The translations under genes were made by a program, and so were the position numbers. A stretch of 64,000 nt of DNA. Origin: Acidobacteriota bacterium (GTDB lineage Bacteria > Acidobacteriota > Vicinamibacteria > Marinacidobacterales > Marinacidobacteraceae). Where the stretch lies: positions 3,782 through 67,781 of the forward strand of contig VXNL01000079.1 of the NCBI GenBank assembly GCA_009840635.1. Direction: 5' to 3'. Positions 1-64,000 of this stretch are shown here, in pieces. Position 1 is the first letter of the stretch; the number at the start of each line of letters is the position of its first letter. Below the pieces are notes generated by a model. The model ran no database searches, was not told the DNA's origin, and was given only the letters and a program-made list of their open reading frames with translations.

Positions 1-614
1 TGCTCCTGAAGCTCGGCGGGCACGTCGCCCGTCTTCGCTCCCTTCCCATCCGGCCCGGGACCGCTGATCGCCTTCATCGTGATGAGGTCCACGACCCCGG
101 AGAACCCGGACTCGCTCCCGATCGGCAACTGGACCGGGATCGCGGTCCGTCCGAACGTCTCCTGAATTGAACCCAGGGTGCGTTCGAAGGACGCGCGGTC
201 GCGGTCCATCCGGGTCACCGCGAAGATGGCGGCCGCGCGGTTTTCCTCCGCGAAGTTCCAGACCCGTTCGGTGTTGACCCCCACGCCGTCGACGGCGCAG
301 ACCGAAATGAGCGCGGTGTCGGCGACCGGCATGGCCAGCTTCGCCTCCGTGAGGAAGTTGCTGTAGCCCGGGGTGTCCACCAGATTGACCTTGACCCCGT
401 CCCAGTCGAAGTGGGTGGGCGCCGCGCTCAGGCTGATGCCGCGTTCGATCTCGTCCTCTTCGAAGTCCGTCGTGGTGTTTCCATCTTCCACCCGGGCAAG
501 CCGGGTCACGGCGCCGGCCGCGTAGAGCAGCGCCGACACGAGCGTTGTCTTGCCGGACGTTCCGTGTCCGACTACGGCGAGGTTGCGAAGTTCGGCGGTC
601 TGATAGTCGCGCAT
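1..614 (-). CDS. Translation elongation factor G family GTPase (EF-G paralog), N-terminal part; the gene continues beyond the window start
   Basis: Reverse translation from the ATG at 612-614 gives MRDYQTAELRNLAVVGHGTSGKTTL (P-loop), then LVDTPGYSNF (G3) and VVDLITMKAI. These are collinear with the EF-G G-domain. No stop occurs before position 1. Confidence 0.8.
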   Translation of the reverse strand, partial: MRDYQTAELRNLAVVGHGTSGKTTLVSALLYAAGAVTRLARVEDGNTTTDFEEDEIERGISLSAAPTHFDWDGVKVNLVDTPGYSNFLTEAKLAMPVADTALISVCAVDGVGVNTERVWNFAEENRAAAIFAVTRMDRDRASFERTLGSIQETFGRTAIPVQLPIGSESGFSGVVDLITMKAISGPGPDGKGAKTGDVPAELQE

Positions 615-979
615 GCTGCTCCAGATTGGGGACGTTAGGGGTTCGCTCCGAACCGGGAACCCTTTGGGAGTCGTTCGAATCCCGGCGCCCGGACCGGACG
701 CCGAACGACGTGCGCCAACTCGAAACGCTGGACCTCGTTCGGCCGGTAGTCACGCGGGCGAATGGCCGCCGCGCTCGTTCGCACGGGCGGAATTCGTCCG
801 CAGCCCGACCGCCGATCCTACCATTCCCAAGGCGTTCGCGTTCCCGTTCTTCGCGCACGGAACCGCCTCCAACGCGCCCGGTCCAGCGCCAATGGAGTTA
901 CGCTAAATCCATCCCCACGGTCGGAGTCTTGCCCTCGCTACCCCACCTGCGCCTCGGTTCGCGTGACCGGGCCGTGGCG

Positions 980-1864
980 ATGACCTTCCGGCGAGACCAC
1001 CTGATGATTCGCGCGGGCGACGGCCGTTGGGTCCGGTGGCGTCTGCCCGCGGACTTCGTCGCCCCTTCGCCGACGGAGCCGAACCTGGCGTCTTCGGTGG
1101 AAGCGGCCCGAGCAGTGCAAGCCGCACTGCGGGCACTCGCCGCTCCGAACGGCGGCTTCCGCGACGCGGTGATCGCGTTGCCGGACCGCGCCGCACACGC
1201 CGGCCTTTCCGAAGGGGCGGGTTCCGGAGCGGTGCGCCGGCTCCGCTCGGAGCTCGTCCGCGGGTTGGCCACGACTTCGGCCCCGTCTCCCTCCGAACTC
1301 GACGGGCGGTTCCGCTTCGGAACGTTGGCTTCCGGTTCGCTCGGCCGCCGATCCGTGCTCGGTGCGGTGACGGGTTCGCCGGTCGCCCGGCAGTACGAAG
1401 CGGCGGCCGAGGCGGCGGGACTGCGGGTGCGGTGGGTGGACGCTACGAGTCTCGCTCTGCTTCCCGAGTGGCTCGCACGCGCCGCGGACAAATCCGACCG
1501 GCGTCTCCTTCTGCTCCTCCATCGGCGCCATTTTGTGCTCGCCACCGCTACGGGCGGGCGCCTCTCGGGTTTCCGGATGAAGCTTCGCGCCGCACTGGAC
1601 CCGGATCCCCCGGCGCTGGCCATCCGACGGGCCACCGAGAGCGGGAGGCATGGCGTCTCGATCCTGGGGGATGGGGCGGCGGCAGTGGCGGAGGTCGCGC
1701 GCTCGATGGCGTCGGCGACGGTGGAAGCCCGGGACGCGGAGGAAGACGGGGGGACTCCTGCCGTGTCCCCCGTGACCGATGGGGCCCTGGCCGCGCTGCT
1801 GCGGCGGGTTGGCGAGCGGCCGGCGCCGCTCAAACCGACTCCCGTCGCCATTTCCGAGACCTAG
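980..1864 (+). CDS. PilM/GspL-like actin-fold assembly-platform protein (type IV pilus or T2SS inner-membrane platform)
   Basis: A 295-aa ORF in the frame of track ORF 545..1864, starting at ATG 980. Its segments resemble PilM: VARQYEAAAEAAGLRVRWVDATSLALL and LLLLHRRHFVLATATGGRLSGFRMKL. It is followed by PilN- and PilO/P-like genes. Confidence 0.45.
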   Translation: MTFRRDHLMIRAGDGRWVRWRLPADFVAPSPTEPNLASSVEAARAVQAALRALAAPNGGFRDAVIALPDRAAHAGLSEGAGSGAVRRLRSELVRGLATTSAPSPSELDGRFRFGTLASGSLGRRSVLGAVTGSPVARQYEAAAEAAGLRVRWVDATSLALLPEWLARAADKSDRRLLLLLHRRHFVLATATGGRLSGFRMKLRAALDPDPPALAIRRATESGRHGVSILGDGAAAVAEVARSMASATVEARDAEEDGGTPAVSPVTDGALAALLRRVGERPAPLKPTPVAISET

Positions 1865-1866
1865 AC

Positions 1867-2403
1867 ATGCGTCGTCCACCTGCCGGCATTCAGCTCGGCA
1901 AGGCCGTCCGGCCGGGTTTCCTGCGGGCCCTCGACCTGCTGATCCTGGGAGGGCTTCTGATGTCCCTGTGGGGTGGCGCGTCGCTCTGGAGAACGCGGGT
2001 GGACCTCGCCGCCGCGGGGCCTTCCGGCCCGGCTGAATCCTCCGGGAGAGGCGTCCCGGCTGGTTCTCCGGCGCTCGAGCCGGCCCACGCTCAGGAGGCG
2101 GCCGCCCTCCTCTTCGCCGGGGTGCTCGATGCCCCCGCCATCAGCGCCGCCCTCGACACGGTGCGGAGCACGGCTCCGTCCGGAATCCGGGTTGCCGGCA
2201 TCGAGGTTCGGCCGGCCGCCGGGCCCGGCCGGGTCGAAACGGTCATCGCGGCCGACGCCGCCTCGACGGCGGCCGTTGCGAGCTTCCTCGCCGAGCTGGC
2301 GGGCCACGATTCCGTTCTCTCGACCGAGGTCATCAGCGAAACCCGGCAGACGGACGGAACGGCGCTGGTCCGGATCACCGCCCAACTCGCCATCGGCCGG
2401 TAG
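1867..2403 (+). CDS. PilN/GspM-like bitopic membrane protein
   Basis: The ATG lies 2 nt after the previous stop. It has an N-terminal TM helix (LLILGGLLMSLWGGASLW) and then a periplasmic domain. Its position between the PilM-like and PilO-like genes supports the call. Confidence 0.45.
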   Translation: MRRPPAGIQLGKAVRPGFLRALDLLILGGLLMSLWGGASLWRTRVDLAAAGPSGPAESSGRGVPAGSPALEPAHAQEAAALLFAGVLDAPAISAALDTVRSTAPSGIRVAGIEVRPAAGPGRVETVIAADAASTAAVASFLAELAGHDSVLSTEVISETRQTDGTALVRITAQLAIGR

Positions 2404-2407
2404 CACC

Positions 2408-3322
2408 ATGGACCAACGCCTCCGGCTCCGGGTTCTGCTCGCGCTGTTGTCCGTTTCGCTCGCCTGGCTCGTCTGGGGTGAGGCGCGGCGCGCCTCGGCC
2501 GAGTTTGCCGCGGCGCTCGACATGCAGACCCGGTCGGCTCGGGAGAGCGTCCAGACGGCGCAGGAGCGGGAGCGGCGCGAACGCCTGCTTCGGGTCTCGG
2601 AGCGGCTCGCCGACCGCGCCCCCGCACCTGAGAGTGCCGCCGGGACACGCGAGTTCCTGGTGCGGACGGCCGGCGAAGGCGGCGTCGAGCTTTCGCAGCT
2701 ACGGCTCCAGCCGCTCGTTCGTCCGCCGGAGGGGACCGCGGGCGCCGAGGCCGGAATCACTGCGTTGGGCGATCCTGACTCCCTCTCGCGGTTCCTGGCT
2801 GCCGTGGAGGGGACGGGATGGCCGCTCCGCGTCGAGCGGGCGACCCTCGCGGTCCGGGGCGGCCTCGGCACGCTCACCGCTTCGGTTCTCGTCCTGTGGC
2901 CGAACCCGGCGGCTGCGTTCACCGCGGCAGACGCGGGCCGTCTGGCGGACGATCCGCGGCTCGAGCAGTTGGCCGCCTGGCTGGAATCGGTTCCGAGGCA
3001 AGACGCGGCCGTTTCCCGCGCGGCCGCCGAGCCGATCGAGGCGGCGCCCGCGGTCGACCCCGGACTCGGGGAGCCGCTCGTGCAGCCTCCGGACACGGCA
3101 ACGCCGCCATCGGAACCGCGCGTCGAAACTCCGGAACTCCACGGCTTCGTGGACGTCGGCTCCGGCACTCCCATTCGAGCCGCGCTCTTCTACCGGGGGG
3201 AGACCACCCTGGTCGGGGTTGGCGGCCGGGTCGGGGACTACACCGTCGTCACGCTCGAGCCGTCGGAAGCGGTCGTTCTCTCGCGCGGCGAGGGGCCGCC
3301 CCTTCGCCTGGTGCTTCGCTGA
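2408..3322 (+). CDS. PilO-like plus PilP-like fusion protein
   Basis: It begins with a TM helix (LRVLLALLSVSLAWLVW). A coiled-coil region follows (QERERRERLLRVSERLADR), then a Pro/Ala-rich linker. The C-terminus is a beta domain (IRAALFYRGETTLVGVGGRVGDYTVVTLEPSEAVVL) typical of PilP/GspC. Confidence 0.45.
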   Translation: MDQRLRLRVLLALLSVSLAWLVWGEARRASAEFAAALDMQTRSARESVQTAQERERRERLLRVSERLADRAPAPESAAGTREFLVRTAGEGGVELSQLRLQPLVRPPEGTAGAEAGITALGDPDSLSRFLAAVEGTGWPLRVERATLAVRGGLGTLTASVLVLWPNPAAAFTAADAGRLADDPRLEQLAAWLESVPRQDAAVSRAAAEPIEAAPAVDPGLGEPLVQPPDTATPPSEPRVETPELHGFVDVGSGTPIRAALFYRGETTLVGVGGRVGDYTVVTLEPSEAVVLSRGEGPPLRLVLR

Positions 3323-3344
3323 CCAACCGTCGCGGAGCCCCCGG

Positions 3345-4367
3345 TTACCCGGCGCCCGACAGCCTCGAGAAGGCCGCGCCAATCTCTCCGGCGGTCCGTC
3401 CGGCTCCGAGCGCCACGGTGAGCAGGATGCGGGCCTTCAGGCCGTCGAGGTCCCCCCCGGAGAGGATCCCCCGCTCCTGCTGGGCGTCCGAAAGCACCAC
3501 CCGGCCGGCCCCGGTGCGGGTCACGAACACCACCACCGCGCCGGCCTGAATGGCGGCATCCACCGCTTCCGCGACGGGTGGCGGTGCGTTGCCGCGGCCG
3601 AAGACCTCCACGACCAGGCCCCTGGCGCCGGCCTGGGCCGCCGCGCGGATCGAGGAGGCGCCGCCGCCTGCGGTGAGCCGCACCAGTTCTACCGCCGGCT
3701 CGACGCCCGTGGCGGGAAGGTGGAGACGGCGGGCCGGAGTCGTGAAGAGCAGCACCGTGCCCTCGTCCACCGCGCCGATGGGGCCGGTGTCCGGTGAGGC
3801 GAAAGCGTGCAGCGCGATGGAGTGGGTCTTCTTCACCTCGCGCGCCGCGTGGATCTGACCGTTCAGCACCACGAGCACGCCCAGGTCGCGACTTCGTTCC
3901 GAAGCGGCGACCCGGATCGCATCGAGCAGGTTGCGCGGCCCGTCGGAGTCCTCGTACCGGGGCGGGCGCTGTGCGGCGGCAAACACGACGGGACGGCCGG
4001 ACGGCAGCACGAGGTCCAGCAGGAAGGCGGTTTCCTCGAGGGAGTCGGTGCCGTGGGTCACCACGACCCCGGCCAGTCCCGGCCGCTCGGCGAAGACTGC
4101 GGCAATCCGTTCCGCGAGCTGGAACTGGAGTTCCGGATGCATCCGGGAACTTCCGATGCGGACGAAGTCCTCGGTGGTGACCGAAGCCACGGAGTCCAGG
4201 CCGGGCAGGGCGGCGCGGAGATCGCCGGCGTTCAACGGTCCACCCGCCCCCCCGGAGATGGTGCCCCCGGTGCCGATCAGGTGCACCTCGGGCAGCGGTT
4301 GTCCCGACGCTTGCGAAGCGAAGACGACGATGAGGGAAGCGGCTCCCGCGCGCACGAATCGGTTCAT
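3345..4367 (-). CDS. ansB: L-asparaginase type II, periplasmic
   Basis: It has a signal peptide and the motifs HLIGTGGTISG and VVTHGTDSLEETAF. Length is 340 aa. Confidence 0.9.
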   Translation of the reverse strand: MNRFVRAGAASLIVVFASQASGQPLPEVHLIGTGGTISGGAGGPLNAGDLRAALPGLDSVASVTTEDFVRIGSSRMHPELQFQLAERIAAVFAERPGLAGVVVTHGTDSLEETAFLLDLVLPSGRPVVFAAAQRPPRYEDSDGPRNLLDAIRVAASERSRDLGVLVVLNGQIHAAREVKKTHSIALHAFASPDTGPIGAVDEGTVLLFTTPARRLHLPATGVEPAVELVRLTAGGGASSIRAAAQAGARGLVVEVFGRGNAPPPVAEAVDAAIQAGAVVVFVTRTGAGRVVLSDAQQERGILSGGDLDGLKARILLTVALGAGRTAGEIGAAFSRLSGAG

Positions 4368-4475
4368 GGGCGGGGTTTATACCCGGTGGGCGGCAAGAAG
4401 GAGGACGACCGCATCCGCTGTCCCTGGCCGAGGGAGCAGTCTCCGGGGATTGCGAGTCCCCGCGAACCTGACTTG

Positions 4476-5279
4476 CTAGTCGTCCGTGACGTGGATGGTG
4501 CCGTTCACGGTGCGCACCCGGCACTCGCCGCCACCGTCACGCACCTGCACGCGCTTGTGGCGGCGGGTGGGGGTGTCCAGATGCTCCAGATCGGCCAGCT
4601 CCATGATCACCCGGCCGTTGATTGCCCGGGCATCGACCCGGCCTCGGGCCTCGGGGCCCAGGGTCAATTGCACCCGGCCGTTCACGGTGCGGAGCGAGTG
4701 GCTTTCGCCCTCGCCGAAGCTCTCGAGTTCGCATTCGATCCGTCCGTTGACCGTCTTGGCGTTCACGCTCCCCCGGTGCCCCGTCAGGCGGAGCGAGCCG
4801 TTGACCGTCTGCGCCTCGAGCTCCCCTGAGAACTCGGCGACCTCGACGGGTCCGTGGACCGTGGAGATCTTGAGGTCGGCGCTCTCCGGCAGCCGGATGG
4901 AATAGTGGACGCTGCCGTACCGCTGTCCCCACATCCGGCCCTTCTTCGGGTAACGCGTGCGAACCTGGAGGCCGCGCGACGAACGGTTGACCTCGATCCG
5001 GATGTCCTGGAGCGCGGCGCTGCTCGGCCCCACCTTCCGCGCCACGATTTCCGCCTCGTCCCGGTCCCACGCAGTGAGTTCCACGCGCCCGTTGATGTTC
5101 CTGAGGTCGAGGAGTTCTCCCGCCGCAAACGGTTCGGTGAACGTCTCCGTTTCCTCGACGTTCGGCTCGGTCTGGAACGGGACGGCGCAGTTGGCGGAGC
5201 CGGCTACCGCAAACGCCCCGAACACGAGCGCGAGAGGACGGCGGCCCAAGGCGCGGCCGCACGTGGTCCCGTGAACCAT
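4476..5279 (-). CDS. DUF4097-type putative adhesin/beta-repeat lipoprotein
   Basis: It has a signal/lipobox-like N-terminus (LALVFGAFAVAGSANC) and repeated TVNG/INGR beta-strand repeats. The start is the in-frame ATG at 5277-5279. The longer track ORF extension shows no signal for translation. Confidence 0.6.
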   Translation of the reverse strand: MVHGTTCGRALGRRPLALVFGAFAVAGSANCAVPFQTEPNVEETETFTEPFAAGELLDLRNINGRVELTAWDRDEAEIVARKVGPSSAALQDIRIEVNRSSRGLQVRTRYPKKGRMWGQRYGSVHYSIRLPESADLKISTVHGPVEVAEFSGELEAQTVNGSLRLTGHRGSVNAKTVNGRIECELESFGEGESHSLRTVNGRVQLTLGPEARGRVDARAINGRVIMELADLEHLDTPTRRHKRVQVRDGGGECRVRTVNGTIHVTDD

Positions 5280-5391
5280 GACGGAGGGGCTAACGAACCG
5301 GGCGTCCAGAATGTTCCGTGCTGTCGAGAGGCCGAACGCTTCCCGTATCCTCCGGGGCTCTTCCCAGAGGCTCCTGATTCCGGAGGTTCCG

Positions 5392-6594
5392 ATGAAACAA
5401 GCCCACCGCATCCCGGCGTTCCTCGCCGCCTGCCTGCTCGCCGCCCCGTTCGCCCTCGGGCAGGGCGACTCCCGGCCCCGGGCCCGGGACATCGGTCTGT
5501 CGCCGGGAGTTCTGGACCCCGGACCGCACAACGCCATCACCGACGTCCCCGGCGTCCTCGTCGGGCAGGTCACCCTGATGGAGGGAAACCACATCCGCAC
5601 CGGGGTCACCGCGATCCTGCCTCACGCCGGGAACATCTTTCAGGAGAAAGTTCCGGGCGCCGTCCATATCGGGAATGCCTTCGGCAAGCTGGCGGGGTCC
5701 ACCCAGGTCGTGGAACTCGGGACCATCGAGACTCCGGTCGTGCTCACCAACACCCTGTCGGTCTGGGACGCGGCGCGCGCGGTGGTGACCTACACCCTCG
5801 GCCTTCCCGGCAACGACGACGTGCGGTCCGTGAACCCGCTCGTCGGCGAAACCAACGACGGGTTCCTCAACAACATCCGGGGACTCCACGTGAAGGAAAG
5901 CCACGTGCTGGAGGCGATCCGCACCGCGTCCGCGGGACCGGTGGCGGAGGGCGCGGTGGGAGCCGGAACCGGAACGTCCGCCTTCGGCTGGAAGGGAGGG
6001 ATCGGCACCTCCTCGCGGCGACTTCCCGAGAGTCTCGGCGGCTACACGGTCGGAGCGCTCATCCAGAGCAACTACGGCGGAGTCCTCGTCATGGACGGAA
6101 TCCCGGTCGGCGAGGAACTCGACCGCTACTACCTGCGAGACCAGTTGCGCGGCGGCGCGGGCGCGGCGGGCGACGACTCCCTGGACAACCCGGACGGGTC
6201 CATCATGATGGTGGTGGCCACCGATGCCCCGATGCGCTCGCTCGGCCTCACGCGGCTGGCGCGCCGGGTCATGCTCGGTCTCGCCCGCACCGGGGCCACC
6301 TCATCCCACGGGAGCGGCGACTTCGTCATCGCCTTCTCCTCGGCGGAGTCGCTCCGCACCGGATTCCGGAGTGACTCTCCGGTGGACTCCGGCGCCGTGC
6401 TCCGGGGCGACCGGCTGTCGCCGCTCTTCCAGGCGGCGATCGAGGCTACCGAGGAGGCGGTCTACAACTCGATGCTCAAGGCAACCACGGTCGTCGGCAA
6501 GAACGGGAACACCCGGGAGGCGATCTCGATCGAGGATCTGCTGGAGATCGGAGCGAAGTACAACCGCCTCCACCCGCCGGGCGGCAGCCGCTGA
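5392..6594 (+). CDS. Peptidase S58 (DmpA/L-aminopeptidase family), secreted
   Basis: An RBS GGAGG lies 6 nt upstream of ATG 5392. It has a signal peptide and the NAITDVPGV...GHIRTGVTAIL motif of the DmpA/ArgJ-like fold. Confidence 0.8.
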   Translation: MKQAHRIPAFLAACLLAAPFALGQGDSRPRARDIGLSPGVLDPGPHNAITDVPGVLVGQVTLMEGNHIRTGVTAILPHAGNIFQEKVPGAVHIGNAFGKLAGSTQVVELGTIETPVVLTNTLSVWDAARAVVTYTLGLPGNDDVRSVNPLVGETNDGFLNNIRGLHVKESHVLEAIRTASAGPVAEGAVGAGTGTSAFGWKGGIGTSSRRLPESLGGYTVGALIQSNYGGVLVMDGIPVGEELDRYYLRDQLRGGAGAAGDDSLDNPDGSIMMVVATDAPMRSLGLTRLARRVMLGLARTGATSSHGSGDFVIAFSSAESLRTGFRSDSPVDSGAVLRGDRLSPLFQAAIEATEEAVYNSMLKATTVVGKNGNTREAISIEDLLEIGAKYNRLHPPGGSR

Positions 6595-7955
6595 TGCTCT
6601 ACCGGTCCCTGAATCCGGCCACCGAGGAGGTGGTGGCCGAGTTCCCGACGGCGACCGACCGCGAGGTGGACGCCGCCCTCGACCGCGCCGACGCCGCGTT
6701 CCGCCTCTGGCGCCGGTCCCCGTTCGCCGAGCGATGCGCGGTGAACGAACGCCTGGCCGATCTTCTCGAGGCGCAGGCGGACGAGCTGGCCGCCCTCATG
6801 GCGCTCGAGATGGGAAAGCCGCTCGCGCAGGGAGTGGCCGAAGCGCAGAAGTGCGCGTGGGTCGCGAGGCACTACGCGGAGACCGCGGAGGAGTCGCTCC
6901 GGCCGCGCCGCTACCCCTCCGACGGCAGCGACGCCTACGTGCGCTACGACCCCATCGGGCCGATCTTGGCGGTCATGCCCTGGAACTTCCCCCTGTGGCA
7001 GGTCATCCGGGTCTCCGCGCCCAACTTTATCTCCGGAAACGCCATGGTGCTGAAGCACGCGCCGTCGGTGCCCCAGTGCGCACTCCGGATCGTCGAGCTC
7101 TACCGGGAGGCGGGAGCTCCGGAGGGGCTCGTCCAGAACCTCTTCCTGACGAACGCGCAGGCGGCTTCCTGCATCGCCGACCGGCGGATCCGGGGCGTCA
7201 CATTGACCGGCAGTTCCCGCGCCGGCAGCGAGGTGGCCGCGGTCGCGGGCCGCCACCTCAAGCCGATGGTCGCCGAGCTCGGGGGCAGCGATCCCTTCAT
7301 CGTGTTCGAGGACTGTGACGTGGAGGAGGCGGCCGTCGCGGGCGCGGGGGCGCGGCTCATCAACTCGGGCCAGAGCTGCATCGCCGCCAAACGCTTCCTC
7401 GTGCAGCGAGCCGTGCTGGACTCGTTTCTGTCGGTCTTCGAGGCGCAGTTCCAGAAAACGGGGGTCGGCGATCCGCTGGCGCCGGAGACCACGGTCGGCC
7501 CGCTGGCCCGGGAAGACCTCCGGGACCGCCTCGAGGAGCAGGTTGCGCGGTCGGTCCGCGCCGGCACGGACCTCATCTACCGGGGAACCGCGCCGGAACG
7601 CGGGTTCTTCTCCGCGACCGGGATCCTGGCGGCGCCGCCGGCGGGAGCGCCGGCCGCCGAGGAGGAACTCTTCGGGCCGGTCGCGACGGTGATCCCGTTC
7701 GCGGACGAAATGGAGGCGGTGGAGATCGCCAACCGGACGAACTACGGACTCGGATCGTCGCTCTGGACCTCCGCTCCGCCGCGGGCGGAACGGCTCGTGG
7801 CGCAGATCGAATCGGGGGCCGTCTTCGTGAACGGCATCACCAAGTCGGATCCCCGGGTGCCCTTCGGCGGGACCAAGGACAGCGGGTTCGGCCGCGAGCT
7901 GGGCCCGGACGGCCTCATCGAGTTCACCAACCGGAAGACCGTCTGGATCCGCTGA
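6594..7955 (+). CDS. NAD(P)-dependent aldehyde dehydrogenase (succinate-semialdehyde dehydrogenase-like)
   Basis: The start overlaps the upstream stop as ATGA. ALDH motifs are present: VMPWNFP, GSSRAGSEV, ELGGSDP and the catalytic Cys in GQSCIAAKR. Confidence 0.9.
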   Translation: MLYRSLNPATEEVVAEFPTATDREVDAALDRADAAFRLWRRSPFAERCAVNERLADLLEAQADELAALMALEMGKPLAQGVAEAQKCAWVARHYAETAEESLRPRRYPSDGSDAYVRYDPIGPILAVMPWNFPLWQVIRVSAPNFISGNAMVLKHAPSVPQCALRIVELYREAGAPEGLVQNLFLTNAQAASCIADRRIRGVTLTGSSRAGSEVAAVAGRHLKPMVAELGGSDPFIVFEDCDVEEAAVAGAGARLINSGQSCIAAKRFLVQRAVLDSFLSVFEAQFQKTGVGDPLAPETTVGPLAREDLRDRLEEQVARSVRAGTDLIYRGTAPERGFFSATGILAAPPAGAPAAEEELFGPVATVIPFADEMEAVEIANRTNYGLGSSLWTSAPPRAERLVAQIESGAVFVNGITKSDPRVPFGGTKDSGFGRELGPDGLIEFTNRKTVWIR

Positions 7956-7975
7956 GGCGGGTCAACCCCGCGCCG

Positions 7976-8026
7976 TGCGCGGTGCGGAGCACCGCGGTGC
8001 CGGTCTGGAAACCGGCGTTCCAAGCC
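7976..8026 (-). repeat. REP-like element, family 1 (hairpin GCGGTGC-GGA-GCACCGC plus GTGCCGGTCTGGAAACCGGCGTTCCAAGCC)
   Basis: It lies in the convergent intergenic gap between the ALDH and tenA genes. The core ...CCGGCGTTCCAAGCC recurs at 26.1, 39.9, 42.7 and 49.2 kb. Confidence 0.7.
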
Positions 8027-8072
8027 GGCGCGCCATGCGGGCGCGGGGTATCCCCGTGCGGTTCCCGGGTCG

Positions 8073-8756
8073 CTACAGGGGCCAGGCCTCCTGGCGCCAG
8101 GCCATGTCCCAGAACATCCACTCGTAGCGGGAACTCATGGCGAAGTGCCCGGCCATCGCTTTCCGGGCGTCCGGGCCGAGCCCCTCGGCGACGTCGTCCG
8201 TGAGCTGCACCACCCGCTGCACCACCGCGTCGTACTCCTCGCTCCCGTAGCTCTCGATCCAGCGGCGGTATAGCGGGTCTGGCGAGGAAGGACGCTTGAG
8301 CAACTCCTTGCCGACTTCGGCGTAGATCCAGTAACAGGGGAGGACGGCGGCGAGCCCTTCGTGGAAGGGCTGCGAGTGCACCTTTGAGAGGAAATAGCTT
8401 GTGTAGGCGCGGTTGGTGGGCGCGGGCTGGCGGGCGAAGAGTTCCTCGCGGGAGCCGCCCAGTTCGGTCAGGAACTGCCCGAGCTGTTCGCGCTCGGCCT
8501 CGATGGTCGCCACCGCGTCGCCGCAGAGCGCCGCGGTGACGTCCGGGTGCGGGGCCTTCCCTCCCAGGATGGCCACCGCCCGCGCGAACTCGTGCAGGTA
8601 GAGCGCATCCTCGATCACGTAGAAGCGGAAGACCTGCCGGTCCAGCGTGCCGTCCGCGAGCCCGTCCAGGAACGGGTGGCGAAGGATCTCCGCATAGATC
8701 GGCTCGATCCCGGCCCGGAGGCGGGAAGTGAAACGGTCCTCGTGCGGTGCGGTCAT
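8073..8756 (-). CDS. tenA: TenA/THI-4 family thiaminase II / aminopyrimidine aminohydrolase
   Basis: A 227-aa protein with the typical TenA helical pattern (FYVIEDALYLHEFARA, YTSYFLSKV). Confidence 0.85.
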   Translation of the reverse strand: MTAPHEDRFTSRLRAGIEPIYAEILRHPFLDGLADGTLDRQVFRFYVIEDALYLHEFARAVAILGGKAPHPDVTAALCGDAVATIEAEREQLGQFLTELGGSREELFARQPAPTNRAYTSYFLSKVHSQPFHEGLAAVLPCYWIYAEVGKELLKRPSSPDPLYRRWIESYGSEEYDAVVQRVVQLTDDVAEGLGPDARKAMAGHFAMSSRYEWMFWDMAWRQEAWPL

Positions 8757-8787
8757 GACGGAGGAATGCTAGTGCGGCGAATCGTCG

Positions 8788-10233
8788 CTACCCGAACACC
8801 ACCGGCACCCAGAAGACCGCGAACAGGCAGGTGAGGACCGCGCCGATGATGTTCACCCCGATGCCGGCGCGCACCATCTGAGGGATCGTGAAGTGTCCGG
8901 TTCCGAACACGATGGCGTTCGGCGGGGTGGCTGCGGGCAGCATGAATGCGCAGGAGGCGGCGACCGTCACCGGAAGCAGCAGCATCAGCGGCGGGATGCC
9001 GGCGCCCGTGGCGACGGCGGCCAGGATGGGCACCATCATCGCGGTCGACGCGAGGTTCGAGGCCAGCTCGGTGAGCAGGATGATGAACACCACCACCATG
9101 ATCACGAACAGCGGAAGCGGCAGCGCCGAAGCGCCGGCGAGACGGTCGCCCAGAAACTGGGACAGCCCGCTCACCTCCAGACCGTTCGCGAGCGAGAAGC
9201 CGCCGCCGATCAGGATCAGGACGTCCCAGGGAATCTTCACTCCCCATTCCCAGTTGAGGATGCGTTCCCCCGAGCCGTTCCCGGCGGGGACGAGGAAGCA
9301 CAGCACTGTCGCCGCCATGGCGATCGTGGAATCGCTGATGAGCCCGCCGGTCGGCAGGAACCCGGTCCAGACCGGGCGGAACATCCAGGCCAGGGCAGTG
9401 GCCCCGAACAGGACGGAGAGTCGCTTCTCCGGGGTGGAGAGCGGTCCGAGCGCCTGGTAGGCGGAGCGGACCGGCTCCCGGCCGCCGGGAATGTCCTTGA
9501 TCCGGATCGGAAACGCGACGCGGGTGAGCCAGAGCCAGGTCAGGGGGAGAAACAGGACCGTCAGCGGCATCGCGAAGGCGAGCCAGCGCACGAAGGTGAT
9601 CTGGATGTCCAGTTGCTCGCTCAGGAAACCGGCGAGGAACACGTTGGGCGGCGTTCCGATGAGGGTCGAGAACCCACCGATGGAGGCCCCGTAGGCGCAG
9701 CCGAGCATCAGGCAGACCGCGAACGGGAAATCCCCGGGGGCGGGCCGCCTGGGCCCGTGGACCGCCCTCGATATCTCCGCGATCACGGCGACCCCGATCG
9801 GCATCATCATCGCGGTGGTGGCCGTGTTGGAGACCCACATGGACAAGAACGCGGACGCCACCATGAAGCCGAGCACCAGCCGGGGAGGCGAGCTGCCCAT
9901 CGCCATCACCGTCCGGAGCGCGATCCGCCGGTGCAGGTTCCAGCGCTGCATCGCCTGGGCGATCATGAACCCGCCCAGGAAGAGGTACACGAGGTGGTTG
10001 GCGTAGGGCGCCGCCGCCCCCGCCGCGTTCGTGATCCCGAACGGCGGGAGGAGCGCCAGCGGCAACAGGGAGGTCACCGCCAGCGGCGCCGCTTCCGTAA
10101 CCCACCAGGTGGCCATGATCGCGGCCACCGCCAGCATCCGGCGCGCCTCGTCGGGAATGCCCGGGATCGGGACGACGGCGATGCCGACCAACAGGGCCAG
10201 CCCGAGGACGAGTCCGATCCGCTCGCGCTTCAT
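8788..10233 (-). CDS. DASS family (SLC13-like) sodium-coupled anion symporter
   Basis: A 481-aa polytopic membrane protein with the SNTATTAMMMP and PPNAIVFGTG hairpin motifs of DASS/CitT transporters. Confidence 0.85.
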   Translation of the reverse strand: MKRERIGLVLGLALLVGIAVVPIPGIPDEARRMLAVAAIMATWWVTEAAPLAVTSLLPLALLPPFGITNAAGAAAPYANHLVYLFLGGFMIAQAMQRWNLHRRIALRTVMAMGSSPPRLVLGFMVASAFLSMWVSNTATTAMMMPIGVAVIAEISRAVHGPRRPAPGDFPFAVCLMLGCAYGASIGGFSTLIGTPPNVFLAGFLSEQLDIQITFVRWLAFAMPLTVLFLPLTWLWLTRVAFPIRIKDIPGGREPVRSAYQALGPLSTPEKRLSVLFGATALAWMFRPVWTGFLPTGGLISDSTIAMAATVLCFLVPAGNGSGERILNWEWGVKIPWDVLILIGGGFSLANGLEVSGLSQFLGDRLAGASALPLPLFVIMVVVFIILLTELASNLASTAMMVPILAAVATGAGIPPLMLLLPVTVAASCAFMLPAATPPNAIVFGTGHFTIPQMVRAGIGVNIIGAVLTCLFAVFWVPVVFG

Positions 10234-10365
10234 CCGTTTGATCGTCGGAATTCGATGCCGGGCCGGGCGTTATCGCCGGCCGGGGGCGCGAGAGCGTATG
10301 CCATTCGGCCGGCAACGTGTCGTCCCCAAACCCCGAGGCGGCTGGGGCGGCGGCGTGGCCGGCCG

Positions 10366-13125
10366 CTATTGCTGGTCGGTCGTTTCCGGCTGGTACCCGA
10401 GGCTGAGGAGGTTCGCGAGCAGCCGGTAGGCCCCCGGCGTGCCGGCGGGAAGCTGTCGCCAGAGGCCGAGGCCGAGGTAGAGCCACCGGCCCTCGCCGTG
10501 GCGGGCCTCCACCAGGATGCCGCGCTTCTCCCCGGCGTTGTATTCAAAGGGGTCCTCGGAGGCGAGGAGGTCCCGGTAGGCGGGGTCCCCGCCCGGGGCC
10601 AGGAAATAGAGCCCGCGCTCCTGCACCCAGCCGGCCCAGTCGGAGTCGTCGATCCGGTTCGGCCCGGTGAAGGCCGGATGTTCCGGGATCAGGACCTGCA
10701 TCGGGGCGTCTTCGTCGGTGATCCGGCCCCGCCCGACCGAAATCGGATACGGCCCCCAGGGTCCGGAGTTGAACTCGAACTTGTTGTACTGGACGAGCAG
10801 GGTCCCGCCTCCGGCGACGTAGTCGAGCAGACGCTGGTTGTGCGTCCTGAGGTCGGGACGGGCCAGATACGCGCGCACCCCGAGGACGATGGTGTCGAAC
10901 CCCGAGAGGTCCCCCTCGGCGAGCGCCGCCTCGTCCAGGAAGGTCAGAGGCACTCCGAGCTGCGCGATGGCCTCGGCGACTTCGTCCCCGACCCCCTCGA
11001 CGTAGCCGACGTGGACCGGGGCGACCGCCGCGTCCAGTACCCGCGCCGCGGCTACCGCCGGTCGGAAGAGGTAGCGCGTCTCGATGTGGTGGTAGGCGAT
11101 CTCCTGAACCGTTTCGGTGAACGGGTCGCCGCCTTCCGCGGGCTGCGCCGAAGCGGCGAGCCGGTAGCCGCCGTCGGCCGCTCCGGCCGGAGCGCTCACT
11201 TCGAACTCGACGCGGGTTTCACCCGGGCCGTAAAAAGCGACCGGAATGCGTTCCGGGGCAACGGCCCACCCCGCGGGGGCCTCGAGCACCGCGTCGAACT
11301 CCGCCGCGCCGTCCCCGCGATAGACGACGGAGACGCCGAGCCGGCGGGGGTTCTGCCCGCGGGGAAAGACGACGATCTCGGGTGACACGGCGACCGAAGC
11401 GAGCGGGAGCACCGAGATCTCCTTCTGTTTCTCCGTGCCCACCCAGGGTCCCTCGTAGCGGTACTCGACCGGCGTCGAGATCTCGACGGGAACGCCGGCG
11501 GACTCGAAGACAACGCGCGCCCTGACCTGGGGCGGTCGGGCCGACAGAGCGAACAGCTCCTCCGACAGCGGGTCGAAGCGGTCCGCGTCGGGGTCGTCGA
11601 GCCAGGGCTGGCGGCTCAGGGCCGCGTTCTCGGCCACCGAGACCCCGAACTCCGCGCGCAGCGGGCGGCGGGAGCTCGTTTCGAGAGGCAGGTCGCCGGG
11701 GCCGATCGCCGGGGTCGGGGCGCGGCGGCGGGGGCCCGGGCGAGAAGGGACCGCTGTCGTGGCCGGTGAGGCATCGACCTCCCAGCCCTCCGGGACCTCG
11801 ATGTGGATGCCGGTCACGGTCGCGCCTTCGACGGGTCCTCCACGGACGAAGACCTGGGCGGCGAACCGGGCGCCCGGAACGGCGGTTCCGGTGTCCGCCA
11901 CCGCGTCCACCACGAGTCCGTGGGCGAGCGCGATCGCCTCCTGGATCTGGGCCGTCCGCGGCGCCATCCGGTGCTCGATCTCCGCGCGGCTCTCAGCGGC
12001 CAGTCCCTCCGGCAAGGTGTCCCGGCGCAGACCCTTGGCGGCTGCGAGCGCCCTCCTGAGGCCGGGCAGCGAGTCCTGGGGCGCGGTCGCCGAGAAGGCG
12101 CTCGTAGCTTCCTCCACCGCCTCGCGCAGGGAGTCCAGTCGTTCGCGGGTCACGGCTGCGGCCTCCGGCGTCCCCGCGACGAACGCTTCCAGCCGCTCGA
12201 GTCCGGTCGGAATCCCGGCGAAGAGACCGTCCGTCCCTTCCGGTCCAAGCGCCGTTCCGTCCTCCGCGCCGCGGGTCTCGACGAGTTCCGCAGGAAATCC
12301 GCTCGGTGCGCCGCGCACCTGGCCCATCCCCTGGCACCGGTGGGCCGAACGCGCCTCCGCTCCGAGGTCGGCGTACGTGCGGCCGAGGAGCGGATCCCAG
12401 ACCGCCGTCTCCACCCGTACGGTGCGGGTTTCCCGGGAAACCGGACTGCCGCCCACGCCGCCGATCAGCAGGCGCACCGGCCGCCAGGGCAGCAGGCCCA
12501 ACCCGGCATGCTCCGGGAAGCGGGCCGGATCGTCCGCCACGTCGAAAGCCTCGTGCACAAGCCGTCCCGTCGCCTGGTGGTGTTGGCCCCCGCCGGTACC
12601 GGAAGGAGGCAGAGTGAGCACCACGTCCGGACGGAACATCCGGATCAACCGCACCACCTCGCCGAGCGTCTTCTCCTCGTCCCACTTCTCGAGCGTCTCT
12701 TCGACGCTGAAGGAGTAGCCGAAGTCGGACACCATGCCGAAGTACTGCTCCACGGCGTCGAGCCGGTGAGAGGTGAGAAGCTCTTCGGTGCGCAGGATGC
12801 GCAGCCCGTCGAAGAGTTCGGGTCCGATTTCGTTCTGTCCGCCGCCGCCCCGGGTCAGGCTCACGAGCGAGACCCGGGCGCCCAGGCCGCGGCTGAGCAG
12901 GGCGTGGAGGGCGTTGTTCTCGTCGTCCGGGTGCGCCACGATGGTGAGCACCGAAACGCCGCTCCCGATCTTGCGGAGCGCGAGTCCGAGTCCGGTGGCG
13001 CCCCGGTCCTCGGCGAGGGGCCGGAGCTGTGCGGGCGCAACGGCGGCGCTGAAAGCGACGATCGCCGCCGTCAACAGCGCCAGGGGCCGAAGCGCGAACC
13101 GCCGCGCCGGTCGTGAAGTTGTCAT
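10366..13125 (-). CDS. Secreted PIG-L/LmbE-family deacetylase fused to a ThuA/class-I-amidotransferase-like C-terminal domain
   Basis: It has a signal peptide and the AHPDDE motif of LmbE deacetylases near the N-terminus. The C-terminus (TIVLGVRAYL...GGTLLVQYNKF) is ThuA-like. Length is 919 aa. Confidence 0.8.
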   Translation of the reverse strand: MTTSRPARRFALRPLALLTAAIVAFSAAVAPAQLRPLAEDRGATGLGLALRKIGSGVSVLTIVAHPDDENNALHALLSRGLGARVSLVSLTRGGGGQNEIGPELFDGLRILRTEELLTSHRLDAVEQYFGMVSDFGYSFSVEETLEKWDEEKTLGEVVRLIRMFRPDVVLTLPPSGTGGGQHHQATGRLVHEAFDVADDPARFPEHAGLGLLPWRPVRLLIGGVGGSPVSRETRTVRVETAVWDPLLGRTYADLGAEARSAHRCQGMGQVRGAPSGFPAELVETRGAEDGTALGPEGTDGLFAGIPTGLERLEAFVAGTPEAAAVTRERLDSLREAVEEATSAFSATAPQDSLPGLRRALAAAKGLRRDTLPEGLAAESRAEIEHRMAPRTAQIQEAIALAHGLVVDAVADTGTAVPGARFAAQVFVRGGPVEGATVTGIHIEVPEGWEVDASPATTAVPSRPGPRRRAPTPAIGPGDLPLETSSRRPLRAEFGVSVAENAALSRQPWLDDPDADRFDPLSEELFALSARPPQVRARVVFESAGVPVEISTPVEYRYEGPWVGTEKQKEISVLPLASVAVSPEIVVFPRGQNPRRLGVSVVYRGDGAAEFDAVLEAPAGWAVAPERIPVAFYGPGETRVEFEVSAPAGAADGGYRLAASAQPAEGGDPFTETVQEIAYHHIETRYLFRPAVAAARVLDAAVAPVHVGYVEGVGDEVAEAIAQLGVPLTFLDEAALAEGDLSGFDTIVLGVRAYLARPDLRTHNQRLLDYVAGGGTLLVQYNKFEFNSGPWGPYPISVGRGRITDEDAPMQVLIPEHPAFTGPNRIDDSDWAGWVQERGLYFLAPGGDPAYRDLLASEDPFEYNAGEKRGILVEARHGEGRWLYLGLGLWRQLPAGTPGAYRLLANLLSLGYQPETTDQQ

Positions 13126-13238
13126 TGCCGCGCTCTCCTCGGGGGATTCGGGAGCCAGTCCTCCTAGAATCTCCGCGCCCGGGCCGGTCAGCGCCCGGCC
13201 CCGCCAGTGAGTCTAGCCGGGACTCCGCCGGAGCACCG

Positions 13239-13376
13239 ATGGAAACGCCTTCCGACCAGCCCCCCTCTCCAGGCGGGTTCTTCCGCTCCTGGCGGCGGCT
13301 CTACGCGGCGGTACTCCTGACCGCGCTCTCCGTTTACGTCCTTCTCTTCGCGTTCTCGCGGATCTTCGCCCCTTAG
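13239..13376 (+). CDS. Small single-TM protein, putative SSF-transporter small subunit (DUF3311/DUF4212-like)
   Basis: A 45-aa ORF, METPSDQPPSPGGFFRSWRRLYAAVLLTALSVYVLLFAFSRIFAP. It ends 9 nt before the SSF permease start. Confidence 0.4.
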   Translation: METPSDQPPSPGGFFRSWRRLYAAVLLTALSVYVLLFAFSRIFAP

Positions 13377-13385
13377 GCGTCCTCC

Positions 13386-15104
13386 TTGCAGCTCCTCGAC
13401 TGGATCGTCGTCGCGGCCTACTTCGGGCTGATCATCACCGTCGGCTACTGGACGGGGCGGGGGAACCGGGGCCTCGAGGACTACTTCCTGGCTCGCCGCT
13501 CGATGCCTTGGTACGCGATGGGCCTCTCGGTGATGGCCACGCAGGCGAGCGCCATCACGCTGGTGGGCACGACCGGCCAGGCCTACGTGGACGGGATGCG
13601 TTTCATCCAGATCTACTTCGCCCTGCCGATCGCCATGGTGATCCTGTGCGTCACCCTGGTGCCGCTGTTCTACCGGGCGAGGGTCTTTACCGCCTACGAG
13701 TACCTGGAGCGGCGGTGCGGTCCGCACACCCGGTCCCTCACCAGCCTGCTCTTCCTCTTCGGGAGGGCGCTTTCCGGGGCGGTGGTGATCTACGCGCCGT
13801 CGGTGGTCCTCTCGGTGGTCTTCTCGCTCGACGAGACGCTCACCATCCTGATCATCGGCGGCTTCGCCACGGTCTACACCGCGCTCGGGGGCATGCGCGC
13901 CGTGATGTGGGTCGAGACCTGGCAGATGCTGATCATCCTGCTCGGCATCCTGTTCTGCCTCGGGTCGGTCATCTGGGGGCTGCCCGACGAGGTGAGTCTC
14001 GGGGAGGCGCTGCGGCTCGCCGGTTCCACCGGCCGCCTGGAGACCCTGTCCTTCGACACCGACCCGCGCCAGACCTACACCGTCTGGACGGGGCTCCTCG
14101 GCGGGCTCTTCCTGATGCTCTCCTACTTCGGTTGCGACCAGAGCCAGGTCCAGCGCTATCTCACCGGGCGTTCGCTCCGCGAGAGCCGGCTTTCGCTGAT
14201 CTTCAACGCCTTCGCCAAGCTGCCGGTGCAGTTCGTGATCCTGCTCACCGGGGCGCTCCTCTTCGTCTTCTACCAGTTCGAAAGGCCGCCGGTGCTCTTC
14301 GATCCGGTGACGCTCGCCGAGACGCGCGCGGCCGAGCCCGAGGCGATGGCGGCCATGGAAGCCCGCTATGAGACCGCGTTCGCCGAACGCCGCACGGCCG
14401 CGCTCGACTACGCGGAGGCGGACGGCGGTTCCTCCGAGGCGGCGCTGAAGGAGCGCTACGTGGCGGCCGACCTGGCGTTCCAGGAGACGCGCGCCGATGC
14501 GGTCCGCACTGCGGCCGAGGTCAAGGGCGAACCCTGGACCGACACGAACCACGTGTTCCCGACCTTCGTGTTCACGCAGCTCCCCCCGGGGGTCGTCGGC
14601 CTGATCCTCATCGCAGTGCTCGCGGCGGCGATGTCCACCGTGGAGTCGGAACTGTCGGCGCTCTCGACCGCCAGCGTGGTGGACTTCTACCGCCGGTTCC
14701 GGAACCGATTCGTGCGTGGCCCCACGTCCGACCGCCATGACCTGATCGCGGGGCGGGTGGGGATCCTGTTCTGGGGGACGGTCGCCACCGGGGCCGCCCT
14801 GTACATGGGGAGGCTCGGGTCCGCGGTGGAAGCGGTGAACCGGGTGGGGTCCTTCTTCTACGGCCCCATCCTGGGGGCGTTCGTCCTCGCCGCCGTCTTC
14901 CCGAACCGGGGCGCTCGCCGCGCCTTCCCGGCGGTGATCTGCGGCGTCGCCGCCGTCTGGGCCGCGGACCTGGTCCCCCGGGCGCTCGGCATCGAGGGTG
15001 TTTCCTACCTCTACTACAACCTGATCGGAACCGCCGTCACCGTGGGGGTCGGTCTGTTTCTGGGGCGCTTGGGGGGCGATCCGCGGGAGGCCGGGATCCG
15101 ATGA
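13386..15104 (+). CDS. Sodium:solute symporter family (SSF) transporter
   Basis: A 572-aa membrane protein with SSF topology, using a TTG start per the ORF track. It has a large cytoplasmic loop. Confidence 0.85.
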   Translation: MQLLDWIVVAAYFGLIITVGYWTGRGNRGLEDYFLARRSMPWYAMGLSVMATQASAITLVGTTGQAYVDGMRFIQIYFALPIAMVILCVTLVPLFYRARVFTAYEYLERRCGPHTRSLTSLLFLFGRALSGAVVIYAPSVVLSVVFSLDETLTILIIGGFATVYTALGGMRAVMWVETWQMLIILLGILFCLGSVIWGLPDEVSLGEALRLAGSTGRLETLSFDTDPRQTYTVWTGLLGGLFLMLSYFGCDQSQVQRYLTGRSLRESRLSLIFNAFAKLPVQFVILLTGALLFVFYQFERPPVLFDPVTLAETRAAEPEAMAAMEARYETAFAERRTAALDYAEADGGSSEAALKERYVAADLAFQETRADAVRTAAEVKGEPWTDTNHVFPTFVFTQLPPGVVGLILIAVLAAAMSTVESELSALSTASVVDFYRRFRNRFVRGPTSDRHDLIAGRVGILFWGTVATGAALYMGRLGSAVEAVNRVGSFFYGPILGAFVLAAVFPNRGARRAFPAVICGVAAVWAADLVPRALGIEGVSYLYYNLIGTAVTVGVGLFLGRLGGDPREAGIR

Positions 15105-16846
15105 GCCGGTTCCGGACCCGCACGGTCTCCCGGATCGTCGAGGCGCTGTCCTCGCGGGAGATCCTGCGCCGCTCCGGCTTCTTCACCGGTCTCAACCTCG
15201 GGATCGGGGCGCTGGTGGGCGGCGTCATCGTGTCGTTCATCGTGGTGACCGAGTGGCTCGCCGACATCGTGGTCCACGGCCCGGCGCTCGGTGCGTTCCG
15301 CTTCGCCGCGCCCGTCCTCGGGGCCCTGGCCGCCGGATTCCTGATGCACCGCTGGTTCGAGGGGGCGCGGGGCAGCGGGATTCCCCAGACGAAGGCCGCG
15401 CTGGTCGCGAAGGACGGCCGGATTCCGTTCCGGGTGCCCTTCGGGAAGTACCTCTGCGGGGTCCTCACCCTGGGGAGCGGCATTCCGCTCGGACGCGAAG
15501 GACCGTCCGCGCAGATCGGCGCCGGGATCGCCTCCTCCGTGGGAGAGGCGCTGCATCTGGATACCGAGCAGCGCCGGCAGTTGGTACCCGTCGGGACCGC
15601 GGCGGCGATCGCGGCGGCCTTCAACACCCCGATCGCCGCGATCCTGTTCTCGCTCGAGGAGATCGTCGGCAACCTGCACGCCCGGGTGCTCGGCTCCGTC
15701 GTCCTCAGCGCCGTGGCGAGCTGGCTGGTGCTCCGCCTGTCGCTGGGCGACGAGCCGCTGTTCTCGGTTCCCGCCTACGAACTCGGGTCGCCCTGGGAAC
15801 TGCTCATCTACGCGGTGCTCGGCGTGCTCGGCGGGCTGATGTCGGTGGGCTTCGTGCGCGCGCTCCTCTGGCTGCGCGCCGCGTTCCGGCGGCTCCCGGT
15901 CTCGAGCCGCTGGTTCCAGCCGGCGCTCGGCGGTCTCGCGGTGGCCGCCGCCTGGGTCCTGCTGCCCGGGTTCTTCGAGGTCGGCTACGGCCCGGTGGGC
16001 CGGGCGCTCGCCGGTGAACTGTCCATGGGAACGATGGCGGTTCTGCTGGCCCTCCACCTGGCGCTGGTGGTCTTCGCCTACGCCTCGGGCAACGCGGGGG
16101 GGATCTTCGGCCCCAGCATCTTCCTCGGCGCCATGCTGGGAGGAGTCGTCGGCAGCCTCGCAAATACCTGGTTCGACTTCGCCTCCGGCCCGGGGGCCTA
16201 CTCCCTGGTCGGCATGGGGGCCGCCTTCGCCGGGATCCTCCGTGTGCCGATGGCGTCGGTCTTCATGATCTTCGAGATCACCCAGAGCTATGCGGTCATC
16301 GTGCCGATGATGATCGCCAACCTCACCTCGTTCTTCGTCTCCCGGCGGCTCCAGCGGGTGTCCGTTTATGAGGCCCTCGCCGCGCAGGACGGGATCCGGC
16401 TCCCGTCGACGGAGGACGAGGAGCCGCATCCGGTGGTCCGCGCGGCCATGCGCCCGCCGCGGGAGCTCCTCCCTCCGAGTCTTACCGTGGAGGACGCCAT
16501 CGAGCGGGTGGCGCTCAGCGGCAAGCGGGCCTGGCCGGTGGCGGAAGGCAACCGGATCTCAGGGCTGATCACGCTGGCCGAGCTGGAGCGGTGGCACGCT
16601 TGGGGCCAGGATCAGGAACGCCTCGGCGACCTCGTGCGCGGCCGGAAGTTCCCGCACGCGCACGCCGATCAGCCTATCGACCATGTGCTCGCGACGATGG
16701 GCCGGATCCGCATGGACACCCTGCCCGTGGTGAGTCGGGTAGACCTCCATCAGCTCGAGGCCGTCGTCACCGTCTCCGACCTGCTCCGGGCCTACGGCAT
16801 CGCGCCGGGGACGGGTGATGGCCCGCCCCGGGGCATCCCGGGATAG
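15101..16846 (+). CDS. ClC voltage-gated chloride channel / H+-Cl- antiporter with C-terminal CBS domains
   Basis: It carries the GSGIPLGREGP selectivity-filter motif and GIFGPS. The C-terminal region is CBS-like. The start overlaps the upstream stop as ATGA. Confidence 0.9.
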   Translation: MSRFRTRTVSRIVEALSSREILRRSGFFTGLNLGIGALVGGVIVSFIVVTEWLADIVVHGPALGAFRFAAPVLGALAAGFLMHRWFEGARGSGIPQTKAALVAKDGRIPFRVPFGKYLCGVLTLGSGIPLGREGPSAQIGAGIASSVGEALHLDTEQRRQLVPVGTAAAIAAAFNTPIAAILFSLEEIVGNLHARVLGSVVLSAVASWLVLRLSLGDEPLFSVPAYELGSPWELLIYAVLGVLGGLMSVGFVRALLWLRAAFRRLPVSSRWFQPALGGLAVAAAWVLLPGFFEVGYGPVGRALAGELSMGTMAVLLALHLALVVFAYASGNAGGIFGPSIFLGAMLGGVVGSLANTWFDFASGPGAYSLVGMGAAFAGILRVPMASVFMIFEITQSYAVIVPMMIANLTSFFVSRRLQRVSVYEALAAQDGIRLPSTEDEEPHPVVRAAMRPPRELLPPSLTVEDAIERVALSGKRAWPVAEGNRISGLITLAELERWHAWGQDQERLGDLVRGRKFPHAHADQPIDHVLATMGRIRMDTLPVVSRVDLHQLEAVVTVSDLLRAYGIAPGTGDGPPRGIPG

Positions 16847-16971
16847 TTTTGTTCGGAACGATGGTCAGCCCAGGCACGGGTTTCGCTGTTCTATTGACTT
16901 TGCGCCGTCCATGGCGTTGACAGCAATGACCAAACCAGCTTGCCGATCCACTGATTTCGAGGGAATTCAAC

Positions 16972-17481
16972 ATGACATCACCTTCACTCCTGGAAAAGGC
17001 AACGGATGTTCCCAAGATGATTGCCATGCAAGCAGTCAAGCCCTTGCGTCTCATGTTGCGTGAGCCGTTGGATTACCCAAACACTCAAGGAGAGCTGGCT
17101 GCTTTGGTGGACAACGCGCTTGCTCATGAGATCCGTGCCGGGTTTACGCACCGCTTCATCACCTTGTTGTTCGTCACCGTGGGTGAGCGGGTGTTCTGTC
17201 GTCGCTACCAATACACCGAACCATCGTGGCACAGCGTGTTCCGAGCCAATCCGGCAGGTCAGATAAGGCTCGACAAGACCGTTGTAAACATCACGGCCCA
17301 GGTTCCAGACGATCTGAGCGACACCCTTCCGGCCATTGATGCGAGCTATGCAGCCAAGCTCAAACAGCTGGGCGCGCGTTTTCTGTTGGAAGGAGCGGTG
17401 GAACCGCGAGCCCAGGAAAGCACGCTGGAACTGATGCTGGCGCCCGGGCCGGCGATCACCGACCGGATCGACAGACAGTGA
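16972..17481 (+). CDS. DUF2255 family protein (split-barrel / PNPOx-like)
   Basis: The core VTVGERVFCRRYQYTEPSWHSVFRANPAGQIRLDKTVVNITAQV and the C-terminal IDASYAAKL match the DUF2255 pattern. It lies in a roughly 56% GC patch. Confidence 0.55.
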   Translation: MTSPSLLEKATDVPKMIAMQAVKPLRLMLREPLDYPNTQGELAALVDNALAHEIRAGFTHRFITLLFVTVGERVFCRRYQYTEPSWHSVFRANPAGQIRLDKTVVNITAQVPDDLSDTLPAIDASYAAKLKQLGARFLLEGAVEPRAQESTLELMLAPGPAITDRIDRQ

Positions 17482-17527
17482 GCGGAGGGGAGCAACACAT
17501 GAGCGTGGCTGTCCCGCTGGCTGCAAC

Positions 17528-18010
17528 GTGATCGCTGCCGTCCAGCGGGTCTCTCGCGCCTCGGTCGCGGTGGAGGGGGAACTCGTCTCCGAGATCGGCG
17601 AGGGACTTCTGGTGCTGCTCGGGGTGTCCGTCACCGATACCGCTGGGGACGCCGCCTGGCTCGCGAAGAAGATCGCCGGGCTCCGGATGTTCCGGGCGCC
17701 CGAGGGGGAGCCGGAGCGGAGCGTGCTCGAAATCGGCGGGGAGGTGCTCGCGGTGTCGCAGTTCACCCTGCTCGGGAACTGCCGCAAGGGGCGGCGTCCG
17801 TCCTTTACCCGCGCCGCTCCGGGGCCGGAAGCCGAAGCGCTCTACGAGGAGTTTTGCGCCCGGCTGCGGGAACTCGGAGTTCCGGTGGGCACCGGCCGCT
17901 TCGGGGCGATGATGGAGGTCTCGCTGGTGAACGACGGGCCCTACACCCTGCTCGTCGAGAGTCCCGGCGGCTCCACGCGGCGGGGTATCCTTTCCGCTTC
18001 TCGCGAATAG
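17528..18010 (+). CDS. dtd: D-aminoacyl-tRNA deacylase
   Basis: It starts MIAAVQRVSRASV and carries the SQFTL motif. A GTG start overlaps the stop of a 10-codon uORF. Confidence 0.85.
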   Translation: MIAAVQRVSRASVAVEGELVSEIGEGLLVLLGVSVTDTAGDAAWLAKKIAGLRMFRAPEGEPERSVLEIGGEVLAVSQFTLLGNCRKGRRPSFTRAAPGPEAEALYEEFCARLRELGVPVGTGRFGAMMEVSLVNDGPYTLLVESPGGSTRRGILSASRE

Positions 18011-18078
18011 CGGCGGCTGGCCGGGTCGGCCCGTCGTGCGCCGACCGCCCCCATTCGCTCGAGAGCGAGGTATTTCTC

Positions 18079-19152
18079 ATGCGCATGCTCTTCCGGACGG
18101 CCGCTCCACTTGCGGTCCTCGTCCTTTCGTTCGCGTTCGCCGGCTGCGGCGGGCCCGCGGCCGGCTCCGGCGGCGGGGCCGCCGGCTCCGGCTCGCTGCT
18201 CCCCGACACCGTGGACTCCGAGGTGCTCGGCGTCCTGAACGGCGAGGAGATCACGCTCGACGATCTGGGCGACCGGGACATTTCCCAGCTCGCGCAACTT
18301 CGCACCGATTACTACACCGAGACTCACGGCCTGCTCGAGGAAGCCACGGTGCGGACTGCCCGGGAGCAGTTGCTGCTCGCTGCCGCCGCCGAGAAGGGCA
18401 TGACCCTGAACCAGTACTACACGCAGGAGATCGGCCTTCCGGAAGTGAGCGACGAGGAACTGCAGTACGTCTACAACCAGAACCGCCAGCAGATCGGCCG
18501 GCCGCTCGAGGACATCGCGACCGACCTCCGCCGGCAGATCGCCAACCAGAAGATGGCGCGGAGCATCGAGCTCGAGGGCAACCGCCTGCTGCGTGAGGCC
18601 GACTGGGACCTGACGGTCCCCGCCTATCGGGTCGCCATCGAGACCGACGGTCACGCCACGCTCGGCGCGGACAGCGCACCGGTGGAACTCGTGGTCTTCT
18701 CCTGCTTCGAGTGTCCCTTCTGCCGGCGTTTCGACGGGTCGATCAACCGGCTTCGGGAGAACGAGGCCCTTGCCAGCCAGGTCCGATTGGTGTTCCGGCA
18801 CTTCCCGCTGCGCAACATGCACCCGATGGCCCAGAAGGCGCACGAGGCGTCCGTCTGCGCCGAAGACCAGGGGAAGTTCTGGGAGTACCACGACGCGCTG
18901 TGGGCGGATGACAACATCTCGGCCGATAGCTTGGAACAGCACGCCAGGCTGGTCGGTCTGGACACCGAGGAGTTCGCGCAGTGCCTCAACTCCGGCCGCA
19001 GCTACGAGCGGGTGCAGACCGATCTGGAAGCCGCCCTGGCGCTCGGACAGACCGGGACTCCGGCCGTCTTCGTGAACGGGCGGTACATCGGCGGCGCGGT
19101 GTCGTTCGAGCAGTTGACCGCCCAGATCGAGCGCGAGATCGAGTCGAACTGA
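18079..19152 (+). CDS. DsbA-family thiol:disulfide oxidoreductase lipoprotein
   Basis: It has a lipobox (LSFAFAGCGG) and a CxxC active site (CFECPFC) in a thioredoxin fold. The ATG is at 18079. Confidence 0.85.
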   Translation: MRMLFRTAAPLAVLVLSFAFAGCGGPAAGSGGGAAGSGSLLPDTVDSEVLGVLNGEEITLDDLGDRDISQLAQLRTDYYTETHGLLEEATVRTAREQLLLAAAAEKGMTLNQYYTQEIGLPEVSDEELQYVYNQNRQQIGRPLEDIATDLRRQIANQKMARSIELEGNRLLREADWDLTVPAYRVAIETDGHATLGADSAPVELVVFSCFECPFCRRFDGSINRLRENEALASQVRLVFRHFPLRNMHPMAQKAHEASVCAEDQGKFWEYHDALWADDNISADSLEQHARLVGLDTEEFAQCLNSGRSYERVQTDLEAALALGQTGTPAVFVNGRYIGGAVSFEQLTAQIEREIESN

Positions 19153-19172
19153 CTCCCCGGAGACACCAGGAA

Positions 19173-19574
19173 ATGCCCCGAACCAACACCCTGTCTCCCG
19201 AGGTCCGGGAGTTCCTGGCGACCCGCTGCTACGTCCACCTGGCCACCCTGATGGCCGACGGCAGCCCCCAGGTCTCCCCGGTCTGGGCGGAGACCGACGG
19301 AGACCTCATCGTGGTCAACTCGGCGGCCGGTCGGGTCAAGGACCGGAACATCAAGCGCGACGCCCGGGTCGCGCTCTCCGCGACCCATCCGGAGGACCCG
19401 TTCAAGGCGCTCATGATCCGGGGCCGGGTGGTGAAGGTCACCGAGGACGGCGCCGAGGACGGGATCGACCGCCTCGCCCGGAAGTACATCGGCGGCGAGC
19501 GCTACGAGTGGCGGCGTCCGGGCGAAGTGCGGGTCGCCTACTACATCCAGCCGGAGACCGTAAAGACGCTCTAA
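19173..19574 (+). CDS. Pyridoxamine 5'-phosphate oxidase family (PPOX-class) protein
   Basis: A 133-aa protein with the pattern CYVHLATLMADGSPQVSPVW...LIVVNS. An RBS GGAG lies upstream. Confidence 0.75.
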   Translation: MPRTNTLSPEVREFLATRCYVHLATLMADGSPQVSPVWAETDGDLIVVNSAAGRVKDRNIKRDARVALSATHPEDPFKALMIRGRVVKVTEDGAEDGIDRLARKYIGGERYEWRRPGEVRVAYYIQPETVKTL

Positions 19575-19580
19575 CGCGTC

Positions 19581-19623
19581 GGAGCGCCGGCCTCTGGCCG
19601 GCATCGCGGCCCGGGAGGGCCGC
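19581..19623 (+). repeat. REP-like element, family 2 (GGAGCGCCGGCCTCTGGCCGGCATCGC plus GGCCCGGGAGGGCCG hairpin)
   Basis: It starts 7 nt after the PPOX stop. The same element occurs after stop codons at 20.6, 30.9, 32.9 and 39.8 kb. Confidence 0.75.
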
Positions 19624-19746
19624 GAAACGGGACCTCACTGCCCGCGCAGACGGCAGGAACGCGTCGGAGGATCGGCCTTCGGCCGGCCCGGCTTTCCATG
19701 GGTACGAAGCACCAGACGGGCTGGACGCCGAGGTGCCATCGTTTGT

Positions 19747-19773
19747 GGTATTTTTCTTACCATGGTAACTACC
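19747..19773. promoter_or_regulatory. Cluster of GGTA/TACC inverted half-sites, including the perfect palindrome TTACCATGGTAA over the vapB start codon; candidate VapB operator
   Basis: GGTA-N7-TACC, TTACCATGGTAA (19757-19768) and GGTA-AC-TACC are read directly from the sequence. They overlap the ATG at 19762. Confidence 0.5.
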
Positions 19774-20034
19774 ATAGATTCTGCCGGCCGGTTGGTCATT
19801 CCGAAGACGATCCGAGAAGCGGCGGGACTCGGAGCCGGTACACGGGTCCATCTGCGACTCGAATCCGACCGGGTGGTTGTGGAACCGGCGCCGCTTTCCG
19901 TAACCCTTGAGCAACGTGGGACGATGGTCGTGGCGGTGGCGCCTCCGGGAACGCCGCAAATGAAGGCGTCGGACGTTGCTCGCACGATCGAGGAACTGCG
20001 GGGGATGGATCCCTCGGCGGATCCGATGGCGTGA
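19762..20034 (+). CDS. vapB: AbrB/SpoVT-fold antitoxin
   Basis: IDSAGRLVIPKTIREAAGL...VVVEP is a looped-hinge-helix motif. Length is 90 aa. It overlaps the vapC start. Confidence 0.8.
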   Translation: MVTTIDSAGRLVIPKTIREAAGLGAGTRVHLRLESDRVVVEPAPLSVTLEQRGTMVVAVAPPGTPQMKASDVARTIEELRGMDPSADPMA

Positions 20035-20465
20035 CCCGTTACCTGTGCGACACCAGCGTCCTGGTCGCCTCCCTCTGCGACTGGCATCAGCACTACAGCC
20101 TTTCGCGTAACGAGATCCTTGGGCGAACTCAAGCTGGACAGGAACTCGTACTTGCGGCGCACTCGTTGGCCGAGACGTACGCAGTACTGACGCGGCTACC
20201 GGGGCACTACCGACTTCCGCCTGAGGCTGCCATCGCTCTCATTCAACGGAACTGGCTCGAGACGCCAACCATCCACCTCGATGGGCGCGAAGTCTGGGAT
20301 GCCCTGGGTGAGGCGTATCGTCAGGGAGCGACCGGGGGCCGAACGTACGACCTGCTCATCGCCCACTGTGCGATCAAGGCCGGTGCTTCCGCCTTGGTGA
20401 CCTGGAACCTTCGGCACTTCGCCGCCTTCGCAAACAGACTGAACGTCGTGACGCCAGCGGGTTGA
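20031..20465 (+). CDS. vapC: PIN-domain toxin
   Basis: It begins YLCDTSVLVA (acidic D). A Glu lies in the LAETYAVL region, followed by DLLIAHCAIKAGASALVTWNLRHF. The GTG start overlaps the vapB stop (GTGA). Confidence 0.8.
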   Translation: MTRYLCDTSVLVASLCDWHQHYSLSRNEILGRTQAGQELVLAAHSLAETYAVLTRLPGHYRLPPEAAIALIQRNWLETPTIHLDGREVWDALGEAYRQGATGGRTYDLLIAHCAIKAGASALVTWNLRHFAAFANRLNVVTPAG

Positions 20466-20593
20466 CTGGTGCCGAGTTCGCAGAGCGTGAGGGGGATGCG
20501 TCGGCGGGGAATCTCCCGGCTGGCGACGAATGTCCGCTCCGTCCGGCGGGCGTCTGCGGCGGCCGTGGAAGCCGGGGGCGCCTGGGTACGCAG

Positions 20594-20639
20594 TTTCGCC
20601 CGCCTTCGGCGGACGATGCCGGCCGGAGGCCGGCGCTCC
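20594..20639 (-). repeat. REP-like element, family 2, inverse orientation (GATGCCGGCCGGAGGCCGGCGCTCC) plus CCGCCTTCGGCGG hairpin
   Basis: Its reverse complement is GGAGCGCCGGCCTCCGGCCGGCATC. It lies 13 nt downstream of the minus-strand SDR stop. Confidence 0.7.
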
Positions 20640-20652
20640 GAATCGGCGTTCC

Positions 20653-21381
20653 CTATCCGGGGGCGTCCACGACGGAGCCGCTCATCGAAGCTGGGGCCTC
20701 ACTGCCGAGCCAGACGATGACGTCGGCCACCGCCTCGGGCGCGGACCGCGGTTTGGCGCCGGGTATGGCGGTTCGATAGGACTCGGTATCCACTGACCCG
20801 GGACAGACGGCGAAGACCGAGATCCCGGCCGGCCGCAGCTCCTCCGCGGCAGCCTTGGTGAGGCCCACGACGCCCCACTTGGAGGCGCAGTAGGCGGCGA
20901 GGCGGGGTGCGCCGATCCGTCCGGCCATGGCCGCGAGGTTCACGATGCGGCCTTGCCGCCGCTCGATCATGCCGGGGAGCACGGCGCGGGTGCAGAGGAA
21001 CGTCCCCTTCAGGTTTACGCCGAGAACGCTGTCGAAGTCCGCATCGGACGTCGAGGTCAACGGGGCCCGGTGGACGGCGCCGGCGGCGTTGACCAGCAGC
21101 TCGACGGGACCCAGGCGGCGCTCCGTCTCCTGCACGAGTTCGGCGACCTGACCCGGCTCGGTGACGTCAGTCGGCGCCACAAACGCGTGGCCGCCCGCCT
21201 GGCGAATCCGGTTCTGCACGGCAACCAGCCCCACCGGACGCCGCGCCGCGATGCCGACGGCGAAACCGCGTTCGACCAGTTTCAGCGCCGTGGCCGCTCC
21301 GATCCCCTGACTCGCGCCGGTGACGATGGCTACGGATAGTCCGGCCGGGCCGGAGGCGGCAGGTTGCGCGGGCGCCGTCAT
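20653..21381 (-). CDS. Short-chain dehydrogenase/reductase (SDR)
   Basis: It has the TGASQGIG Rossmann motif, NAAG, and the YCASK catalytic Tyr-Lys. Confidence 0.9.
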   Translation of the reverse strand: MTAPAQPAASGPAGLSVAIVTGASQGIGAATALKLVERGFAVGIAARRPVGLVAVQNRIRQAGGHAFVAPTDVTEPGQVAELVQETERRLGPVELLVNAAGAVHRAPLTSTSDADFDSVLGVNLKGTFLCTRAVLPGMIERRQGRIVNLAAMAGRIGAPRLAAYCASKWGVVGLTKAAAEELRPAGISVFAVCPGSVDTESYRTAIPGAKPRSAPEAVADVIVWLGSEAPASMSGSVVDAPG

Positions 21382-21421
21382 CTCCGGCCGGCGCCGGGTT
21401 GGTGCGTCGGAAGCGCCTGGA

Positions 21422-21925
21422 TCAGACGCCGATCAGATGCGCGGTGACCGTGCGGTCGCGCGGCCCGTCCAGTTCCGCGAAGAGGATGCTCTGCCACTGG
21501 CCGAGGGTGATCTCTCCGTCGTGGATCGGCACCGTCACGTTGTGGCCCAGCAGCGTCGCCCGGAGATGGGCGTCGGCGTTCTTCCGCTCGCAGTCGGAGC
21601 AGTCCTCGCAGTTGTGGAGGTATCCGTCTTCCGGATCGGCCAGGCGCTCGAGGCACTCGGTGAGGTCGGCCATCAGGGCCGCCTGGAACTCGTTCAGGAA
21701 GAGCGCCGTCGTCGTGTGGAGGGTTGAAAGGATGAGGAAACCCGCCTTGATGCCCGACGCGCGGACCTGATCACGAACGCGGTCGCTGATGTTGTGCAGT
21801 TCCACACGGGAATCCGTCACCACTTTCAGCGTGCGATGCATGATCTTCATCTGCCCGCGGATCACCTCTTCCGTGGACTTCGCCGGTGCGGCCTTGACCG
21901 TCGGCTGCGTCAGTACGCTTTGCAT
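21422..21925 (-). CDS. yjbQ: YjbQ/UPF0047 family protein (secondary thiamine-phosphate synthase-like)
   Basis: It contains LSTLHTTTALFLNEF, ADPEDGYLHN and DAHLRATLLGHNVTVPI. An SD AAGGAG lies 4-7 nt upstream of the tandem ATGATG at 21923-21928. The track ORF extension beyond this is antisense noise. Confidence 0.75.
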   Translation of the reverse strand: MQSVLTQPTVKAAPAKSTEEVIRGQMKIMHRTLKVVTDSRVELHNISDRVRDQVRASGIKAGFLILSTLHTTTALFLNEFQAALMADLTECLERLADPEDGYLHNCEDCSDCERKNADAHLRATLLGHNVTVPIHDGEITLGQWQSILFAELDGPRDRTVTAHLIGV

Positions 21926-22108
21926 CATGAACTCCTTGACCCGAGCCGCTCGGCGCCGATCCGGGACCGCCGCGAGCAGGCGGAGAGCCAGTATACCAAG
22001 CACAACCGGGTGCAAACGCCAGCTCAGCCTCGGTCCGGCGCCGGGGGGCTGGGATACTCCCATCGGCGCCCGCGCCACGGAATCCGCCCGGATGCGACCC
22101 TGTCCCTG

Positions 22109-23557
22109 ATGGAAGCTCTCGCCGCTGAACTCCGCCCGCTCCTCGGGAAACACGGGTTTCTGCTGCGGCCGGAGCACACCCTTCCCTACGAGTGCGACGG
22201 GAGCACTGCCTACCGGAGCCCGCCCCAGGCGGTGGCGCTGCCGCGTTCCACCGCCGAGGTCGCCGAGGTGGTCCGGGCCTGCGCCGCCGCCGGGGTCCCG
22301 TTTACGGCGCGGGGGGCCGGAACCGGCCTCTCCGGGGGAGCGACTCCGATCGAGGGCGGCGTGGTCATTTCCCTGGCCGGGATGAGCCGGGTCCTGGAGA
22401 TCAACCCCGGGGAGCGGACCGCGCGCTGCCAGACGGGGGTGGTCAACCTGGAGATCTCCCGGGCCGCCGCCCCGTTCGGACTCTTCTTCGCCCCCGACCC
22501 CTCGAGCCAATCCGCCTGCACGCTCGGGGGGAACATCGCCGAGAACTCGGGAGGGCCGCACTGCTTCAAGCTGGGGGCCACCACCTCGCACATCCTCTCG
22601 GTCACCGTGGTCCTCGACGACGGGGAGGTCGTGGTTCTCTCCGAAGATGACGCCGGCTATGACCTGCTCGGCCTCTTCGTCGGTTCCGAGGGCACCCTCG
22701 GGATCGCGACCGAGGCGACGGTACGGCTGCTGCCGGTTCCCGAGACCGTCGAGACCCTCCTCGCGCCGTTCGCCGGACTGGTTCCCGCCTGCGAAGCGGT
22801 CTCCCGCATCGTGGCGGCCGGCACCGTGCCGGTGGCGATGGAGATGCTCGACGCCGCCACCATCGAGGTGGTCGAGGCCGGGATCGGAGCGGGCTACCCG
22901 AAGGACGCCGGAGCGGTGCTGCTGCTCGAACTCGACGGCGCGAAACCGGCCGTCGCGCGCCAGCGCGCCGACGTGGACCGCATCCTCCAGGAGTGCGGGG
23001 CCTTGGAGATCCGGGTGGCGCACGACGCGGCGGAGCGCGAACTGCTCTGGCGCGGCCGCAAGTTCGCGTTCGGGGCCATGGGCCGCATCTCGACGGATCT
23101 CTACGTGCAGGACGGGGTGGTTCCGCGTTCGGCCCTCCCCGAGGCCATCGCCGAGGTCGAACGGATCGGCAAGCGGCACGACCTCCGGATAGCGAACGTG
23201 TTCCACGCCGGTGACGGCAACCTCCATCCCTGCATCTCCTACGACGGACGCGACGCGGACGAAAAGGCCCGGGTGATGGCCGCCAGCCACGACCTGCTCT
23301 CCCTCTGCGTGCGGCTCGGCGGGGTGCTTTCCGGCGAGCACGGGGTTGGGATCGAGAAGCGGGACTCGCTCGATCTGCTCTTCGGCGAGGACGACCTCGA
23401 AGCGATGCGCCGGGTCCGCGACGCCTGGAATCGGCAGGGGCTGTTGAACCCCGGGAAGATCCTTCCGGTCCGCGCCGGGTGCGGCGAGCCCCGGGCGGCC
23501 CTTCCGGACGGCGGCCTGCCCGGCCGGGTGGCCGCGATTCCCGGCGCCTGGATCTGA
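22109..23557 (+). CDS. glcD: Glycolate oxidase FAD-linked subunit GlcD
   Basis: It has an FAD-binding PCMH domain (RGAGTGLSGG) and a C-terminal FAD-oxidase domain. It is followed by glcE and glcF. Confidence 0.9.
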   Translation: MEALAAELRPLLGKHGFLLRPEHTLPYECDGSTAYRSPPQAVALPRSTAEVAEVVRACAAAGVPFTARGAGTGLSGGATPIEGGVVISLAGMSRVLEINPGERTARCQTGVVNLEISRAAAPFGLFFAPDPSSQSACTLGGNIAENSGGPHCFKLGATTSHILSVTVVLDDGEVVVLSEDDAGYDLLGLFVGSEGTLGIATEATVRLLPVPETVETLLAPFAGLVPACEAVSRIVAAGTVPVAMEMLDAATIEVVEAGIGAGYPKDAGAVLLLELDGAKPAVARQRADVDRILQECGALEIRVAHDAAERELLWRGRKFAFGAMGRISTDLYVQDGVVPRSALPEAIAEVERIGKRHDLRIANVFHAGDGNLHPCISYDGRDADEKARVMAASHDLLSLCVRLGGVLSGEHGVGIEKRDSLDLLFGEDDLEAMRRVRDAWNRQGLLNPGKILPVRAGCGEPRAALPDGGLPGRVAAIPGAWI

Positions 23558-24735
23558 TGGCTGGGACAGCGGCTCCGGCGAGCGAAGAGGGCGTTGGCCG
23601 GGCGCTCGCGGCGGCGTCCGAGGCGGGTGAACCGGTCGTCCTCCGGGGCGGCGGCACGCGGCTTGGGTTGGGAGCTCCGGCGCGAGCCAGCCGGATCGTG
23701 GATCTCGGCGGCCTGTCGGGCGTGATCGAGCACCACGTCAGCGACCTGACCGTCGAGGCCTGGGCGGGCACGACCGTCGGAGCGCTGAACCGCGAACTCG
23801 CGCCCCACCGGCAACTGCTCGCGCTCGATCCGCCGCTCCCGGAGCGGGCGACCCTGGGGGGCGTGATCGCCGCGGGCGATCCGGGGTTCCGCGTGTTCCC
23901 CGGCTCGCGGCCGCGCGATCTGCTGCTTGGCCTTTCCGCGGTGCTCGCCGACGGGACGCGCATCCGTTCCGGCGGACGCGTTGTGAAGAACGTGACGGGT
24001 TACGAGTTGACGAAGCTCTTCACCGGCTCGCTGGGGACCCTGGGGGCGATCACCCGGGTCACGCTGCGCCTCCGCGCGCTGCCAGAGGCCTCGCGCACGG
24101 TCGTCGCGGGCCTCCCGGTCTCTGACGCCGTGGATCAGTTTGCGGACCGGGTGCTGGCGGCCGCCGCCGCGGCGCCGGGTCCCGCGGCGGTCGCGGTGGT
24201 GCCGCCGGGGACGGGACTGCCCGGGCTCCCCGAAGACGGCGGTTTCCGCCTCGCGATCCGCTTCGAAGGACTGCGGGAGGAGGCGGCGATGCCGCCCGAA
24301 GGGGTGGCGACGGCGGCGGGAGGGGTCACCGTATTCCTCGGGGGTCCCGAGGAGGAGCAGTTCTGGGCGGGGGTCCGTGATTTCCCCGCGGTGGTGCCCG
24401 AGCGGGAGGGGGCGCTGGGCCTCGCCGTTCACGGCCCTCCCGGGGCCCTGCTGCGCACCGCCTGGAGACTCGCCGCCTTCGGCCCTCCGGTCGCCTTCCC
24501 CGATCAGCGGCACGCCATCGCGAGCATCCCGGCGGAGGACTTCGAGGCGGCGCTCGGTGCGCTTCAGGAGGAGCCGGACGTCTCCGCCGTCATCGAGACC
24601 GCTCCCGGTGACTGGAAGCGGAACCATCCGGTCTTTCACCCACCCCCTTCCGCGGCGGTCGCCGCGCTCTCGAGCCGAATCAAGGCGGCCCTCGATCCCG
24701 AGGGGATCCTGGCGCCCGGCCGCATGCCTTTCTGA
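23557..24735 (+). CDS. glcE: Glycolate oxidase FAD-binding subunit GlcE
   Basis: Its ATG overlaps the glcD stop (TGATG). It has an FAD_binding_4-like N-terminus (VVLRGGGTRLGLG). Confidence 0.85.
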   Translation: MAGTAAPASEEGVGRALAAASEAGEPVVLRGGGTRLGLGAPARASRIVDLGGLSGVIEHHVSDLTVEAWAGTTVGALNRELAPHRQLLALDPPLPERATLGGVIAAGDPGFRVFPGSRPRDLLLGLSAVLADGTRIRSGGRVVKNVTGYELTKLFTGSLGTLGAITRVTLRLRALPEASRTVVAGLPVSDAVDQFADRVLAAAAAAPGPAAVAVVPPGTGLPGLPEDGGFRLAIRFEGLREEAAMPPEGVATAAGGVTVFLGGPEEEQFWAGVRDFPAVVPEREGALGLAVHGPPGALLRTAWRLAAFGPPVAFPDQRHAIASIPAEDFEAALGALQEEPDVSAVIETAPGDWKRNHPVFHPPPSAAVAALSSRIKAALDPEGILAPGRMPF

Positions 24736-24769
24736 TGTGCCCGTCCCGCCTTTCGCATAGATTCGTCCC

Positions 24770-26041
24770 GTGACCCAACCGAGCGGCGGCGAGGCCCTCC
24801 GGATCTACGAGAAGACGCTCGCCTGTGTCCACTGCGGTCTCTGCCTGCCGGCGTGTCCCGCCTACGAGAACGCGCCGCGCGAGTCGCTCGCCCCGCGCGG
24901 GCAGGTCTTCAACGCCCGCGCCCTGCTGGAGGGCCGGCTGCCCGCGAGCGACGGCCTGGCGGAGGACCTCTACGAGTGCCTCGCCTGCCGCGGCTGCGAA
25001 AGCGTCTGTCCGGCGGGAGTGGAAGTCGGCGCCATCGTCGAGGGAGTCCGGGGGCTGCTGGACGAGGAAGCGGTCGAGCCGCGCCGGGTGCGGGTGCTGA
25101 AACGGTTCGCGCTCGGGGTGGTGGTGGCCCGGCCCGCGGTCCTGAAAGCGGCGATGTGGCTGCTCCGGTTTACGGGGCGCATCGGCCTTCGCCGGCTCGT
25201 GCAGCCGGTGCTGGCCCGCCTGGCGCCGAAGCTCGCGGCGCGGGAACGGTTGCTCCCCGACGTCCCGGCGCGGGAGCGTTTCCCGGCGCGGATCTCCCCG
25301 GGCGGCGAAGCGCGCGGGACGGTGGCGCTTTTCCTCGGCTGTGTCGCGCCGCATCTCCGGCCGGAAACCAGCCGGGCGGCGATCGAGGCGCTCGTCGCGA
25401 ACGGCTGGGAGGTGGTGATTCCCAGGGAGCAGGGATGTTGCGGCGCGCTCCATCTCCACGCCGGCCTGCCGGATCTGGCGCGGGGGCTGGCGCGCCGGAA
25501 CCTGGCGGCGTTTCCGGACGACCTTCCGGTGGTGACCACCGCCGCCGGCTGCGGCGCCGCGCTCTCGGAATACGGTGAGCTTCTGGACGCTGAACTACCC
25601 GCTGATGTTTTCTCGCGGCGGGTGACGGACGTCTCGGCGTTCCTCGCGGAGAGCGGCTGCCGCCCGCCCGCAGCCGGCCCCCGGGAGACGCCGCTGCGGG
25701 TCGTCTACGACGCGCCCTGCCATCTCTTCCACGCCCAGCAGGTCCGCGAGGAGCCGCTCCGGATCCTCCGCAGCCTGCCGGGCGTGGAGCTCGTCACCGT
25801 GCGTGACCCCGAGCGCTGCTGCGGCTCCGCCGGGATCTACAACGTGACCCGGCACGACACCTCAATGGCGGTCCTCGACCGGAAGATGGCGAACATCGCT
25901 CCCGCGGATCCCGACCTCATCGCCACCGGGAACATCGGCTGCCAGCTCCAGCTGGCCGAGGGCGCCCGGCGCGCCGGGATAAGCGCGGAGGTCGCCCACC
26001 CGGTCGAACTCCTCGCGGACGCCTACCGGCGGGAGAAATAG
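24770..26041 (+). CDS. glcF: Glycolate oxidase iron-sulfur subunit GlcF
   Basis: Two 4Fe-4S ferredoxin motifs are present (CVHCGLCLPACP and CLACRGCESVCP). It also has CCG domains (CCGSAG). A GTG start is used. Confidence 0.9.
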   Translation: MTQPSGGEALRIYEKTLACVHCGLCLPACPAYENAPRESLAPRGQVFNARALLEGRLPASDGLAEDLYECLACRGCESVCPAGVEVGAIVEGVRGLLDEEAVEPRRVRVLKRFALGVVVARPAVLKAAMWLLRFTGRIGLRRLVQPVLARLAPKLAARERLLPDVPARERFPARISPGGEARGTVALFLGCVAPHLRPETSRAAIEALVANGWEVVIPREQGCCGALHLHAGLPDLARGLARRNLAAFPDDLPVVTTAAGCGAALSEYGELLDAELPADVFSRRVTDVSAFLAESGCRPPAAGPRETPLRVVYDAPCHLFHAQQVREEPLRILRSLPGVELVTVRDPERCCGSAGIYNVTRHDTSMAVLDRKMANIAPADPDLIATGNIGCQLQLAEGARRAGISAEVAHPVELLADAYRREK

Positions 26042-26070
26042 GGAACCCCCGCGGTGGAGAATCGCGCGAC

Positions 26071-26117
26071 GGCTTGGAACGCCGGCTTCAGCCGGCACAG
26101 CCCGCCGAAGGCGGGCG
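26071..26117 (+). repeat. REP-like element, family 1 (GGCTTGGAACGCCGGCTTCAGCCGGCACAGC plus CCGCCGAAGGCGGG hairpin)
   Basis: This is the left arm of an inverted doublet with the copy at 26190-26235. Confidence 0.8.
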
Positions 26118-26189
26118 GCGAGACGGACCTCATTCGCCGGGATGACTCGGCTGCATGCGCCAATAAACCCGGGGTAGCGACGAACCGCC

Positions 26190-26235
26190 GCGGCCCTGCG
26201 GGCCGCTGTGCCGGCTGAAGCCGGCGTTCCAAGCC
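26190..26235 (-). repeat. REP-like element, family 1, inverse copy (GGCCCTGCGGGCC hairpin plus GTGCCGGCTGAAGCCGGCGTTCCAAGCC)
   Basis: It is the reverse complement of the unit at 39854-39900. The right arm of the doublet lies about 70 bp from the left arm. Confidence 0.8.
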
Positions 26236-26248
26236 GCTGCGCCCGGTA

Positions 26249-27811
26249 CTACCGCCCCTTTCGCGGCAGCTTCTCGTCCGCCATCGCCGCGTGGTAGACG
26301 AACGCCGCGACCACCACCGCGTTCTTCTTGAGGTCGTCGATCGGCAGGGTGTCGTAGAAGTCGAGGTTCGTGTGGCCGCCGGTGCCGCCGACCCGCGCCT
26401 GCAGGAACTGGAAGCCCGGCAGGCCCGCGTCGTCGAACGCCACGTGGTCGGTGCTGCCCACGCTGGCGGGCGCCAGCGTCGTCATCCCGAAGTCGTGGAA
26501 CGGCGCCATCCACGCTTCGAAGATCGGCCGCACGTGCTCGTTCTCCTGGAGCCAGACGCCCCGGTAGCGGCCGGGGCCGTAGTCCTGGTTGAAGTACGCG
26601 GAGACGTTGTCGTAGCCGGGTTTCGTCCCCGTCTCGGGGTCGCCGAAGTGCTGCTTCACGTAGGCCCGCGACCCGAAGATGCCCTGCTCCTCGCCGGACC
26701 AGAGCGCGATCCGGATCGTCCGGCGCGGCTCGGCGCCGACCGCCTTCAGGATGCGCATCGCCTCCAGCATCACCGCCACTCCCGAGGAGTTGTCGCTGGC
26801 GTTCGGGCTCGCGTGCCAGGTGTCGAAGTGGGCGCCCAGCATCACCAGCTCGTGGGCGAGGTCGGTCCCCGCGATCTCGCCCAGGACGTTCCGGGCCTCG
26901 CTCGCCGCCTCGCCGTGCCGGTTCCGGACCTCGAGCTCGATGGTGACGGGGACTTCGCGCCGCCGGATCCGGTACATCCGGTTGTAGTGCTCCGGGGTGA
27001 CCGCGATGATCGGCACCGAAGACAGGGTCGCCTCCCTGTCCCACATGTCCACCTTGGCGCCGGGGCGGGCGAACCCGCGCACCGCGCCCGGCCAGCCGCT
27101 CCGTGACTCGAGTACTGCGGCGGCTCCCTCGTCGACGTAGAACTGGAGTCGTTCGAAGGGGCTCAGGACGTCCGGGTGCGGCGGCAGGTCCGCGTACTCG
27201 CTCGTGAAGAGCGGGTCCGTCGCCAGCCTCGGCAGCACGTTCGCCGCGAGCTGCTCCATCGCCTCGTCGGTGCGTTCGGGCGTCCCGGTGGCGAAGCGGG
27301 TCCGGTCCACCGCCGCCGGGGGCGTCGAGAGGACCGCCTTGCCGTGGAGCTTCCCGCGCAGGGCGTCGAGGTCGCCCCGCGTCCGGACGTCGGCGATGAC
27401 GACCTCCAGCGTTTCAGGGCCTTCGGTCCCCGGCGTGTGGGCGATGGGGTAGCCGACGAGCGTCTGGTACACCGGCTCCCGCATGTGGAGCGAGAAGTAG
27501 TCGTTGTCCCAGCTCGCCCCGTAGTTCATGAAGGGCTCGCGGACCGTGTTCACGAGCCCGATCTCGGCCATCTCCTCGAGCAGCCACTGCTGGGCCCGGT
27601 CCATCGCCGCCGAGTTGGTGAGCCGGCCGCCGATCACGTCGGTCATGTAGGAGAGGGTGTCGGGAAGCTGCGACCGATGAAGTCCCTCCTCCCGGATCTT
27701 CGCGATCATCTCCCGGTCCACGGGGAAGGGATCCTGGGCCGCGGCGGCGGTGGTGACGCCGAAGACCGCAGCCGCACCCGCGATCGACGCCCGGATCAGG
27801 TACTGCCTCAT
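26249..27811 (-). CDS. M28-family secreted aminopeptidase with PA domain
   Basis: It has a signal peptide and Zn ligands in the HFDTWHA...DNSSG and EEQG motif context. Length is 520 aa. Confidence 0.85.
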   Translation of the reverse strand: MRQYLIRASIAGAAAVFGVTTAAAAQDPFPVDREMIAKIREEGLHRSQLPDTLSYMTDVIGGRLTNSAAMDRAQQWLLEEMAEIGLVNTVREPFMNYGASWDNDYFSLHMREPVYQTLVGYPIAHTPGTEGPETLEVVIADVRTRGDLDALRGKLHGKAVLSTPPAAVDRTRFATGTPERTDEAMEQLAANVLPRLATDPLFTSEYADLPPHPDVLSPFERLQFYVDEGAAAVLESRSGWPGAVRGFARPGAKVDMWDREATLSSVPIIAVTPEHYNRMYRIRRREVPVTIELEVRNRHGEAASEARNVLGEIAGTDLAHELVMLGAHFDTWHASPNASDNSSGVAVMLEAMRILKAVGAEPRRTIRIALWSGEEQGIFGSRAYVKQHFGDPETGTKPGYDNVSAYFNQDYGPGRYRGVWLQENEHVRPIFEAWMAPFHDFGMTTLAPASVGSTDHVAFDDAGLPGFQFLQARVGGTGGHTNLDFYDTLPIDDLKKNAVVVAAFVYHAAMADEKLPRKGR

Positions 27812-27920
27812 GTTCGCCTCCGATCCGCGGCGTGGGCGCGGTCTGCGCGGGCCCGCGGGTCAGCGGAGAGGGTACTTTCGGGGCCGACACCGCCGGAATC
27901 GTGCGCCCTAGAATGGGTCG

Positions 27921-28544
27921 GTGAACGTGTCGCGGGACGCCGGTGAACGCGTGGCGGGGCCGTCGGGGACGGTTACCGCAGGCCGGCACATCCTGGGGAA
28001 GGGCCGCCGGCATGTCGCCACGGGCCGGACGACGGCCTTCCGGGCGGCCGTGTTCGGGATCAACGACGGCCTGGTCTCGAACACCGCGCTGATCCTGGGC
28101 GTGGGCGGGGCGACCGACGATTCCGGCTTCGTGCTGCTGGCCGGCGCCGCCGGCCTGATCGCGGGATCCCTTTCCATGGCGGCCGGGGAGTACCTGTCGG
28201 TGCGGTCCCAGATCGAGATGCTGGAGAAACAGCTCGCGCGCGAGGAACTGGGGATCGGTCCCGGTGACGTGGATTCACCCTTTGCGGCCGCCATCTCCTC
28301 CTTCCTGAGCTTCGCCGTGGGCGCGGCCGTTCCGCTCCTCCCGTTCGCGCTGACAGGCGGGACGGCGGCGCTCGCCGCCGGGGCGTCGCTGGCGCTCCTG
28401 GCGCTGTTCCTTGCGGGCGCCGCCGCCAGTCTGTTCACCGGACGCGGCGCGGTCTTCAGCGGCCTGCGCATGGCCGCCATCGGCGGCGGCGCGGCGGCCG
28501 TCACCCACGCCGTGGGTCGCCTGTTCGGCGTCGCGATCGGCTGA
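27921..28544 (+). CDS. VIT1/CCC1-family iron/manganese transporter
   Basis: It has the FGINDGLVS motif, an MAAGEYLS motif, and five TM helices. Confidence 0.8.
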   Translation: MNVSRDAGERVAGPSGTVTAGRHILGKGRRHVATGRTTAFRAAVFGINDGLVSNTALILGVGGATDDSGFVLLAGAAGLIAGSLSMAAGEYLSVRSQIEMLEKQLAREELGIGPGDVDSPFAAAISSFLSFAVGAAVPLLPFALTGGTAALAAGASLALLALFLAGAAASLFTGRGAVFSGLRMAAIGGGAAAVTHAVGRLFGVAIG

Positions 28545-28644
28545 TTCGCCCGGTCCAGCCGTGCGCAAGCGTCCGGCCGGAGGACCCCGGTGATTGGTAG
28601 AATCCCGGGCTGTTTCGCGAGTCGTGCGTTGCCGTGAGGACTCT

Positions 28645-28662
28645 GGATCGGAGGACCGATCC
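28645..28662. promoter_or_regulatory. Inverted repeat GGATCGG-AGGA-CCGATCC upstream of katG; candidate regulator operator
   Basis: A 7-bp perfect inverted repeat with a 4-bp spacer, about 60 bp upstream of the katG ATG. TAGAAT lies further upstream at 28598-28603. Confidence 0.3.
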
Positions 28663-28668
28663 CGATAG

Positions 28669-30852
<2,184 letters not shown>

Positions 30853-30864
30853 ACGGTCCGCCTC

Positions 30865-30906
30865 GGAGCGCCGGCCTCCGGCCGGCATCGCCCGCGCAGC
30901 GGGCGA
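30865..30906 (+). repeat. REP-like element, family 2 (GGAGCGCCGGCCTCCGGCCGGCATCGC plus CGCCCGCGCAGCGGGCG hairpin)
   Basis: It starts 12 nt after the katG stop, in the convergent gap with the carbonic anhydrase gene. Confidence 0.75.
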
Positions 30907-30921
30907 AACCCGCAACGCCCC

Positions 30922-31611
30922 TCAGCGCGCGTCGGTCACCAGCCGCCGCCCGTTCAGCGGCTGCACCGGCCGGTTGTTTACGGGGAAGAGCGCGCGGAAC
31001 GCCTCGATCTGTTCCCGCGAAGCCGTCACCGGCTCGCTCATCATCAGCCAGGACACGCCCTCGCTGCACGGCGGCGTGGTCAGCGAACCCGAATAGCGCC
31101 AGGTCGTCCGCCGCTCGGGCAGCAGCGCGGCGGCGTCCACCGTCCCCGCAACCAGCGCGGCAGGTCCCGCCTCCGCCGGCACGTGACGCCAGACCGGAGC
31201 GAGGGCCTCGTTCGCTGCGCCCTCCTCGAGAAACACGCCGACCACGGCGAGCGCACCATCGGCGTCCTCGTGAACCAGGTGCAGTTCCAGCGGAAAGTCC
31301 GCGCCGTCCACGGTGTGCTCGCTCCGGTGGTGGAAATGAAACTGGGTCAGTCCGTAGCGCGTTCCGTCGAGGACGATGCCGCTCCCGGCCTGGTAGTCCA
31401 CCTGGATGGTGTGGCCGTTGTTCTGGATGGAGATCGGGCTCGGCGCGTACTCGAAGCCGATCTCCGACAGGGCTTCCCGTTCGGCGCCCGTGAGGTCGAT
31501 CGGCGACTGCTCGCGGCCGCCCGTGCACACGGCGAACGCGGGGTCCAGCGAACCCCAGTGGTCAGGGCCGAGCTCGCCCTCATATCCCCAGTGCGGCCCT
31601 CCGGCGATCAT
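30922..31611 (-). CDS. Alpha-class carbonic anhydrase
   Basis: It has the QSPIDL and FHFHHRSEH zinc histidines and SGSLTTPPC. No N-terminal signal peptide is present in the called ORF. Confidence 0.85.
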   Translation of the reverse strand: MIAGGPHWGYEGELGPDHWGSLDPAFAVCTGGREQSPIDLTGAEREALSEIGFEYAPSPISIQNNGHTIQVDYQAGSGIVLDGTRYGLTQFHFHHRSEHTVDGADFPLELHLVHEDADGALAVVGVFLEEGAANEALAPVWRHVPAEAGPAALVAGTVDAAALLPERRTTWRYSGSLTTPPCSEGVSWLMMSEPVTASREQIEAFRALFPVNNRPVQPLNGRRLVTDAR

Positions 31612-31723
31612 GACTGCGTTCCGTTCAACATCGGTCCTTCGTCCCGCTGCGTAGTGTGTAATTGATCGCCTCCGTGTCCACGTCCAGGTGTGGCCGGGTC
31701 ACTGGGGAAGGAGGGAAGGGGTC

Positions 31724-32860
31724 ATGATCGAGTGGCTCGGCATCGGCCACCTGCTGGAGCTTTCCGGAACGGAGGCGGTTCTGGGGTTTCTTACCCCCCT
31801 GCTGGTCTTCGTCTTCTTCTTCGTGGCGCAGCTCATCCTGCCGGGACGGTGGGTTCCCGGCTACGTCGTCGATCCGAAGACCGGTGAGCCACGGAAGTAT
31901 CGGCTGAACGGCCTCCTGGTGTTCGTCATCGCCCTGGTTGTGTGGGCCTTCGAGCTCACCGGCATGCCCCGCGACTGGTTCTACCGGTCTTCGCTCTACG
32001 CCGTCGCCGGGGGAACCCTCCTCACCATCATCTTCACGATCCTCGCGGTGTTCAGCCAGCCGGAAGGCAGGGTCAAGAACCGGTTCCTGGCGTGGTGGTT
32101 CGGGCGGGCGCAGGAGCTGCAGTTCTTCAACCACCGCTTCGACGTGAAGATGTGGTTCTACGTCGTCGGCGGGACGATGCTGTCGCTGAACGCCCTGTCG
32201 GGGGCCGTCTACCACTATGAACTCTTCGGCGAGAACTCCAATCCGGGCGTCTTCGTGTACGCGGGGTTCTTCACGTTCTACGTGCTGGACTACTTCGTCT
32301 TCGAGCGCGTCCAGCTCTACACCTACGACCTGATCCACGAGAACGTCGGTTTCAAGCTCTTCTGGGGCGGCCTCATCGTCTACGGCTGGATGTTCATCCT
32401 CCCGCTCTGGGGCATGGCCGTCTACCCGCATCCGGGATTCTCGCCGGCGGCGACGAACGCTTGGCTCATCGGGACGGTGGCGATGTTCCTCTTCGGGTGG
32501 GGCATCTCGCGCGGCGCCAACCTGCAGAAGTACACGTTCAAGCGCTGGCCCGACCGCACGTTCCTGGGCATCGAGCCCGAGGTCATCGAGGCCGGCGACC
32601 GCAGGATCCTGTGCAGCGGTTTCTGGGGCGTCGCCCGTCACTTCAACTACCTGGGCGAGGGATTTCTGGGGCTGTCGATCGCCCTGATCTTCGGCCACTT
32701 CACAAACTTCTGGGCCTGGACCTACTTCATCTTCGTCGTCTCGATGTTCACCTACCGCCAACGGGACGACGACGCGCACTGCGCCCAGAAATACGGCCCC
32801 GAGAAGTGGGCGGAGTACCAGGCACGGGTGAAGTACCGGATCGTCCCCGGGATCTACTGA
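31724..32860 (+). CDS. ERG4/ERG24/DHCR7-family sterol reductase homolog
   Basis: Sterol reductase signature 2 is present (LCSGFWGVARHFNYLGE), as is the GANLQKYTFKRWPD motif. It is a polytopic membrane protein of 378 aa. An RBS GGAAGGGAGG lies upstream of ATG 31724. Confidence 0.8.
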   Translation: MIEWLGIGHLLELSGTEAVLGFLTPLLVFVFFFVAQLILPGRWVPGYVVDPKTGEPRKYRLNGLLVFVIALVVWAFELTGMPRDWFYRSSLYAVAGGTLLTIIFTILAVFSQPEGRVKNRFLAWWFGRAQELQFFNHRFDVKMWFYVVGGTMLSLNALSGAVYHYELFGENSNPGVFVYAGFFTFYVLDYFVFERVQLYTYDLIHENVGFKLFWGGLIVYGWMFILPLWGMAVYPHPGFSPAATNAWLIGTVAMFLFGWGISRGANLQKYTFKRWPDRTFLGIEPEVIEAGDRRILCSGFWGVARHFNYLGEGFLGLSIALIFGHFTNFWAWTYFIFVVSMFTYRQRDDDAHCAQKYGPEKWAEYQARVKYRIVPGIY

Positions 32861-32864
32861 GCTT

Positions 32865-32909
32865 GGAGCGCCGGCCTCCGGCCGGCATCGCGGCCCGAGA
32901 GGGCCGCGA
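32865..32909 (+). repeat. REP-like element, family 2 (GGAGCGCCGGCCTCCGGCCGGCATCGC plus GGCCCGAGAGGGCCG hairpin)
   Basis: It starts 5 nt after the sterol-reductase stop. Confidence 0.75.
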
Positions 32910-33004
32910 TACCGTGAACGGCAGATGGAGCGAGTGGCGCGCAGGGTGGGACCGCCGGTCTGAAGGCCGCTACCGCGAGAACCGGCCGGCGGTCCCGGCC
33001 GCCC

Positions 33005-33976
33005 CTACGGCCTCAGGATCAGCTTGCCCATCGTGGCGCGGCCCTCGAGGAGGCGATGGGCCTCGGCGGCCTGGGCCAGGGGGAGTTCCCGGTCGATGGT
33101 GAGCTGGAGCCGGCCGCTCGCCACGCTGTCGAGGACCTCGCCGGCGCGCCAGCGGAGTTCGTCCGTGGTCGCCGCGTAGTCGCCGAGGGTGGGCCGGGTC
33201 ACGAACAGGGAGCCGTGCTGGGACAGCAGCAGCGGGTCGATCGGGGGCACCGGTCCGGATGACTGGCCGTAGAGGACGAGCATCCCGCGCGGCCGCAACA
33301 GACCCATGCTCTTCCGCCACGTCGTCTCGCCCACCGAGTCGTAGGCGACCGCCAGCCGCTCGACCCCGAGCTCCTCGCGGATCACCTCCGCGAAGTCCTG
33401 CTCGGTGTAGCGGATCACGGTGTCGGCGCCGGCGGCGAGCGCGGCCTTGGCCTTCGCTTCCGTGGACACGGTCCCGAAGACCCGAGCTCCGAGCGCGCGG
33501 CACATCTGGCAGAGCAGCAGTCCCATGCCGCCCGCCGCCGCGTGGACCAGCACCGGCATCCCGGACTGCACCCGGAACGTCGAGCGCACCAGGTAGTGGG
33601 CGGTCATCCCCTGGAGGAGTGCGGCGGCGGCCTGGTCGGTGGAGACCCCGTCCGGAAGCCGGACGAGCTTCGCCGCGGGGCGGACCGCCGCTTCGGCGTA
33701 GCTGCCCATCTGCATCACCCAGCCGACCCGGTCGCCGGGCGCCAGGTCCGAAACGCCCTCGCCAACGGCCTCCACGACGCCGGCGCCCTCGACACCCGGA
33801 GTGAACGGAAGAGGAATCGGATACAGCCCCGTCCGGTGGTAGGTGTCGATGAAGTTGACCCCGGCGGCCTCCACCCGGACGAGGGCCTCTCCGGCGCCGG
33901 GGGCCGCGTCGGGGGCGGAGCCGAGGCTCATGACCTCGGGGCCGCCGGGTTCCTGGATGCGGATGGCTTGGGGCAT
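33005..33976 (-). CDS. qor: NADPH:quinone oxidoreductase / zeta-crystallin (MDR superfamily)
   Basis: It has the GVNFID motif and a GAAGGMG Rossmann fold. Length is 323 aa. Confidence 0.85.
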   Translation of the reverse strand: MPQAIRIQEPGGPEVMSLGSAPDAAPGAGEALVRVEAAGVNFIDTYHRTGLYPIPLPFTPGVEGAGVVEAVGEGVSDLAPGDRVGWVMQMGSYAEAAVRPAAKLVRLPDGVSTDQAAAALLQGMTAHYLVRSTFRVQSGMPVLVHAAAGGMGLLLCQMCRALGARVFGTVSTEAKAKAALAAGADTVIRYTEQDFAEVIREELGVERLAVAYDSVGETTWRKSMGLLRPRGMLVLYGQSSGPVPPIDPLLLSQHGSLFVTRPTLGDYAATTDELRWRAGEVLDSVASGRLQLTIDRELPLAQAAEAHRLLEGRATMGKLILRP

Positions 33977-34015
33977 GGGGGTCCTTTCGAGCGGCGCATC
34001 CTACAATTCGCCCAA

Positions 34016-35833
34016 ATGACGACCGGTTCCCCCACCGGTCTTGAGAACAAGATCGCCCGGCTCCCGGAGAGCGCCGGGGTCTATCTCTTCCGCTCGGCCG
34101 AGGGGAAGACGCTCTATGTCGGCAAGGCCGCTTCGGTGAAGGCGCGGGTGCTGTCGCACCTCCGCACCCCGCCACCCGATGCCCGCAAGGGGAACCTGCT
34201 CTCCCAGATCGCCGACGTGGAGGTGGTGCTCACCGACTCCGCGCGCGAGGCGCTGCACCTCGAGAACAACCTCATCAAGACGCGCCGGCCCCGCTACAAC
34301 ATCCTGCTCCGGGACGACAAGAACCCGCCGCTCGTCCGGCTCACGATGAACGAGAAGTACCCGCGGGTCCACATCGTCCGGGGCGCCGGCACCGACGGCG
34401 CGGTGTACGCGGGTCCTTATTTCCCGGCGAGTCTGGCCCGCCGGAGCATGAGCCTGGTGCACCGGCTCTTCGGGATCCGGAACTGCCGCGAGCAGCTCAA
34501 CGGGAAGCGCCCGCGCCCCTGCCTCCAGTACCAGATCCGGCGGTGCGTCGCGCCCTGCGTGGACTCGATCTGCTCGGTGGACGAATACCGCGAGACGTCG
34601 GAAGCGGCCCGGCTCTTCCTGCTCGGGCGCACCACCGAACTCTCGACCTCGCTCACCCGGCGCATGCGCGACGAGGCCGAAGCGGAACGCTTCGAGGAGG
34701 CCGCCCGGCTGCGCGACAGCCTGAAGCTGCTCGCGGAGCTGAACGACCGCCAGAAGATGGCCGCCGCCGAGGGCAAGGCCCGCGACGTGTTCGGCCTCTA
34801 CCGGGAAGGGGACCGCGCCCAGTTGCAGGTGTTCCTGGTCCGGGGCGGCAAGGTGGTGGACCGGGACACCTTCTCGCTCTCCGATCTGCCCCCGGTGGAC
34901 GACGCGGGACTCGTGGAAGCGGCGATGAAGCAGTTCTACGAGATGGGGCGCATGCCGCCGCCCCGGATCGAAGCGCCGCTCGATTTCGCCGAGCGCGAGC
35001 TGGTGGCCGATTGGCTGGGCGAGAAGCGCGGCGGCCGCGTGGAGATCCACGTTCCGGTAAAGGGCTCCCGCCGCCGGATGGTGGACCTCGTCTGCCGGAA
35101 CGCGCGGCTGGCGTTCGACCTCGACTTCCGGGAGGCCGGGCGGAAGGCCGCCGCCCGGGTCCGCGCCCTCCAGGAAGCCCTCCAGCTCCCGGCCGAGCCC
35201 CGCCGCATCGAGGCGTTCGACGTCTCCAACCTGGGCGGGCGCCAGGTGGTGGCCTCGATGGTGGTCTTCGAGCGCGGCGAGCCGCTCCCTTCGGCGTACC
35301 GGCGGTTCCGCATCCGCACCGTCAAGGGCAAGCCCGACGACTACGCCTCGATGCGCGAAGTCGTGCTCCGCCGCTACCGGAGGGTGCTCACCGAGGGAGC
35401 GGAACTCCCGGACCTGATCCTGGTGGACGGCGGGCGCGGCCAGCTCAGCTCGGCGGCGGCGGCCCTCCACGACCTCGGGCTGACCCACATCCCGCACGCG
35501 GGTCTCGCGAAGCGCGAGGAGGAGATCTTCCTGCCCGGTGCTCCGGAGCCGCTGCGGCTCCCCCGGAACTCCCCGGCGCTCCACCTCCTCGAACGGGCCC
35601 GGGACGAGGCGCACCGTTTCGCCATCACCTTCCACCGCAAGAGCCGGAGGGCCGACACGCTCCGTTCGGCGCTCGACGGCGTGCCCGGGATCGGCCCCCG
35701 GCGGCGGCAGGCGCTGCTGACCCGCTTCGGGAGTCTGCGGCGGGTGACGGAGGCCTCCGAAGCCGAACTCGCGGAGACCGTGGGCCCGGCGCTGGCCGCG
35801 AAACTGCACGCCCGCCTCCATCCCGGCCCGTAG
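34016..35833 (+). CDS. uvrC: Excinuclease ABC subunit C
   Basis: It has a GIY-YIG N-terminus (GVYLFRSAEGKTLYVGKA), a UvrBC-interaction region, an RNase H-like domain and a C-terminal (HhH)2. Confidence 0.9.
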   Translation: MTTGSPTGLENKIARLPESAGVYLFRSAEGKTLYVGKAASVKARVLSHLRTPPPDARKGNLLSQIADVEVVLTDSAREALHLENNLIKTRRPRYNILLRDDKNPPLVRLTMNEKYPRVHIVRGAGTDGAVYAGPYFPASLARRSMSLVHRLFGIRNCREQLNGKRPRPCLQYQIRRCVAPCVDSICSVDEYRETSEAARLFLLGRTTELSTSLTRRMRDEAEAERFEEAARLRDSLKLLAELNDRQKMAAAEGKARDVFGLYREGDRAQLQVFLVRGGKVVDRDTFSLSDLPPVDDAGLVEAAMKQFYEMGRMPPPRIEAPLDFAERELVADWLGEKRGGRVEIHVPVKGSRRRMVDLVCRNARLAFDLDFREAGRKAAARVRALQEALQLPAEPRRIEAFDVSNLGGRQVVASMVVFERGEPLPSAYRRFRIRTVKGKPDDYASMREVVLRRYRRVLTEGAELPDLILVDGGRGQLSSAAAALHDLGLTHIPHAGLAKREEEIFLPGAPEPLRLPRNSPALHLLERARDEAHRFAITFHRKSRRADTLRSALDGVPGIGPRRRQALLTRFGSLRRVTEASEAELAETVGPALAAKLHARLHPGP

Positions 35834-35847
35834 AATCCCGACGCTTC

Positions 35848-36876
35848 ATGGCAGAAACGGACACGTCACCGCGCAGCGGGCGCAAGCGCCTCCTCTCCGG
35901 GATGCGGCCCACCGGGTCGTCCCACCTCGGGCACCTGGTGGGGGCGTACCGCAACTGGGTCGCGATGCAGGACGAGTTCGACGCCTTCTACTGCATCGTG
36001 GACTGGCACGCGCTGACCACCGACTACAAGGACACCAGCGACCTCCGGGCGAGCACCCTCGAGATCGCCACCGACTGGCTCGCGGTGGGACTCGATCCGA
36101 AGCGGTGCACGCTCTTCGTCCAGTCGCAGGTGCCCGAGCACGCCGAACTCCATCTGCTGCTCTCGATGGTCGTGCCGCTCGGTTGGCTGGAGCGCGTCCC
36201 GACCTACAAGGAACTGATCAAGGAACTCAAGGAGAAGGACCTCCACACCTACGGGTTCCTCGGGTATCCCGTGCTGCAGGCGGCCGACATCCTCATGTAC
36301 GACGCCGCCGTGGTGCCGGTGGGCGAGGACCAGAAGCCCCACGTGGAACTCACCCGCGAGATCGCCCGCCGGTTCAACCAGTTCTACGGCGACGTGGTCA
36401 CCGAACCCGACGTCCGGCTCACGCCGTCGCCCCGCTTGCCGGGAACCGACGGACGCAAGATGTCCAAGAGCTACGGCAACGTCATCGGCATCGCCGAGGA
36501 CGAGGATTCGGTCCGCGGGAAGCTCAAGACCATGATGACCGACCCGGCCCGGAAGCGGCTGAAGGACCCGGGCGATCCGGCAAAGTGCCCGGTGTTCGAC
36601 CTCCACCGCATCTTCTCCGACGAGGAGACCCAGAACTGGGCCGCCGAAGGCTGCCGGACAGCCGGGATCGGTTGCATCCAGTGCAAGAACGCGCTGGCCG
36701 ACCACCTGGTCGCGGAGATCGCGCCGATCGGCGAGCGGCGCCGGGAATACGAGAAGCGGCCCGACGACGTACGGGACGTTCTGGCTGCCGGACGGCGCGA
36801 GGCGTCCGAGGCGGCCCGCGCGACCATGGAGCGGGTGCGCGCCGCGGTCCAGCTCCCGATCGCCAACAGCCCGTGA
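35848..36876 (+). CDS. trpS: Tryptophan--tRNA ligase
   Basis: It carries the HLGH-like motif (SSHLGHLVG) and KMSKS. Length is 342 aa. Confidence 0.9.
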   Translation: MAETDTSPRSGRKRLLSGMRPTGSSHLGHLVGAYRNWVAMQDEFDAFYCIVDWHALTTDYKDTSDLRASTLEIATDWLAVGLDPKRCTLFVQSQVPEHAELHLLLSMVVPLGWLERVPTYKELIKELKEKDLHTYGFLGYPVLQAADILMYDAAVVPVGEDQKPHVELTREIARRFNQFYGDVVTEPDVRLTPSPRLPGTDGRKMSKSYGNVIGIAEDEDSVRGKLKTMMTDPARKRLKDPGDPAKCPVFDLHRIFSDEETQNWAAEGCRTAGIGCIQCKNALADHLVAEIAPIGERRREYEKRPDDVRDVLAAGRREASEAARATMERVRAAVQLPIANSP

Positions 36877-37703
36877 AAGCGGTCCTCTACCAGCCGGAGA
36901 CCGAACTCGGGACGCCCGGCCCGGGCTTCCACATCCGCTTCGACGCCGGTGAGGGCTCCCCTGCCGACGACGGTTTCGACGGCCCGCTGGAACTGCTCCT
37001 CCGCATGGTGCGCGAGGGGCAGGCCGATCCGCTGCGCATCGAGATCGCCTCCATCACCCGGCAGTACCTGGAGACCCTCGAACTCCTCGAGATGCTCGAC
37101 CTCCAGGTCGGGTCCGAGTTCCTCAAGCTGGCGACCGCGCTCCTCCGGATCAAGGCGCGCCGCCTCCTGCCTCGGCCGCTCCCGGCCGCCGCTGGAGCGG
37201 AGGCGGACCCGCTGGCCGCGCTGGAGGACCGCCTCCGGGACTATGCCCGCTACCGGGACGCCGCCCGCAAGCTGCGGGAGAGCCTCGAGGCGCGCCGTTC
37301 GGTGTGGGTCCGGCAGCCCGCTCTCGGGTTCGTGGAGGGCGAGGCGGCCCACGGTGACTCCGCGGACGCCGAGCCGGAGACTCTCCTGCAGGTGGATCTC
37401 TTCGCGGTGGTGGAGGCGTTCCGGCGGGTCGTCGTCCGGGCGCGGGCGCGGCCCTCCGTGCCGATCCCCGAACGCCGGATCTCCATGGCGGTCCTGATCG
37501 GCCGTATCGAGACCGCCGTCCCGCCCGGCGCCGAGGCGGACTTCGAGGAACTGCTCTTCGAGGTCATCGAGGGCAACGTGGACCGGGGAACCCTGGTCGC
37601 GGCGTTCCTGGCGATCCTGGAACTCGCCCGCCGCCGCCGCATTTCGGTGGGCCAGGACGAGAACTTCGGTCCGATCCGCATCGCCGGGCTGGCGGCCGAC
37701 TGA
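36873..37703 (+). CDS. scpA: Segregation and condensation protein A
   Basis: The kleisin ScpA pattern is present (LELLLRMVREGQADPLRIEIASITRQYLE). A GTG start overlaps the trpS stop. Confidence 0.8.
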   Translation: MKAVLYQPETELGTPGPGFHIRFDAGEGSPADDGFDGPLELLLRMVREGQADPLRIEIASITRQYLETLELLEMLDLQVGSEFLKLATALLRIKARRLLPRPLPAAAGAEADPLAALEDRLRDYARYRDAARKLRESLEARRSVWVRQPALGFVEGEAAHGDSADAEPETLLQVDLFAVVEAFRRVVVRARARPSVPIPERRISMAVLIGRIETAVPPGAEADFEELLFEVIEGNVDRGTLVAAFLAILELARRRRISVGQDENFGPIRIAGLAAD

Positions 37704-37713
37704 GGAGCTTTCG

Positions 37714-38352
37714 GTGAGACCCGAAACCGCCAGCGCGGAGGCACCCGGGCCGGCCGTGGACCGCGAACGGCTCGCGTCGGCGGTCGAGGCGCTGCTCTTT
37801 TCCCACGGGGCGCCGGTCACGGGCGAACGCCTCGCCGAAGTGCTCGAGACCGGCCTGAAGGAGGTGCTCGCCGCCCTCGACGAGCTGGAGGTGCGGTATG
37901 CGGCCCTGGAGTCCGGGCTGCGGCTGGCCCGGATCGCGGGAGGCTTCCAGCTCACCACCCGGGCGGAATGGAAGGGCGCGATCGAGCGTCTCATCGCGCC
38001 GAAGCGGGAGCAGGCGCTGACCGAGGCGGCCCTCGAGGCGCTGTCCGTCATCGCCTACCGGCAGCCGATCACCTTGCCGGAGCTGAACGAGATCCGCGGG
38101 GTGAACTCCCACAGCGTGGTCACCACCCTCATGAAACACCGCCTGGTCCGCTCCCGGGGGCGCAAGCAGGTCGTCGGACGGCCGCTCCTCTACGGGACCA
38201 CGAAGGATTTCCTCGAGCGATTCGAGCTCGACCGGCTGGAGGACCTGCCGAAGCTCGGCGAATTCGAAGAGGCGCTGGCGTCGGCCGCGCCCGTTCCGAT
38301 GGAATCCGAAGTCGGGGAGCCTGGCGCCGATCCCGCCGAGGTCTCCGAATGA
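37714..38352 (+). CDS. scpB: Segregation and condensation protein B
   Basis: Winged-helix ScpB motifs are present (LEALSVIAYRQPITLPELNEIRGV). Confidence 0.8.
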   Translation: MRPETASAEAPGPAVDRERLASAVEALLFSHGAPVTGERLAEVLETGLKEVLAALDELEVRYAALESGLRLARIAGGFQLTTRAEWKGAIERLIAPKREQALTEAALEALSVIAYRQPITLPELNEIRGVNSHSVVTTLMKHRLVRSRGRKQVVGRPLLYGTTKDFLERFELDRLEDLPKLGEFEEALASAAPVPMESEVGEPGADPAEVSE

Positions 38353-39812
38353 CCGCCGAGCGGCTCCAGAAACTGATCGCGGCTGCCGGGATCGCCTCGC
38401 GGCGCGCCGCGGAACGGATGATCGCCGAGGGCCGGGTCACCGTGGACGGGGAGGTGGTCGGCGTTCCCGGGGTGCGCGCGGACCCGGCGCTCCAGGACAT
38501 CCGGGTGGACGGAGCCCGGCTCCGCAAGCTCGGCAAGCCCCGGCGCTACGTGATTCTCAACAAGCCCATCGGCCACCTGACGACCCGCTCGGACCCGGGA
38601 CGCCGTTCCACGGTGATGGATCTGCTGCCCCATTCGTTCCGCTCGCTGGTTCCGGTCGGGCGGCTCGACGGCAACAGCTCGGGACTCGTGCTGCTCACCG
38701 ACGACGGGGAGCTGGCGCAGCGGGTCACGCATCCGCGGTACCGGCTGCCGAAGACCTACTACGCCACCGTCCGGGGGCTTCCCGCCGAAGACGTGCTCGA
38801 GCGGGCGCAGCGCGGCGTCCGCGTCGATGGCGAGGGGCTGCGGCTCGACCAGGTCGAGGTCATCGCCCGTTTCCCGCACCGGGCGGAGTCGAAGCGCCGC
38901 GCGCGTCTCCGGGTCACCCTGCGGGGCGGGCGGAACCGGGAGATCCGGCGGGTGCTGAGCGTCCTGGGCCATCCGGTCCTCGAGCTGCACCGGACCCGGA
39001 TCGGCTCTCTCGCCGACACCGGGCTCACCCCCGGGGGCTGGCGCAAGCTGCGCGGCGACGAGGTGGACGAGTTGCGGGAGTTGATCCGGCGGTGCGCGGG
39101 CGAGCCGGCGGCGCCCGCCGAACCGGCTGATTCGGAACCGGCAGTTCCTGCCGCCCGGCCCGCGGCCGCGGCATTCGTGGTGGCGATCGACGGGCCGGCG
39201 GGGTCCGGCAAGACGTCCGTGGCGCGCGCGGTCGCCGAACGTTTCGAACTCGGTTACTTCAACACCGGGGCGTCGGTGCGCGCGGTGGCGCTCGCGGCGA
39301 TGCGGCAGGACATGGATCTCGACGAAGGCCCGTCCCTCAGGACCCTCGCCTTCCGGGTGATCCTCGATCCGGAAGGCCGCGTCTTCCTCGACGGCGAAGA
39401 TGTCTCCCAGGCCGTCCGCGCGCCCGAGGTCTCCGCCGGCGCCTCCCGCGTCGCCGTCCACCCCGAGCTGCGCGAGGTCCTGGTGGAGCGTTGGCGGCAG
39501 TTCGCGGCGGGCGGCGGCGTGGTCGAGGGCCGGGACATCGGCACTGTGGTCTTCCCCGAGGCGCCGGTGAAGGTCTTTCTGGACGCGCGGCCGGAGATCC
39601 GGGCCCGGCGCCGCTCCTCGGACGAGGGAGACCGCGACGTGGGCGCCGTCCAGTCCGAACTCCGCCACCGTGACCACACCGACTCCGGCCGGGCGGTGGC
39701 TCCCCTCCGCCGGGCGGAGGACGCCCACCATCTCGACACCAGCGACCTCACGCTCGAGGAAACGGTGGAGCGGGTGGCGGAACTGGTGGAAACGGCGCGA
39801 TCTCAAGCCTGA
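38349..39812 (+). CDS. In-frame fusion: S4-domain RluB/RsuA-type pseudouridine synthase plus cytidylate kinase
   Basis: The N-terminal half carries an S4 domain and a pseudouridine synthase catalytic region (VGRLDGNSSGLVLLTDDG). A Pro/Ala linker follows. The C-terminal half carries the Cmk P-loop (AIDGPAGSGKTSVARAVAERF). A single 487-aa ORF has no internal stop. Confidence 0.75.
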   Translation: MTAERLQKLIAAAGIASRRAAERMIAEGRVTVDGEVVGVPGVRADPALQDIRVDGARLRKLGKPRRYVILNKPIGHLTTRSDPGRRSTVMDLLPHSFRSLVPVGRLDGNSSGLVLLTDDGELAQRVTHPRYRLPKTYYATVRGLPAEDVLERAQRGVRVDGEGLRLDQVEVIARFPHRAESKRRARLRVTLRGGRNREIRRVLSVLGHPVLELHRTRIGSLADTGLTPGGWRKLRGDEVDELRELIRRCAGEPAAPAEPADSEPAVPAARPAAAAFVVAIDGPAGSGKTSVARAVAERFELGYFNTGASVRAVALAAMRQDMDLDEGPSLRTLAFRVILDPEGRVFLDGEDVSQAVRAPEVSAGASRVAVHPELREVLVERWRQFAAGGGVVEGRDIGTVVFPEAPVKVFLDARPEIRARRRSSDEGDRDVGAVQSELRHRDHTDSGRAVAPLRRAEDAHHLDTSDLTLEETVERVAELVETARSQA

Positions 39813-39816
39813 CGCT

Positions 39817-39900
39817 CCGAGCGCCGGCCTCTACTGCGCCGGGAGGCGCCGCCGGCTTGGAACGCCGGCTTCAGCCGGCACAGCGGCCCGCAGGGCCGCG
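39817..39900 (+). repeat. Composite REP: degenerate family-2 element (GAGCGCCGGCCTC...) followed by a family-1 unit (GGCTTGGAACGCCGGCTTCAGCCGGCACAGC plus GGCCCGCAGGGCC)
   Basis: It starts 5 nt after the rluB-cmk stop. It forms the left boundary of the low-GC island. Confidence 0.75.
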
Positions 39901-40094
39901 GGCGACGTGCCGTCATTTGCCTTGGGCGACTGAGGTCCGGGAACGTTCCGCCTGCTCGTTTGGACCGAGAGAAGCCCCTCTTCCGACAGGTCAGCGTTGC
40001 GACGCCATTGATTTATCGAATGTCCAGGACGGGTTCGAGTGTCCGAATGTCGATTCCCGTGTCGGAGACCTCCCGCGCGACGTGAGGCCAACAA

Positions 40095-40637
40095 TCAAAA
40101 GGCATCCGCTTCGGGCAACCGCAGAATGCTCCAATTCTCCCGATAGGCGTCAAGCCAGCCCGATCGATACCGATCAAGCGTCTTCCTTCCTTTCTCCGTG
40201 ATCGGCTTGATGTTCGAGTAGTCGGGTAACAGCCGACGCACGTCGCTGTCCTTGTGTGGCTGACCTGCTTTGCCGGGAGTGTCGAGCCACACTTGGTGGC
40301 AGTCGCGAATACAGGCCGCCACCACGCTGGAGGGAAGGACGTAGCAAACCGTCGTATCGGACGGCTGTTTGCCGACGTCGACTAAGACGTAGAACAGATC
40401 GTCGGCGACCATGGTCGCGTGCCTAGCCCTCATGTGCCAGCCCTTGTCGCCTCCGATGCCACGTCGCGTCTTTACTTGGATGGCACACAACTTCTTGGAG
40501 TTCTTGTCGGTGACCAGGATGTCCATGTTCGGTGCCCCATCCGGTGCGAGGGCCGCAATCCAGCCACGCCGCAACAACTGACTGAGCACGTGATACTCGC
40601 CGGCGGCGCCGACGATAGTCGAACTGATCTTGTGCAT
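40095..40637 (-). CDS. Mrr-cat / PD-(D/E)xK-like (Hjc-like) nuclease-fold protein
   Basis: GAAGEYHV (E), NMDILV (D) and CAIQVK (QxK) are spaced as in Mrr/Hjc catalytic cores. It lies in a lower-GC patch. The ATG at 40635 is preferred. The track ORF extends to 40700. Confidence 0.55.
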   Translation of the reverse strand: MHKISSTIVGAAGEYHVLSQLLRRGWIAALAPDGAPNMDILVTDKNSKKLCAIQVKTRRGIGGDKGWHMRARHATMVADDLFYVLVDVGKQPSDTTVCYVLPSSVVAACIRDCHQVWLDTPGKAGQPHKDSDVRRLLPDYSNIKPITEKGRKTLDRYRSGWLDAYRENWSILRLPEADAF

Positions 40638-40748
40638 CGGGTCAGAGCGGTCCTTCAGGCGGAGGTTCAACGGTACGGGGTTCTGACGCCAGTGAGGCAC
40701 AGAACAGGACGTCCACCCCGAGCGTGGCGCGCCTCCCGAGGCTTTGAA

Positions 40749-41303
40749 TCAGGACGAACGCCTCGATGCGGGCCCGAAGAGACTCCCCGGGGCCGCTTTC
40801 TGCGCATCGGCGCCGTTGCTGTCGAGAACGAAACGCGCCCGCTCGGCACGTAGCATGGCAAAGGGCGTCACGCATTTGACGCCGAGACCGATGCATACGT
40901 TGGGGATCTTGATTCTCCTTGGTGTATCGGCGGGCACCTCGTGCGTTACGACCGCGTGTCCCCCGGTCAGGGCCTGACCGACCAAGTAGTAGTCGGCGGC
41001 CTGCAGGAACGAGTTGATCGCCGCCGGGTCGTACGACTGCTCCCTTACCCATTCGCTTACTCGTTCCAATGACGGCAAGTCGGCTGCCTGAGGCAGGACG
41101 AAGAACTCCGGACCTCGCTGCTTGGCCCACTCCCGAAGTTCGTCGTCCGAGGCACCGATTTCGTCGCCCACTTTGTCGATACTGCGCACCAGCCCGCGGG
41201 CGTGGCCGACCACGATCCAATCCCAGAAGCCAGGACAGAAGTCGAAACCGTAGTGAAGGTTCTTCGCAGCGATCAGGACATTGGCGTCCAGGAGGTAGGC
41301 CAT
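40749..41303 (-). CDS. DUF4411 PIN-like domain protein (putative toxin/effector)
   Basis: The N-terminal MAYLLDANVLIAAKN is a PIN motif, followed by GFWDW. Downstream acidic residues lie in ADYYLVGQAL...VVTHE, then KIPNVC. The start overlaps the upstream gene stop (TGATG). Confidence 0.6.
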   Translation of the reverse strand: MAYLLDANVLIAAKNLHYGFDFCPGFWDWIVVGHARGLVRSIDKVGDEIGASDDELREWAKQRGPEFFVLPQAADLPSLERVSEWVREQSYDPAAINSFLQAADYYLVGQALTGGHAVVTHEVPADTPRRIKIPNVCIGLGVKCVTPFAMLRAERARFVLDSNGADAQKAAPGSLFGPASRRSS

Positions 41304-42451
41304 CAGGAAGTCAGGCCCAGGCGGCGGCTCAGTTCGTTGAAGGTCGCCATCTTGCGGAACCCGAGAAGGCGGAAGGCCTCCGTGTAGGACGAGCGGCCTT
41401 CCAGGGTGGCCCCGACGACGGCCCGGGCGAACTGCTTGCTGACCCGGGCGCCGATGCTCCTGTAGAAGTCGCCGCCGGAGTCACGGGCCACGGCGCGGAG
41501 CCTGTCGAGTTCTTCGTCGTAGGCGTTCCAGTACTCCTGCCGGGTGAGGGCGCCGAGTTCGTGGAGACGTCGTAGCACCACCAGCGTGCTCACCTTGAAG
41601 TGGCGGGCGAGTCGCGTGGCCTCTGCCGGAAGTGGCGCGCTGGGGCGATACTCCGCTCGCACCAGCCGGATCGGGGCCAGGATTTCCGCCGCCACCTGGT
41701 TGCAGAAGCGCTCCGTCTCGTGATCGGGGATGACGCGGTCCTGACTGTCGGAGAGCGCCGTTTCTCCAAGCCAGACATGAGCCAACTCGTGGGCTAGCGT
41801 GAACATCTGGGCCGACTTCGAGTCCGCTCCGTTCACGAAGATGACCGGCGCGAGATCGTCCACCAGAGCAAAACCGCGGAACTCCCGGAAGTCCAGCCGG
41901 CGGCGCGTGTTGCTCCCGACCACGCCGCTGACCATGACGAGCACCCCGAGGCTGTTGGCCTGTTCAACGAAGAGCCGCAGTGCCGCGGTCCACGTTGCGA
42001 GGCGGCGCCGTTCTTCGAGGTCGAACCGGAGCGCGGCGCGGATCCGATCGGCCACTCCCTCGACATCGTCCGAACGGCTCACCGAGCCGACAAAGTCCAG
42101 CGGCGCTTCTCCGTCCGTACGGGCGTTGTCGCGGTACCACGCCTGCCGTTGCTGGCAGAGGTAGATCGTGTCCAGCAGGTCGGCGCTGGGCCGGGCGACA
42201 GGTTTGTCAGCGATGGTGCGGAAGTCCGGGATGGGAAGGCGCTCCTCCGGCGGTTCGGGGAGGAAGAAGAAACCGATCGGGGTGCGCGAAGCCTTGGCAA
42301 AGCGTTCCAACTGTCTGAGCGTCGGGTTCTCCGCGCCGCGTGCCCAGGCCGGGAACGCCGGAAAACGCTGCGCCAGGGTCTCGGGCTCAAGGCGGCCGCG
42401 TTCGCACGCCCAGCGGAGTACACCGGCGTGGACGGGTATGCGCACAGTCAT
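41303..42451 (-). CDS. HTH (XRE-like) domain fused to an ImmA/IrrE-family (M78, COG2856) zinc metallopeptidase
   Basis: It carries the HEXXH motif HELAHVWLGE. The N-terminal helix-turn-helix region spans PTLRQLERFAKASRTPIGFF. Length is 382 aa. Confidence 0.75.
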   Translation of the reverse strand: MTVRIPVHAGVLRWACERGRLEPETLAQRFPAFPAWARGAENPTLRQLERFAKASRTPIGFFFLPEPPEERLPIPDFRTIADKPVARPSADLLDTIYLCQQRQAWYRDNARTDGEAPLDFVGSVSRSDDVEGVADRIRAALRFDLEERRRLATWTAALRLFVEQANSLGVLVMVSGVVGSNTRRRLDFREFRGFALVDDLAPVIFVNGADSKSAQMFTLAHELAHVWLGETALSDSQDRVIPDHETERFCNQVAAEILAPIRLVRAEYRPSAPLPAEATRLARHFKVSTLVVLRRLHELGALTRQEYWNAYDEELDRLRAVARDSGGDFYRSIGARVSKQFARAVVGATLEGRSSYTEAFRLLGFRKMATFNELSRRLGLTS

Positions 42452-42642
42452 GGGAAGCTATTGCCGAGGGCGCGACATGGGCCGTTCGATAGTTCCTTCA
42501 TGTGGGCTATTCGCTCGACACCGGGGCTGCTCACCGGGGTAAGCCCCCGGGGATCGTATTCTGCCGAAGCAACCGGAGTGAGCTGTTCCCGCGCATTCGC
42601 GACGGAATCGGAAAAGCCCATTCCTTCGAGCGCGGCCAGCCT

Positions 42643-42692
42643 GTTTCGCCCGCCTTCGGCGGGCTGTGCCGGCTGAAGCCGGCGTTCCAAGC
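42643..42692 (-). repeat. REP-like element, family 1, inverse orientation (CCGCCTTCGGCGGG hairpin plus GTGCCGGCTGAAGCCGGCGTTCCAAGC)
   Basis: It is the reverse complement of the 26071 unit. It forms the right boundary of the low-GC island. Confidence 0.8.
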
Positions 42693-42732
42693 TGTTGCGC
42701 CACTACGGCCCGTGGCGGCCGGCCGCGTCTTC

Positions 42733-44148
42733 CTACGGTGCGGCGGGCCGCTGCGCGACGAGGTGTCCGATCGAGTTGGCGTAGTAGTCCACGAAGTGGC
42801 GGCGCGGTTCCAGGATCCGTAGACGCCCCTCGTCGGCCTTCACCATCTGTCGCTGGATGAGAAGTTGCAGGCCGAGTTCGACCGCCGGCTCCCAGTCATC
42901 CCGGGGGATGTCGGGCTCGCCGGGGCGGGCCGCCAGCGTCTCCAGGATCTCGAAGGCGGCGGCCCGTGCCTCGGTCCTCGTGACGCCATTGTCGCCACGG
43001 TCGCGAATGACCGTTGCCATCAGCGGTACCGGGAGCACCGGCATGATGTCCGCGATGCGCCGCATGAGGTCGTCGGCCAGCACCCCCACCTCGGCGAAGC
43101 GTTCCTCGCGGTCGACCGCCCGCGGGTCGAAGTCCCGACTCCGTAGCCACTCCCGGAGCGAGACCGGTGCGCCCACGCTGAGGGTCGCATGGCCGAAGGG
43201 CTTCCAACGGCGGTTGAGCCGTAGCCAGAACTGGTGGCCCACGAACGCCGCGGTCGCTCGCCAGGATCCGAACCGTGTCGCCCGTTTGCCGCTGGCCTTC
43301 ATGATCTGGAGGTTCTTGTCTTCGATGACCCGGTCGTAGTTCACCGCCACCGGCACGAACGCCACGTCGCGGCCCGTTTGGGGGTCGAAGGACCGCACCG
43401 CGTAGTCGAGGAGGCCGAGGCGGGGGTTTCTGAGCTTCCCGTCTTCCGAGAAGCGTCCCTCGATGAAAAAGGCCTGTGGTACGCCGGCGCCGATGGCGGT
43501 CTTCACGTGGGCGGCGAGCACGGCCCGGTAGAGGGGATTCCCGGACCCCCGGCGGACGAAGAAGCCGCCGAGGGCGCGGAGGAAGCCCTCAAGAGGCCAG
43601 TAGCGCGCCCACTCGCCCACCGCGAAGGAAAGGATGGCCCGGTCCGCGAGGGAGGTAGCCGCGATCACGTAGTCGAGGTTGCTGCGGTGATTGAGGACGA
43701 AGACCGGGGTGGAGGTACGGGCGGCCCGCACGATCGCCCCTTCGTCCGCGTAACGGACCCGCACGCGGAAGAGATTCAGCATGGTCCGCTTCACCGGACC
43801 GTGAATGACCCGAAAATAGAGTCCGGCGCTGAGTGAGGGAACGATCTCCCGGGCGTAGTTCCGCGCCTCTGCCAGTGCGTCGCACTGGTCGGTTTCGCTC
43901 CGCTCCGCCTCCTTGACAATCGCATCCTGCACGAGCGGGTCCACCATCAGCAGGTCGGCCGTGCTCGTCGGCTTCAGGAGCTGGAAGGCGGACGGCTGGA
44001 TCGCGAGCCGACCCTGCGCCTCGTGGAAGGCGTGCGCGTTGCGCCGCTCGCTGCGCCGCCGCCAAAGTGGCCGAACGACCAATCCGTAGAGGCATCCGGC
44101 CACCAGCAGCGCGAGAACGGGAAGCGGAACGGAAACGGATTCGAACAC
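42733..44148 (-). CDS. PlsB-like glycerol-3-phosphate acyltransferase (GPAT family)
   Basis: Acyltransferase motif I HRSNLDY is present, along with FIEGRFSEDGKL and VPVAVNYDRV. It has an N-terminal TM helix. The GTG start at 44146-44148 was chosen because the longer ORF overlaps proS. Confidence 0.7.
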   Translation of the reverse strand: MFESVSVPLPVLALLVAGCLYGLVVRPLWRRRSERRNAHAFHEAQGRLAIQPSAFQLLKPTSTADLLMVDPLVQDAIVKEAERSETDQCDALAEARNYAREIVPSLSAGLYFRVIHGPVKRTMLNLFRVRVRYADEGAIVRAARTSTPVFVLNHRSNLDYVIAATSLADRAILSFAVGEWARYWPLEGFLRALGGFFVRRGSGNPLYRAVLAAHVKTAIGAGVPQAFFIEGRFSEDGKLRNPRLGLLDYAVRSFDPQTGRDVAFVPVAVNYDRVIEDKNLQIMKASGKRATRFGSWRATAAFVGHQFWLRLNRRWKPFGHATLSVGAPVSLREWLRSRDFDPRAVDREERFAEVGVLADDLMRRIADIMPVLPVPLMATVIRDRGDNGVTRTEARAAAFEILETLAARPGEPDIPRDDWEPAVELGLQLLIQRQMVKADEGRLRILEPRRHFVDYYANSIGHLVAQRPAAP

Positions 44149-44167
44149 GGCCTTCCGCCCCCGCCCG

Positions 44168-45934
44168 TCAGCCGAATTCGGGGACCCGGACGGCTTCCTC
44201 GATCCGATCGAGAAGCGCCGTCCGGCGCGCCGTGAGGGCTTCGGCGAGGTCCTCGAGCGGCACGATTTCGGACGCGTCCTCACCCCGGGTGCGAACCTCC
44301 GCTCCGCCACGGCCCAGCGAGCGCCCGGAGATCACCACCCGCAGGGGGATTCCGATGAGGTCCGCGTCCGCGAACTTCACGCCCGCCCGCTCGTCGCGGT
44401 CGTCGAGCAGAACCTCGAGTCCGGCGTCCTGAAGTTCGTCCTGCAGGCCTTCCGCCACCGGACCCGCCTCGTCCTCCGCCGCGCGTCCGGCCAGCGGGAT
44501 CAGGTGGACGTCGTACGGGGAAACGCTCATCGGCCAGCGGAGGCCGTTCTCGTCGTGGTGCTCTTCCGCCACGCAGGCGAGGAGCCGGCCCGAGCCGATG
44601 CCGTAGGAGCCCATCCAGATGGGCCGCTCGGCGCCCTCGTCGTCGAGGAAGCGGGCGCCCGCGGCATCTCCGTAGCGGGTTCCGAGCTGGAAGATGTTGC
44701 CGACCTCGACGCCCCGCGAAGTGCGGAGCGGCTTTCCACACCGGACGCAGCAATCGCCGGCCTCCGCCACCGCGATGTCGGTGACGAGCCCCGGGTCGTA
44801 GTCCCGCCCCGCGTTCACGTTCCGGAAGTGGACATCCGGTTCGTTCGCGCCGGCCACCAGGTTCGGCGACGCGGGAATCGAGTCGTCGACCACTACGGTG
44901 CCCGAGTTGAGCCCGATCGGCGAGGCGTATCCCGGCGTGGCGCCGGCGTTCAGGATGGCCTCGTCCTCGGCGGGACGGAGCCAGGAGGCGCCGACCGCGT
45001 TCGCGAGCTTGGTTTCGTTGACGTCCATGTCGCCGCGGATGATCGCGACCACAAGCTCCTCTCGGGCGCCTCCGTCGAGCCCCGCCGTGAGGAACACCGC
45101 TTTCGCCGTGCGGGCGGCCGGGATCTCCAGGAACGCGCTGAGTTCGTCGATCGTCCGGGCGCCCGGGGTGTCGACCCGCTCGAGCGGCAGCGGGGCCTCC
45201 GGCTCTGCCGGGGTCTTGGCGAAGCGGGCGATCTGGCGGTTCGCCGAGTAGCCGCAGGCGTCGCAGAGGACGAGGGTGTCTTCGCCCACCGGCGTCAGGT
45301 ACATGAACTCGTGGGCCTGGCTGCCGCCCATCATGCCGACGTCGGAGCCGACCGCGATCGTGGGCAGCCCGCAGCGCCAGAAGATGCGGAAATAGGCCTC
45401 GTAGTGGGCGCGGTACTGGCGCTCGAGTCCCTCGGCGTCAAGGTCGAGGGTGTAGGAGTCCTTCATGGTGAACTCGCGCACCCGGATCAGTCCCGCCCGG
45501 GGCCGGGGATCGTCCCGGAACTTGGTCTGGATGTGGTAGACGAGCTGGGGGAGTTGGCGGTGGGAGCGGATTTCGCTCCGGCAGAGGTCGGCCACTACCT
45601 CTTCGTGCGTCATGGCGAGGACGAGGTCGCTGTTCTTGCGGTCCTTGAACCGCGCCATCTCCGGCCCGACGGCGTCGTAGCGTCCCGACCGGCGCCAGAT
45701 CTCGGCCGGATGGACGACCGGCATGGTCATCTCCTGGCCTCCGATCCGGTTCATTTCCTCGCGCAGGATGTTCTCGATGCGAGTGATCGAGCGGTGCGCC
45801 AGGGGCAGGTAGGAATAAAGGCCCTGGCCGAGCTGCCGGATGAAGCCGGCGCGCAGCAGCAGCCGATGGCTCTCGGCCTCGATTCCGGCGGGGGCCTCGC
45901 GCAGGGTGAGACCGAAGTGGTGGGAGAGTCGCAT
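44168..45934 (-). CDS. proS: Proline--tRNA ligase (bacterial type with INS editing domain)
   Basis: It has class II motifs, an editing-domain insertion and a C-terminal anticodon-binding domain. Length is 588 aa. Confidence 0.95.
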   Translation of the reverse strand: MRLSHHFGLTLREAPAGIEAESHRLLLRAGFIRQLGQGLYSYLPLAHRSITRIENILREEMNRIGGQEMTMPVVHPAEIWRRSGRYDAVGPEMARFKDRKNSDLVLAMTHEEVVADLCRSEIRSHRQLPQLVYHIQTKFRDDPRPRAGLIRVREFTMKDSYTLDLDAEGLERQYRAHYEAYFRIFWRCGLPTIAVGSDVGMMGGSQAHEFMYLTPVGEDTLVLCDACGYSANRQIARFAKTPAEPEAPLPLERVDTPGARTIDELSAFLEIPAARTAKAVFLTAGLDGGAREELVVAIIRGDMDVNETKLANAVGASWLRPAEDEAILNAGATPGYASPIGLNSGTVVVDDSIPASPNLVAGANEPDVHFRNVNAGRDYDPGLVTDIAVAEAGDCCVRCGKPLRTSRGVEVGNIFQLGTRYGDAAGARFLDDEGAERPIWMGSYGIGSGRLLACVAEEHHDENGLRWPMSVSPYDVHLIPLAGRAAEDEAGPVAEGLQDELQDAGLEVLLDDRDERAGVKFADADLIGIPLRVVISGRSLGRGGAEVRTRGEDASEIVPLEDLAEALTARRTALLDRIEEAVRVPEFG

Positions 45935-45967
45935 CGGGGGATGGGCGGGCCGGAGTGTACCGACCCG

Positions 45968-47374
45968 TCAGGCGGCGGAAGATCGCCGCTCGGCGCTCGT
46001 CCGACGCGTGGGTTCCGTCGGGAGCAACGGCATCTCGATCACTTCCTGATCGAGGCGGTCGCCGTTCTCCTCGCGGAGCAGTCGAAGTGCGTCCCCCAGG
46101 AGGAAGATCGAGCCCGCGATCACCACCTCGCCCTTCCGGCCGGCGAGCCGGCAGGCCCTGGCGAGCGCTTGCGGGACGTCCTCCACGGTTTCCGCGTGGG
46201 TGCCGTTTCCGGCAAACACGCGCTCGGCGCCGGCCTTCAGGTCGGCGATGGGGAGCGCCCGCCGGGTCGCCGCGGCGGTGAGGAGGACCTGCTGGAAGTG
46301 CGGCGCCAGCGGTGCCAGCATCTCCTCGACCCGTTTGTCGCGACTGGCCCCGAAGACCAGCACCCGACGCCCGTTGCGCCCCAGGGTGTCCAGGTACTCC
46401 GCGAGTCGTTCGGCGCCGCTCGGATTGTGCGCGGCGTCGAGGAGGAGTCGCGGACGGCTGTCGTCGGCGGGCAGCCATTCCAGCCGTCCCGGCCACCGGA
46501 CAGCCGAGACGCCCCGCCGGACCCGGACCGGGTCGAGGATTCCGAGCCCCTGCCGGGCGAAGAACCGCTCCGCTCCCCGCACCGCGAGCGCCAGGTTGTC
46601 CAGTTGATGCCCGCCGGGCAGGGGCAGCCAGAGATCGTCGTACGTTGCTTCGGGGGTGGAAAGGACTCCCGCGGCTCCCGTTCGGTGGATGGTGAACTCG
46701 CTTCCGGTTTCGCCGGCCACATCCCGTGGGCGGGCACCGCGGTCCCGGGCGCTGGCCGCGAGAACCTCGGCCGCCTCGGGGTCCTGCCGCGCGATCAGCA
46801 ACTCGCCGCCGGGCCGGGCCACGGCTCCCTTCTCGCCGGCGATCTCGCGAACCGTCTTGCCCAGATAGCGCTCGTGATCGAGGGCGATGCGGGTCACGAG
46901 TCCGAGTGGCGCGTCGGTCGCTGTCGTCGCGTCCCATCGGCCGCCCATCCCCACCTCGAAGACCGCCGCGTCCACCTCGTGCCGGGCGAAGGCGAGGAAG
47001 GCGGCACCCGTGATCGTCTCGAAGAACGACGGCTGCTGATCCGCAGGCAGGCGCTCGGCCGCGCTCGCGATATCACCGATGAGGCTGGCGAACTCGTCCT
47101 CCGGAAGCTGGCGGCCGTTCACCAGGATCCGCTCCCCGATGGAAACGAGATGGGGCGAGGTAAAGCGCCCCGTGCGAAGCCCGTGGGCCCGGAGGGTCGA
47201 GTCCAGGATGGCGACGGTCGAGCCCTTTCCGTTCGTTCCCGCGACCACCACCGACGGGAACCGGTGCTCGGGGTGGCCGAGCGCCCGGGCGAGCAGCCGG
47301 ATGTTCCGGGTTCCCACCTTGACGTGGAACTGCTCGCGGCTCTTCAGGAAAGCGAGCGCCTCCTCGTACTTCAT
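45968..47374 (-). CDS. folC: Folylpolyglutamate synthase / dihydrofolate synthase
   Basis: A Mur-ligase fold with the P-loop VAGTNGKGST. Confidence 0.9.
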   Translation of the reverse strand: MKYEEALAFLKSREQFHVKVGTRNIRLLARALGHPEHRFPSVVVAGTNGKGSTVAILDSTLRAHGLRTGRFTSPHLVSIGERILVNGRQLPEDEFASLIGDIASAAERLPADQQPSFFETITGAAFLAFARHEVDAAVFEVGMGGRWDATTATDAPLGLVTRIALDHERYLGKTVREIAGEKGAVARPGGELLIARQDPEAAEVLAASARDRGARPRDVAGETGSEFTIHRTGAAGVLSTPEATYDDLWLPLPGGHQLDNLALAVRGAERFFARQGLGILDPVRVRRGVSAVRWPGRLEWLPADDSRPRLLLDAAHNPSGAERLAEYLDTLGRNGRRVLVFGASRDKRVEEMLAPLAPHFQQVLLTAAATRRALPIADLKAGAERVFAGNGTHAETVEDVPQALARACRLAGRKGEVVIAGSIFLLGDALRLLREENGDRLDQEVIEMPLLPTEPTRRTSAERRSSAA

Positions 47375-47401
47375 AAGGAGGTGCGGAAGGGACCGCCCGC
47401 T

Positions 47402-48337
47402 CTACCGGACGGTGCGGACCAGCGCCGGCTCCGGTGCGGTCTGCACCGTGGCGGCGGCGTCCTTCTCCACCGAAGCTGCGACTTCGGCGGGTTCGTACAT
47501 GAATCGCAGGAAACTGCCCAACGCACCCCGAAGGTCGCGGCGGTGGACCACCCGGTCGAGCATCCCGTGGCGGAGCAGGAATTCGGAACGCTGGAAGCCG
47601 GGAGGCAGTTCGCCGCGGATCGTCTGCTGGATCACGCGGGGACCGGCAAAGCCGATCAGTGCTCCGGGCTCGGCAAGGTTCATGTCTCCGAGCATCGCGT
47701 AGCTGGCCGTGACACCCCCGGTGGTCGGATGGGTGAGCACCGAGATGTAGGGCAGGCCCGCATCGTCGAGCACGGCGAGCGCCGACGAGATCTTGGCCAT
47801 CTGCATCAGCGAGAGGGCGCCCTCCTGCATCCGGGCGCCGCCCGAACAGGAGACCACGATCAGCGGGATCCGTGCCTCGCAGGCGGCTTCCACCGCGCGG
47901 GTGATCTGCTCGCCCACGACTACGCCCATGCTGCCGCCGATGAACGCGTACTCCATGACGGCGAGGACCACCGGCGTGCGCTCGATCTCGGCGCGCACCA
48001 CGATGACGGCGTCGTCGAGGCCGGTCTTTTCCGCGCCCTTCGAGAGCCGGTCGCGATACTCCACCCGGTCGCGAAAGCGGAGCGGGTCGTTGGAGCGGAT
48101 GTCTGCAGAGATCTCCCGGTAGACCCCTTCGTCAACCAGCATCTCGATGCGCTCGCGCGCCCCGAGCCGCAGGTGGAAGTCGCACCGGGGGCAGACTTCG
48201 AGGTTCTCGCGGAGCGCCCGCCCGTAAACGATCTCCGAGCACCCCTCGCAGCGGACGAAGAGGCCCTCGGGCACCTGGGGCCCGGGGCGACTGTCTCCGC
48301 CGGCGCCGGGACTCCCGCGCCCTTCCGACATGGACAT
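47402..48337 (-). CDS. accD: Acetyl-CoA carboxylase carboxyltransferase beta subunit
   Basis: It has an N-terminal Zn-ribbon (CEGC...CPRC) and a carboxyltransferase domain. Confidence 0.95.
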   Translation of the reverse strand: MSMSEGRGSPGAGGDSRPGPQVPEGLFVRCEGCSEIVYGRALRENLEVCPRCDFHLRLGARERIEMLVDEGVYREISADIRSNDPLRFRDRVEYRDRLSKGAEKTGLDDAVIVVRAEIERTPVVLAVMEYAFIGGSMGVVVGEQITRAVEAACEARIPLIVVSCSGGARMQEGALSLMQMAKISSALAVLDDAGLPYISVLTHPTTGGVTASYAMLGDMNLAEPGALIGFAGPRVIQQTIRGELPPGFQRSEFLLRHGMLDRVVHRRDLRGALGSFLRFMYEPAEVAASVEKDAAATVQTAPEPALVRTVR

Positions 48338-48444
48338 ATGAGCCGGGCATCCTAACAGACGGGTGGGGTCGCCGCCGGGCGGGGACGAGGCGCTCTCCGG
48401 AAGCCTGCGGCCCCGTCATCTGCCTGTTTTCGGGCGCCGGGACC

Positions 48445-49044
48445 TCAGTCGATAAACAGGGGCACGATGGCGGCAACGAGCAGCAGGCCCATCGCGACGT
48501 TGAAGGTCCGGAGCCAGCCGCCGCGCTTCAGGAGCCGCCCGATCCCGACGCCGAAGAGGGTCCAGACCGAAGCGCAGGCGTAGTTCACGGAGACGAAGCT
48601 CAGGGTGATCGCCCCCACTTCGAAGAAGAGGTCTCCCTCGACGGTCGTGAAGGCGCTGATCGCGCTGATGGCGACCACCCACCCCTTGGGGTTGACCCAC
48701 TGGAAGGCGGCGGCCTGCAGGAAGGTGAACGGGCGTCCGGGGCGCTCCTGCGCCGGCCCCGGCCCGCTGGCGGTGGCGATCCTCCAGGCCATCCAGAGGA
48801 TGGCAGCGGCGCCCACGTACTGGAGGACCACATGCACCGCGGGAACGGCCTCGAAGACACCCCCGAGGCCGAACCCCACCCCGGCCACCATCGCCGGATA
48901 CCCGAGGCCGATGCCGAGGAGATGCGGGATCGTCCGCCGGTATCCGAAGTTCGCGCCCGATGCGGTGACCATGACGTTGTTGGGTCCGGGCGTGATGGAC
49001 ATGGAGAACGCGAAGAGCGCGACGGGGAGGATCAGGTCGAGCAT
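48445..49044 (-). CDS. LysE/RhtB-family amino-acid exporter
   Basis: SITPGPNN is a LysE signature, and the protein has 6 TM helices. The start is ATG 49042-49044. The longer track ORF reads into a REP. Confidence 0.8.
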   Translation of the reverse strand: MLDLILPVALFAFSMSITPGPNNVMVTASGANFGYRRTIPHLLGIGLGYPAMVAGVGFGLGGVFEAVPAVHVVLQYVGAAAILWMAWRIATASGPGPAQERPGRPFTFLQAAAFQWVNPKGWVVAISAISAFTTVEGDLFFEVGAITLSFVSVNYACASVWTLFGVGIGRLLKRGGWLRTFNVAMGLLLVAAIVPLFID

Positions 49045-49136
49045 GAAGGGGGCAGCGGGGCGCCGGGGAGTATGGGCGTTGCGAGCCGTTTCGTCGTCAG
49101 GCGGGGGGCGTTGCGCACTTTGCGGACCTGTGGCCC

Positions 49137-49253
49137 GCGGTGCCGGCTGAAGCCGGCGTTCCAAGCCAGGGGTGCGCTCTGGGCGCGCGTCAGGTTGGGA
49201 CGTGCGCGGCGCGGAGCGCCGCTGTGCCGGTCTGGAGACCGGCGTTCCAAGCC
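49137..49253 (-). repeat. Two direct REP-like family-1 copies: 49137-49167 (loop CTGAAG) and 49204-49253 (GCGGCGC-GGA-GCGCCGC hairpin plus loop TCTGGAGA), in the divergent LysE/fadD spacer
   Basis: Both end in CCGGCGTTCCAAGCC. The second copy has the same subtype architecture as the copy at 7976-8026. Confidence 0.75.
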
Positions 49254-49310
49254 GGAGGTGAGGTCCTGGCGCGCGTGGTTGCGTAAGATCACTGGCCGGA
49301 GGTGCCCCCC

Positions 49311-51095
49311 ATGGAAGCGCAGACCCTCAATCAGCTTTTCGCCGCCGCGTGTGCGCGGCACAACAAGGAAGACGCCATCCTCCACAAGGAGGGAGGGGAG
49401 TGGAAGAAGCTCTCGTCCGCGGGCTGGCTCGACGCCGCGAGGGACGCGGCGGTCGGTCTGGCGCTCCGCGGAGTGCAGAAGGGAGACCGGGTGGTGCTCC
49501 TGTCGGAAAACCGGCTGGAGTGGTTCACGATCGAAGCGGGACTCCAGATCCTGGGCGCCGTGACGGTGCCGATCTATCCCACGCTCACGGCGCAGCAGGC
49601 CGCCTACATCATCCAGGACTCGGGTGCGCGGGTGGTGATCGCCTCCTCCGCGGAGCAGCAGGCCAAGATCGCGGCAGTCCGCGACTCGCTGTCGAGCGTC
49701 GAGATGGTCTTCACTCTCGACGCGCCGGTGGAGGGTTCGGGGGGTCAGTCGTGGTCGAGGGTGACCGACGCCGGGAAGAGTTCGCGCGCGGTGGATTCCG
49801 GAGGGGCCGAGCGCCTGGCGGCCGCGGTTTCCGGTGACGACGTCGCCACCATCATCTACACGTCGGGAACCACCGGCAATCCCAAGGGGGTGATGCTCAC
49901 CCAGCAGAACCTGGTGCAGAACACCCTCGCCTCCCACGAAGCGCTGACGCTGACACCGGAGGACCGCGCGATCTCCGTGCTGCCCTACAGCCACGTGTTC
50001 GCCCGCATGGTGGCGCACTACCTGTATCCGCACGCCGGGGTCACGATCGCGATCGCCGAGAGCATGGACACGCTGGTACAGAACATCGGGGAAGTCCATC
50101 CCACGGTGATGGCGTGCGTGCCCCGCTTCTACGAGAAGATGCGGGACAAGGTCCTCGAGTCGGCGGCCGCCGGCAGCCCGCTGAAGCAGAAGATCTTCAA
50201 CTGGGCGTTCTCGGTCGGGTACGCGGTCGGCAAACACCGCCAGGACGGCACCCCGGTGCCGGCGGGCCTGAAGTTCAAGTACGGCCTCGCGACCAAGCTG
50301 GTCTTCAGCAAGCTCCACGCCCGGATGGGCGGGCGGATGGAGCTCTTCGTCTCGGGCGGGGCGGCGCTTCCCCGCGACGTCGCCGAGTTCTTCCTGGCGG
50401 CGGGCTGGGTCGTGATCGAGGGCTACGGCCTGACGGAAACCTCGCCGGTCATCACCGTGAACCGCCGGGAGCGCTTCCGGTTCGGAACGGTGGGGACCAC
50501 CATTCGCGGGGTGGACGTGAAGATCGCCGACGACGGAGAGATCCTCTGCCGCGGCCACAACGTGATGAAGGGGTACTTCGGCAACGAGGCGGCTACAAGC
50601 GAAGCGGTCGTGGACGGCTGGTTCCATACCGGTGACGTCGGCGCCTTCGACGAGGACGGCTTCCTGCGGATCACGGATCGTAAGAAGGATCTGCTCGTCA
50701 CCGCCGGCGGCAAGAACGTCGCCCCGCAACCGATCGAGGGAAGCCTCAAGTCGAGCGTCTATATCGCCGAACTGGTGATGGTCGGGGACGGCAAGCCCTA
50801 CCTCTCGGCGCTGGTCGCGCCGGACTTCGAGCAGCTCGGAAGGTGGTGCGAGGGAGAAGGAATCCCGTCCGACAGCCCCGAGGCGATGGCCGCCGACGAA
50901 CGCGTCCAGGCGCATCTGATGGCCGAGATCGGCCGGCTGAGCGAGGGCCTCGCGTCCTTCGAGCAGGTCAAGAAGATTGCCGTGGTGACGGCGGCCTTCA
51001 CGATCGAAAGCGGGGAGCTGACGCCCACCATGAAGGTGAAGCGCCGGGTGGTGGCGAACCGGTACGCCGACCTGATCGAATCCCTGTACGCCTGA
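49311..51095 (+). CDS. fadD: Long-chain fatty-acid--CoA ligase (AMP-dependent synthetase)
   Basis: It carries the AMP-binding motif YTSGTTGNPKG. An RBS GGAGG lies 9 nt upstream of ATG 49311. Confidence 0.9.
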   Translation: MEAQTLNQLFAAACARHNKEDAILHKEGGEWKKLSSAGWLDAARDAAVGLALRGVQKGDRVVLLSENRLEWFTIEAGLQILGAVTVPIYPTLTAQQAAYIIQDSGARVVIASSAEQQAKIAAVRDSLSSVEMVFTLDAPVEGSGGQSWSRVTDAGKSSRAVDSGGAERLAAAVSGDDVATIIYTSGTTGNPKGVMLTQQNLVQNTLASHEALTLTPEDRAISVLPYSHVFARMVAHYLYPHAGVTIAIAESMDTLVQNIGEVHPTVMACVPRFYEKMRDKVLESAAAGSPLKQKIFNWAFSVGYAVGKHRQDGTPVPAGLKFKYGLATKLVFSKLHARMGGRMELFVSGGAALPRDVAEFFLAAGWVVIEGYGLTETSPVITVNRRERFRFGTVGTTIRGVDVKIADDGEILCRGHNVMKGYFGNEAATSEAVVDGWFHTGDVGAFDEDGFLRITDRKKDLLVTAGGKNVAPQPIEGSLKSSVYIAELVMVGDGKPYLSALVAPDFEQLGRWCEGEGIPSDSPEAMAADERVQAHLMAEIGRLSEGLASFEQVKKIAVVTAAFTIESGELTPTMKVKRRVVANRYADLIESLYA

Positions 51096-51114
51096 CGGTT
51101 CCGCCCCGGGCCCG

Positions 51115-52605
51115 GTGAACGACCCTTTCGAGACCGTCATCGGGCTCGAGGTACACGTCCAGCTCGATACCCGGACGAAGCTCTTCTGCGGCTGCCGGAA
51201 CGAGTTCGGCTCACCCCCGAACTCGCACCTCTGCCCGGTGTGTTACGGCCTCCCCGGAGCGCTCCCGGTGCCCAACGTGAGAGCCGTGGAACTCGCGGTT
51301 CTCGCGGGACTCGCCCTCGATTGCGAAATCAACGAGGAGTCGGTCTTCGAGCGGAAGCACTACTTCTATCCCGATCTCCCCAAGGGCTACCAGATCACCC
51401 AGTACGAGTTTCCGCTGGCGGAGGCGGGGTCCGTCCACATCCGGCTGGAGGCGGAGCGGGATGGGGAGACGGTGGACCGCAACGTCGGGATCAACCGGAT
51501 CCAGATCGAGGAGGACGCCGGCAAACTCGTTCACGACGGGTTCCCGGGGTCGGACAAGCGAAGCGGCGTGGACTTCAACCGCGCCGGCGTGCCGCTCATC
51601 GAGATCGTGAGCGACCCGGACATGCGTTCGGCCGCCGAGGCGGTTGCCTACGCGCGCGAACTCAGGAGCCGGATCGTCTATTGCGGGGTGTCCGACGCCG
51701 ACATGGAGAAGGGCAACCTGCGCATGGACGGCAACGTCTCGGTCCGGCGGCGGGGCGACCTGGACTACGGGGTCAAGGTGGAGCTGAAGAACCTGAACTC
51801 GTTCCGGTTCCTCCAGCGGGCGCTCGAATACGAGGAACGACGCCAGCGCGAAGTCCTGACCGGCGGACGGAAGGTCGTCCAGGAAACCCGCCTCTACGAC
51901 GAGGCACGCGGGGTGACCGAGCCCATGCGGAGCAAGGAGGAAGCCGAGGACTACCGCTACTTCCCGGATCCCGACCTTCCCCCGCTTCGACTGCCGGAGG
52001 GGCTGCTCGAGGCGTCGCGCGGCGCGCTTCCCGAATTCCCGCGCGCTCGCGCCGCCCGTTACCGGAGCGAGCACGGCATCGCCGCCGACCAGGCCGGACG
52101 GATCGCCGGACGCCGGGATCTGGCGGACTACTACGAGGCCACGGTGGCGGCGGCGACGGGCGCCGGCTCTCCGGTTGTCGAGGCTGCGGCCGTGGCCGGC
52201 GGCTGGATCACCACCGAGGTCGCATCCCGCGAAAAGCAGGACGGCCGACTCGCGGCGCCCCCGGAGCGGCTCGGCGAGCTGGTGCATCTCCTCGCCGCGA
52301 AGGAGCTGCCGCGGAACGCCGCGCGGGAGGTCTTCCAGGCGATGTGCGACACCGGACGCTCCGCTCGCGAACTGATGGCGGAGCTCGGATTCGCCGACCT
52401 CGCGGCCGGGTCCCGCCTGGACGAGATCGCCACCCGCCTCGTCGCCGCACACCCGGCCGACCGGGACGCCTACCGGGCGGGAAAGAAGAAGGTGATCGGC
52501 TTCTTCGTGGGGCAGTTGATGCGCGAACTCCGTGGGAAGGCGGACGCCCGCGAGGCCCGGGCGGCGCTCGAACGAGCGCTCGACGGAGATTCGGGAGAGT
52601 CCTGA
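51115..52605 (+). CDS. gatB: Asp-tRNA(Asn)/Glu-tRNA(Gln) amidotransferase subunit B
   Basis: It begins FETVIGLEVHVQL, and the GatB/YqeY C-terminal domain is present. A GTG start is used. Confidence 0.95.
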   Translation: MNDPFETVIGLEVHVQLDTRTKLFCGCRNEFGSPPNSHLCPVCYGLPGALPVPNVRAVELAVLAGLALDCEINEESVFERKHYFYPDLPKGYQITQYEFPLAEAGSVHIRLEAERDGETVDRNVGINRIQIEEDAGKLVHDGFPGSDKRSGVDFNRAGVPLIEIVSDPDMRSAAEAVAYARELRSRIVYCGVSDADMEKGNLRMDGNVSVRRRGDLDYGVKVELKNLNSFRFLQRALEYEERRQREVLTGGRKVVQETRLYDEARGVTEPMRSKEEAEDYRYFPDPDLPPLRLPEGLLEASRGALPEFPRARAARYRSEHGIAADQAGRIAGRRDLADYYEATVAAATGAGSPVVEAAAVAGGWITTEVASREKQDGRLAAPPERLGELVHLLAAKELPRNAAREVFQAMCDTGRSARELMAELGFADLAAGSRLDEIATRLVAAHPADRDAYRAGKKKVIGFFVGQLMRELRGKADAREARAALERALDGDSGES

Positions 52606-52628
52606 TCGCTCCTCCCGACACCGTCCGC

Positions 52629-53261
52629 GTGGTGGCCGTCGCCGGGTGGACGTGCACCGGGAAGACCCGTTTCGCCCAGGCGCTGGCCGCACGGTTTCCC
52701 GCCTGGCAGGCGGTCGTGCTATCCCAGGACGACTACTACCGGGACACCTCGCACCTGTCCCGCGCCGAGCGCACGGACGTCAACTACGACGAGCCGGACT
52801 CGTACGATCTCGACCTGTTCGCCGAGCACCTCGAGACGCTGCGCGCCGGTGGGTCCGTCCCTGATCTGGACTACGACTTCTCGACGGGCGCGCGCCGGGT
52901 AACCGGATCCCTCGGTCCAACGAGGCTGGTGGTCGCGGAGGGGGTGTTCGCCTTCTGGGATGCCCGCGTCCGGGCGGCGGCGGATCTCCGCGTCCTGCTG
53001 GAGGGCGACCTCGATGTCCTTCTCCACCGGCGCATCGCGAGGGACGGCGCGGAGCGCGCCTATACGCCGGCCGAGGTGCGGGAACGGTTCGAGAACATGG
53101 TGATCCCGGCGCAGCGGCTCTACCTCGGTGGCGCCGGGGACGTCGCCGACCTGATCTTCCCCGTGGACTGGGGAAAGGAATGCGTGGATCGGGCCGCGGC
53201 TTGCGTGAAAGGGGATACTTCCGGCCTTCCCGCCACCGAAACGAAAGGAACCAACCCGTGA
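52629..53261 (+). CDS. udk: Uridine kinase (PRK/Udk family)
   Basis: It has a P-loop-like AGWTCTGKT, SQDDYYRD and LVVAEGVFAF. The start is uncertain and is taken as the first in-frame GTG after the gatB stop. Confidence 0.65.
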   Translation: MVAVAGWTCTGKTRFAQALAARFPAWQAVVLSQDDYYRDTSHLSRAERTDVNYDEPDSYDLDLFAEHLETLRAGGSVPDLDYDFSTGARRVTGSLGPTRLVVAEGVFAFWDARVRAAADLRVLLEGDLDVLLHRRIARDGAERAYTPAEVRERFENMVIPAQRLYLGGAGDVADLIFPVDWGKECVDRAAACVKGDTSGLPATETKGTNP

Positions 53262-54097
53262 CCCCTGCTCCTATCCTGCGGGTCGGACACAGCCCCGACC
53301 CCGACGACGCCTTCATGTTCTGCGCCCTCGCGAAGGGGGCGGTGCGCATCCGCGACTACCAGGTGGAGCACGTGCTGGAGGACATCGAGAGCCTGAACGA
53401 CCGCGCCCTCGCCGGGGAACTTCCGATCACCGCGATCTCCGCCCACGCCTACCTTTCGGTCGCGGACCGCTACTGGATCATGGCGACCGGGGCCAGCATG
53501 GGGGAGGGGTACGGCCCGGTGGTGGTGAGCCGGAAGGCCGGAAGCCTCGAGGATCTTGCGGGGCGCCGGGTGGCGATTCCCGGTCCGCGGACCACGGCGG
53601 CGCTGCTGGCCCGGTGTTACATCGGGGAGTTCGAGCCTGTCGTCGTACCCTTCGACCAGATCTTCGAAACGGTCGAAGCGGGCCGCGCCGAAGCCGGTGT
53701 GGTCATCCACGAGGGACAACTCACCTACGAGGCGCGCGGGTTCCACCTGCTCTCGGACTTCGGGGTCCGTTTCGAGGACGAGCATGGTCTCCCGCTCCCG
53801 TTGGGGCTCGACGTCGTGCGGCGCGACCTGGGACGCGATCTCGCGATCGAGGTCAACCGCGCGATGCGGGCGAGCATCGACTGGGCCTACGCCAACGAGG
53901 ATGAGGCGCTCGACTACGCGCTCCTGTTCGGCCGCGGGCTCGAGCGCGAGTTGGGGCGGAAGTTCGTGAAGATGTACGTGTCCGCCCTGACCCGCGACAT
54001 GGGGGACTCCGGGGAGGCGGCGCTCCGGGCGCTCTTCACGATGGCCGAGCGCGCCGGCGTGGTCTCCGAAGCCCCCGATTTCGAACTGATCCGCTGA
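53258..54097 (+). CDS. MqnA/MqnD-family enzyme (futalosine-pathway menaquinone biosynthesis, periplasmic-binding-protein-like fold)
   Basis: The N-terminal LRVGHSPDPDDAFMFCAL matches MqnA/MqnD. A GTG start overlaps the udk stop. Confidence 0.65.
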   Translation: MTPAPILRVGHSPDPDDAFMFCALAKGAVRIRDYQVEHVLEDIESLNDRALAGELPITAISAHAYLSVADRYWIMATGASMGEGYGPVVVSRKAGSLEDLAGRRVAIPGPRTTAALLARCYIGEFEPVVVPFDQIFETVEAGRAEAGVVIHEGQLTYEARGFHLLSDFGVRFEDEHGLPLPLGLDVVRRDLGRDLAIEVNRAMRASIDWAYANEDEALDYALLFGRGLERELGRKFVKMYVSALTRDMGDSGEAALRALFTMAERAGVVSEAPDFELIR

Positions 54098-54172
54098 GAC
54101 CGCGTCCCGGACGTGGATGCGGCCGGGACGGCAACCGGCGACCCGTCCGGTAACGGGATTACGCTACCGCAC

Positions 54173-55129
54173 ATGGTCAGGGTCTTCTTGGCGAGCCGGT
54201 TGCCGGTCCGGCTCTCCGCCGCCGTCGTGGCGATCGCCGTTTCATGGGCCCCGGCGCCAGACGCGGTCGCCGAAGAAGAGCGCTCCGGCTTCTACCTGCG
54301 GGGCGAGTTTGGGGCGAACCAGGCGGCGGGGGTCGTCCTGCTGGGCAAGAGCAATGACCGGGCGAGCCGGTGCGACGAGTTCATCAACCCGCGCTACGCC
54401 GAGATCCCGGGCTGCACGGATCCGGACCGGGGCTCGGCGGCGGGTTGGCAGACCGCCTTCGATCCGGCCTACGGGACCCTGGCCGGTCTCGCGGTCGGCC
54501 ACCGGGTCTCCGACAGGTTCCGGATGGAGGTGGAGACCTTCTACCGGGAGTCCGAGTACGACCAGACCTCCCCGGTGGCGAGCGCCACGGGCGACACCGC
54601 CGGCAAGCTGGAGGGCGAGATCGTGCGCGCCGAGGACCGGATCGGCAGCGTGTCCTCCCGCAACGTCTTCCTGAACCTGGTCTTCGATCTGCCGGTCGAT
54701 GGCCCGCTGACGCCCTTCGCCGGGTTCGGGGTGGGAGTCTCCTGGACGGAGCTGGACTACGGGGACCTGTGGGTGCGCAACGCGGACCCGGCGAAGATCG
54801 CCACCGCCGCCGGCTTGCCGAACGAGGAGGAGGTCCGCCGGAACCTCGCCGCGACGACCACCAGCAAGCAGGGCGAGTTGAGCGACCGCCTCACGGCATT
54901 CCAGGCTCTGGCCGGCGTGGATTGGGAGCTCAACGACACCGCCTCCCTGGGACTCCAGGCGCGCTACGTCCGTTCGGACGCCTTCGAGGACGAGACCGAT
55001 TGGGAGCGACTGCGCAGCCACGCCTCGCAGCTCCGCCTCGATGGCAGCGAGCCGGTCAGTTTCCGGATCCGAACCGAGGAGAGCGTTTCCTACGCCGCCC
55101 TCACCTTCTTTCTGAAGCTGCGATTCTGA
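54173..55129 (+). CDS. Outer-membrane beta-barrel protein
   Basis: It has a signal peptide (VAIAVSWAPAPDAVA) and alternating amphipathic beta-strands. The C-terminal LKLRF ends in an aromatic residue typical of OMPs. Confidence 0.65.
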   Translation: MVRVFLASRLPVRLSAAVVAIAVSWAPAPDAVAEEERSGFYLRGEFGANQAAGVVLLGKSNDRASRCDEFINPRYAEIPGCTDPDRGSAAGWQTAFDPAYGTLAGLAVGHRVSDRFRMEVETFYRESEYDQTSPVASATGDTAGKLEGEIVRAEDRIGSVSSRNVFLNLVFDLPVDGPLTPFAGFGVGVSWTELDYGDLWVRNADPAKIATAAGLPNEEEVRRNLAATTTSKQGELSDRLTAFQALAGVDWELNDTASLGLQARYVRSDAFEDETDWERLRSHASQLRLDGSEPVSFRIRTEESVSYAALTFFLKLRF

Positions 55130-55149
55130 GCGGCTCCGACGCTGCGCGG

Positions 55150-56520
55150 CTAGAGGTAGCCGAACAGCGGGGGGAACAGGACGGCGACCGTCGCGGCCCA
55201 GCCGGCGTACACCGGCAGGAACCCCGTCTGCCAGCGTTCGAGGGCGGCGAACGAACCGAGCCCGCGCAGAAAGCGCAGGTAGAACCAGGCCGACCCGGCC
55301 AGGCTGGCGAGCAGGACCAGGTTCAGACCGAGCGCGGCCGTCCGGTTGGGGGTGAAGCCGAACTCGGCGATGCGCGCCCCGATGGCGCCCAGCGCCAGGA
55401 GATCCACGGCCAGCGCGAGCACGACCAGCAGCAACTGCAGCGTGTCGAACGCGGCGGGTGCACTGTCCGGCGCGCGAGCCGAGACGGCGTAGAGCACCAG
55501 GCCGACGACGACGGCCAGCAGCCCGTCGAGCACGATGAGGACCTCGCGCTCGATCCGGAGGCCGGTCCCCGTCCACGCCATCGTCAGAAGTAGCGCGAGC
55601 AGCGCGAAGGCGAAGAGCGGCGTGAAGATCCGGGCCAGCAGCGGCGCCAGGCTTCCGCTGACGCGGGTCCTGCTCTCCGCCAGCCAGGAGGCGATGACGA
55701 TGGTGCCGGCCGCTCCGCAGGGCAACACCCAGGCTCCCCAGAGCCGGTCGGTCTCCACGCCGATCCTCCCGAACAGAGTGAGCGTGATGGCGGAGAGGAC
55801 CAGCCCGCCGAGGGCGATCAGGACGCCGTGGATGAAGAGTTCGCCGGAAAACCGGACGAAACGCATCCGGACAGCGGAAACGCTCCAGCGTCCCGCGGTG
55901 TACGCGATACCTACCGCCAGCCACAGCGCGATGGGCAGATGGACCGAGGCGAGCACTTCGGTTGACCCTGCCGTGACGAACGGAAAGAGGTTGATCAGAG
56001 CCGCGGCGGCAACGAAGGCGGCGGCAACTCGTACCGAGCGGGCTGTGCTTGACCCACGTTTCCAGGCGAAGTAGCCGGCAACGCAGCCCAGCGCCACGAT
56101 GCTCTCGTTCCGGGCGTAGAAGGCGATGGCGTCCTCCGTGAGCGGAGGGCCGAGGAACTGCAGCGCTTTGGCCAGGATGGCGGCGAGCGCGGCCAGGCCC
56201 AGGGCGACCCAGGTCTCGGCGCCGACACCCCAGCGACCGGTCTCGGCTTGGGCCGGCGGCTCCAGAATCCGGACGGCGTGCTGGTGGGCGAACTCGCGGG
56301 TCGGGGGATGCTGTTCCCCGACGCGTTTCAGGGCCACGAGGAACGCCTCGTCGGGGTCGAGCCCCGCCTCGCGCAGCGAGCCGAATGCGCTGGAGAGCGC
56401 CTCCTCCAGTTCTTCCAGGTCGGTTTCCGGAGCGCCGCCGTCCCGAAGCAGATGGGAGCGCCACGCGGCGAAGCGCGCCGTCTCGTGTCCTTCGGTGGTT
56501 TCGCGGTTCATGTCTGGCAT
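55150..56520 (-). CDS. Polytopic integral membrane protein of unknown function (acidic cytoplasmic N-terminal domain plus about 10 TM helices)
   Basis: A 456-aa ORF with strong hydrophobic periodicity. No catalytic motif was recognised. Confidence 0.55.
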   Translation of the reverse strand: MPDMNRETTEGHETARFAAWRSHLLRDGGAPETDLEELEEALSSAFGSLREAGLDPDEAFLVALKRVGEQHPPTREFAHQHAVRILEPPAQAETGRWGVGAETWVALGLAALAAILAKALQFLGPPLTEDAIAFYARNESIVALGCVAGYFAWKRGSSTARSVRVAAAFVAAAALINLFPFVTAGSTEVLASVHLPIALWLAVGIAYTAGRWSVSAVRMRFVRFSGELFIHGVLIALGGLVLSAITLTLFGRIGVETDRLWGAWVLPCGAAGTIVIASWLAESRTRVSGSLAPLLARIFTPLFAFALLALLLTMAWTGTGLRIEREVLIVLDGLLAVVVGLVLYAVSARAPDSAPAAFDTLQLLLVVLALAVDLLALGAIGARIAEFGFTPNRTAALGLNLVLLASLAGSAWFYLRFLRGLGSFAALERWQTGFLPVYAGWAATVAVLFPPLFGYL

Positions 56521-56601
56521 CCCGCCGAACGGCGCGGAGCGCGGGTTTGGGTCACCGGACAGGAAACACTATCGGGCCGGCCCGCCCACTAAGCTCACCG
56601 G

Positions 56602-57582
56602 ATGCTGCATCAGGCCCTCCGCATCGGGACCTTTGCGTTCCCGGCCTGGGTCCTGTTGGCCAGCCTTCTCGCGCTCTGGCGGCCCGAGGTCTTCACGTGG
56701 TTCAGCGGCGGCCTGATCACCGTCGGGCTGGGCGTCATCATGCTGGGGATGGGGCTGACGCTGGAGGTGGACGACTTCCGGCGCGTCCTGCGGCGGCCGG
56801 CGCCGATCGGCCTGGGCGTGGTGCTCCAGTACTTCGTCATGCCCCTGATGGGCTGGACCGTGGCCTGGGCGCTCGATCTGCCGCGGGAGTTCGCGGTGGG
56901 GCTCATCCTGGTCTCCTGCTGTCCGGGCGGGGTGGCCTCGAACGTAATCTCGTATCTGGCGCTCGCCGACGTGCCGCTGTCCGTTTCGATGACCGCGGTC
57001 TCCACCGGCCTGTCCGTCCTGATGACCCCGGCGCTCGTGGCCATGCTGGCGAGCAGCCGCATCGATGTTCCCGCCGCCGGGCTGCTCCTCAGCACCGTGC
57101 AGGTGGTGATCCTGCCCATCGTCACCGGCCTCGTCCTGAGGCGCTACGCTCCTGGTCTCACCCGGGCCGTCCTCCCCTACGGTCCGTTCACGTCCGTGGT
57201 GCTGATCACCGTGATCGTGGCTTCCATCATCGGCTCGAGCCGGGCGATCATCCTCGAATCGGGCGACCTGCTGGTCGTCGCGGTATTCCTGCTCCACGCC
57301 GGCGGCTTCTTCTTCGGCTACACCCTCGCGCGTCTCGTCTCGCGCCGCGTTCCGACCGCGCGGACCGTCTCCATCGAAGTCGGGATGCAGAACTCCGGCC
57401 TCGGGGTGGTCCTCGCCGGCCAGAACTTCACGAGCCCGCTGGTCGCGGTCCCAAGCGCCATCTCGAGCCTCTTCCATTCGCTCATCGGCAGCGTGGTGGC
57501 GGGCGTCTGGCGGGCCAGCGCCGTGCGTCAGGCGGCGCGCGGATCGGACACTGACGAGCGGCCCGCGGTTTCGGTCCCGTAG
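56602..57582 (+). CDS. Bile acid:sodium symporter (BASS/SBF) family transporter
   Basis: It has the typical BASS helices and the conserved GLILVSCCPGGVASNV segment. Confidence 0.85.
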   Translation: MLHQALRIGTFAFPAWVLLASLLALWRPEVFTWFSGGLITVGLGVIMLGMGLTLEVDDFRRVLRRPAPIGLGVVLQYFVMPLMGWTVAWALDLPREFAVGLILVSCCPGGVASNVISYLALADVPLSVSMTAVSTGLSVLMTPALVAMLASSRIDVPAAGLLLSTVQVVILPIVTGLVLRRYAPGLTRAVLPYGPFTSVVLITVIVASIIGSSRAIILESGDLLVVAVFLLHAGGFFFGYTLARLVSRRVPTARTVSIEVGMQNSGLGVVLAGQNFTSPLVAVPSAISSLFHSLIGSVVAGVWRASAVRQAARGSDTDERPAVSVP

Positions 57583-57594
57583 GATTTCGGGGAA

Positions 57595-58371
57595 ATGCTC
57601 CTCGTCTTCGACGTCGGCAACACCAAGACCGCCATCGGGCTTCACGACGGCGACGCCTGGGTGCGGGACTGGCGGATCTCCACGCACGCGGAGCGCCTCG
57701 CGGACGAAACGGCGGCGCTGCTGGACAGCCTGCTTGCCGGGGCGGGGGTCTCGCGGCAGGACATCGACGGGCTCGCGGCGGCCAGCGTGGTTCCCTCGGC
57801 GACCGAGATCCTGCGGAATCTTGCGGAGCGTCACTTCGGGAGCCCGCTCTTCGTGCTGAATCACAAGACGGCCCGCGGGATCCGCCTGGCCGTGGACACT
57901 CCCGAGGAGACCGGCCCCGACCGCATCGCCAACACCGTGGCGGTCCATCACCTCTATGGAGTGGACGCCATCGTCCTGGATGCCGGAACGGCGCTGACGT
58001 TCGATGTGATCTCCCGGGAAGGGGAGTATCGGGGGGGGGCCATCGCTCCCGGGCTAGGGATCTCCGCCGAAGCGCTCGTCCGCCGGACGGCCCGGCTCCC
58101 GAAGGTGGAACTACGGCCGCCGAAGCGCGTGGTCGGGACGCACACTGTCGCCGCCATGCAGTCCGGCCTGGTCCACGGCTGGACCGGCATGGTGCGCGAG
58201 ATGGTCCGGCTGCTGAAGGAGGAGCTCGGCGGGAACTACACGGTCATCGCGACCGGCGGCCTGGCCCAGCAGGTGGCGGACTGGACCGGCGTGGTGGATC
58301 TCGTGGACGAGCGACTGACGCTGGAGGGCATCCGGATCGTGGTTTCCCGGGGCGCCGCGTCTCGCGCATAG
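57595..58371 (+). CDS. coaX: Type III pantothenate kinase
   Basis: It begins MLLVFDVGNTKTAIG. The DRIANTVAV and GTHTVAAMQSG segments are CoaX hallmarks. Confidence 0.9.
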   Translation: MLLVFDVGNTKTAIGLHDGDAWVRDWRISTHAERLADETAALLDSLLAGAGVSRQDIDGLAAASVVPSATEILRNLAERHFGSPLFVLNHKTARGIRLAVDTPEETGPDRIANTVAVHHLYGVDAIVLDAGTALTFDVISREGEYRGGAIAPGLGISAEALVRRTARLPKVELRPPKRVVGTHTVAAMQSGLVHGWTGMVREMVRLLKEELGGNYTVIATGGLAQQVADWTGVVDLVDERLTLEGIRIVVSRGAASRA

Positions 58372-58383
58372 ACTCCCGCGCCC

Positions 58384-59364
58384 ATGATCCCGCTGACCGA
58401 GATCGAGGCGGCGCGCGCCCGGATCGCGCCCTACGCCGTCCGGACTCCGCTCGTGCGGCTGCCCGCGGACGGCCCGGACGAGGTCTGGCTGAAGCTGGAG
58501 AACCTGCAGCCGTTCGCCTGCTTCAAGATCCGCGCTGCCGCCAATCTCTTCGGTTCGCTCAGCGACGCGGAACTCTCCCGCGGGGTCATGACCGCCAGCG
58601 CCGGGAACTGGGCCCAGGCGGCCGCGTTCATGGCCCGGGAGCGGGGCGTTCCCTGCACCGTTGTCGTCCCCGACACCTCACCGGAGAACAAACGCCGGTC
58701 CATTGCCGCGCTCGGGGCGGAGATCGTGGTCCAGCCGTTTCCGGAGTGGTGGAAGGCGATCGTCACCCACACCCATCCGGGGCTCAACGCCCGCTTCGTC
58801 CACCCGGTCGAGGAACGGGAGGTGATGGTGGGCAACGCCACCGCCGGGCTCGAGGTTTTCGAGGACCTGCCGGACGTGGACGCCGTGCTGGTTCCCTTCG
58901 GAGGCGGCGGCCTGAGTTGCGGGATCTCGAACGCCCTCCGCCAGAAGGGCTCCAGCGCGCGCGTTCACCCGGTCGAGGTCACCACCTCGGCGAAGGTGGA
59001 GGCGGCGGTCCGGCATGGATCGCCCCAGTGGATCGACACCGAGCCCAGCTTCGTGGACGGGATCGGCGGAAACACGGTGCTGGACCCGATGTGGCCGCTC
59101 GTCCAGGAGTTCCTGGAGGAACCGCTGCTGGCCTCACCCGACGAGATCGCCGAGGCGGTGCGCACGCTGGCGGCGCGAAGCCGGATCGTGGCCGAAGGCG
59201 CCGGCGCCAGCCCGGTGGCGGTGGCGCTCGCCGGCCGGGTGCCGCGGCGCCCGGGCGAGGCGGGCCGGAAACGGCGGATCGTCTGCGTGGTGTCCGGCGG
59301 CAACATCGAGATGGGCGTCTTCCGGCGCATCCTGGCCGGCGAGACCCCCAGATCGGCGCGCTAA
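58384..59364 (+). CDS. PLP-dependent threonine/serine dehydratase-family enzyme (PALP fold)
   Basis: The PLP-lysine lies in CFKIRAA. A Gly-rich loop VPFGGGGLSCG follows. Length is 326 aa. Confidence 0.75.
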   Translation: MIPLTEIEAARARIAPYAVRTPLVRLPADGPDEVWLKLENLQPFACFKIRAAANLFGSLSDAELSRGVMTASAGNWAQAAAFMARERGVPCTVVVPDTSPENKRRSIAALGAEIVVQPFPEWWKAIVTHTHPGLNARFVHPVEEREVMVGNATAGLEVFEDLPDVDAVLVPFGGGGLSCGISNALRQKGSSARVHPVEVTTSAKVEAAVRHGSPQWIDTEPSFVDGIGGNTVLDPMWPLVQEFLEEPLLASPDEIAEAVRTLAARSRIVAEGAGASPVAVALAGRVPRRPGEAGRKRRIVCVVSGGNIEMGVFRRILAGETPRSAR

Positions 59365-59396
59365 GCGAAGACCACGGGATTCCATATCCTGTGTCC

Positions 59397-59747
59397 ATGA
59401 AGATCACGCTGAGGGTGAACGAATCCGTCCTCCGCGCGATGCGTCTGTACGCCGCCCAACGTGGGTCCTCGGTCAACGCACTCGTTCGCGAGTTCTTCGC
59501 CGAGATCGCAGCTCGTGAAGACCGGGTCAGCAGCGCCCGCAAACGCATCCATGGATCTGAGCGGCAGGTCCTCCGCCTGCATCGGGTCCCGGAGCTGGAC
59601 GCGCGACGATCTCCATGTGCGCTGAGTTGTTCGTCGATCAGCTCGATGCGAAGATCAGCGACACGTACCGAATCAGCTATTGGGATGGCGCCATCCTGGC
59701 TGCGGCGCACTCCCTCGGTGCGCGCACCCTTTTCGCGGAAGACGTGA
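59397..59747 (+). CDS. Ribbon-helix-helix (VapB/CopG-like) antitoxin with an unusually long C-terminal extension
   Basis: The N-terminal MKITLRVNESVLRAMRLYAAQRGSSVNALVREFFAEIAARED matches RHH antitoxins. The ORF reads on for 116 aa, across the region where a toxin N-terminus would be expected. Confidence 0.5.
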   Translation: MKITLRVNESVLRAMRLYAAQRGSSVNALVREFFAEIAAREDRVSSARKRIHGSERQVLRLHRVPELDARRSPCALSCSSISSMRRSATRTESAIGMAPSWLRRTPSVRAPFSRKT

Positions 59748-59803
59748 GCGACGGCCAGGACTACGGAGGGATTCGGGCGGTGAATCCCGTCCGGAACGGG
59801 TAA
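59615..59803 (+). pseudogene. Truncated PIN-domain (VapC-like) toxin remnant, C-terminal 62 aa only
   Basis: ISYWDGAILAAAHSLGARTLFAEDVSDGQDYGGIRAVNPV matches the C-terminal half of a PIN domain. An in-frame stop at 59558-59560 prevents an N-terminal half. Confidence 0.5.
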
Positions 59804-59842
59804 GCGGCCCCTCGAAGGACTCCCCCCGGAGCCGCCCAGTCT

Positions 59843-62554
59843 TCAGGCGGTGGCCGGCTCTTCCTCCCGGGCCAGGTCGCGCATCACGGTCTGCAGGATG
59901 CCGCCGTTCCGGTAGTAGTCCACTTCCACCGCCGAGTCGAGGCGGCAGCGCGCCTTGAACGAACGCGAGCCACTGTGCCCGGTGGCGGTCACCGTGACGC
60001 TGGCCCCGGGTCCCAGACCATTGCTGACGCCCTCGATGTCGAGGACCTCGTCGCCGGTCAACCCCAGGGACTCCGCGTTCTCGCCGGGCGGGAACTCGAG
60101 CGGCAGAACGCCCATGCCGACCAGGTTGCTGCGGTGGATGCGCTCGAAGCTCTCGGCGATCACCGCCTTGACGCCCAGCAGCAGCGTTCCCTTGGCCGCC
60201 CAGTCACGGGAGGAGCCGGTCCCGTACTCCTTGCCGGCGAGGATCACGAGCGGGGTGCCCTCCTCGCGGTAGCGCTTCGCGGCCTCGAAGATGGTGGTCT
60301 GCTCGCCCGACGGGTAGTGCACCGTGAATCCGCCCTCGGCGCCGCCGGCGATCTGGTTCCGGAACCGGATGTTCGCGAACGTGCCGCGGAGCATGATCCG
60401 GTCGTTGCCGCGGCGCGAGCCGTACGAGTTGAAGTCGCGTCGCTCGATCCCGCGCTCCCGCAGCCAGCTGCCGGCGGGCGAGTCGAAGGCGATGGTCCCG
60501 GCAGGCGAGATGTGGTCGGTCGTGACCGAATCGCCGCAGCGGACGAGCACCCGCGCTCCCCGGATATCGGCCGGGGGCGCCGGGTCGGCGGTCATTCCGG
60601 AGAAAAACGGCGGCTCCTGGATGTAGGTGGAGCTCTCGTCCCACGGGTAGATCTCGGAGGCGTCCACCGGAATCTCGTTCCAGGTCGGATTTCCGTCCCA
60701 GACGTTGCCGTACATGCGGCGGAACGTCTCCGGGCGGAGCGCCCGGTCGAGCGCGTCGCGGACGTCCTCGCTGCCCGGCCAAATGTCGCGCAGGAACACC
60801 GGATTGCCGTCGGCGCCGGTCCCGAGCGGTTCCTCCTCCAGATCGATGTCCACGGTGCCGGCGAGCGCGTAGGCCACGACCAGCGGTGGAGACGCCAGGT
60901 AGTTGGCGCGCACGCTCGGGTGCACGCGGCCCTCGAAGTTGCGGTTCCCGGAAAGGACCGAAGCCGCCACCAGGTCGGCGCTCTCGATGGCCCGCTCCAC
61001 CCTCTCCGGCAGCGGCCCGCTGTTCCCGATACAGGTCGTGCACCCGTAGCCCACCAGGTGGAAGCCGAGGTCCGCGAGGGGGCCGAGAAGTCCCGCGTCC
61101 CGCAGGTATTCCGTAACCGCCTTCGAACCCGGTGCGAGCGATGTCTTGACGTGATCGGGGGTGGTGAGCCCGAGCCCCACCGCCCGCTGCGCGAGGAGAC
61201 CGGCGGCAAGCATCACGCCCGGGTTCGAGGTGTTCGTGCAGGAGGTGATCGCCGCGATCACGACGGCGCCGTGGCCCAGGTTCCGGCCGTTCCCGGCGCT
61301 TGCCGTCCGCGCGAGCTGTCCGGACTCAAGCGCGAATCCCCGCTCCGCCACCGGCGCGGTCAGGGACGCGCGGAAGGCGCGCTGCATGTCGGAGAGCGCC
61401 ACCCGGTCCTGCGGCCGCTTCGGACCCGCGAGGCTCGGCTCCACCGTTCCCAGGTCGAGTTCGAGTACGTCGGTGTACTCCGGGTCCGGCGTTTCGTCGG
61501 TCCGGAACAGGCCCTGGCGCTTGGTGTACGCCTCGACCCGGTCCACTTCCTCGTCGCTCCGACCGGTGCGGCGGAGGTAGGAGAGGGTCTCGGCGTCCAC
61601 CGGGAAGAAGCCCATCGTGGCGCCGTATTCGGGCGCCATGTTGGCCACCGTGGCGCGGTCGGAGAGCGAGATCTCCGAAAGCCCTTCCCCGAAGAACTCG
61701 ACGAAACTCTCCACCACTCCGTGGGCGCGCAGCCGCTCGGTGATGGTGAGCACGAGGTCGGTTGCGGTGACCCCTTCCTGCAGGCTGCCGCTCAGGCGGA
61801 AACCGACCACCTTCGGCGTGATGAGGTAGCACGGCTGGCCGAGCATGGCCGCCTCGGCCTCGATGCCCCCGACGCCCCAGCCCAGGACGCCGAGGCCGTT
61901 GATCATGGTGGTGTGGGAATCGGTTCCCACCAGGGTGTCCGGCAGCAGCACCCGCTCGTCGCCATCGCCGTCCTCCATGACCACCTTGGCCAGGAGTTCG
62001 AGGTTCACCTGGTGGACGATGCCGGTGGCGGGCGGAACGACCCGGAAGCGGGAGAACGCCTCCGCTCCCCAGCGGAGGAACCGGTAGCGCTCCTGGTTCC
62101 GTTCGAACTCGATCGCCGCGTTCTGGCGGGCCGCCATCGGGGTGCCGAAGGAATCCACCACCACCGAGTGGTCGATGACCAGGTCCACCGGCGCCTTCGG
62201 GTTGATGCGCGCCGGGTCGCCGCCCATCCGGGCCAGCGCGGACCGCATGGCGGCGAGGTCCACGAGCGCGGGCACTCCCGTGAAATCCTGCAGGATGACG
62301 CGGGCCGGGCGGAACGGAACCTCGCGCCGGGCCGGCGCTTCGGCGTTCCAGCCCGCGAGGGCCGCCACGTCCTCTTCGCGAACCGTCCGTCCGTCCACTC
62401 CGCGGAGCAACGACTCGAGAAGGACCCGGATCGAGAACGGAAGCCGGGAAATGGACCCGAGTCCTTCCCGCTCAACCGCTTCGAGCGCGTAAACGTGCAC
62501 GTCCCCGCCAGCAGCGCGGTGTTTTTCCAGGGATCCGAAGGAGTTATGTAACAT
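59843..62554 (-). CDS. acnA: Aconitate hydratase A
   Basis: A 903-aa protein with Fe-S cluster Cys motifs ([16 protein letters not shown]) and the four-domain AcnA layout. Confidence 0.95.
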
Positions 62555-62606
62555 CGGCCGAGGCGAGGGGCGGTAAGGCTAACGCCCGGCCCCTCCGGGG
62601 GCCAAG

Positions 62607-63449
62607 ATGAACGACGAAGCGACCACCGCTGCTGCCGCGCCGCCGGCGCGAATCGATCTCGGGTTCCTGCTCGGTTTCGCGTTCCGCGATCCGCGCGCGT
62701 TCCGCAAGTGGATGATTGGCTGCCTCGCGGTCCTGCTGATCCCGGTCCTCGGGTTCGGGCTGCTGTGGCTGCTCGGTTTCGCGGTCCAGACGGCGCGCGG
62801 CGCGCTCCGTGGGGAAGAGCACCCGATGCCGGGCTGGGACGCCGTGGCCAGCCAGCTCGCCGACGGCTTGCGGGTCGTGTTGGTCGTTCTCGTCTATGCC
62901 GCCGTGGTGGCCGTCGTCGGGGGTGGGCTCTTCCTGGTGGGCACCCTGATCGGCCTGGTGGCGGTTGGGATTGCCGGCGGCGTCTTCGCCGGGATAGCCG
63001 GCGCCGCGATGGAGAGCGGGGTCGCTCCCGACGTCTTCGGGCAGATCCTGCCGGAGATGGTCGCGGTCCCGGTCGCCGGAGCCGGCCTGATGGGAGCGGC
63101 GGCCGTCTTCGGTCTGGTCGTTACCGGCTGGTTCGTGGTGCTACTGGCCGGGTTCGCCAAGGCGCTCCTGCCGGCCGGGCTGATGCAGCTCGCCGCTACC
63201 GGCCGGATCCGCCCGGCCCTCGGCTGGGTCCGGAACCTGCGGGGGGTCCGCGCCCACCCGGGGACGTACATCCTGCTTCTGCTGATCCTCATTCTGTTCG
63301 GAATCCTCGCCAACCTCAGCCTGTCGCTCTTCCTGGTGGGCCTCGTGCCGGGCCTCTTCTGGACCTGGACGGCGTCCGGCGCCGCGATCGGCCACGCGGG
63401 CCGCATCATGGGCGTCGAAATGGAAGCGGCGGAAACCGCGGCGGACTGA
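62607..63449 (+). CDS. DUF4013-family membrane protein
   Basis: It contains FRDPRAFRKWMIGCL, and the GFAVQTARGALRGEEHPMPGW loop is typical of DUF4013. Multiple Gly/Ala-rich TM helices follow. Confidence 0.6.
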   Translation: MNDEATTAAAAPPARIDLGFLLGFAFRDPRAFRKWMIGCLAVLLIPVLGFGLLWLLGFAVQTARGALRGEEHPMPGWDAVASQLADGLRVVLVVLVYAAVVAVVGGGLFLVGTLIGLVAVGIAGGVFAGIAGAAMESGVAPDVFGQILPEMVAVPVAGAGLMGAAAVFGLVVTGWFVVLLAGFAKALLPAGLMQLAATGRIRPALGWVRNLRGVRAHPGTYILLLLILILFGILANLSLSLFLVGLVPGLFWTWTASGAAIGHAGRIMGVEMEAAETAAD

Positions 63450-63478
63450 AACCCGTTACGGATTGCAGAGGCAAATCG

Positions 63479-64000
63479 CATGACCGAAGAACTACCCACC
63501 CCGAGCGGCGGCAGCGCTGCGTCCGCAACCCTGGATCTCGGAGCCATTCTCGGGGGCCCCTTCCGCGACCCGCGCGCCCTGCCGAAGTTCCTCGGCGGGT
63601 GCCTCGCCGTGATCGGCATCCTGTTCTTCGGACTCGGTCTGCTGGCGCTGCTCGGCTTCTCCTTCCAGACGGCCCAGCGCGCCCGGGCGGGGGAGGAGCA
63701 TCCGATGCCCGAGTGGTCGGACATCGGAAGTCTGCTGGGTGACGGGCTTCGGGTGCTCGGGGTGGCCCTCGGCTATTTCCTGGCTCCGCTTGCGCTGACC
63801 ATCGTCGCCGCAGTCCTCAGCGTCATCCCGGTGCTCGGAGGGCTAGCCGACTTTGTCCTCGGTCCCGTGACGCTGCTTCTCGGCCTGCTCGCGGTGATCC
63901 TCCTGCCCGTTGCCCTGGCGCAGATGGTGGCGAGCAACGAGATCGGCTCCGCCTTCCGGATCCAGGAGAACCTCCGGCTTATCCAGGCCCACCTCGGCAC
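63479..64000 (+). CDS. Second DUF4013-family membrane protein (tandem paralog), truncated by the window end
   Basis: It contains FRDPRALPKFLGGCL...GFSFQTAQRARAGEEHPMPEW, collinear with the upstream paralog. The frame stays open to position 64000. Confidence 0.55.

Follow-up and report, generated by a model that had tools for sequence, protein, structure and literature searches.

The convergent gap between the PPOX and SDR genes of the window, i.e. the whole 64-kb stretch of acidobacterial DNA that was analysed, harbors an intact, ordinary type II vapBC toxin-antitoxin pair of the textbook chromosomal kind. The cassette has long been an optional resident of this site in a group of marine Acidobacteria, where it occurs in two very different versions, and is not a fresh insertion; the REP2 copies on either side are stem-loop elements that belong to the 3' ends of PPOX and SDR. 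We assign a probability of about 0.72 to this reading as a whole, namely a functional vapBC with its own promoter-operator that is an old, dispensable and recombining resident, accompanied by REP2 elements that belong to gene 3' ends. The features are listed in Table 1.

Table 1. Positions of the vapBC genes, the putative promoter-operator elements and the REP2 copies in the window
Feature	Position	Strand	Remarks
Operator box 1, TGCCAT (putative)	19734-19739		about -28 to -23 from the ATG, in the promoter spacer
Operator box 2, (G/A)TGGTA (putative)	19745-19750		overlaps the extended -10
Extended -10, TGG-TATTTT (TGGTATTTT)	19746-19754	+	7 nt upstream of the ATG
Perfect 12-bp palindrome TTACCATGGTAA	19757-19768		box 3 plus an extra TGGTA from codon 2 (GTA)
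Operator box 3, TACCAT (putative)	19758-19763		last two bases are the AT of the start codon
Operator box 4, TACCAT (putative)	19770-19775		vapB codons 4-5 (Thr-Ile)
vapB	19762-20034	+	90 aa, ATG start, AbrB/SpoVT type
VapB DNA-binding domain	residues ~1-46		AbrB/SpoVT swapped hairpin
VapB C-terminal part	residues ~47-90		toxin-specific
vapC	20031-20465	+	144 aa, GTG start, PIN
3' spacer	20466-20593		type-A specific; ~20486-20528 85-86% identical to L085
REP2 copy 1	19573-19628	+	directly after the PPOX stop (TAA 19572-19574)
Degenerate REP2-like copy, AACGCGTCGGAGGATCGGCCTTCGGCCGGC	19658-19690	+	83% to copy 1, spacing 85 nt
Inverse REP2 copy	20594-20648	-	4-5 nt past the SDR stop (minus strand, 20653-20655)
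Further REP2 copies	30863, 32863		single, after stop codons of unrelated genes

The vapBC gene pair

The initial annotation had described an intact vapBC with a 4-nt overlap of the two genes, which is borne out by the open reading frames, by Pfam and NCBIfam, by the predicted fold, by the residues D7, E48 and D107 of the toxin and by purifying selection. The vapB stop and the GTG start of vapC share the sequence GTGA, the same overlap is found in eight of eight lineages, and both reading frames are full length and equal in length to their homologues (90 aa and 143-144 aa). VapB matches Pfam MazE_antitoxin/AbrB above the gathering score (1.4e-8) and the NCBIfam AbrB-family domain TIGR01439 (8.7e-11), with the AbrB/SpoVT domain match spanning residues 2-43; a comparison with PDB sequences gave weak AbrB/SpoVT matches only. 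VapC matches the Pfam PIN family PF01850 with 38.4 bits against a gathering cutoff of 23.6 (2.3e-9). The triad D7, E48 and D107 is invariant across 26-28 VapC homologues in two alignments, as is N126 within the C-terminal motif T124-W125-N126-x-R128-[H/N/D]129-F130, in which position 129 is a histidine in the window.

A search of the PDB sequences with a VapC profile returned no match at E<=0.01. Structural modeling of VapC by AlphaFold2, based on an alignment from which the locus-derived sequences were left out, yielded a pLDDT of 94.6, and the top Foldseek matches of the model in the PDB are VapC toxins with TM values of 0.66-0.78, the best being Mtb VapC20 and VapC26, the VapC proteins of Salmonella and Shigella, and R. 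felis VapC2. VapC is predicted to be a PIN-domain ribonuclease toxin, with regard to both toxicity and an RNA target. The pair represents a widespread VapBC subfamily without a sequence-detectable relative in the PDB, consisting of a VapC of ~143 aa and an AbrB-type VapB of ~90 aa.

Mtb VapC20 and VapC26, the closest structural matches of the model (E 6e-6 to 9e-6, TM 0.71-0.77), are likewise small stand-alone PIN toxins of chromosomal toxin-antitoxin pairs. They are only 19-20% identical to the VapC of the window, and their partner antitoxins and RNA targets, such as the sarcin-ricin loop given for VapC20 in the title of its PDB entry, are not transferable. Similarly, the order of an AbrB-type vapB gene upstream of a PIN-type vapC is shared with Salmonella LT2 STM3033/3034 and with MvpAT of Shigella pMYSH6000, and the fold of the enteric VapC agrees with that of the model (TM ~0.7), whereas the sequence identity of these systems to the window protein amounts to 18-20%; that of R. 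felis VapC2 is about the same (~18-20%). Conditional cooperativity and cleavage of tRNA-fMet are features of the enteric VapBC systems.

No vapBC paralogue is present elsewhere in the 64-kb window, the PADLOC defence models gave no match, and a search for relatives of the VapBC family on viral contigs found none, while just seven distant homologues (31-41% identity) were found on plasmids. In the automatic public gene calls on identical contigs vapB was left out, probably due to the lack of a ribosome-binding site, and antitoxins of this kind are therefore annotated too rarely. With respect to composition, the cassette had been placed in a segment of lower GC content, which holds true, although the figure of roughly 60% does not: vapBC has a GC content of 63.1%, compared to 69.7% for the whole window, and ranks at the 3rd percentile among 704-nt windows. 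The GC3 values of vapB and vapC (0.66 and 0.72) contrast with values of 0.85-0.96 in 12 of 13 other genes measured. The sole exception among the latter is the gene for a DUF2255 protein (0.665), which is likewise a variable gene.

An optional occupant of the PPOX/SDR gap

Synteny was compared in 14 lineages represented by related Acidobacteriota MAGs, 12 of which were informative for the PPOX/SDR gap. A vapBC pair resides at the identical site in eight of the 12, among them the most divergent ones, L007 and L090. Two types can be told apart, type A in the window, L085, L088 and L090, and type B in L005, L015, L006 and L007, with a VapC identity of 46-50% between the types. The gap is empty in L008 and L010 and has other content in L011 and L012; in the two empty loci tblastn (E<=1e-8) detected no VapB or VapC match, and reading of the gaps revealed no promoter or operator motif. 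The locus is thus variable, as is evident from these two empty alleles. The initial annotation had named the same cassette with native GC in all relatives as the pattern that would speak against an insertion, and the data agree with it in half: relatives do have a vapBC at this site, pointing to an ancient resident, whereas the versions differ, some relatives lack it and its GC3 is nowhere native.

It had also been suggested that the cassette was dropped into the gap. Accordingly, the foremost alternative to be weighed, even though we consider it unlikely, is that a foreign vapBC was recently acquired by horizontal transfer and inserted into a convergent gap that already existed between two terminator-like REPs. 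It would account for the low GC3 of both genes in comparison to their neighbors, for the empty sites of the close relatives L008 and L010, the latter of which retains the inverse REP2 beside SDR, and for the finding that the nearest relatives of the type A VapC outside the clade belong to other phyla and occupy other loci. The type A VapC is closer to a broad family from other phyla (55-61% identity) than to type B, so that at least one of the types must at some time have come from outside. However, a recent event is hard to reconcile with occupation of the same site in eight lineages including the deepest ones and with the divergence of the cassettes, as within-type dS values (0.11-0.93; 0.22-0.9 among the type-A cassettes) are similar to those of the flanks (0.06-0.65). 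In addition, identity of 80-94% to the type-B loci extends over both the promoter and the REP region upstream of it, no target-site duplication was found, and no integrase or transposase domains were seen among the neighboring gene calls. A scan found no tRNA or tmRNA gene that would mark an integration site. The GC3 of the cassette is low in all lineages (0.66-0.82, compared to 0.81-0.93 for PPOX). Such a persistently low value is unexpected for an old resident, unless exchange with an outside pool continues or codon selection is weak.

The proposed promoter-operator region

The GGTA/TACC motifs at the start of vapB had been proposed as plausible sites of autorepression, and this proposal is strengthened by 29 non-redundant homologous loci in which an equivalent array of hexamers is found, with its distances from the ATG unchanged. 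In the window, boxes 2 and 3 form the inverted repeat TGGTA-N7-TACCA (GGTA at 19747-50, TACC at 19758-61), and a further GGTA (19764-67)-AC-TACC (19770-73) can be read directly in the sequence. TGGTA/TACCA occurs 29 times in the 64 kb, and the vapB start is the only place where four occurrences lie within 29 nt; the Poisson expectation for such clusters is ~8e-5 window-wide. Alignment of the upstream regions of 29 non-redundant homologous loci from unrelated genomic contexts gave the consensus TG.CA (-28), ATGGTA (-17 to -12), TAnnnT (-13 to -8), T.CC-ATG and ACCAT (+10). ATGGTA and TAnnnT are kept at these positions in all homologous loci, box 1 is kept at a fixed position as TGCCAT or as its reverse complement ATGGCA, and ACCAT of box 4 is invariant, the latter also being under coding constraint by a conserved T-I-D motif. 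Upstream of -30 most of the loci display no conservation, and all of them lack a Shine-Dalgarno sequence. As the array is conserved in loci of unrelated context, the cluster is very likely an autoregulatory region, as judged from sequence conservation. The perfect 12-bp palindrome that had been pointed out is present in the window and is not a conserved site: it requires GTA as codon 2, which is kept by L085 only, the relatives having AGT, ACT, CCT, ACC or GCT.

Since the -10, the start codon and the conserved Thr-Ile codons fall within the stretch of boxes 2-4, part of the conservation of these boxes stems from other constraints, and the entire cluster might be a by-product of the extended -10, the ACC-ATG start context and the Thr-Ile codons rather than an operator. 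Boxes 2, 3 and 4 match these three features exactly, and the additional palindrome arm of the window stems from a non-conserved Val codon. Nevertheless, such an origin is rather unlikely: box 1 is conserved within the spacer, where neither the -10 nor the start codon nor coding constraint accounts for it, and the boxes can flip their orientation while their position is kept (TACCAT in place of ATGGTA in L108 and L112, ATGGT-ATG in place of box 3 in L128, L135 and L137). Furthermore, the hexamers are spaced by 11-13 bp, about one helical turn, and palindromes that overlap their own promoters are known binding sites of AbrB-type VapB proteins (PMC3378870, PMC3326315).

A promoter and terminator scan of 19400-20800 gave no matches, and no -35 is recognisable, which explains the blank sigma-70 scan. 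No in-frame start exists upstream of 19762 and no Shine-Dalgarno sequence precedes vapB, so the vapB mRNA is probably leaderless. Given the extended -10 located 7 nt before the ATG, the transcription start is most likely A19762 or a nucleotide beside it. This would produce a leaderless bicistronic mRNA, in which translation of vapC may be coupled to that of vapB through the GTGA overlap. The control region would be compact (~19730-19775), with four putative hexamers of the ATGGTA/TACCAT type that extend from the promoter spacer across the -10 and the start site to codons 4-5. VapB is predicted to bind DNA through its N-terminal AbrB/SpoVT domain and to neutralise VapC through its C-terminal half. 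By analogy with other AbrB-type VapBC complexes, VapB dimers joined by VapC dimers may occupy the hexamers and thereby switch the promoter off. Conserved hexamers and an extended -10, together with the absence of any Shine-Dalgarno sequence, support a leaderless, autorepressed operon.

The operators of enteric VapBC systems are inverted repeats over promoter elements, at which VapB exerts an autorepression that is enhanced by VapC (PMC3378870, PMC3384007). The window differs from these systems by its four boxes, which extend into the coding region, and by a Shine-Dalgarno-free locus that would imply a leaderless transcript. In the structure of Rickettsia felis VapBC2 (PDB 3zvk), swapped-hairpin VapB dimers contact a promoter fragment of ~27 bp, a near-palindrome, by insertion into major grooves that lie next to each other (PMC3326315), a footprint comparable to the 29-nt span of boxes 2-4, while the operator sequences differ, being AT-rich in R. 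felis (TA(A/G)TATATA) and ATGGTA/TACCAT in the window. The subfamily appears to possess a precisely conserved and apparently leaderless promoter-operator with ATGGTA/TACCAT boxes.

Two haplotypes at one site

The type of the cassette does not track the phylogeny of the flanks, with the reservation that the "species tree" was inferred from six flanking genes which are themselves mosaic. No two lineages are more alike in their flanks than L088 (type A) and L015 (type B) (94.5% at the nucleotide level, SDR 97.8%), but their VapC proteins are 46% identical. The divergence of the two types is confined to a region that begins near codon 15 of vapB and ends at the stop of vapC; within the 3' spacer, a short stretch at ~20533-20560 (GTCCGCTCC...) is shared with type B. 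The C-terminal half of VapB follows the toxin type: type A proteins are 75-86% identical to one another in this half, compared to 36-52% between the types. The N-terminal half recombines independently of it. In L090, VapB is a chimera whose N-terminus is 91% identical to that of L007 (type B) and whose C-terminus is 86% identical to that of the window (type A). The recombination breakpoint is thus located within vapB, where the DNA-binding half of the antitoxin adjoins the toxin-binding half, and illustrates the shuffling of toxin-antitoxin modules.

The mismatch between type and phylogeny, the VapB chimera, the flank-like dS and dN/dS values of 0.15-0.36 together argue for an old, dispensable and recombining resident, as opposed to the drop into the gap that had been envisaged. 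We propose that a unit of ~19730-20530 is a long-term, dispensable inhabitant of the convergent PPOX/SDR gap in a Vicinamibacteria-like clade of Acidobacteriota, and that two deeply diverged haplotypes, A (that of the window) and B, with one common promoter-operator have been swapped between lineages by homologous recombination, for which the 5' part of vapB would serve along with the conserved flanks, and have sometimes been lost; the polarity of gain and loss at the PPOX/SDR locus is likewise what we infer. The locus provides a clean natural case of two deeply diverged toxin-antitoxin haplotypes and empty alleles at one orthologous site.

It might be speculated that the haplotypes are a trans-species balanced polymorphism of VapBC alleles that do not neutralise each other and reside at a fixed site under one operator. 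We regard this as quite unlikely. If it were true, replacement of one allele by homologous recombination would result in post-segregational toxicity, the common DNA-binding domain and promoter would serve as a recombination handle, and the locus would be a barrier of allele exclusion or to gene flow, or a device of kin discrimination, in these Acidobacteria.

Signs of present function

The cassette is dispensable, as illustrated by its absence in L008, L010, L011 and L012, and it could in principle be a decaying remnant without present function. The omission of vapB from the public gene calls on identical contigs would be in line with decay, as would the toxin itself: many PIN domains carry a fourth acidic residue close to the C-terminus, more variable than the other three, which according to the alignment of homologues is not kept in this VapC subfamily. 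Such a remnant is very improbable, however, in view of the full-length reading frames, the invariant catalytic triad, the conserved promoter-operator and the dN/dS values, which are 0.15-0.26 for vapB, 0.23-0.33 for vapC, and 0.15-0.36 for both genes and both types over the eight lineages.

REP2 elements

The window contains five REP2 copies, all of them intergenic, and the four good ones are predicted to fold at -33 to -38 kcal/mol. These follow the genes for PPOX, SDR, KatG and an ERG4/ERG24-like protein at a distance of 3-11 nt from the stop codon. Copy 1 consists of the hairpins GCCGGCC-TCT-GGCCGGC and GCGGCCC-GGGA-GGGCCGC, followed by GAAAC, with a predicted RNA fold of -37.9 kcal/mol (z -2.6). 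The inverse copy (-32.9 kcal/mol) has an identical first hairpin and a second stem of different sequence that is fully paired. As had been noted from the sequence, an inverted REP2 pair flanks the cassette, and 19579-19606 (+) and 20614-20641 (-) are complementary at 27 of 28 positions. REP2 resembles REP/BIME elements in being a short, GC-rich, imperfect palindrome of multiple copies, which forms stable hairpins and is located in intergenic regions just past stop codons, frequently where two genes converge. It differs from them by its two consecutive hairpins, the second stem of which covaries, and by having no Rfam match; a gathering scan of the whole window against Rfam was negative, and REP2 is therefore not among the curated RNAs. 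The REP2 copies have no T-runs.

The suggestion that the two REPs define the gap is not supported, since REP2 does not travel together with the cassette. The upstream REP2 is kept in the type-B lineages L005 and L015 and replaced in the type-A lineage L085, and the inverse REP2 beside SDR is present in L088 and also in L010, one of the two empty sites, and absent from L005 and L015. This uncoupling indicates that REP2 is a gene 3'-end element and not a cassette boundary. It is hardly credible that the cassette and the inverted pair move together as a composite element, be it MITE-like or via a REP-associated transposase, because the 27/28 complementary arms around the cassette (19579, 20614) are outweighed by single REP2 copies after the stops of unrelated genes (30863, 32863), a downstream arm without a cassette in L010, a cassette without this arm in L005 and L015, homologous cassettes of other phyla in unrelated contexts and the lack of direct repeats at the junctions.

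REPs as the ends of a mobile cassette were also considered and rejected, as the arms are uncoupled from the cassette, and neither an integrase or transposase domain among the neighboring gene calls nor relatives on viral contigs were found. Apparent indels in both REPs of the strain-level contig L002 were dismissed as assembly artefacts, one of them consisting of consecutive Ns and scaffold junk and the other of a 6-nt loss in the hairpin loop. A degenerate direct copy at 19658-19687, predicted to fold at -19.5 kcal/mol (z -1.0), had been overlooked in the initial annotation.

An intact vapBC pair of low GC content

The convergent PPOX and SDR genes enclose a gap that houses vapB and vapC (Table), and the proposal of an intact pair was borne out, with two open reading frames that overlap by 4 nt (GTGA) and encode the expected domains. 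The AbrB/MazE/SpoVT DNA-binding domain spans VapB residues 2-43 (PF04014, 1.4e-8; TIGR01439, 8.7e-11), VapC carries a PIN domain (PF01850, 2.3e-9), and the scores in both proteins exceed the curated cut-offs. A search of PDB sequences with the VapC family profile detected nothing. The AlphaFold2 model of VapC, built with 28 homologues as input, is confident (pLDDT 94.6), and its top PDB matches are VapC toxins only (TM ~0.7, 15-22% identity), namely M. tuberculosis VapC20 and VapC26, the Salmonella and Shigella VapC proteins and R. felis VapC2. The acidic residues D7, E48 and D107 are invariant among the homologues, which share the C-terminal motif TWN-x-R-[H/N/D]-F; the fourth acidic position usual in many PIN domains is not conserved.

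Features of the cassette and of other regions of the window discussed in the text
Feature	Window position	Strand	Remarks
DUF2255 gene	16972-17481		GC 57.5%, GC3 0.665
PPOX, F420-type oxidoreductase	19173-19574	+	TIGR03618, 3.6e-30
PPOX/SDR gap	19572-20655
REP2 arm	19579-19606
Degenerate REP2	19658-19687
Putative box 1	19734-39		-28..-24, TG.CA, as TGCCAT or ATGGCA
Putative box 2	19745-50		-17..-12, ATGGTA
Extended -10			TGn-TAnnnT, completed by T at -8; hexamer end 7 nt before ATG
Perfect 12-bp palindrome	19757-19768
Putative box 3	19758-63		T.CC directly before ATG (TACCAT)
vapB	19762-20034	+	90 aa, ATG start
Putative box 4	19770-75		+10..+14, ACCAT
vapC	20031-20465	+	144 aa, GTG start
REP2 arm	20614-20641
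SDR, short-chain dehydrogenase	20653-21381	-	adh_short, 1.3e-56
REP2	30863-30890		after KatG (stop 30852)
Alpha-type carbonic anhydrase	30922-31611	-
Lower-GC patch	31601-32855		~62%
REP2	32863-32890		after ERG4/ERG24-like membrane protein gene (stop 32860)
Low-GC patch	39751-41355		down to 59%
DUF4411 (PIN-like) gene	40749-41303	-
IrrE/Peptidase_M78-like gene	41303-42451	-

The GC content of vapBC is 63.1% versus 69.7% for the window, at the 3rd percentile of equal-sized windows; the lower GC reported initially thus holds in direction, the value of roughly 60% being slightly too low. GC3 is 0.66 in vapB and 0.72 in vapC versus 0.85-0.96 in 12 of 13 other genes measured, the DUF2255 gene being the sole exception. 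This gene, 2.3 kb upstream of vapBC among neighbours of GC3 ~0.9, is variable and foreign-looking: its position is occupied in L085 (L-numbers denote loci or contigs of relatives) by an oppositely oriented AAA-ATPase_like/PDDEXK_9 gene, and by nothing in L088.

Public gene calls lack vapB on several contigs that bear it (among L001-L003, L085, L086 and L094-L096), some identical contigs included, and elsewhere lengthen its N-terminus, to 111 aa in L087 and to 150 aa from the contig start in L004. The under-calling probably arises because vapB has no ribosome-binding site.

The PPOX/SDR gap in relatives

A metagenome scaffold (ENA ERZ23491992) is identical to the window (100%) across 18.8 kb, and a scan of species-representative genomes with Dtd, the product of a neighbouring gene, as query yielded nine syntenic loci of 74-93% identity, all in MAGs of Acidobacteriota whose labels read Vicinamibacteria, 'Candidatus Marinacidobacterium' or plain Acidobacteria. 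When the window proteins were mapped to these loci, together with contigs bearing close VapC homologues, four states of the gap emerged. Type A vapBC occurs in the window, L085, L088 and L090 (VapC 79-88% identical to that of the window), and type B in L005, L015, L006 and L007 (46-52% identical to type A in VapC, 52-67% in VapB); a 90-aa VapB, the GTG start of vapC and the 4-nt overlap are common to both. The gap is empty except for REP-like repeats in L008 (388 nt) and L010 (431 nt), and L011 and L012 contain an Amidohydro_3-like gene without vapBC, an amidohydrolase gene also found alongside vapBC in L090 and L007. Comparison across relatives therefore shows variable presence of vapBC, and not the same cassette throughout.

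Further differences were observed within the gap. In L008 (12036-12423) it is made up of a ~200-nt repeat in tandem duplicate, each with a different REP type (GGAACGCCGGTCTCCAGACCGGCAC) from that of the window. In L007, ~2.5 kb of lower-GC DNA (12055-14557) separates PPOX from vapB; it contains two ORFs of 195 and 290 aa, neither with a Pfam match, as well as a duplicate of part of PPOX (14289-14507, 47% amino acid identity), an arrangement suggestive of insertion at the 3' end of PPOX. A small DUF433-family ORF (83 aa in L093) lies on the opposite strand directly downstream of vapC in the type-A contigs L093 (1172-1423) and L092 (793-1044), and a similar ORF apparently occurs on the minus strand in the type-B locus L006 (~13040-13270); it may represent another antitoxin-like gene in the same gap.

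Probable long residence, exchange and loss of the cassette

Cassette type is at odds with the similarity of the flanks. The flanking genes of L088 (type A) and L015 (type B) are the most similar of all pairs (94.5% nt identity overall, SDR 97.8%, YjbQ 98.0%), while their VapC proteins share only 46% identity. When the window and L015 are compared by a sliding-window analysis, identity is 90-98% in PPOX, 80-94% in the upstream REP region and 83-93% in the promoter, drops from 80% to 57% in the 5' part of vapB, is 45-70% in the vapB 3' half and vapC, and returns to 80-97% in SDR, placing the limits of the dimorphic segment inside vapB and at the vapC 3' end. VapB of L090 is a clear chimera: residues 1-46 match type-B L007 at 91% identity and the window at 65%, and for residues 47-90 the corresponding values are 41% and 86%, indicating that the DNA-binding and toxin-specific halves of VapB recombine independently. 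Beside the cassette, a recombination tract of its own covers the 5' third of SDR (21098-21381): identity there is 97-100% to L085 and only 60-75% to L088, L005 and L015, against 80-97% in the remainder of SDR.

Both genes show dN/dS values of 0.15-0.36 in comparisons inside either type, indicative of purifying selection. Cassette and flanking-gene dS are of the same order of magnitude: 0.22-0.23 versus 0.19-0.26 (window and L085), 0.52-0.54 versus 0.10-0.25 (window and L088) and 0.11-0.13 versus 0.28-0.36 (L005 and L015). The most divergent lineages, L007 and L090, also carry cassettes. These comparisons speak against a cassette recently dropped into the gap, and the sequence evidence points to a long-standing resident that was repeatedly exchanged and lost at least three times. 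An external origin is still in play, since a broad 143-aa family from other phyla and unrelated loci resembles type A VapC more (55-61%) than type B does (46-50%), and since cassette GC3 is low (0.66-0.82) in all lineages compared. Neither a target-site duplication nor a recombinase or tRNA gene was found at the cassette or in its surroundings.

REP2 elements belong to the flanking genes

REP2, the repeat family previously termed family-2 REP, consists of two successive hairpins (-33 to -38 kcal/mol), the first with a constant stem, GCCGGCC/GGCCGGC, the second with a sequence that varies by copy and always pairs completely. The inversely oriented pair around the cassette is present, its arms being complementary at 27 of 28 positions, along with a third, degenerate copy missed earlier; two further copies lie exactly 2000 nt apart. 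All four good copies begin 3-11 nt past a stop codon, on the strand of the respective gene (PPOX, SDR, KatG and ERG4/ERG24-like). REP2 elements contain no T-run, and a terminator scan was negative. Their presence does not co-vary with that of the cassette: the inverse copy adjoining SDR is kept in L088 and in the empty site L010, and is missing in type-B L005 and L015, in both of which ~50 nt lie between the end of vapC and the SDR stop codon; in type-A L085, unrelated sequence takes the place of the upstream REP region. The inversely oriented pair, at first taken to define the gap that received the cassette, thus amounts to one 3'-end element for each gene of a convergent pair.

The copies after KatG and the ERG4/ERG24-like gene flank a carbonic anhydrase gene and a lower-GC patch. 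In the strain-level contig L002 (99.7% identity), all differences from the window fall within the two REP2 hairpins (9525-9580 and 10590-10600: an N run with junk in one, 6 nt missing from the loop of the other) and look like assembly trouble at repeats.

A conserved promoter and putative operator

Direct reading confirmed all three motifs described just upstream of and over the start codon, GGTA-N7-TACC, TTACCATGGTAA and GGTA-AC-TACC. The window contains 29 occurrences of TGGTA/TACCA, and only here do four fall within 29 nt (~8e-5 expected window-wide). Upstream regions of clade loci, homologous loci of other phyla and 80 metagenome loci retrieved with the VapC profile gave 29 non-redundant sequences, aligned in a common M-x-x-T-I-D register. 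Information content is about zero upstream of about -30 and then rises block-wise, in four boxes and an extended -10 (Table); the boxes are spaced by 11, 13 and 12 bp in the window. A TTGnnn motif that the window lacks precedes the -10 by 17 nt in some members from other contexts, at about -36 to -31 relative to the ATG. Every aligned locus is devoid of a Shine-Dalgarno sequence, and the window has no in-frame start upstream of the vapB ATG. The perfect palindrome is not conserved, as it requires GTA as codon 2, shared by L085 alone. Box 2 is flipped in place in L108 and L112 (TACCAT for ATGGTA), as is box 3 in L128, L135 and L137 (ATGGT-ATG), behaviour that would be expected of the half-sites of a dimeric binder and not of promoter or coding constraint.

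Known AbrB-type VapBC systems are autorepressed via inverted repeats over the -10 and -35, with VapC strengthening the binding (Salmonella, PMC3378870), and VapBC2 of R. felis places two VapB dimers in neighbouring major grooves of a near-palindrome that spans 27 bp (PMC3326315). Reasoning by analogy, we infer that VapC-bridged VapB dimers would sit on boxes 1-4 and block the start site along with the extended -10, that a leaderless bicistronic transcript would be made with vapC translated by coupling, and that free VapC, the presumed toxin, would cleave an RNA.

Chromosomal VapBC pairs that regulate themselves and occupy variable intergenic sites are very common. Of more interest are a putative, probably leaderless promoter-operator exactly conserved over a large, structurally uncharacterised subfamily, the polymorphism of two haplotypes and a null state with a breakpoint within the antitoxin, and the under-annotation of vapB. 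Elsewhere in the window, a DUF4411 gene in a low-GC patch abuts an IrrE/Peptidase_M78-like gene, possibly a second TA-like pair.

Follow-up and report, generated by a model that had tools for sequence, protein, structure and literature searches.

The question raised by this stretch of acidobacterial DNA (64,000 nucleotides, the whole of which is called the window here) is why a short palindromic motif recurs directly behind stop codons, oriented like the genes it follows. The initial annotation listed five such sites and left open whether they are terminators, stabilisers of mRNA 3′ ends, or REP elements homing to stop codons. They are best explained, with a probability of roughly 0.8, as four intact copies and one truncated copy of a RAYT-linked REP-type repeat of Acidobacteriota, carried by Vicinamibacteria-like genomes. 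The two-hairpin unit is a previously undescribed REP family, of an already known kind.

The 27-mer of the motif is found without mismatch at 19581 (+), 30865 (+) and 32865 (+), and with one mismatch at 20613–20639 (−), against a chance expectation of 0.01. The 14-mer GAGCGCCGGCCTCT, which represents the 5′ arm and the loop, is exact at 39819–39832, and five matches with at most one mismatch are seen against 0.22 expected. Four intact units and a relic do lie 4–13 nt past stop codons, but the fifth site is a truncated relic only. The module is indeed repeated, but its family exceeds the five sites. The covariance model R1 yields 11 strong matches in the window (58–69 bits; the next best has 24 bits), and an interrupted twelfth copy is present (Table 1). 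The gene upstream of the first site, labelled PPOX initially, more exactly encodes a pyridoxamine-5′-phosphate-oxidase-family protein (PF01243).

Table 1. Repeat units and their derivatives in the window, with score against model R1, structure and neighbouring genes.
Position	Strand	Feature	R1 (bits)	Structure	Surroundings
7972–8028	−	Unit with covarying hairpin 1	63.7	GCCGGT...ACCGGC	Between convergent genes; opposed stop nearer (16 nt) than co-oriented stop (44 nt)
19574–19630	+	Family-2 unit	65.1	Foot GGAGC at 19581; hairpin 1 19586–19602; hairpin 2 19609–19630, TCGCGGCCC-GGGA-GGGCCGCGA, then AAC; fold −37.9 kcal/mol, z −2.8	Gap 6 nt from TAA (ends 19574) of PNPOx-family gene 19173–19574
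19658–19700	+	Degenerate partial tandem duplicate	12 (partial)	AACGCGTCGGAGGATCGGCCTTCGGCCGGC; copied stop-codon flank and 5′ half of the unit	Repeat group D4, 83% identity over 30 nt
20591–20646	−	Family-2 unit	66.7	Hairpin 2 TCGTCCGCC-GAA-GGCGGGCGA	Gap 13 nt from stop 20653–20655 of short-chain dehydrogenase (SDR) gene 20653–21381 (−)
26069–26123 / 26183–26237	+ / −	Inverted family-1 pair, REPIN/BIME-like		Conserved centre; −78 kcal/mol as DNA, z −9.3	Between convergent genes; each arm co-oriented with the nearer gene
30858–30911	+	Family-2 unit	58.1	Hairpin 2 TCGCCCGC-GCA-GCGGGCGA	Gap 12 nt from katG TAG stop (ends 30852); occupies the 69-nt spacer to a convergent carbonic anhydrase gene (stop at 30922)
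32858–32914	+	Family-2 unit	69	Fold z −4.3	Gap 4 nt from TGA stop (ends 32860) of ERG4/ERG24 reductase gene
32940–33004	−	Interrupted variant copy	16 (weak)	Foot GGGAC; 19-nt insert in hairpin 1, same as in the L074 copy; without hairpin 2	8 nt past TAG stop of Zn-alcohol-dehydrogenase gene (33005–33976, −)
39817–39850	+	Truncated family-2 relic		5′ arm and loop only	4–6 nt past stop of rluB-cmk fusion gene; adjoins the next unit
39852–39906	+	Complete family-1 unit	66.1	Foot GGAAC; GCCGGC-TTCA-GCCGGC; hairpin 2 GCGGCCC-GCA-GGGCCGC	
42641–42695	−	Family-1 unit	62		Co-oriented; hairpin 1 begins 44 nt past stop of acyltransferase gene (42733–44310, −); flanking genes tandem
49115–49169, 49199–49255	−	Two tandem units	R1 matches		Divergent promoter region of lysE (start ~49044, −) and AMP-ligase gene (start ~49311, +); counter-example to after-stop placement

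Each unit opens with a 5′ foot GGA(G/A)C. Behind it come a near-invariant hairpin 1 of the form GCCGG(C/T)N-loop-N′(G/A)CCGGC and a hairpin 2 whose stem varies by subfamily while pairing is always kept. The position of the foot, GGAG(C) or GGAA(C), is invariant, and its second base departs from the GT[AG]G of known REPs. A second hairpin had been noticed, and it is present in all four intact family-2 units, but the stem quoted for it, GGCCCGrGAGGGCC, occurs in only two of them; the others have GCCCGC/GCGGGC and GTCCGCC/GGCGGGC. Of 77 motif matches, 71 have a hairpin 2 behind hairpin 1, versus 17% at random positions. The stems are 94.5% paired, and six of the nine hairpin-2 pairs have changed on both sides. 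This covariation mostly splits discrete subfamilies and is weak evidence for ongoing structural selection. G·T and A·C mismatches number 8 and 5; with stems this perfect, these counts are compatible with constraint on the RNA as well as on the DNA.

Beyond the window, R1 finds 78 copies in 31 acidobacterial loci (238 kb), and all told it detects more than 90 copies outside the window in Acidobacteriota genomes, mainly of Vicinamibacteria. Units are arranged singly, in tandem arrays with periods of 80–114 nt, or as inverted doublets, of which about ten pairs are seen in related loci. Only two of 89 copies overlap a called gene. Integron attC sites and CRISPR repeats are ruled out by the housekeeping-gene neighbours and the lack of regular spacing.

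The initial annotation had suggested a search for a RAYT gene, and this is where its REP interpretation found its support: arrays of these two-hairpin units flank the RAYT genes of related genomes. In L199, L203, L205 and L206 the RAYT genes are bracketed by 4 to 17 R1 matches in inverted arrays. The L199 protein scores 94 bits against the NCBIfam model REP_Tyr_transpos (NF047646; cut-off 80). L203 is located on a Vicinamibacteria chromosome of 3,796,715 bp, and the record with L005, L006, L048, L068 and L078 is equally 3,796,715 bp long. The RAYT of L199, L205 and L206 is single-copy at a conserved chromosomal position. A tblastn search with E. coli RayT also detected Y1 transposases beside foot-hairpins in L039, L043 and L102. 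Across 80 metagenomic RAYT loci, 115 perfect hairpins with a GGARC foot were counted, and their covarying stems are of 35 distinct kinds; for four control feet the count was zero. In 38 of these loci, hairpins bearing this foot are no more than 400 nt away from the gene. HUH and catalytic-tyrosine motifs are present in the RAYT proteins, which are predicted to bind and cleave the repeat. In the related genomes, then, a RAYT (a Y1/HUH tyrosine transposase) has these units as its cognate repeat. The tblastn search for RAYT gave no hit in the window's 64 kb, nor in the first set of acidobacterial genome loci, so that for the window's own genome the link runs through repeat homology. Pfam searches of the ORFs in the gene-poor stretch at 39.9–41.3 kb identified a DUF4411 protein only and no transposase.

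The family resembles the REPtrons of E. coli K-12 (REP/BIME with rayT/yafM). The units are short, GC-rich, extragenic and palindromic, carry a conserved single-stranded foot at the 5′ end and are present in many copies; they occur alone, in tandem arrays or as inverted doublets, in mosaics of subtypes, and mostly at the 3′ ends of ORFs. In the related genomes, a Y1/HUH transposase gene is bracketed by repeats. The family differs in the foot (GGAG/GGAA here, GT[AG]G in E. coli), in having an invariant hairpin followed by a subfamily-specific one instead of one imperfect palindrome, and in the host phylum, the RAYT being only ~22–25% identical to E. coli RayT. Assigned by motifs only, the transposases resemble RAYT subclass 2.4 (Quentin et al. 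2018; group 4 of Bertels; PMC6006769), with an NHVH HUH motif, a YIENNP or YIxNNP tyrosine motif, a length of ~190–235 aa, scattered distribution over many phyla and, in several loci, REP copies inside the RAYT ORF. Here, however, the conserved W is followed by D, E, L or M, not by Q, and the cognate REPs published for this subclass have GT[AG]G or "double" feet (PMC6006769).

Other REP families share further features. Most GTAG- and CGTC-tagged REPs, including SMAG of S. maltophilia, are found between convergent or unidirectional ORFs with under 20 bp to the 3′ end of an ORF, and a GTAG end can supply the TAG of a stop codon (Di Nocera et al. 2013, PMC3733652). The present units share with them the 3′-end location, dimers of opposite orientation and ends beside or donating TAG stops, and the GCCGGCC-type stems resemble those of SMAG, but the tag is neither GTAG nor CGTC. 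As in the REPINs of Pseudomonas (Bertels & Rainey 2011, PMC3116915), an inverted doublet (26060–26245) folds as one long hairpin, and the RAYT is single-copy at a conserved position; unlike REPINs, the four family-2 copies are singletons and direct-repeat arrays are common. The motif GGAGCGCCGGC gave no relevant match in the searchable literature (unrelated primers only) or in the supplements of PMC6006769.

By analogy with E. coli TnpA-REP and the IS200/IS605 paradigm, the RAYT would recognise the foot and hairpin on one DNA strand while it is single-stranded, and would cut and rejoin that strand, so that copies are created, moved or removed. Copies build up and persist directly past stops in the sense orientation, perhaps because this position spares coding sequences and promoters. 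A transcribed unit would add two very stable 3′ hairpins to the upstream mRNA, probably shielding its 3′ end from exonucleases. Stems that begin within about 15 nt of the stop may also hinder terminating ribosomes. In E. coli such stalling is attributed to REPs located 15 nt or less from a stop (Liang, Rudd & Deutscher 2015, as cited in PMC12306157). In the window the distance from stop to stem is 11 nt at 19586, 9 nt at 32870, 17 nt at 30870 and 18 nt at 20634; two of the four copies fall in the distance range of these translation-modulating REPs.

How strict is the placement? At the sites of the initial annotation the orientation does match the upstream gene every time. Three of the four intact family-2 sites are between convergent genes, and there a match is true by construction and therefore uninformative; in convergent spacers, only the relative distance to both stops is an informative measure. 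The evidence for a bias comes from the 89 copies together. Where the unit is nearest to a gene 3′ end, 44 are co-oriented with that gene and 16 opposed (p = 4e-4). Within 12 nt of a stop the numbers are 24 and 2, and 24 of the 89 copies have a hairpin 1 that starts 1–18 nt past a co-oriented stop. The adjacent stops are TAG in 15 of 23 cases versus ~40% overall. On the other hand, contexts are mixed (25 convergent, 32 tandem, 13 divergent), with ~14% of copies in divergent promoter regions, including two copies in this window. Of the 24 family-2 copies, 10 begin no more than 20 nt from a co-oriented stop, and 7 face the start of a gene. The stop-proximal, co-oriented bias is real, but it is a tendency and not the strict rule first described. 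Replication-strand bias was set aside as the cause of orientation: the GC skew is weakly and uniformly positive across the window, and both orientations (five units on the plus strand, six on the minus strand) track local genes.

Relatives indicate turnover of the units. The orthologous 3′ flanks of katG and ERG4 in L117, L118 and L119 differ in unit number and subtype. At the TGAGC junction after ERG4, different unit types adjoin in three genomes, and a unit is retained after the ERG4 stop in four genomes, though the unit itself is replaced. No R1 unit was found in 50 kb of the relatives L200, L201 and L202. No empty counterpart of a filled orthologous site was found among the close relatives, all three of which have units, and the relatives without units are too far removed for an insertion site to be defined.

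It could be considered that stop proximity is made at insertion and not by later selection, the RAYT preferring the non-template strand just 3′ of stops. The preference might be for a TAG-containing target, or for single-stranded DNA exposed where translation and transcription uncouple. The very sharp peak behind co-oriented stops, the TAG excess, the different unit types at the one TGAGC junction, and an orientation that follows the local gene strand and not the replication strand are all consistent with this. It is nevertheless unlikely. The spacing from stop to foot varies, as does the sequence, and no defined target site emerges; many copies are 30–500 nt from any stop or in promoter regions. 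Selection against promoter disruption, together with short intergenic spacers, would also crowd copies near stops. To our knowledge, moreover, Y1 transposases act in step with replication and not with translation.

Alternatively, the units might be host-selected dedicated terminators, hairpin-only or factor-recognised, which replaced the U-tract type in a high-GC lineage; their likeness would then come from recognition by a termination factor, not from mobility. The unit is no intrinsic terminator: as the initial annotation stated, a U-tract is lacking, and what comes after hairpin 2 is (C)GAAAC or GATAC, with no T-run. A consensus terminator scan of 19000–34000 gave 4 sites versus 6.0 expected, none at these gene ends. 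The absence of canonical terminators there, the stop-proximal and co-oriented placement, the fact that REP units make up 7 of the 11 strongest-folding gene 3′ flanks in the window, and the persistence of a unit after ERG4 despite its replacement would suit dedicated terminators. But besides the missing U-tract, there are copies in divergent promoter regions such as 49115–49255 (~14%), copies opposed to the gene (16 of 60 nearest copies), long arrays around a transposase gene and, in other phyla, copies inside RAYT ORFs. The family is also absent in relatives with 80–84% identical orthologues, which is unexpected for a core termination signal. These facts make the terminator explanation improbable.

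That the units are structured small RNAs or 3′-UTR-derived regulatory RNAs, with hairpin 1 binding a protein and hairpin 2 giving specificity, is hardly credible: the two stable hairpins with conserved single-stranded flanks, the covarying second stem and hairpin-2 loops that, read on the sense strand, are GNA or GNNA in most cases would fit, but Rfam gives no match at the gathering score and, at E ≤ 5, only three chance snoRNA matches elsewhere in the window, the promoter scan found no promoter-like sites, the units occur in both orientations and as 80–114-nt arrays flanking the transposase gene, and the hairpin-2 variants are a few recurring subfamilies common to several genomes, as for propagating repeat lineages.

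The REP/RAYT explanation leaves room for a more speculative extension, which is doubtful at present. The RAYT/REP system may place units just past stops in the sense orientation in a way tied to termination of transcription or translation and not to replication, or the host may have co-opted the units as a general mRNA 3′-end module replacing U-tract terminators, or both. If either holds, a "selfish" repeat family would be the main determinant of 3′-end formation; targeting of this kind would be a so far undescribed target rule for a Y1 transposase. The strong bias toward the stop and the sense strand (24 to 2) offers a clean system for distinguishing targeted insertion from selection for an mRNA 3′-end function.

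REP/RAYT systems have been studied mostly in Proteobacteria. The present family extends them to Vicinamibacteria (Acidobacteriota), which are abundant soil bacteria with few cultured members. The GGAGC foot, the 7-bp GC stem and the TCY loop make up a cross-phylum repeat signature that tracks one RAYT clade. Knowledge of the family aids gene calling as well as the binning and assembly of high-GC MAGs. Annotation pipelines turn these repeats into spurious ORFs, for example with "GSAGILPA" and "AGKMPALP" peptides.

The 27-mer GGAGCGCCGGCCTCYGGCCGGCATCGC is found by motif search at three positions of the window exactly and at a fourth with one mismatch, against a chance expectation of 0.01 (see the table). 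The neighboring genes were identified with Pfam, and the spacings were read directly from the sequence. Re-measurement upheld the close distances to stop codons described in the initial annotation for the four intact family-2 units, and the stop-proximal repeats are real and far beyond chance. The gene upstream of the first unit had been labeled PPOX; it belongs to the PNPOx family and is no PPOX in the porphyrin sense. The fifth site, described as degenerate, matches the family-2 5' arm and loop exactly over 14 nt. It has neither a 3' arm nor a second hairpin, and is therefore a truncated relic rather than a full unit. Downstream of the first unit, the stop-codon flank and the 5' half of the unit are partially duplicated in tandem, which suggests local slippage or unequal recombination.

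Repeat units and neighboring features in the window, and RAYT-adjacent repeats in comparison loci
Locus	Position	Strand	Feature	Context
Window	19581	+	Family-2 unit, exact 27-mer	6 nt after stop of PNPOx-family gene
Window	20613-20639	-	Family-2 unit, one mismatch in 27-mer	13 nt after stop of short-chain dehydrogenase gene (minus strand)
Window	30865	+	Family-2 unit, exact 27-mer	12 nt after stop of katG
Window	32865	+	Family-2 unit, exact 27-mer	4 nt after stop of ERG4/ERG24-type reductase gene
Window	39819-39832		Truncated family-2 relic	3' of rluB-cmk fusion gene
Window	39852-39906		Complete family-1 unit	Abuts the relic
Window	19658-19700	+	Partial tandem duplicate	85 nt downstream of original family-2 unit
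Window	32940-33004	-	Interrupted twelfth copy	8 nt past Zn-ADH TAG stop
Window	26060-26245		Inverted pair	
Window	49115-49255		Two units	Divergent lysE / AMP-ligase promoter region
Window	7972-8028		Unit	Closer to opposed stop
Window	37968-39812	+	One ORF, putative rluB-cmk fusion	Codon-based caller broke reading at 38349-38352
Window	39906-40749		0.85 kb of lower GC, no recognizable gene	Adjoins relic-plus-family-1 cluster
Window	20031-20465	+	Toxin-antitoxin-like module	PIN-domain gene
Window	40749-42451	-	Toxin-antitoxin-like module	DUF4411 and ImmA/IrrE M78 peptidase genes
L039			Y1 transposase beside foot-hairpins	Gammaproteobacterium
L043			Y1 transposase beside foot-hairpins	Hyphomonadaceae member
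L102			Y1 transposase gene, foot-hairpins on both sides	Verrucomicrobium
L203		+	6 units, 85-nt period	Upstream of RAYT (P0151 chromosome)
L203		-	11 units, 80-nt period	Downstream of RAYT (P0151 chromosome)
L205 / L206		+	4 units	Upstream of RAYT
L205 / L206		-	5 units	Downstream of RAYT

The rluB-cmk ORF joins an S4/pseudouridine-synthase (RluB-like) part to cytidylate kinase, and may be either a true fusion or two overlapping genes.

Repeat finding and fuzzy motif search revealed a second copy set, TTGGAACGCCGGCTTCAGCCGGCACAGC plus a hairpin, with the same architecture as family 2. The unit starts with a 5' foot, GGA(G/A)C. Hairpin 1 follows, with the arms GCCGG(C/T)N and N'(G/A)CCGGC and a loop of TCC, TCT, TTCA or TCCA. 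After a linker of 1-3 nt comes hairpin 2, of 6-9 bp, whose stem varies among copies with pairing always kept; in family 2 it has a TCG...CGA frame and is followed by AAC. Hybrids combine parts of family 1 and family 2 in one unit. In an alignment of 52 copies, chosen for having a second hairpin, this structure is 94.5% paired, and six of the nine pairs of hairpin 2 show both-sided changes. Because of this preselection, bias was checked on plain hairpin-1 matches: 71 of 77 of them are followed by a hairpin of 6 or more Watson-Crick pairs, versus 17% for random positions taken from these loci. The hairpin-2 variants turn up repeatedly in different genomes, and the covariation therefore mostly separates subfamilies. 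The covariance model of the unit (R1) detects 11 window copies, with scores of 58-69 bits, and the next best matches are reverse-strand shadows (24 bits or less). In the interrupted twelfth copy, hairpin 1 holds a 19-nt insert, CGGTTCTCGCGGTAGCGGC, and the second hairpin is missing. This type of insert is also found in another locus (L074, 4203-4277).

Species-representative genomes were scanned with the reverse complement of GGARCGCCGGC-N4-5-GCCGGCA, yielding at least 115 loci. Among the matches listed, two-hairpin units of the window's type are seen in many Acidobacteriota MAGs, chiefly labeled as Vicinamibacteria; one such MAG, OY821641.1, supplied the unit loci L005, L006, L048, L068 and L078. 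R1 detects 78 copies in 31 Acidobacteriota loci (238 kb in total). This distribution suggests that the window derives from an organism of this kind. Unexpectedly, the matches listed also include the foot and hairpin 1 alone, in the form (C)TGGGAGCGCCGGC-N-TCY-N'-GCCGGC, in Verrucomicrobiota, Planctomycetota, Lentisphaerota, Bacteroidota, Chloroflexota and Proteobacteria. In these distant phyla an inverted-pair arrangement is frequent, with covariation at the seventh stem pair. In ORF listings the repeats read as recurring pseudo-peptides, among them GSAGILPA, AGRMPALP and AGWKPAV (L102, 1111-2282; L043, 442-1056), which probably enter MAG annotations as spurious "hypothetical proteins".

A tblastn search of the comparison loci with E. 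coli RayT found Y1 transposases adjoining foot-hairpins in three loci (L039, L043 and L102). The proteins carry the Pfam domain Y1_Tnp together with HUH and Y motifs, which confirms their identity. A metagenome scan with their alignment gave 80 RAYT loci, of which 38 have foot-hairpins no more than 400 nt from the RAYT gene, mostly as inverted pairs flanking both sides and sometimes within the ORF. In the 274 kb of these 80 loci, a GGARC foot precedes 115 perfect hairpins of 7 bp, which have TCC or TCT loops and fall into 35 different stem sequences with covariation at pairs 3, 5 and 7. When GGARC was replaced by any of four control feet, the same 274 kb gave zero perfect hairpins. The GGAGC foot with a 7-bp GC stem and a TCC/TCT loop is a cross-phylum signature tracking one RAYT clade. 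Across the genome-scan loci L008-L115 and the RAYT loci L120-L198, it is present also in genomes of only 42-55% GC.

The RAYT of L199 (69% GC) is flanked by four R1 matches of 52-66 bits, and these repeats are the window's own family. It scores 94 bits against the NCBIfam model "REP-associated tyrosine transposase" (cut-off 80). Among its roughly 7,000 homologues, P0151 is located on a 3,796,715-bp chromosome (locus L203), where the array upstream of this Vicinamibacteria RAYT opens with about six copies of the heptamer GGGGAGC (3385-3430), which looks like a reiterated foot. L205 and L206 carry an 82% identical RAYT. L199, L205 and L206 all have the genes dfp - RAYT - gmk - aminotransferase in this order, as expected of a vertically inherited single-copy RAYT. 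No RAYT gene was found in the 64 kb of the window by tblastn. The REP reading in the initial annotation is right, and the RAYT partner that it proposed to search for exists in close relatives, bracketed by R1 units. On motifs only, the RAYTs here resemble subclass 2.4 (Quentin et al. 2018, PMC6006769), being alike in NHVH, YIENNP and REPs inside the gene. The last feature was called unique to that subclass (Quentin et al. 2018, PMC6006769), and foot-hairpins lie within the RAYT reading frame in L129, L132, L139, L149, L153, L173, L175 and L197. The family, with its GGAGC foot, two-hairpin unit and acidobacterial host, belongs to a cross-phylum RAYT-linked superfamily.

Placement was analyzed with a codon-usage gene caller trained on these loci; its calls are exact for gene 3' ends only, and were spot-checked against Pfam and the calls supplied with L117-L119. 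Only two of 89 unit copies overlap called genes. Convergent, tandem and divergent spacers hold 25, 32 and 13 elements, respectively. In convergent spacers a match with the orientation of the upstream gene is automatic, and therefore the nearest unit per gene 3' end was tested. Co-oriented units outnumber opposed ones 44 to 16 (p = 4e-4), and 24 to 2 within 12 nt of the stop (p = 1e-5). The split in tandem spacers is 22 co-oriented units to 10 others (p = 0.05). Of the subtypes, family 2 lies closest to stops: 10 of 24 copies start within 20 nt past a co-oriented stop, versus 3 of 28 for family 1. Seven of the 24 family-2 copies face a gene start. Orientation-matched placement after stops is a strong tendency, not the strict rule first proposed, and may arise either at insertion or by selection. 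The window itself contains counter-examples (7972-8028 and 49115-49255 in the table). Replication-strand bias alone is insufficient as the cause of orientation, because GC skew is weakly positive over the entire window, yet 5 units are on the plus strand and 6 on the minus strand, following local genes.

TAG is over-represented in stops directly before units: those in the window and L005-L097 are 15 TAG, 5 TGA and 3 TAA (TAG 15/23), and those of all called genes are 82 TAG, 101 TGA and 20 TAA. Even the overall TAG share, about 40%, is high for a genome with 70% GC. Other REP families lie no more than 20 bp from ORF 3' ends, prefer convergent and unidirectional spacers, and can donate TAG stops from their repeat ends (PMC3733652). 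Stop proximity, spacer preference and TAG adjacency had all been published for other REP families. No description of the GGAGC-foot two-hairpin family was found in the searchable literature. Its stop-proximal placement is a tendency that other REPs are also known to show.

No T-run follows any family-2 unit, and scanning 19-34 kb for consensus terminators detected nothing at these gene ends, in agreement with the original view that the units are not classical intrinsic terminators. As RNA, family-2 units form two adjacent hairpins (-31 to -38 kcal/mol, z -2 to -4.3). The inverted pair forms one long stem as DNA (-78 kcal/mol, z -9.3). On the strand that bears the foot, the loop of hairpin 2 is GNA or GNNA in about 70% of cases, which fits one functional strand and does not discriminate DNA-level from RNA-level constraint. 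Among gene 3' flanks in the window, the 11 with the strongest folding include 7 supplied by REP units, compatible with an mRNA 3'-end role without proving one.

TnpA-REP of E. coli and IS200/IS605 provide a well-established paradigm. By analogy, the RAYT would recognize the foot and hairpin 1 of the top strand as single-stranded DNA, and would then cleave and rejoin that strand. Unit structure, copy number, clade distribution, RAYT association, orthologous-site turnover and placement bias are shown by the data. Transcribed units might protect mRNA 3' ends, and those close enough to the stop might interfere with terminating ribosomes. In E. coli, ribosomes are stalled by REPs that lie within 15 nt of a stop, according to work cited in PMC12306157.

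Three contigs, L117, L118 and L119, encode ERG4 proteins 95%, 94% and 84% identical to that of the window, and retain units past the katG and/or ERG4 stops. The units differ in number (one versus two or three), hairpin-1 subtype and hairpin 2. In the further relatives L200-L202 (ERG4 80-84% identical, 59-67% GC), there are zero unit copies in 50 kb, and the sequence past the ERG4 stop is unrelated. These facts indicate that the repeats are lineage-specific and evolve fast relative to the flanking genes. No close filled-versus-empty orthologous pair was recovered among the relatives compared. REP clusters are known targets of IS elements. Downstream of its ERG4 repeat cluster, the 95% identical relative L117 has an IS3-family transposase (HTH_Tnp_1 + rve; 4325-5470) in the place of the window's Zn-ADH gene.

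Follow-up and report, generated by a model that had tools for sequence, protein, structure and literature searches.

The closest described counterparts of the repeats analysed here are the REPINs, or REP doublets, of Pseudomonas and Enterobacteria, which consist of two inverted REPs with a short spacer, lie in intergenic DNA, fold into a long hairpin and are copied whole (Bertels and Rainey, 2011, PMC3116915; Ton-Hoang, 2012, PMC3333891). The GTAG and CGTC REP superfamilies are likewise intergenic palindromes in which one conserved end stays unpaired; their members dimerise, often as heterodimers, and in some cases the partners are separated by inserted DNA, while no Vicinamibacteria family is listed among them (Di Nocera et al., 2013, PMC3733652). 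REPs are also targets of insertion, by IS such as IS1397, ISKpn1, IS621, ISPpu9/10 and ISPa11, and this has been established for IS3, IS110, IS4, IS256 and IS5 transposases, which carry only themselves (Tobes and Pareja, 2006, PMC1525189; PMC12288879). The Nf/MDA filamentous prophages of Neisseria use the most abundant subtype of the dispersed, palindromic 20-bp dRS3 repeat as their attachment site, and the prophage recombinase has been proposed to drive rearrangements between the repeats (PMC3898611).

Here, a stretch of 64 kb from a member of the Acidobacteriota (referred to as the window) was analysed, which carries an inverted pair of REP units at 26 kb and a second such pair around a 2.7-kb island (Table 1). 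We favour, with a probability of roughly 70%, a reading of the sequence comparisons in which the pair at 26 kb is a REPIN-like doublet of one A and one B unit (AB doublet), the two units at the island are not the halves of such a doublet but reflect recombination between two B units, and the second hairpin of the B unit serves as attB of an integrase. The AB doublet would then consist of an A and a B unit in inverted orientation, with their tails inward and 65 nt of spacer between them, and would have entered the gap between the glcF and M28 genes in the lineage of the window only.

Table 1. REP units and associated features of the window (coordinates in the window; loci with L numbers belong to related genomes).
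Feature	Position	Strand	Remarks
Family-1b unit	7968-8036	-	Hairpin 1 CCGGT-TTCCAG-ACCGG; convergent gap
Family-2 unit	19566-19634	+	Head TCGGAGCGCC; 2 nt past the stop of the upstream gene; left flank of VapBC module
Family-2 unit	20586-20654	-	9 nt past the SDR gene stop; right flank of VapBC module
Left arm of doublet, A unit	26061-26128	+	Covariance-model match 70.8 bits; order 5' GCGC flank, head GGCTTGGAAC, hairpin 1 GCCGGC-TTCA-GCCGGC, hairpin 2
A-type hairpin 2	26100-26116		GCCCGCC-GAA-GGCGGGC
Doublet spacer	26121-26185	none	Kept along with the arms in six other AB copies at unrelated loci
Right arm of doublet, B unit	26178-26245	-	Covariance-model match 70.0 bits
B-type hairpin 2	26190-26206		GCGGCCCTGCGGGCCGC (GCGGCCC-TGC-GGGCCGC); identical to the 17-bp direct repeat flanking integrase islands elsewhere
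Family-2 unit	30850-30915	+	Fills convergent gap
Family-2 unit	32850-32917	+	Overlaps the stop codon of the upstream gene
B-type unit	39844-39910	+	42 nt past the cmk stop
Hairpin 2 of this B-type unit	39883-39899		GCGGCCCGCAGGGCCGC
Long-type extension	39901-39950	+	Found after some units (L090, L072, L104, L198); distinct from the AB spacer
Low-GC module	39951-42640	-	64% GC against 70% for the window
Unknown protein (180-201 aa)	40095-40700		Module gene
DUF4411 protein	40749-41303		Module gene
ImmA/IrrE-type metallopeptidase	41303-42451		Module gene
A-type unit	42637-42703	-	40 nt past the acyltransferase (GPAT) stop; singleton-type GAAAC tail; hairpin 2 at 42648-42664
Two tandem units	49110-49177 and 49196-49263	-	Period 86 nt; divergent gap between LysE and acyl-CoA synthetase genes

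The unit is ~60-68 nt long. Its short 5' flank is rich in GC (often TGGCGC N3-4) and leads into an unpaired head, GGCTTGGAAC for family 1 and TCGGAGC for family 2; then come hairpin 1, whose stem GCCGGC is almost invariant, a linker of 3-4 nt and hairpin 2, a stem of 7-9 bp whose sequence varies from copy to copy while its pairing is kept, and which is often followed by GCG(A)AAC. Families 1 and 2 share this architecture when the copies are oriented by their conserved end. With a covariance model built from the 11 copies of the window, 301 units were found in 824 kb (the window and related tiles), 11 of them in the window itself. Among the best 150 matches (147 distinct units), 99.3% of the cells hold standard pairs and 6 of the 7 pairs of hairpin 2 have changed on both sides; the covariation score, taken from an alignment fitted to the covariance model, is 0.405 compared with 0.113 in shuffles (0 of 500 reach 0.405) and 0.03-0.08 with slid partners. 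Independently of the model, 70% of 308 units, against 1.4% of shuffled flanks, have a hairpin 2 stem that pairs perfectly over 7 bp or more, and hairpin 2 comes in 129 distinct sequences.

The stem-loop that defines a REP is present here with two stems, and the copies are many, dispersed and almost all intergenic: 11 of 225 units found by regular expression lie within genes called with a codon log-odds caller, while 74 more adjoin locus ends and could not be placed. By inspection, neither a GTAG nor a CGTC tag adjoins either stem, the head being GGCTTGGAAC or TCGGAGC (complement GTTCCAAGCC), and the units are longer than the REPs of the GTAG and CGTC superfamilies, in addition to having two stems. 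REPINs likewise differ, as the unit described here combines two hairpins, one invariant and one covarying, with a 10-nt head that is not of the GTAG type. A search with Rfam 15 gave no match at the gathering score in the whole window, and none at E <= 1 in 25950-26350. The unit belongs to a REP superfamily that is abundant in Vicinamibacteria (Acidobacteriota) of sponges and the sea, and the family is a well-covarying two-hairpin REP from outside the Proteobacteria that lacks the usual GTAG tag.

This distribution was obtained from an exact-pattern scan of one genome per species, which returned at least 106 tiles, nearly all of them from metagenome-assembled Vicinamibacteria of sponges and sea water; the two exceptions come from Chloroflexi- and Gemmatimonadaceae-labelled bins. 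Among the source assemblies are OY821641, OZ220713, OZ244986 'Ca. Marinacidobacterium', JAJEIY, JAJEFG, JAJDVI, JAJDUD, CAYUVU, MPMW bin61, VXWI and JAPPGX, several of which hold stretches syntenic with the window at 90-93% identity. As the 8-kb tiles of the census were picked for containing the family-1 pattern in exact form, they overstate the density of copies, while relative orientations should not be affected.

The doublet at 26 kb lies where it had been placed, with both arm sequences found at 26071-26235, an inverted repeat of 165 bp by these bounds, while 26061-26245 contains two inverted two-hairpin units of ~60 nt. Between the arms (26064-26120 and 26186-26242), which show 84% complementarity over 57 nt, lie 65 nt. 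The gap is convergent, as described, between a gene for a GlcF-like Fe-S protein (CCG and Fer4 domains) on the + strand, which ends at 26041, and an M28 peptidase gene on the - strand with its stop at 26249. The right arm is indeed the exact reverse complement of the unit at 39854-39900 (100% over 49 nt against 39853-39901), and the counterpart of the left arm is 42647-42700, with 96% complementarity over 54 nt. The window has five copies of a 30-nt core, GGCTTGGAACGCCGGCTTCAGCCGGCACAG, none with more than one mismatch, while 100 shuffles gave no copy. As single-stranded DNA, the doublet is predicted to fold with -78 kcal/mol (z = -8.3); in this fold, hairpin 1 of one arm pairs with that of the other and each hairpin 2 forms a local stem.

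Doublets of this kind have a fixed geometry. Adjacent units less than 200 nt apart form 25 convergent pairs (heads out), no divergent pair and ~69 direct tandems (period ~84 nt), which bears out the enrichment of doublets expected in the preliminary description. The gap between the cores of a convergent pair is 106-114 nt in 13 of the 25 (modal 109-114), and 111 nt in the doublet of the window. The AB combination occurs seven times, the window included, at unrelated loci in at least five Vicinamibacteria genomes, with arms and spacer 86-93% identical. The six other copies are L043 and L014 (both OY821641), L093 and L102 (both OZ220713), L027 and L115, so that OY821641 and OZ220713 have at least two copies each. 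Nothing is shared between the 600-nt flanks of the AB copies, and no target-site duplication is visible at any of the seven. In the orthologous glcF/M28 gap of L118 (M28 90% identical) there is one different unit and no doublet, and in that of L119 (M28 86% identical) a 975-nt low-GC insert and no unit, which argues that the doublet is a lineage-specific arrival in this gap.

The inverted arms, the length of ~165-185 bp and the multiple dispersed copies would also suit a conventional MITE, that is, a deletion derivative of an IS that ends in inverted repeats of ~55 nt and is mobilised by a DDE transposase, and so would a 580-nt REP-bounded composite of which one genome (L017/L062) holds two copies with 91% identity. 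We regard this as very unlikely, as the seven copies are free of target-site duplications, the supposed terminal repeats are units that occur far more commonly singly and in direct tandems than as doublets, and no full-length, transposase-bearing parent was seen between unit pairs. Taken together, the geometry, the conserved spacer, the unrelated flanks, the gap comparisons, the predicted fold and the L017/L062 duplication point to REPIN-like behaviour, and on these sequence grounds the AB doublet (~165-185 bp) qualifies as a REPIN-like composite that was apparently copied whole. The likeliest agent of copying would be an enzyme whose substrate is the single strand in its folded state. REPINs have a cognate RAYT, a single-copy Y1 HUH transposase gene with the repeats on its flanks; here, a crude motif scan of ~1.5 Mb of related loci gave no match to a RAYT-like HUH...Y protein, although a scan of this kind may well miss one. 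The Acidobacteriota host sets the system apart from REPINs, as does the fact that doublets are here a minority among dominating direct tandems (~84-nt period) and that their arms carry different second hairpins. Nor do the arrays correspond to BIMEs, in which the orientation of the REPs alternates regularly and the linkers are defined, since they are direct tandems and orientation alternates only inside the doublets. We rate the AB doublet as an ordinary REPIN-like element that is new taxonomically.

The further family-1 copies previously noticed at 7976-8026 and as a direct pair at 49137-49253 are real (Table 1). In a different explanation, the units arose in place as ordinary RNA elements of 3' ends, either terminators or hairpins that stabilise mRNA, and the doublet is simply the two 3' elements of convergent genes. 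Hairpin 2 is conserved as a structure, many units begin 2-45 nt past a stop codon, and in co-directional gaps (<=600 nt) single or tandem units are sense in 33 regions and antisense in 6. Against this, the hairpins are never followed by a T-run, as an intrinsic terminator would be, but by GCG(A)AAC or GG..., and orthologous gaps differ in unit content. The tandem array between the LysE and acyl-CoA synthetase genes, whose copy number ranges from 2 to 4 across relatives, lies in a divergent promoter gap, hence a position after a stop codon is not obligatory. Doublets are found in co-directional (8) and convergent (10) as well as divergent gaps and so are more than paired 3' elements from converging genes, and the recurrence of the whole doublet with its spacer at unrelated loci is likewise at odds with evolution in place. 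While we consider an origin as RNA elements quite unlikely, the sense bias and the proximity to stop codons point to either a transcript-level benefit or an insertion bias, and a role at the transcript level may be the reason why sense copies persist.

The pair of units at the island had been described as the same pair in the same head-to-head arrangement as at 26 kb. The two variants are the same, but their order is swapped, B...A at the island and A...B at 26 kb; as both pairs have their conserved heads on the outside and their tails on the inside, "convergent" is the better term. From this likeness it had been proposed that the doublet at 26 kb is the empty form of a site that carries cargo at the island, so that the island would have gone in between two AB arms. 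The A and B variants of hairpin 2, each found in only ~4-8% of units, flank both sites, DNA inserted between REP dimer partners is on record (PMC3733652), and L115, from a close relative, has an intact B-spacer-A doublet directly behind cmk, with the same upstream flank as in the window and followed by MacB. The repeated sequence stops at ~39950 on the left of the island and resumes at ~42640 on the right, but the inner edges on both sides lack either half of the 65-nt spacer, and on its outer side the A unit is bordered by the acyltransferase gene and not by the MacB side of L115.

The gene orders of relatives help to separate the two ends of the island. In L111, the acyltransferase gene and DUF418 converge and overlap, and there is neither island nor REP unit. 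In L113, it is followed by a degenerate unit, HTH, ImmA and DUF4411 genes, two units of another type and DUF418, and in L198/L109 (JAJEFG) by two units, the ImmA, DUF4411 and unknown genes, an 11-kb integrase island and DUF418. The second unit of L198/L109 is of the A type, with the same GAAAC tail as the 42.6-kb unit of the window, which is orthologous to it, and DUF418 rather than cmk lies beyond the island there; as the ImmA module sits between the acyltransferase gene and DUF418 in both L113 and L198, it predates the junction with cmk. Behind cmk, L114 has a VapB-PIN pair, and L116, L117 and L083 have a converging DUF2090 gene, with one unit in the gap of L083 and none in that of L116 (regex scan). 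The 39.8-kb B unit matches the B arm of the L115 doublet in its 5' flank, head and both hairpins; directly after the second hairpin the window diverges and continues into the long-type extension, as beside the ImmA module in L198.

These orders indicate that the A unit belongs to the acyltransferase gene and that the 39.8-kb B unit switches to the long-type extension after hairpin 2, and the adjacency of cmk and acyltransferase is accordingly a synteny breakpoint inside a REP unit, the A unit being GPAT's own and the B unit being of the long type. The divergence from L115 looks like recombination within a unit rather than insertion into a spacer, and the most likely history is that two B units recombined, which would have joined the cmk block to the acyltransferase block. 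The reciprocal product is absent from the window, in which no homologues were found of the genes located behind cmk or the acyltransferase gene in relatives (MacB, DUF2090, DUF418, MIP and Dyp). With the spacer missing at the island's edges and the A unit being the singleton of the acyltransferase gene, the proposal that the 26-kb doublet is an unoccupied version of the island site does not hold, and insertion between doublet arms is in our view unlikely. From the variant frequencies, an A/B pairing at the island has a probability of roughly 1% by chance, and since recombination between B units leaves this coincidence unaccounted for, we place some weight on a more complex history starting from an AB doublet.

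Convergent units 0.2-3.6 kb apart enclose mixed contents in the census, namely housekeeping genes (ychF, pckA-like and queG-like, among others) as well as toxin-antitoxin pairs. The idea that such "occupied" pairs are general carriers of cargo was rejected, as there is no clean rule and convergent exceed divergent pairs only by 11 to 3 at 1-3.5 kb.

A target of insertion can be located more precisely in the hairpin 2 of B units, a 17-bp sequence with the consensus GCGGCCC-NNN-GGGCCGC. When L109 is compared with the window, homology stops exactly at the edge of hairpin 2, where AT-richer DNA and the gene of a 402-aa P4-like tyrosine integrase follow (Pfam domains Arm-DNA-bind_3, Phage_int_M and Phage_integrase). 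In L198, GCGGCCTTGCGGGCCGC at 9798 and GCGGCCCTGCGGGCCGC at 21047 (GCGGCC[T/C]TGCGGGCCGC) are identical at 16 of 17 positions and enclose 11.25 kb, which begin with the integrase gene and also contain several unknown genes, an HTH protein and a C5 methylase, as well as a SacI-like endonuclease whose domain was seen in the L199 copy. The second repeat is followed by hairpin 1, the head and the stop codon of DUF418. Joining the L198 flanks rebuilds extension, hairpin 2, hairpin 1 and head, with ~90% identity to window 39840-40010 over 152 nt, and 39883-39899 would therefore represent the empty state of the site that is occupied in L198. In L205 (OZ220713), two repeats identical at 17 of 17 positions lie 7.4 kb apart, the left one in a sense unit behind a gene with a tRNA-editing domain. 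Left junctions, in which hairpin 2 is followed by the element, were found at three other loci, L100, L200 (one mismatch) and L201 (the species of the window), and the integrase gene starts ~190 nt from the hairpin 2 junction in L198, L100, L200, L201 and L205. One locus, L206, counts against hairpin 2 as the site, as its integrase (85% identical) abuts hairpin 1 and hairpin 2 is lacking.

The integrase family is large (7534 homologues at E <= 1e-60), and several paralogues occur on single contigs, as would be expected with a multi-copy target. Since the stem is a perfect palindrome, insertions occur on either side of hairpin 2 relative to the orientation of the unit. No tRNA gene, the alternative integrase target considered, was found in the window, L109, L111 or L113. 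The junctions thus indicate that the 17-bp hairpin 2 of B units is the putative attB of a multi-copy family of P4-like tyrosine integrases, whose islands, with restriction-modification and other accessory genes, would insert at hairpin 2, duplicate the 17 bp and split the REP unit. The window has no integrase gene but two exact B-type hairpins, 26190-26206 and 39883-39899, the former being a candidate unoccupied attB because it is identical to the islands' 17-bp direct repeat. The suggestion that REP doublets act as insertion targets or recombination boundaries was hence correct in that units appear to be both, and the edges of islands and rearrangements in related genomes do coincide with REP units; it was incorrect as to the doublet, as the demonstrable target is a single hairpin of one arm, apparently used by a tyrosine integrase.

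Site-specific insertion into a REP palindrome with many sites per genome is a feature shared with the REP-targeting IS, while the P4-like tyrosine integrase, the cargo islands of 7-11 kb and the 17-bp att duplication are differences. Compared with dRS3 of Neisseria, where the enzyme is of the Piv/IS110 type and belongs to a filamentous phage, the islands are non-phage and use a tyrosine integrase, and the repeat used for attachment makes up a single hairpin within the longer REP unit. Integron attC sites resemble the present ones in that a tyrosine recombinase acts on imperfect palindromic repeats flanking small cassettes, often toxin-antitoxin pairs, but a reading of the units as attC was rejected: there is no IntI-type integrase and no attI, and the sites are not a co-oriented array but are scattered between core genes, partly in convergent orientation. 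A full-text literature search gave no match for REP, integrase, attB and genomic island in combination, which is weak evidence of novelty; we rate a tyrosine-integrase attB within a REP hairpin as a new form of REP-targeted integration.

The genomes of sponge-associated Acidobacteria are known mostly as fragmented metagenome bins, and the repeat family is one reason why their contigs break, since the assembly of the window's own species (GCA_009836105.1) ends at the 39.8-kb unit. The 17-bp hairpin as an attachment site would allow concrete and testable predictions of the places at which accessory islands insert in these genomes and would explain why restriction-modification, toxin-antitoxin and ImmA-type modules adjoin REP units. 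It would also extend REP-targeted integration, so far described for IS and the filamentous phages of Neisseria, to the islands of tyrosine integrases. More tentatively, and in our estimate doubtful, the REP and the P4-like integrase could form a coupled system, in which the repeat, dispersed and inherited vertically, offers landing pads throughout the genome in one of its hairpins and the enzyme recombines REP copies. One integrase lineage could then seed defence and accessory islands at dozens of sites, and recombination of REP copies by the integrase would produce losses of synteny like that between cmk and the acyltransferase gene; taken to its furthest point, the proposal would have the tyrosine recombinase, and not a RAYT, spread the units and doublets.

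The divergent gap between the LysE and acyl-CoA synthetase genes is occupied by a direct tandem array of REP units, whose copy number varies among related genomes (see table). Variation by a single unit is also seen within the low-GC ImmA/DUF4411 island: locus L109 of the related genome JAJEFG carries at 11126-11185 a unit-sized insertion of 57 nt, REP-like and built on a GCCGAC stem, which is missing from the window at about 40000. The DNA around it is non-coding, belongs to the ImmA module and is otherwise collinear with the window, and the difference is an indel polymorphism of a single unit. Behind the acyltransferase gene, hairpin 2 of the orthologous units has undergone a compensatory change between the window and JAJEFG (see table).

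Coordinates of the unit arrays, hairpin 2 variants and VapBC genes
Feature	Location	Detail
LysE / acyl-CoA synthetase gap array	window 49111-49263	2 units
LysE / acyl-CoA synthetase gap array	L109 1884-1991	2 units
LysE / acyl-CoA synthetase gap array	L111 1635-1909	4 units
LysE / acyl-CoA synthetase gap array	L113 1513-1864	4 units
Hairpin 2 behind acyltransferase gene	window 42648-42664	GCCCGCC/GGCGGGC
Hairpin 2 behind acyltransferase gene	JAJEFG, L198 about 7095-7111	GTCCGCC/GGCGGAC
VapB (AbrB-type)	window 19762-20034	in 19566-20654 module
VapC (PIN)	window 20031-20465	in 19566-20654 module

In AB doublets outside the window, namely those of L093, L102, L027, L014, and L043, about 30 further nucleotides are conserved past the head of the B arm (CGGCGGCGCCATCACGGCCGTTGGCCAA), while the window doublet has no such right-flank extension and reaches the M28 stop codon directly. 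An element of ~580 nt with convergent REP units at its bounds is present twice on the same 'Ca. Marinacidobacterium' chromosome (L017 1700-2320 and L062 6480-7110), the copies being 91% identical and 416 kb apart; no ORF is evident in either. At the integrase-proximal ends of the integrase islands, two spaced GTTCC repeats are found (e.g., AATCACTCGGTTCCATCGACTTCC; L198 9815-9840, L100 6914-6940, and the left ends of L200, L201, L205, and L206), and the complement of the REP head reads GTTCCAAGCC. The two may represent common motifs bound by the integrase, or their likeness may be coincidental.

Short-read bins are fragmented by the REP repeat family; the public assembly of the window's species ends precisely at the 39.8-kb REP unit (L107, end of contig VXVZ01000052.1).

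Two convergent family-2 units enclose a VapB/VapC pair of 64% GC at window 19566-20654; one is the 3' unit of a PNPOx-like gene, the other that of an SDR gene. Between them, these units again carry a B-like hairpin 2 stem (GCGGCCC-GGGA-GGGCCGC) and an A-like one (TCCGCC-GAAG-GCGGGC). In L119, the orthologous glcF/M28 gap holds a low-GC insert of 975 nt (2700-3674), which codes for a protein of ~230 aa and contains no REP unit.

The gene called cmk (window 38349-39812) joins an S4 domain, an RluB-like pseudouridine synthase and cytidylate kinase in one fusion, which is kept throughout the lineage. From its stop codon to the B unit, window 39815-39845 (CCGAGCGCCGGCCTCTACTGCGCCGG) resembles a family-2 unit that has decayed, and the equivalent stretch is also conserved in L115. 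The nearest cmk relative, L114 (95% identical), carries a VapB-PIN pair immediately behind cmk (9506-10140), where the doublet would be. The stretch that follows cmk is a small-cassette hot spot.
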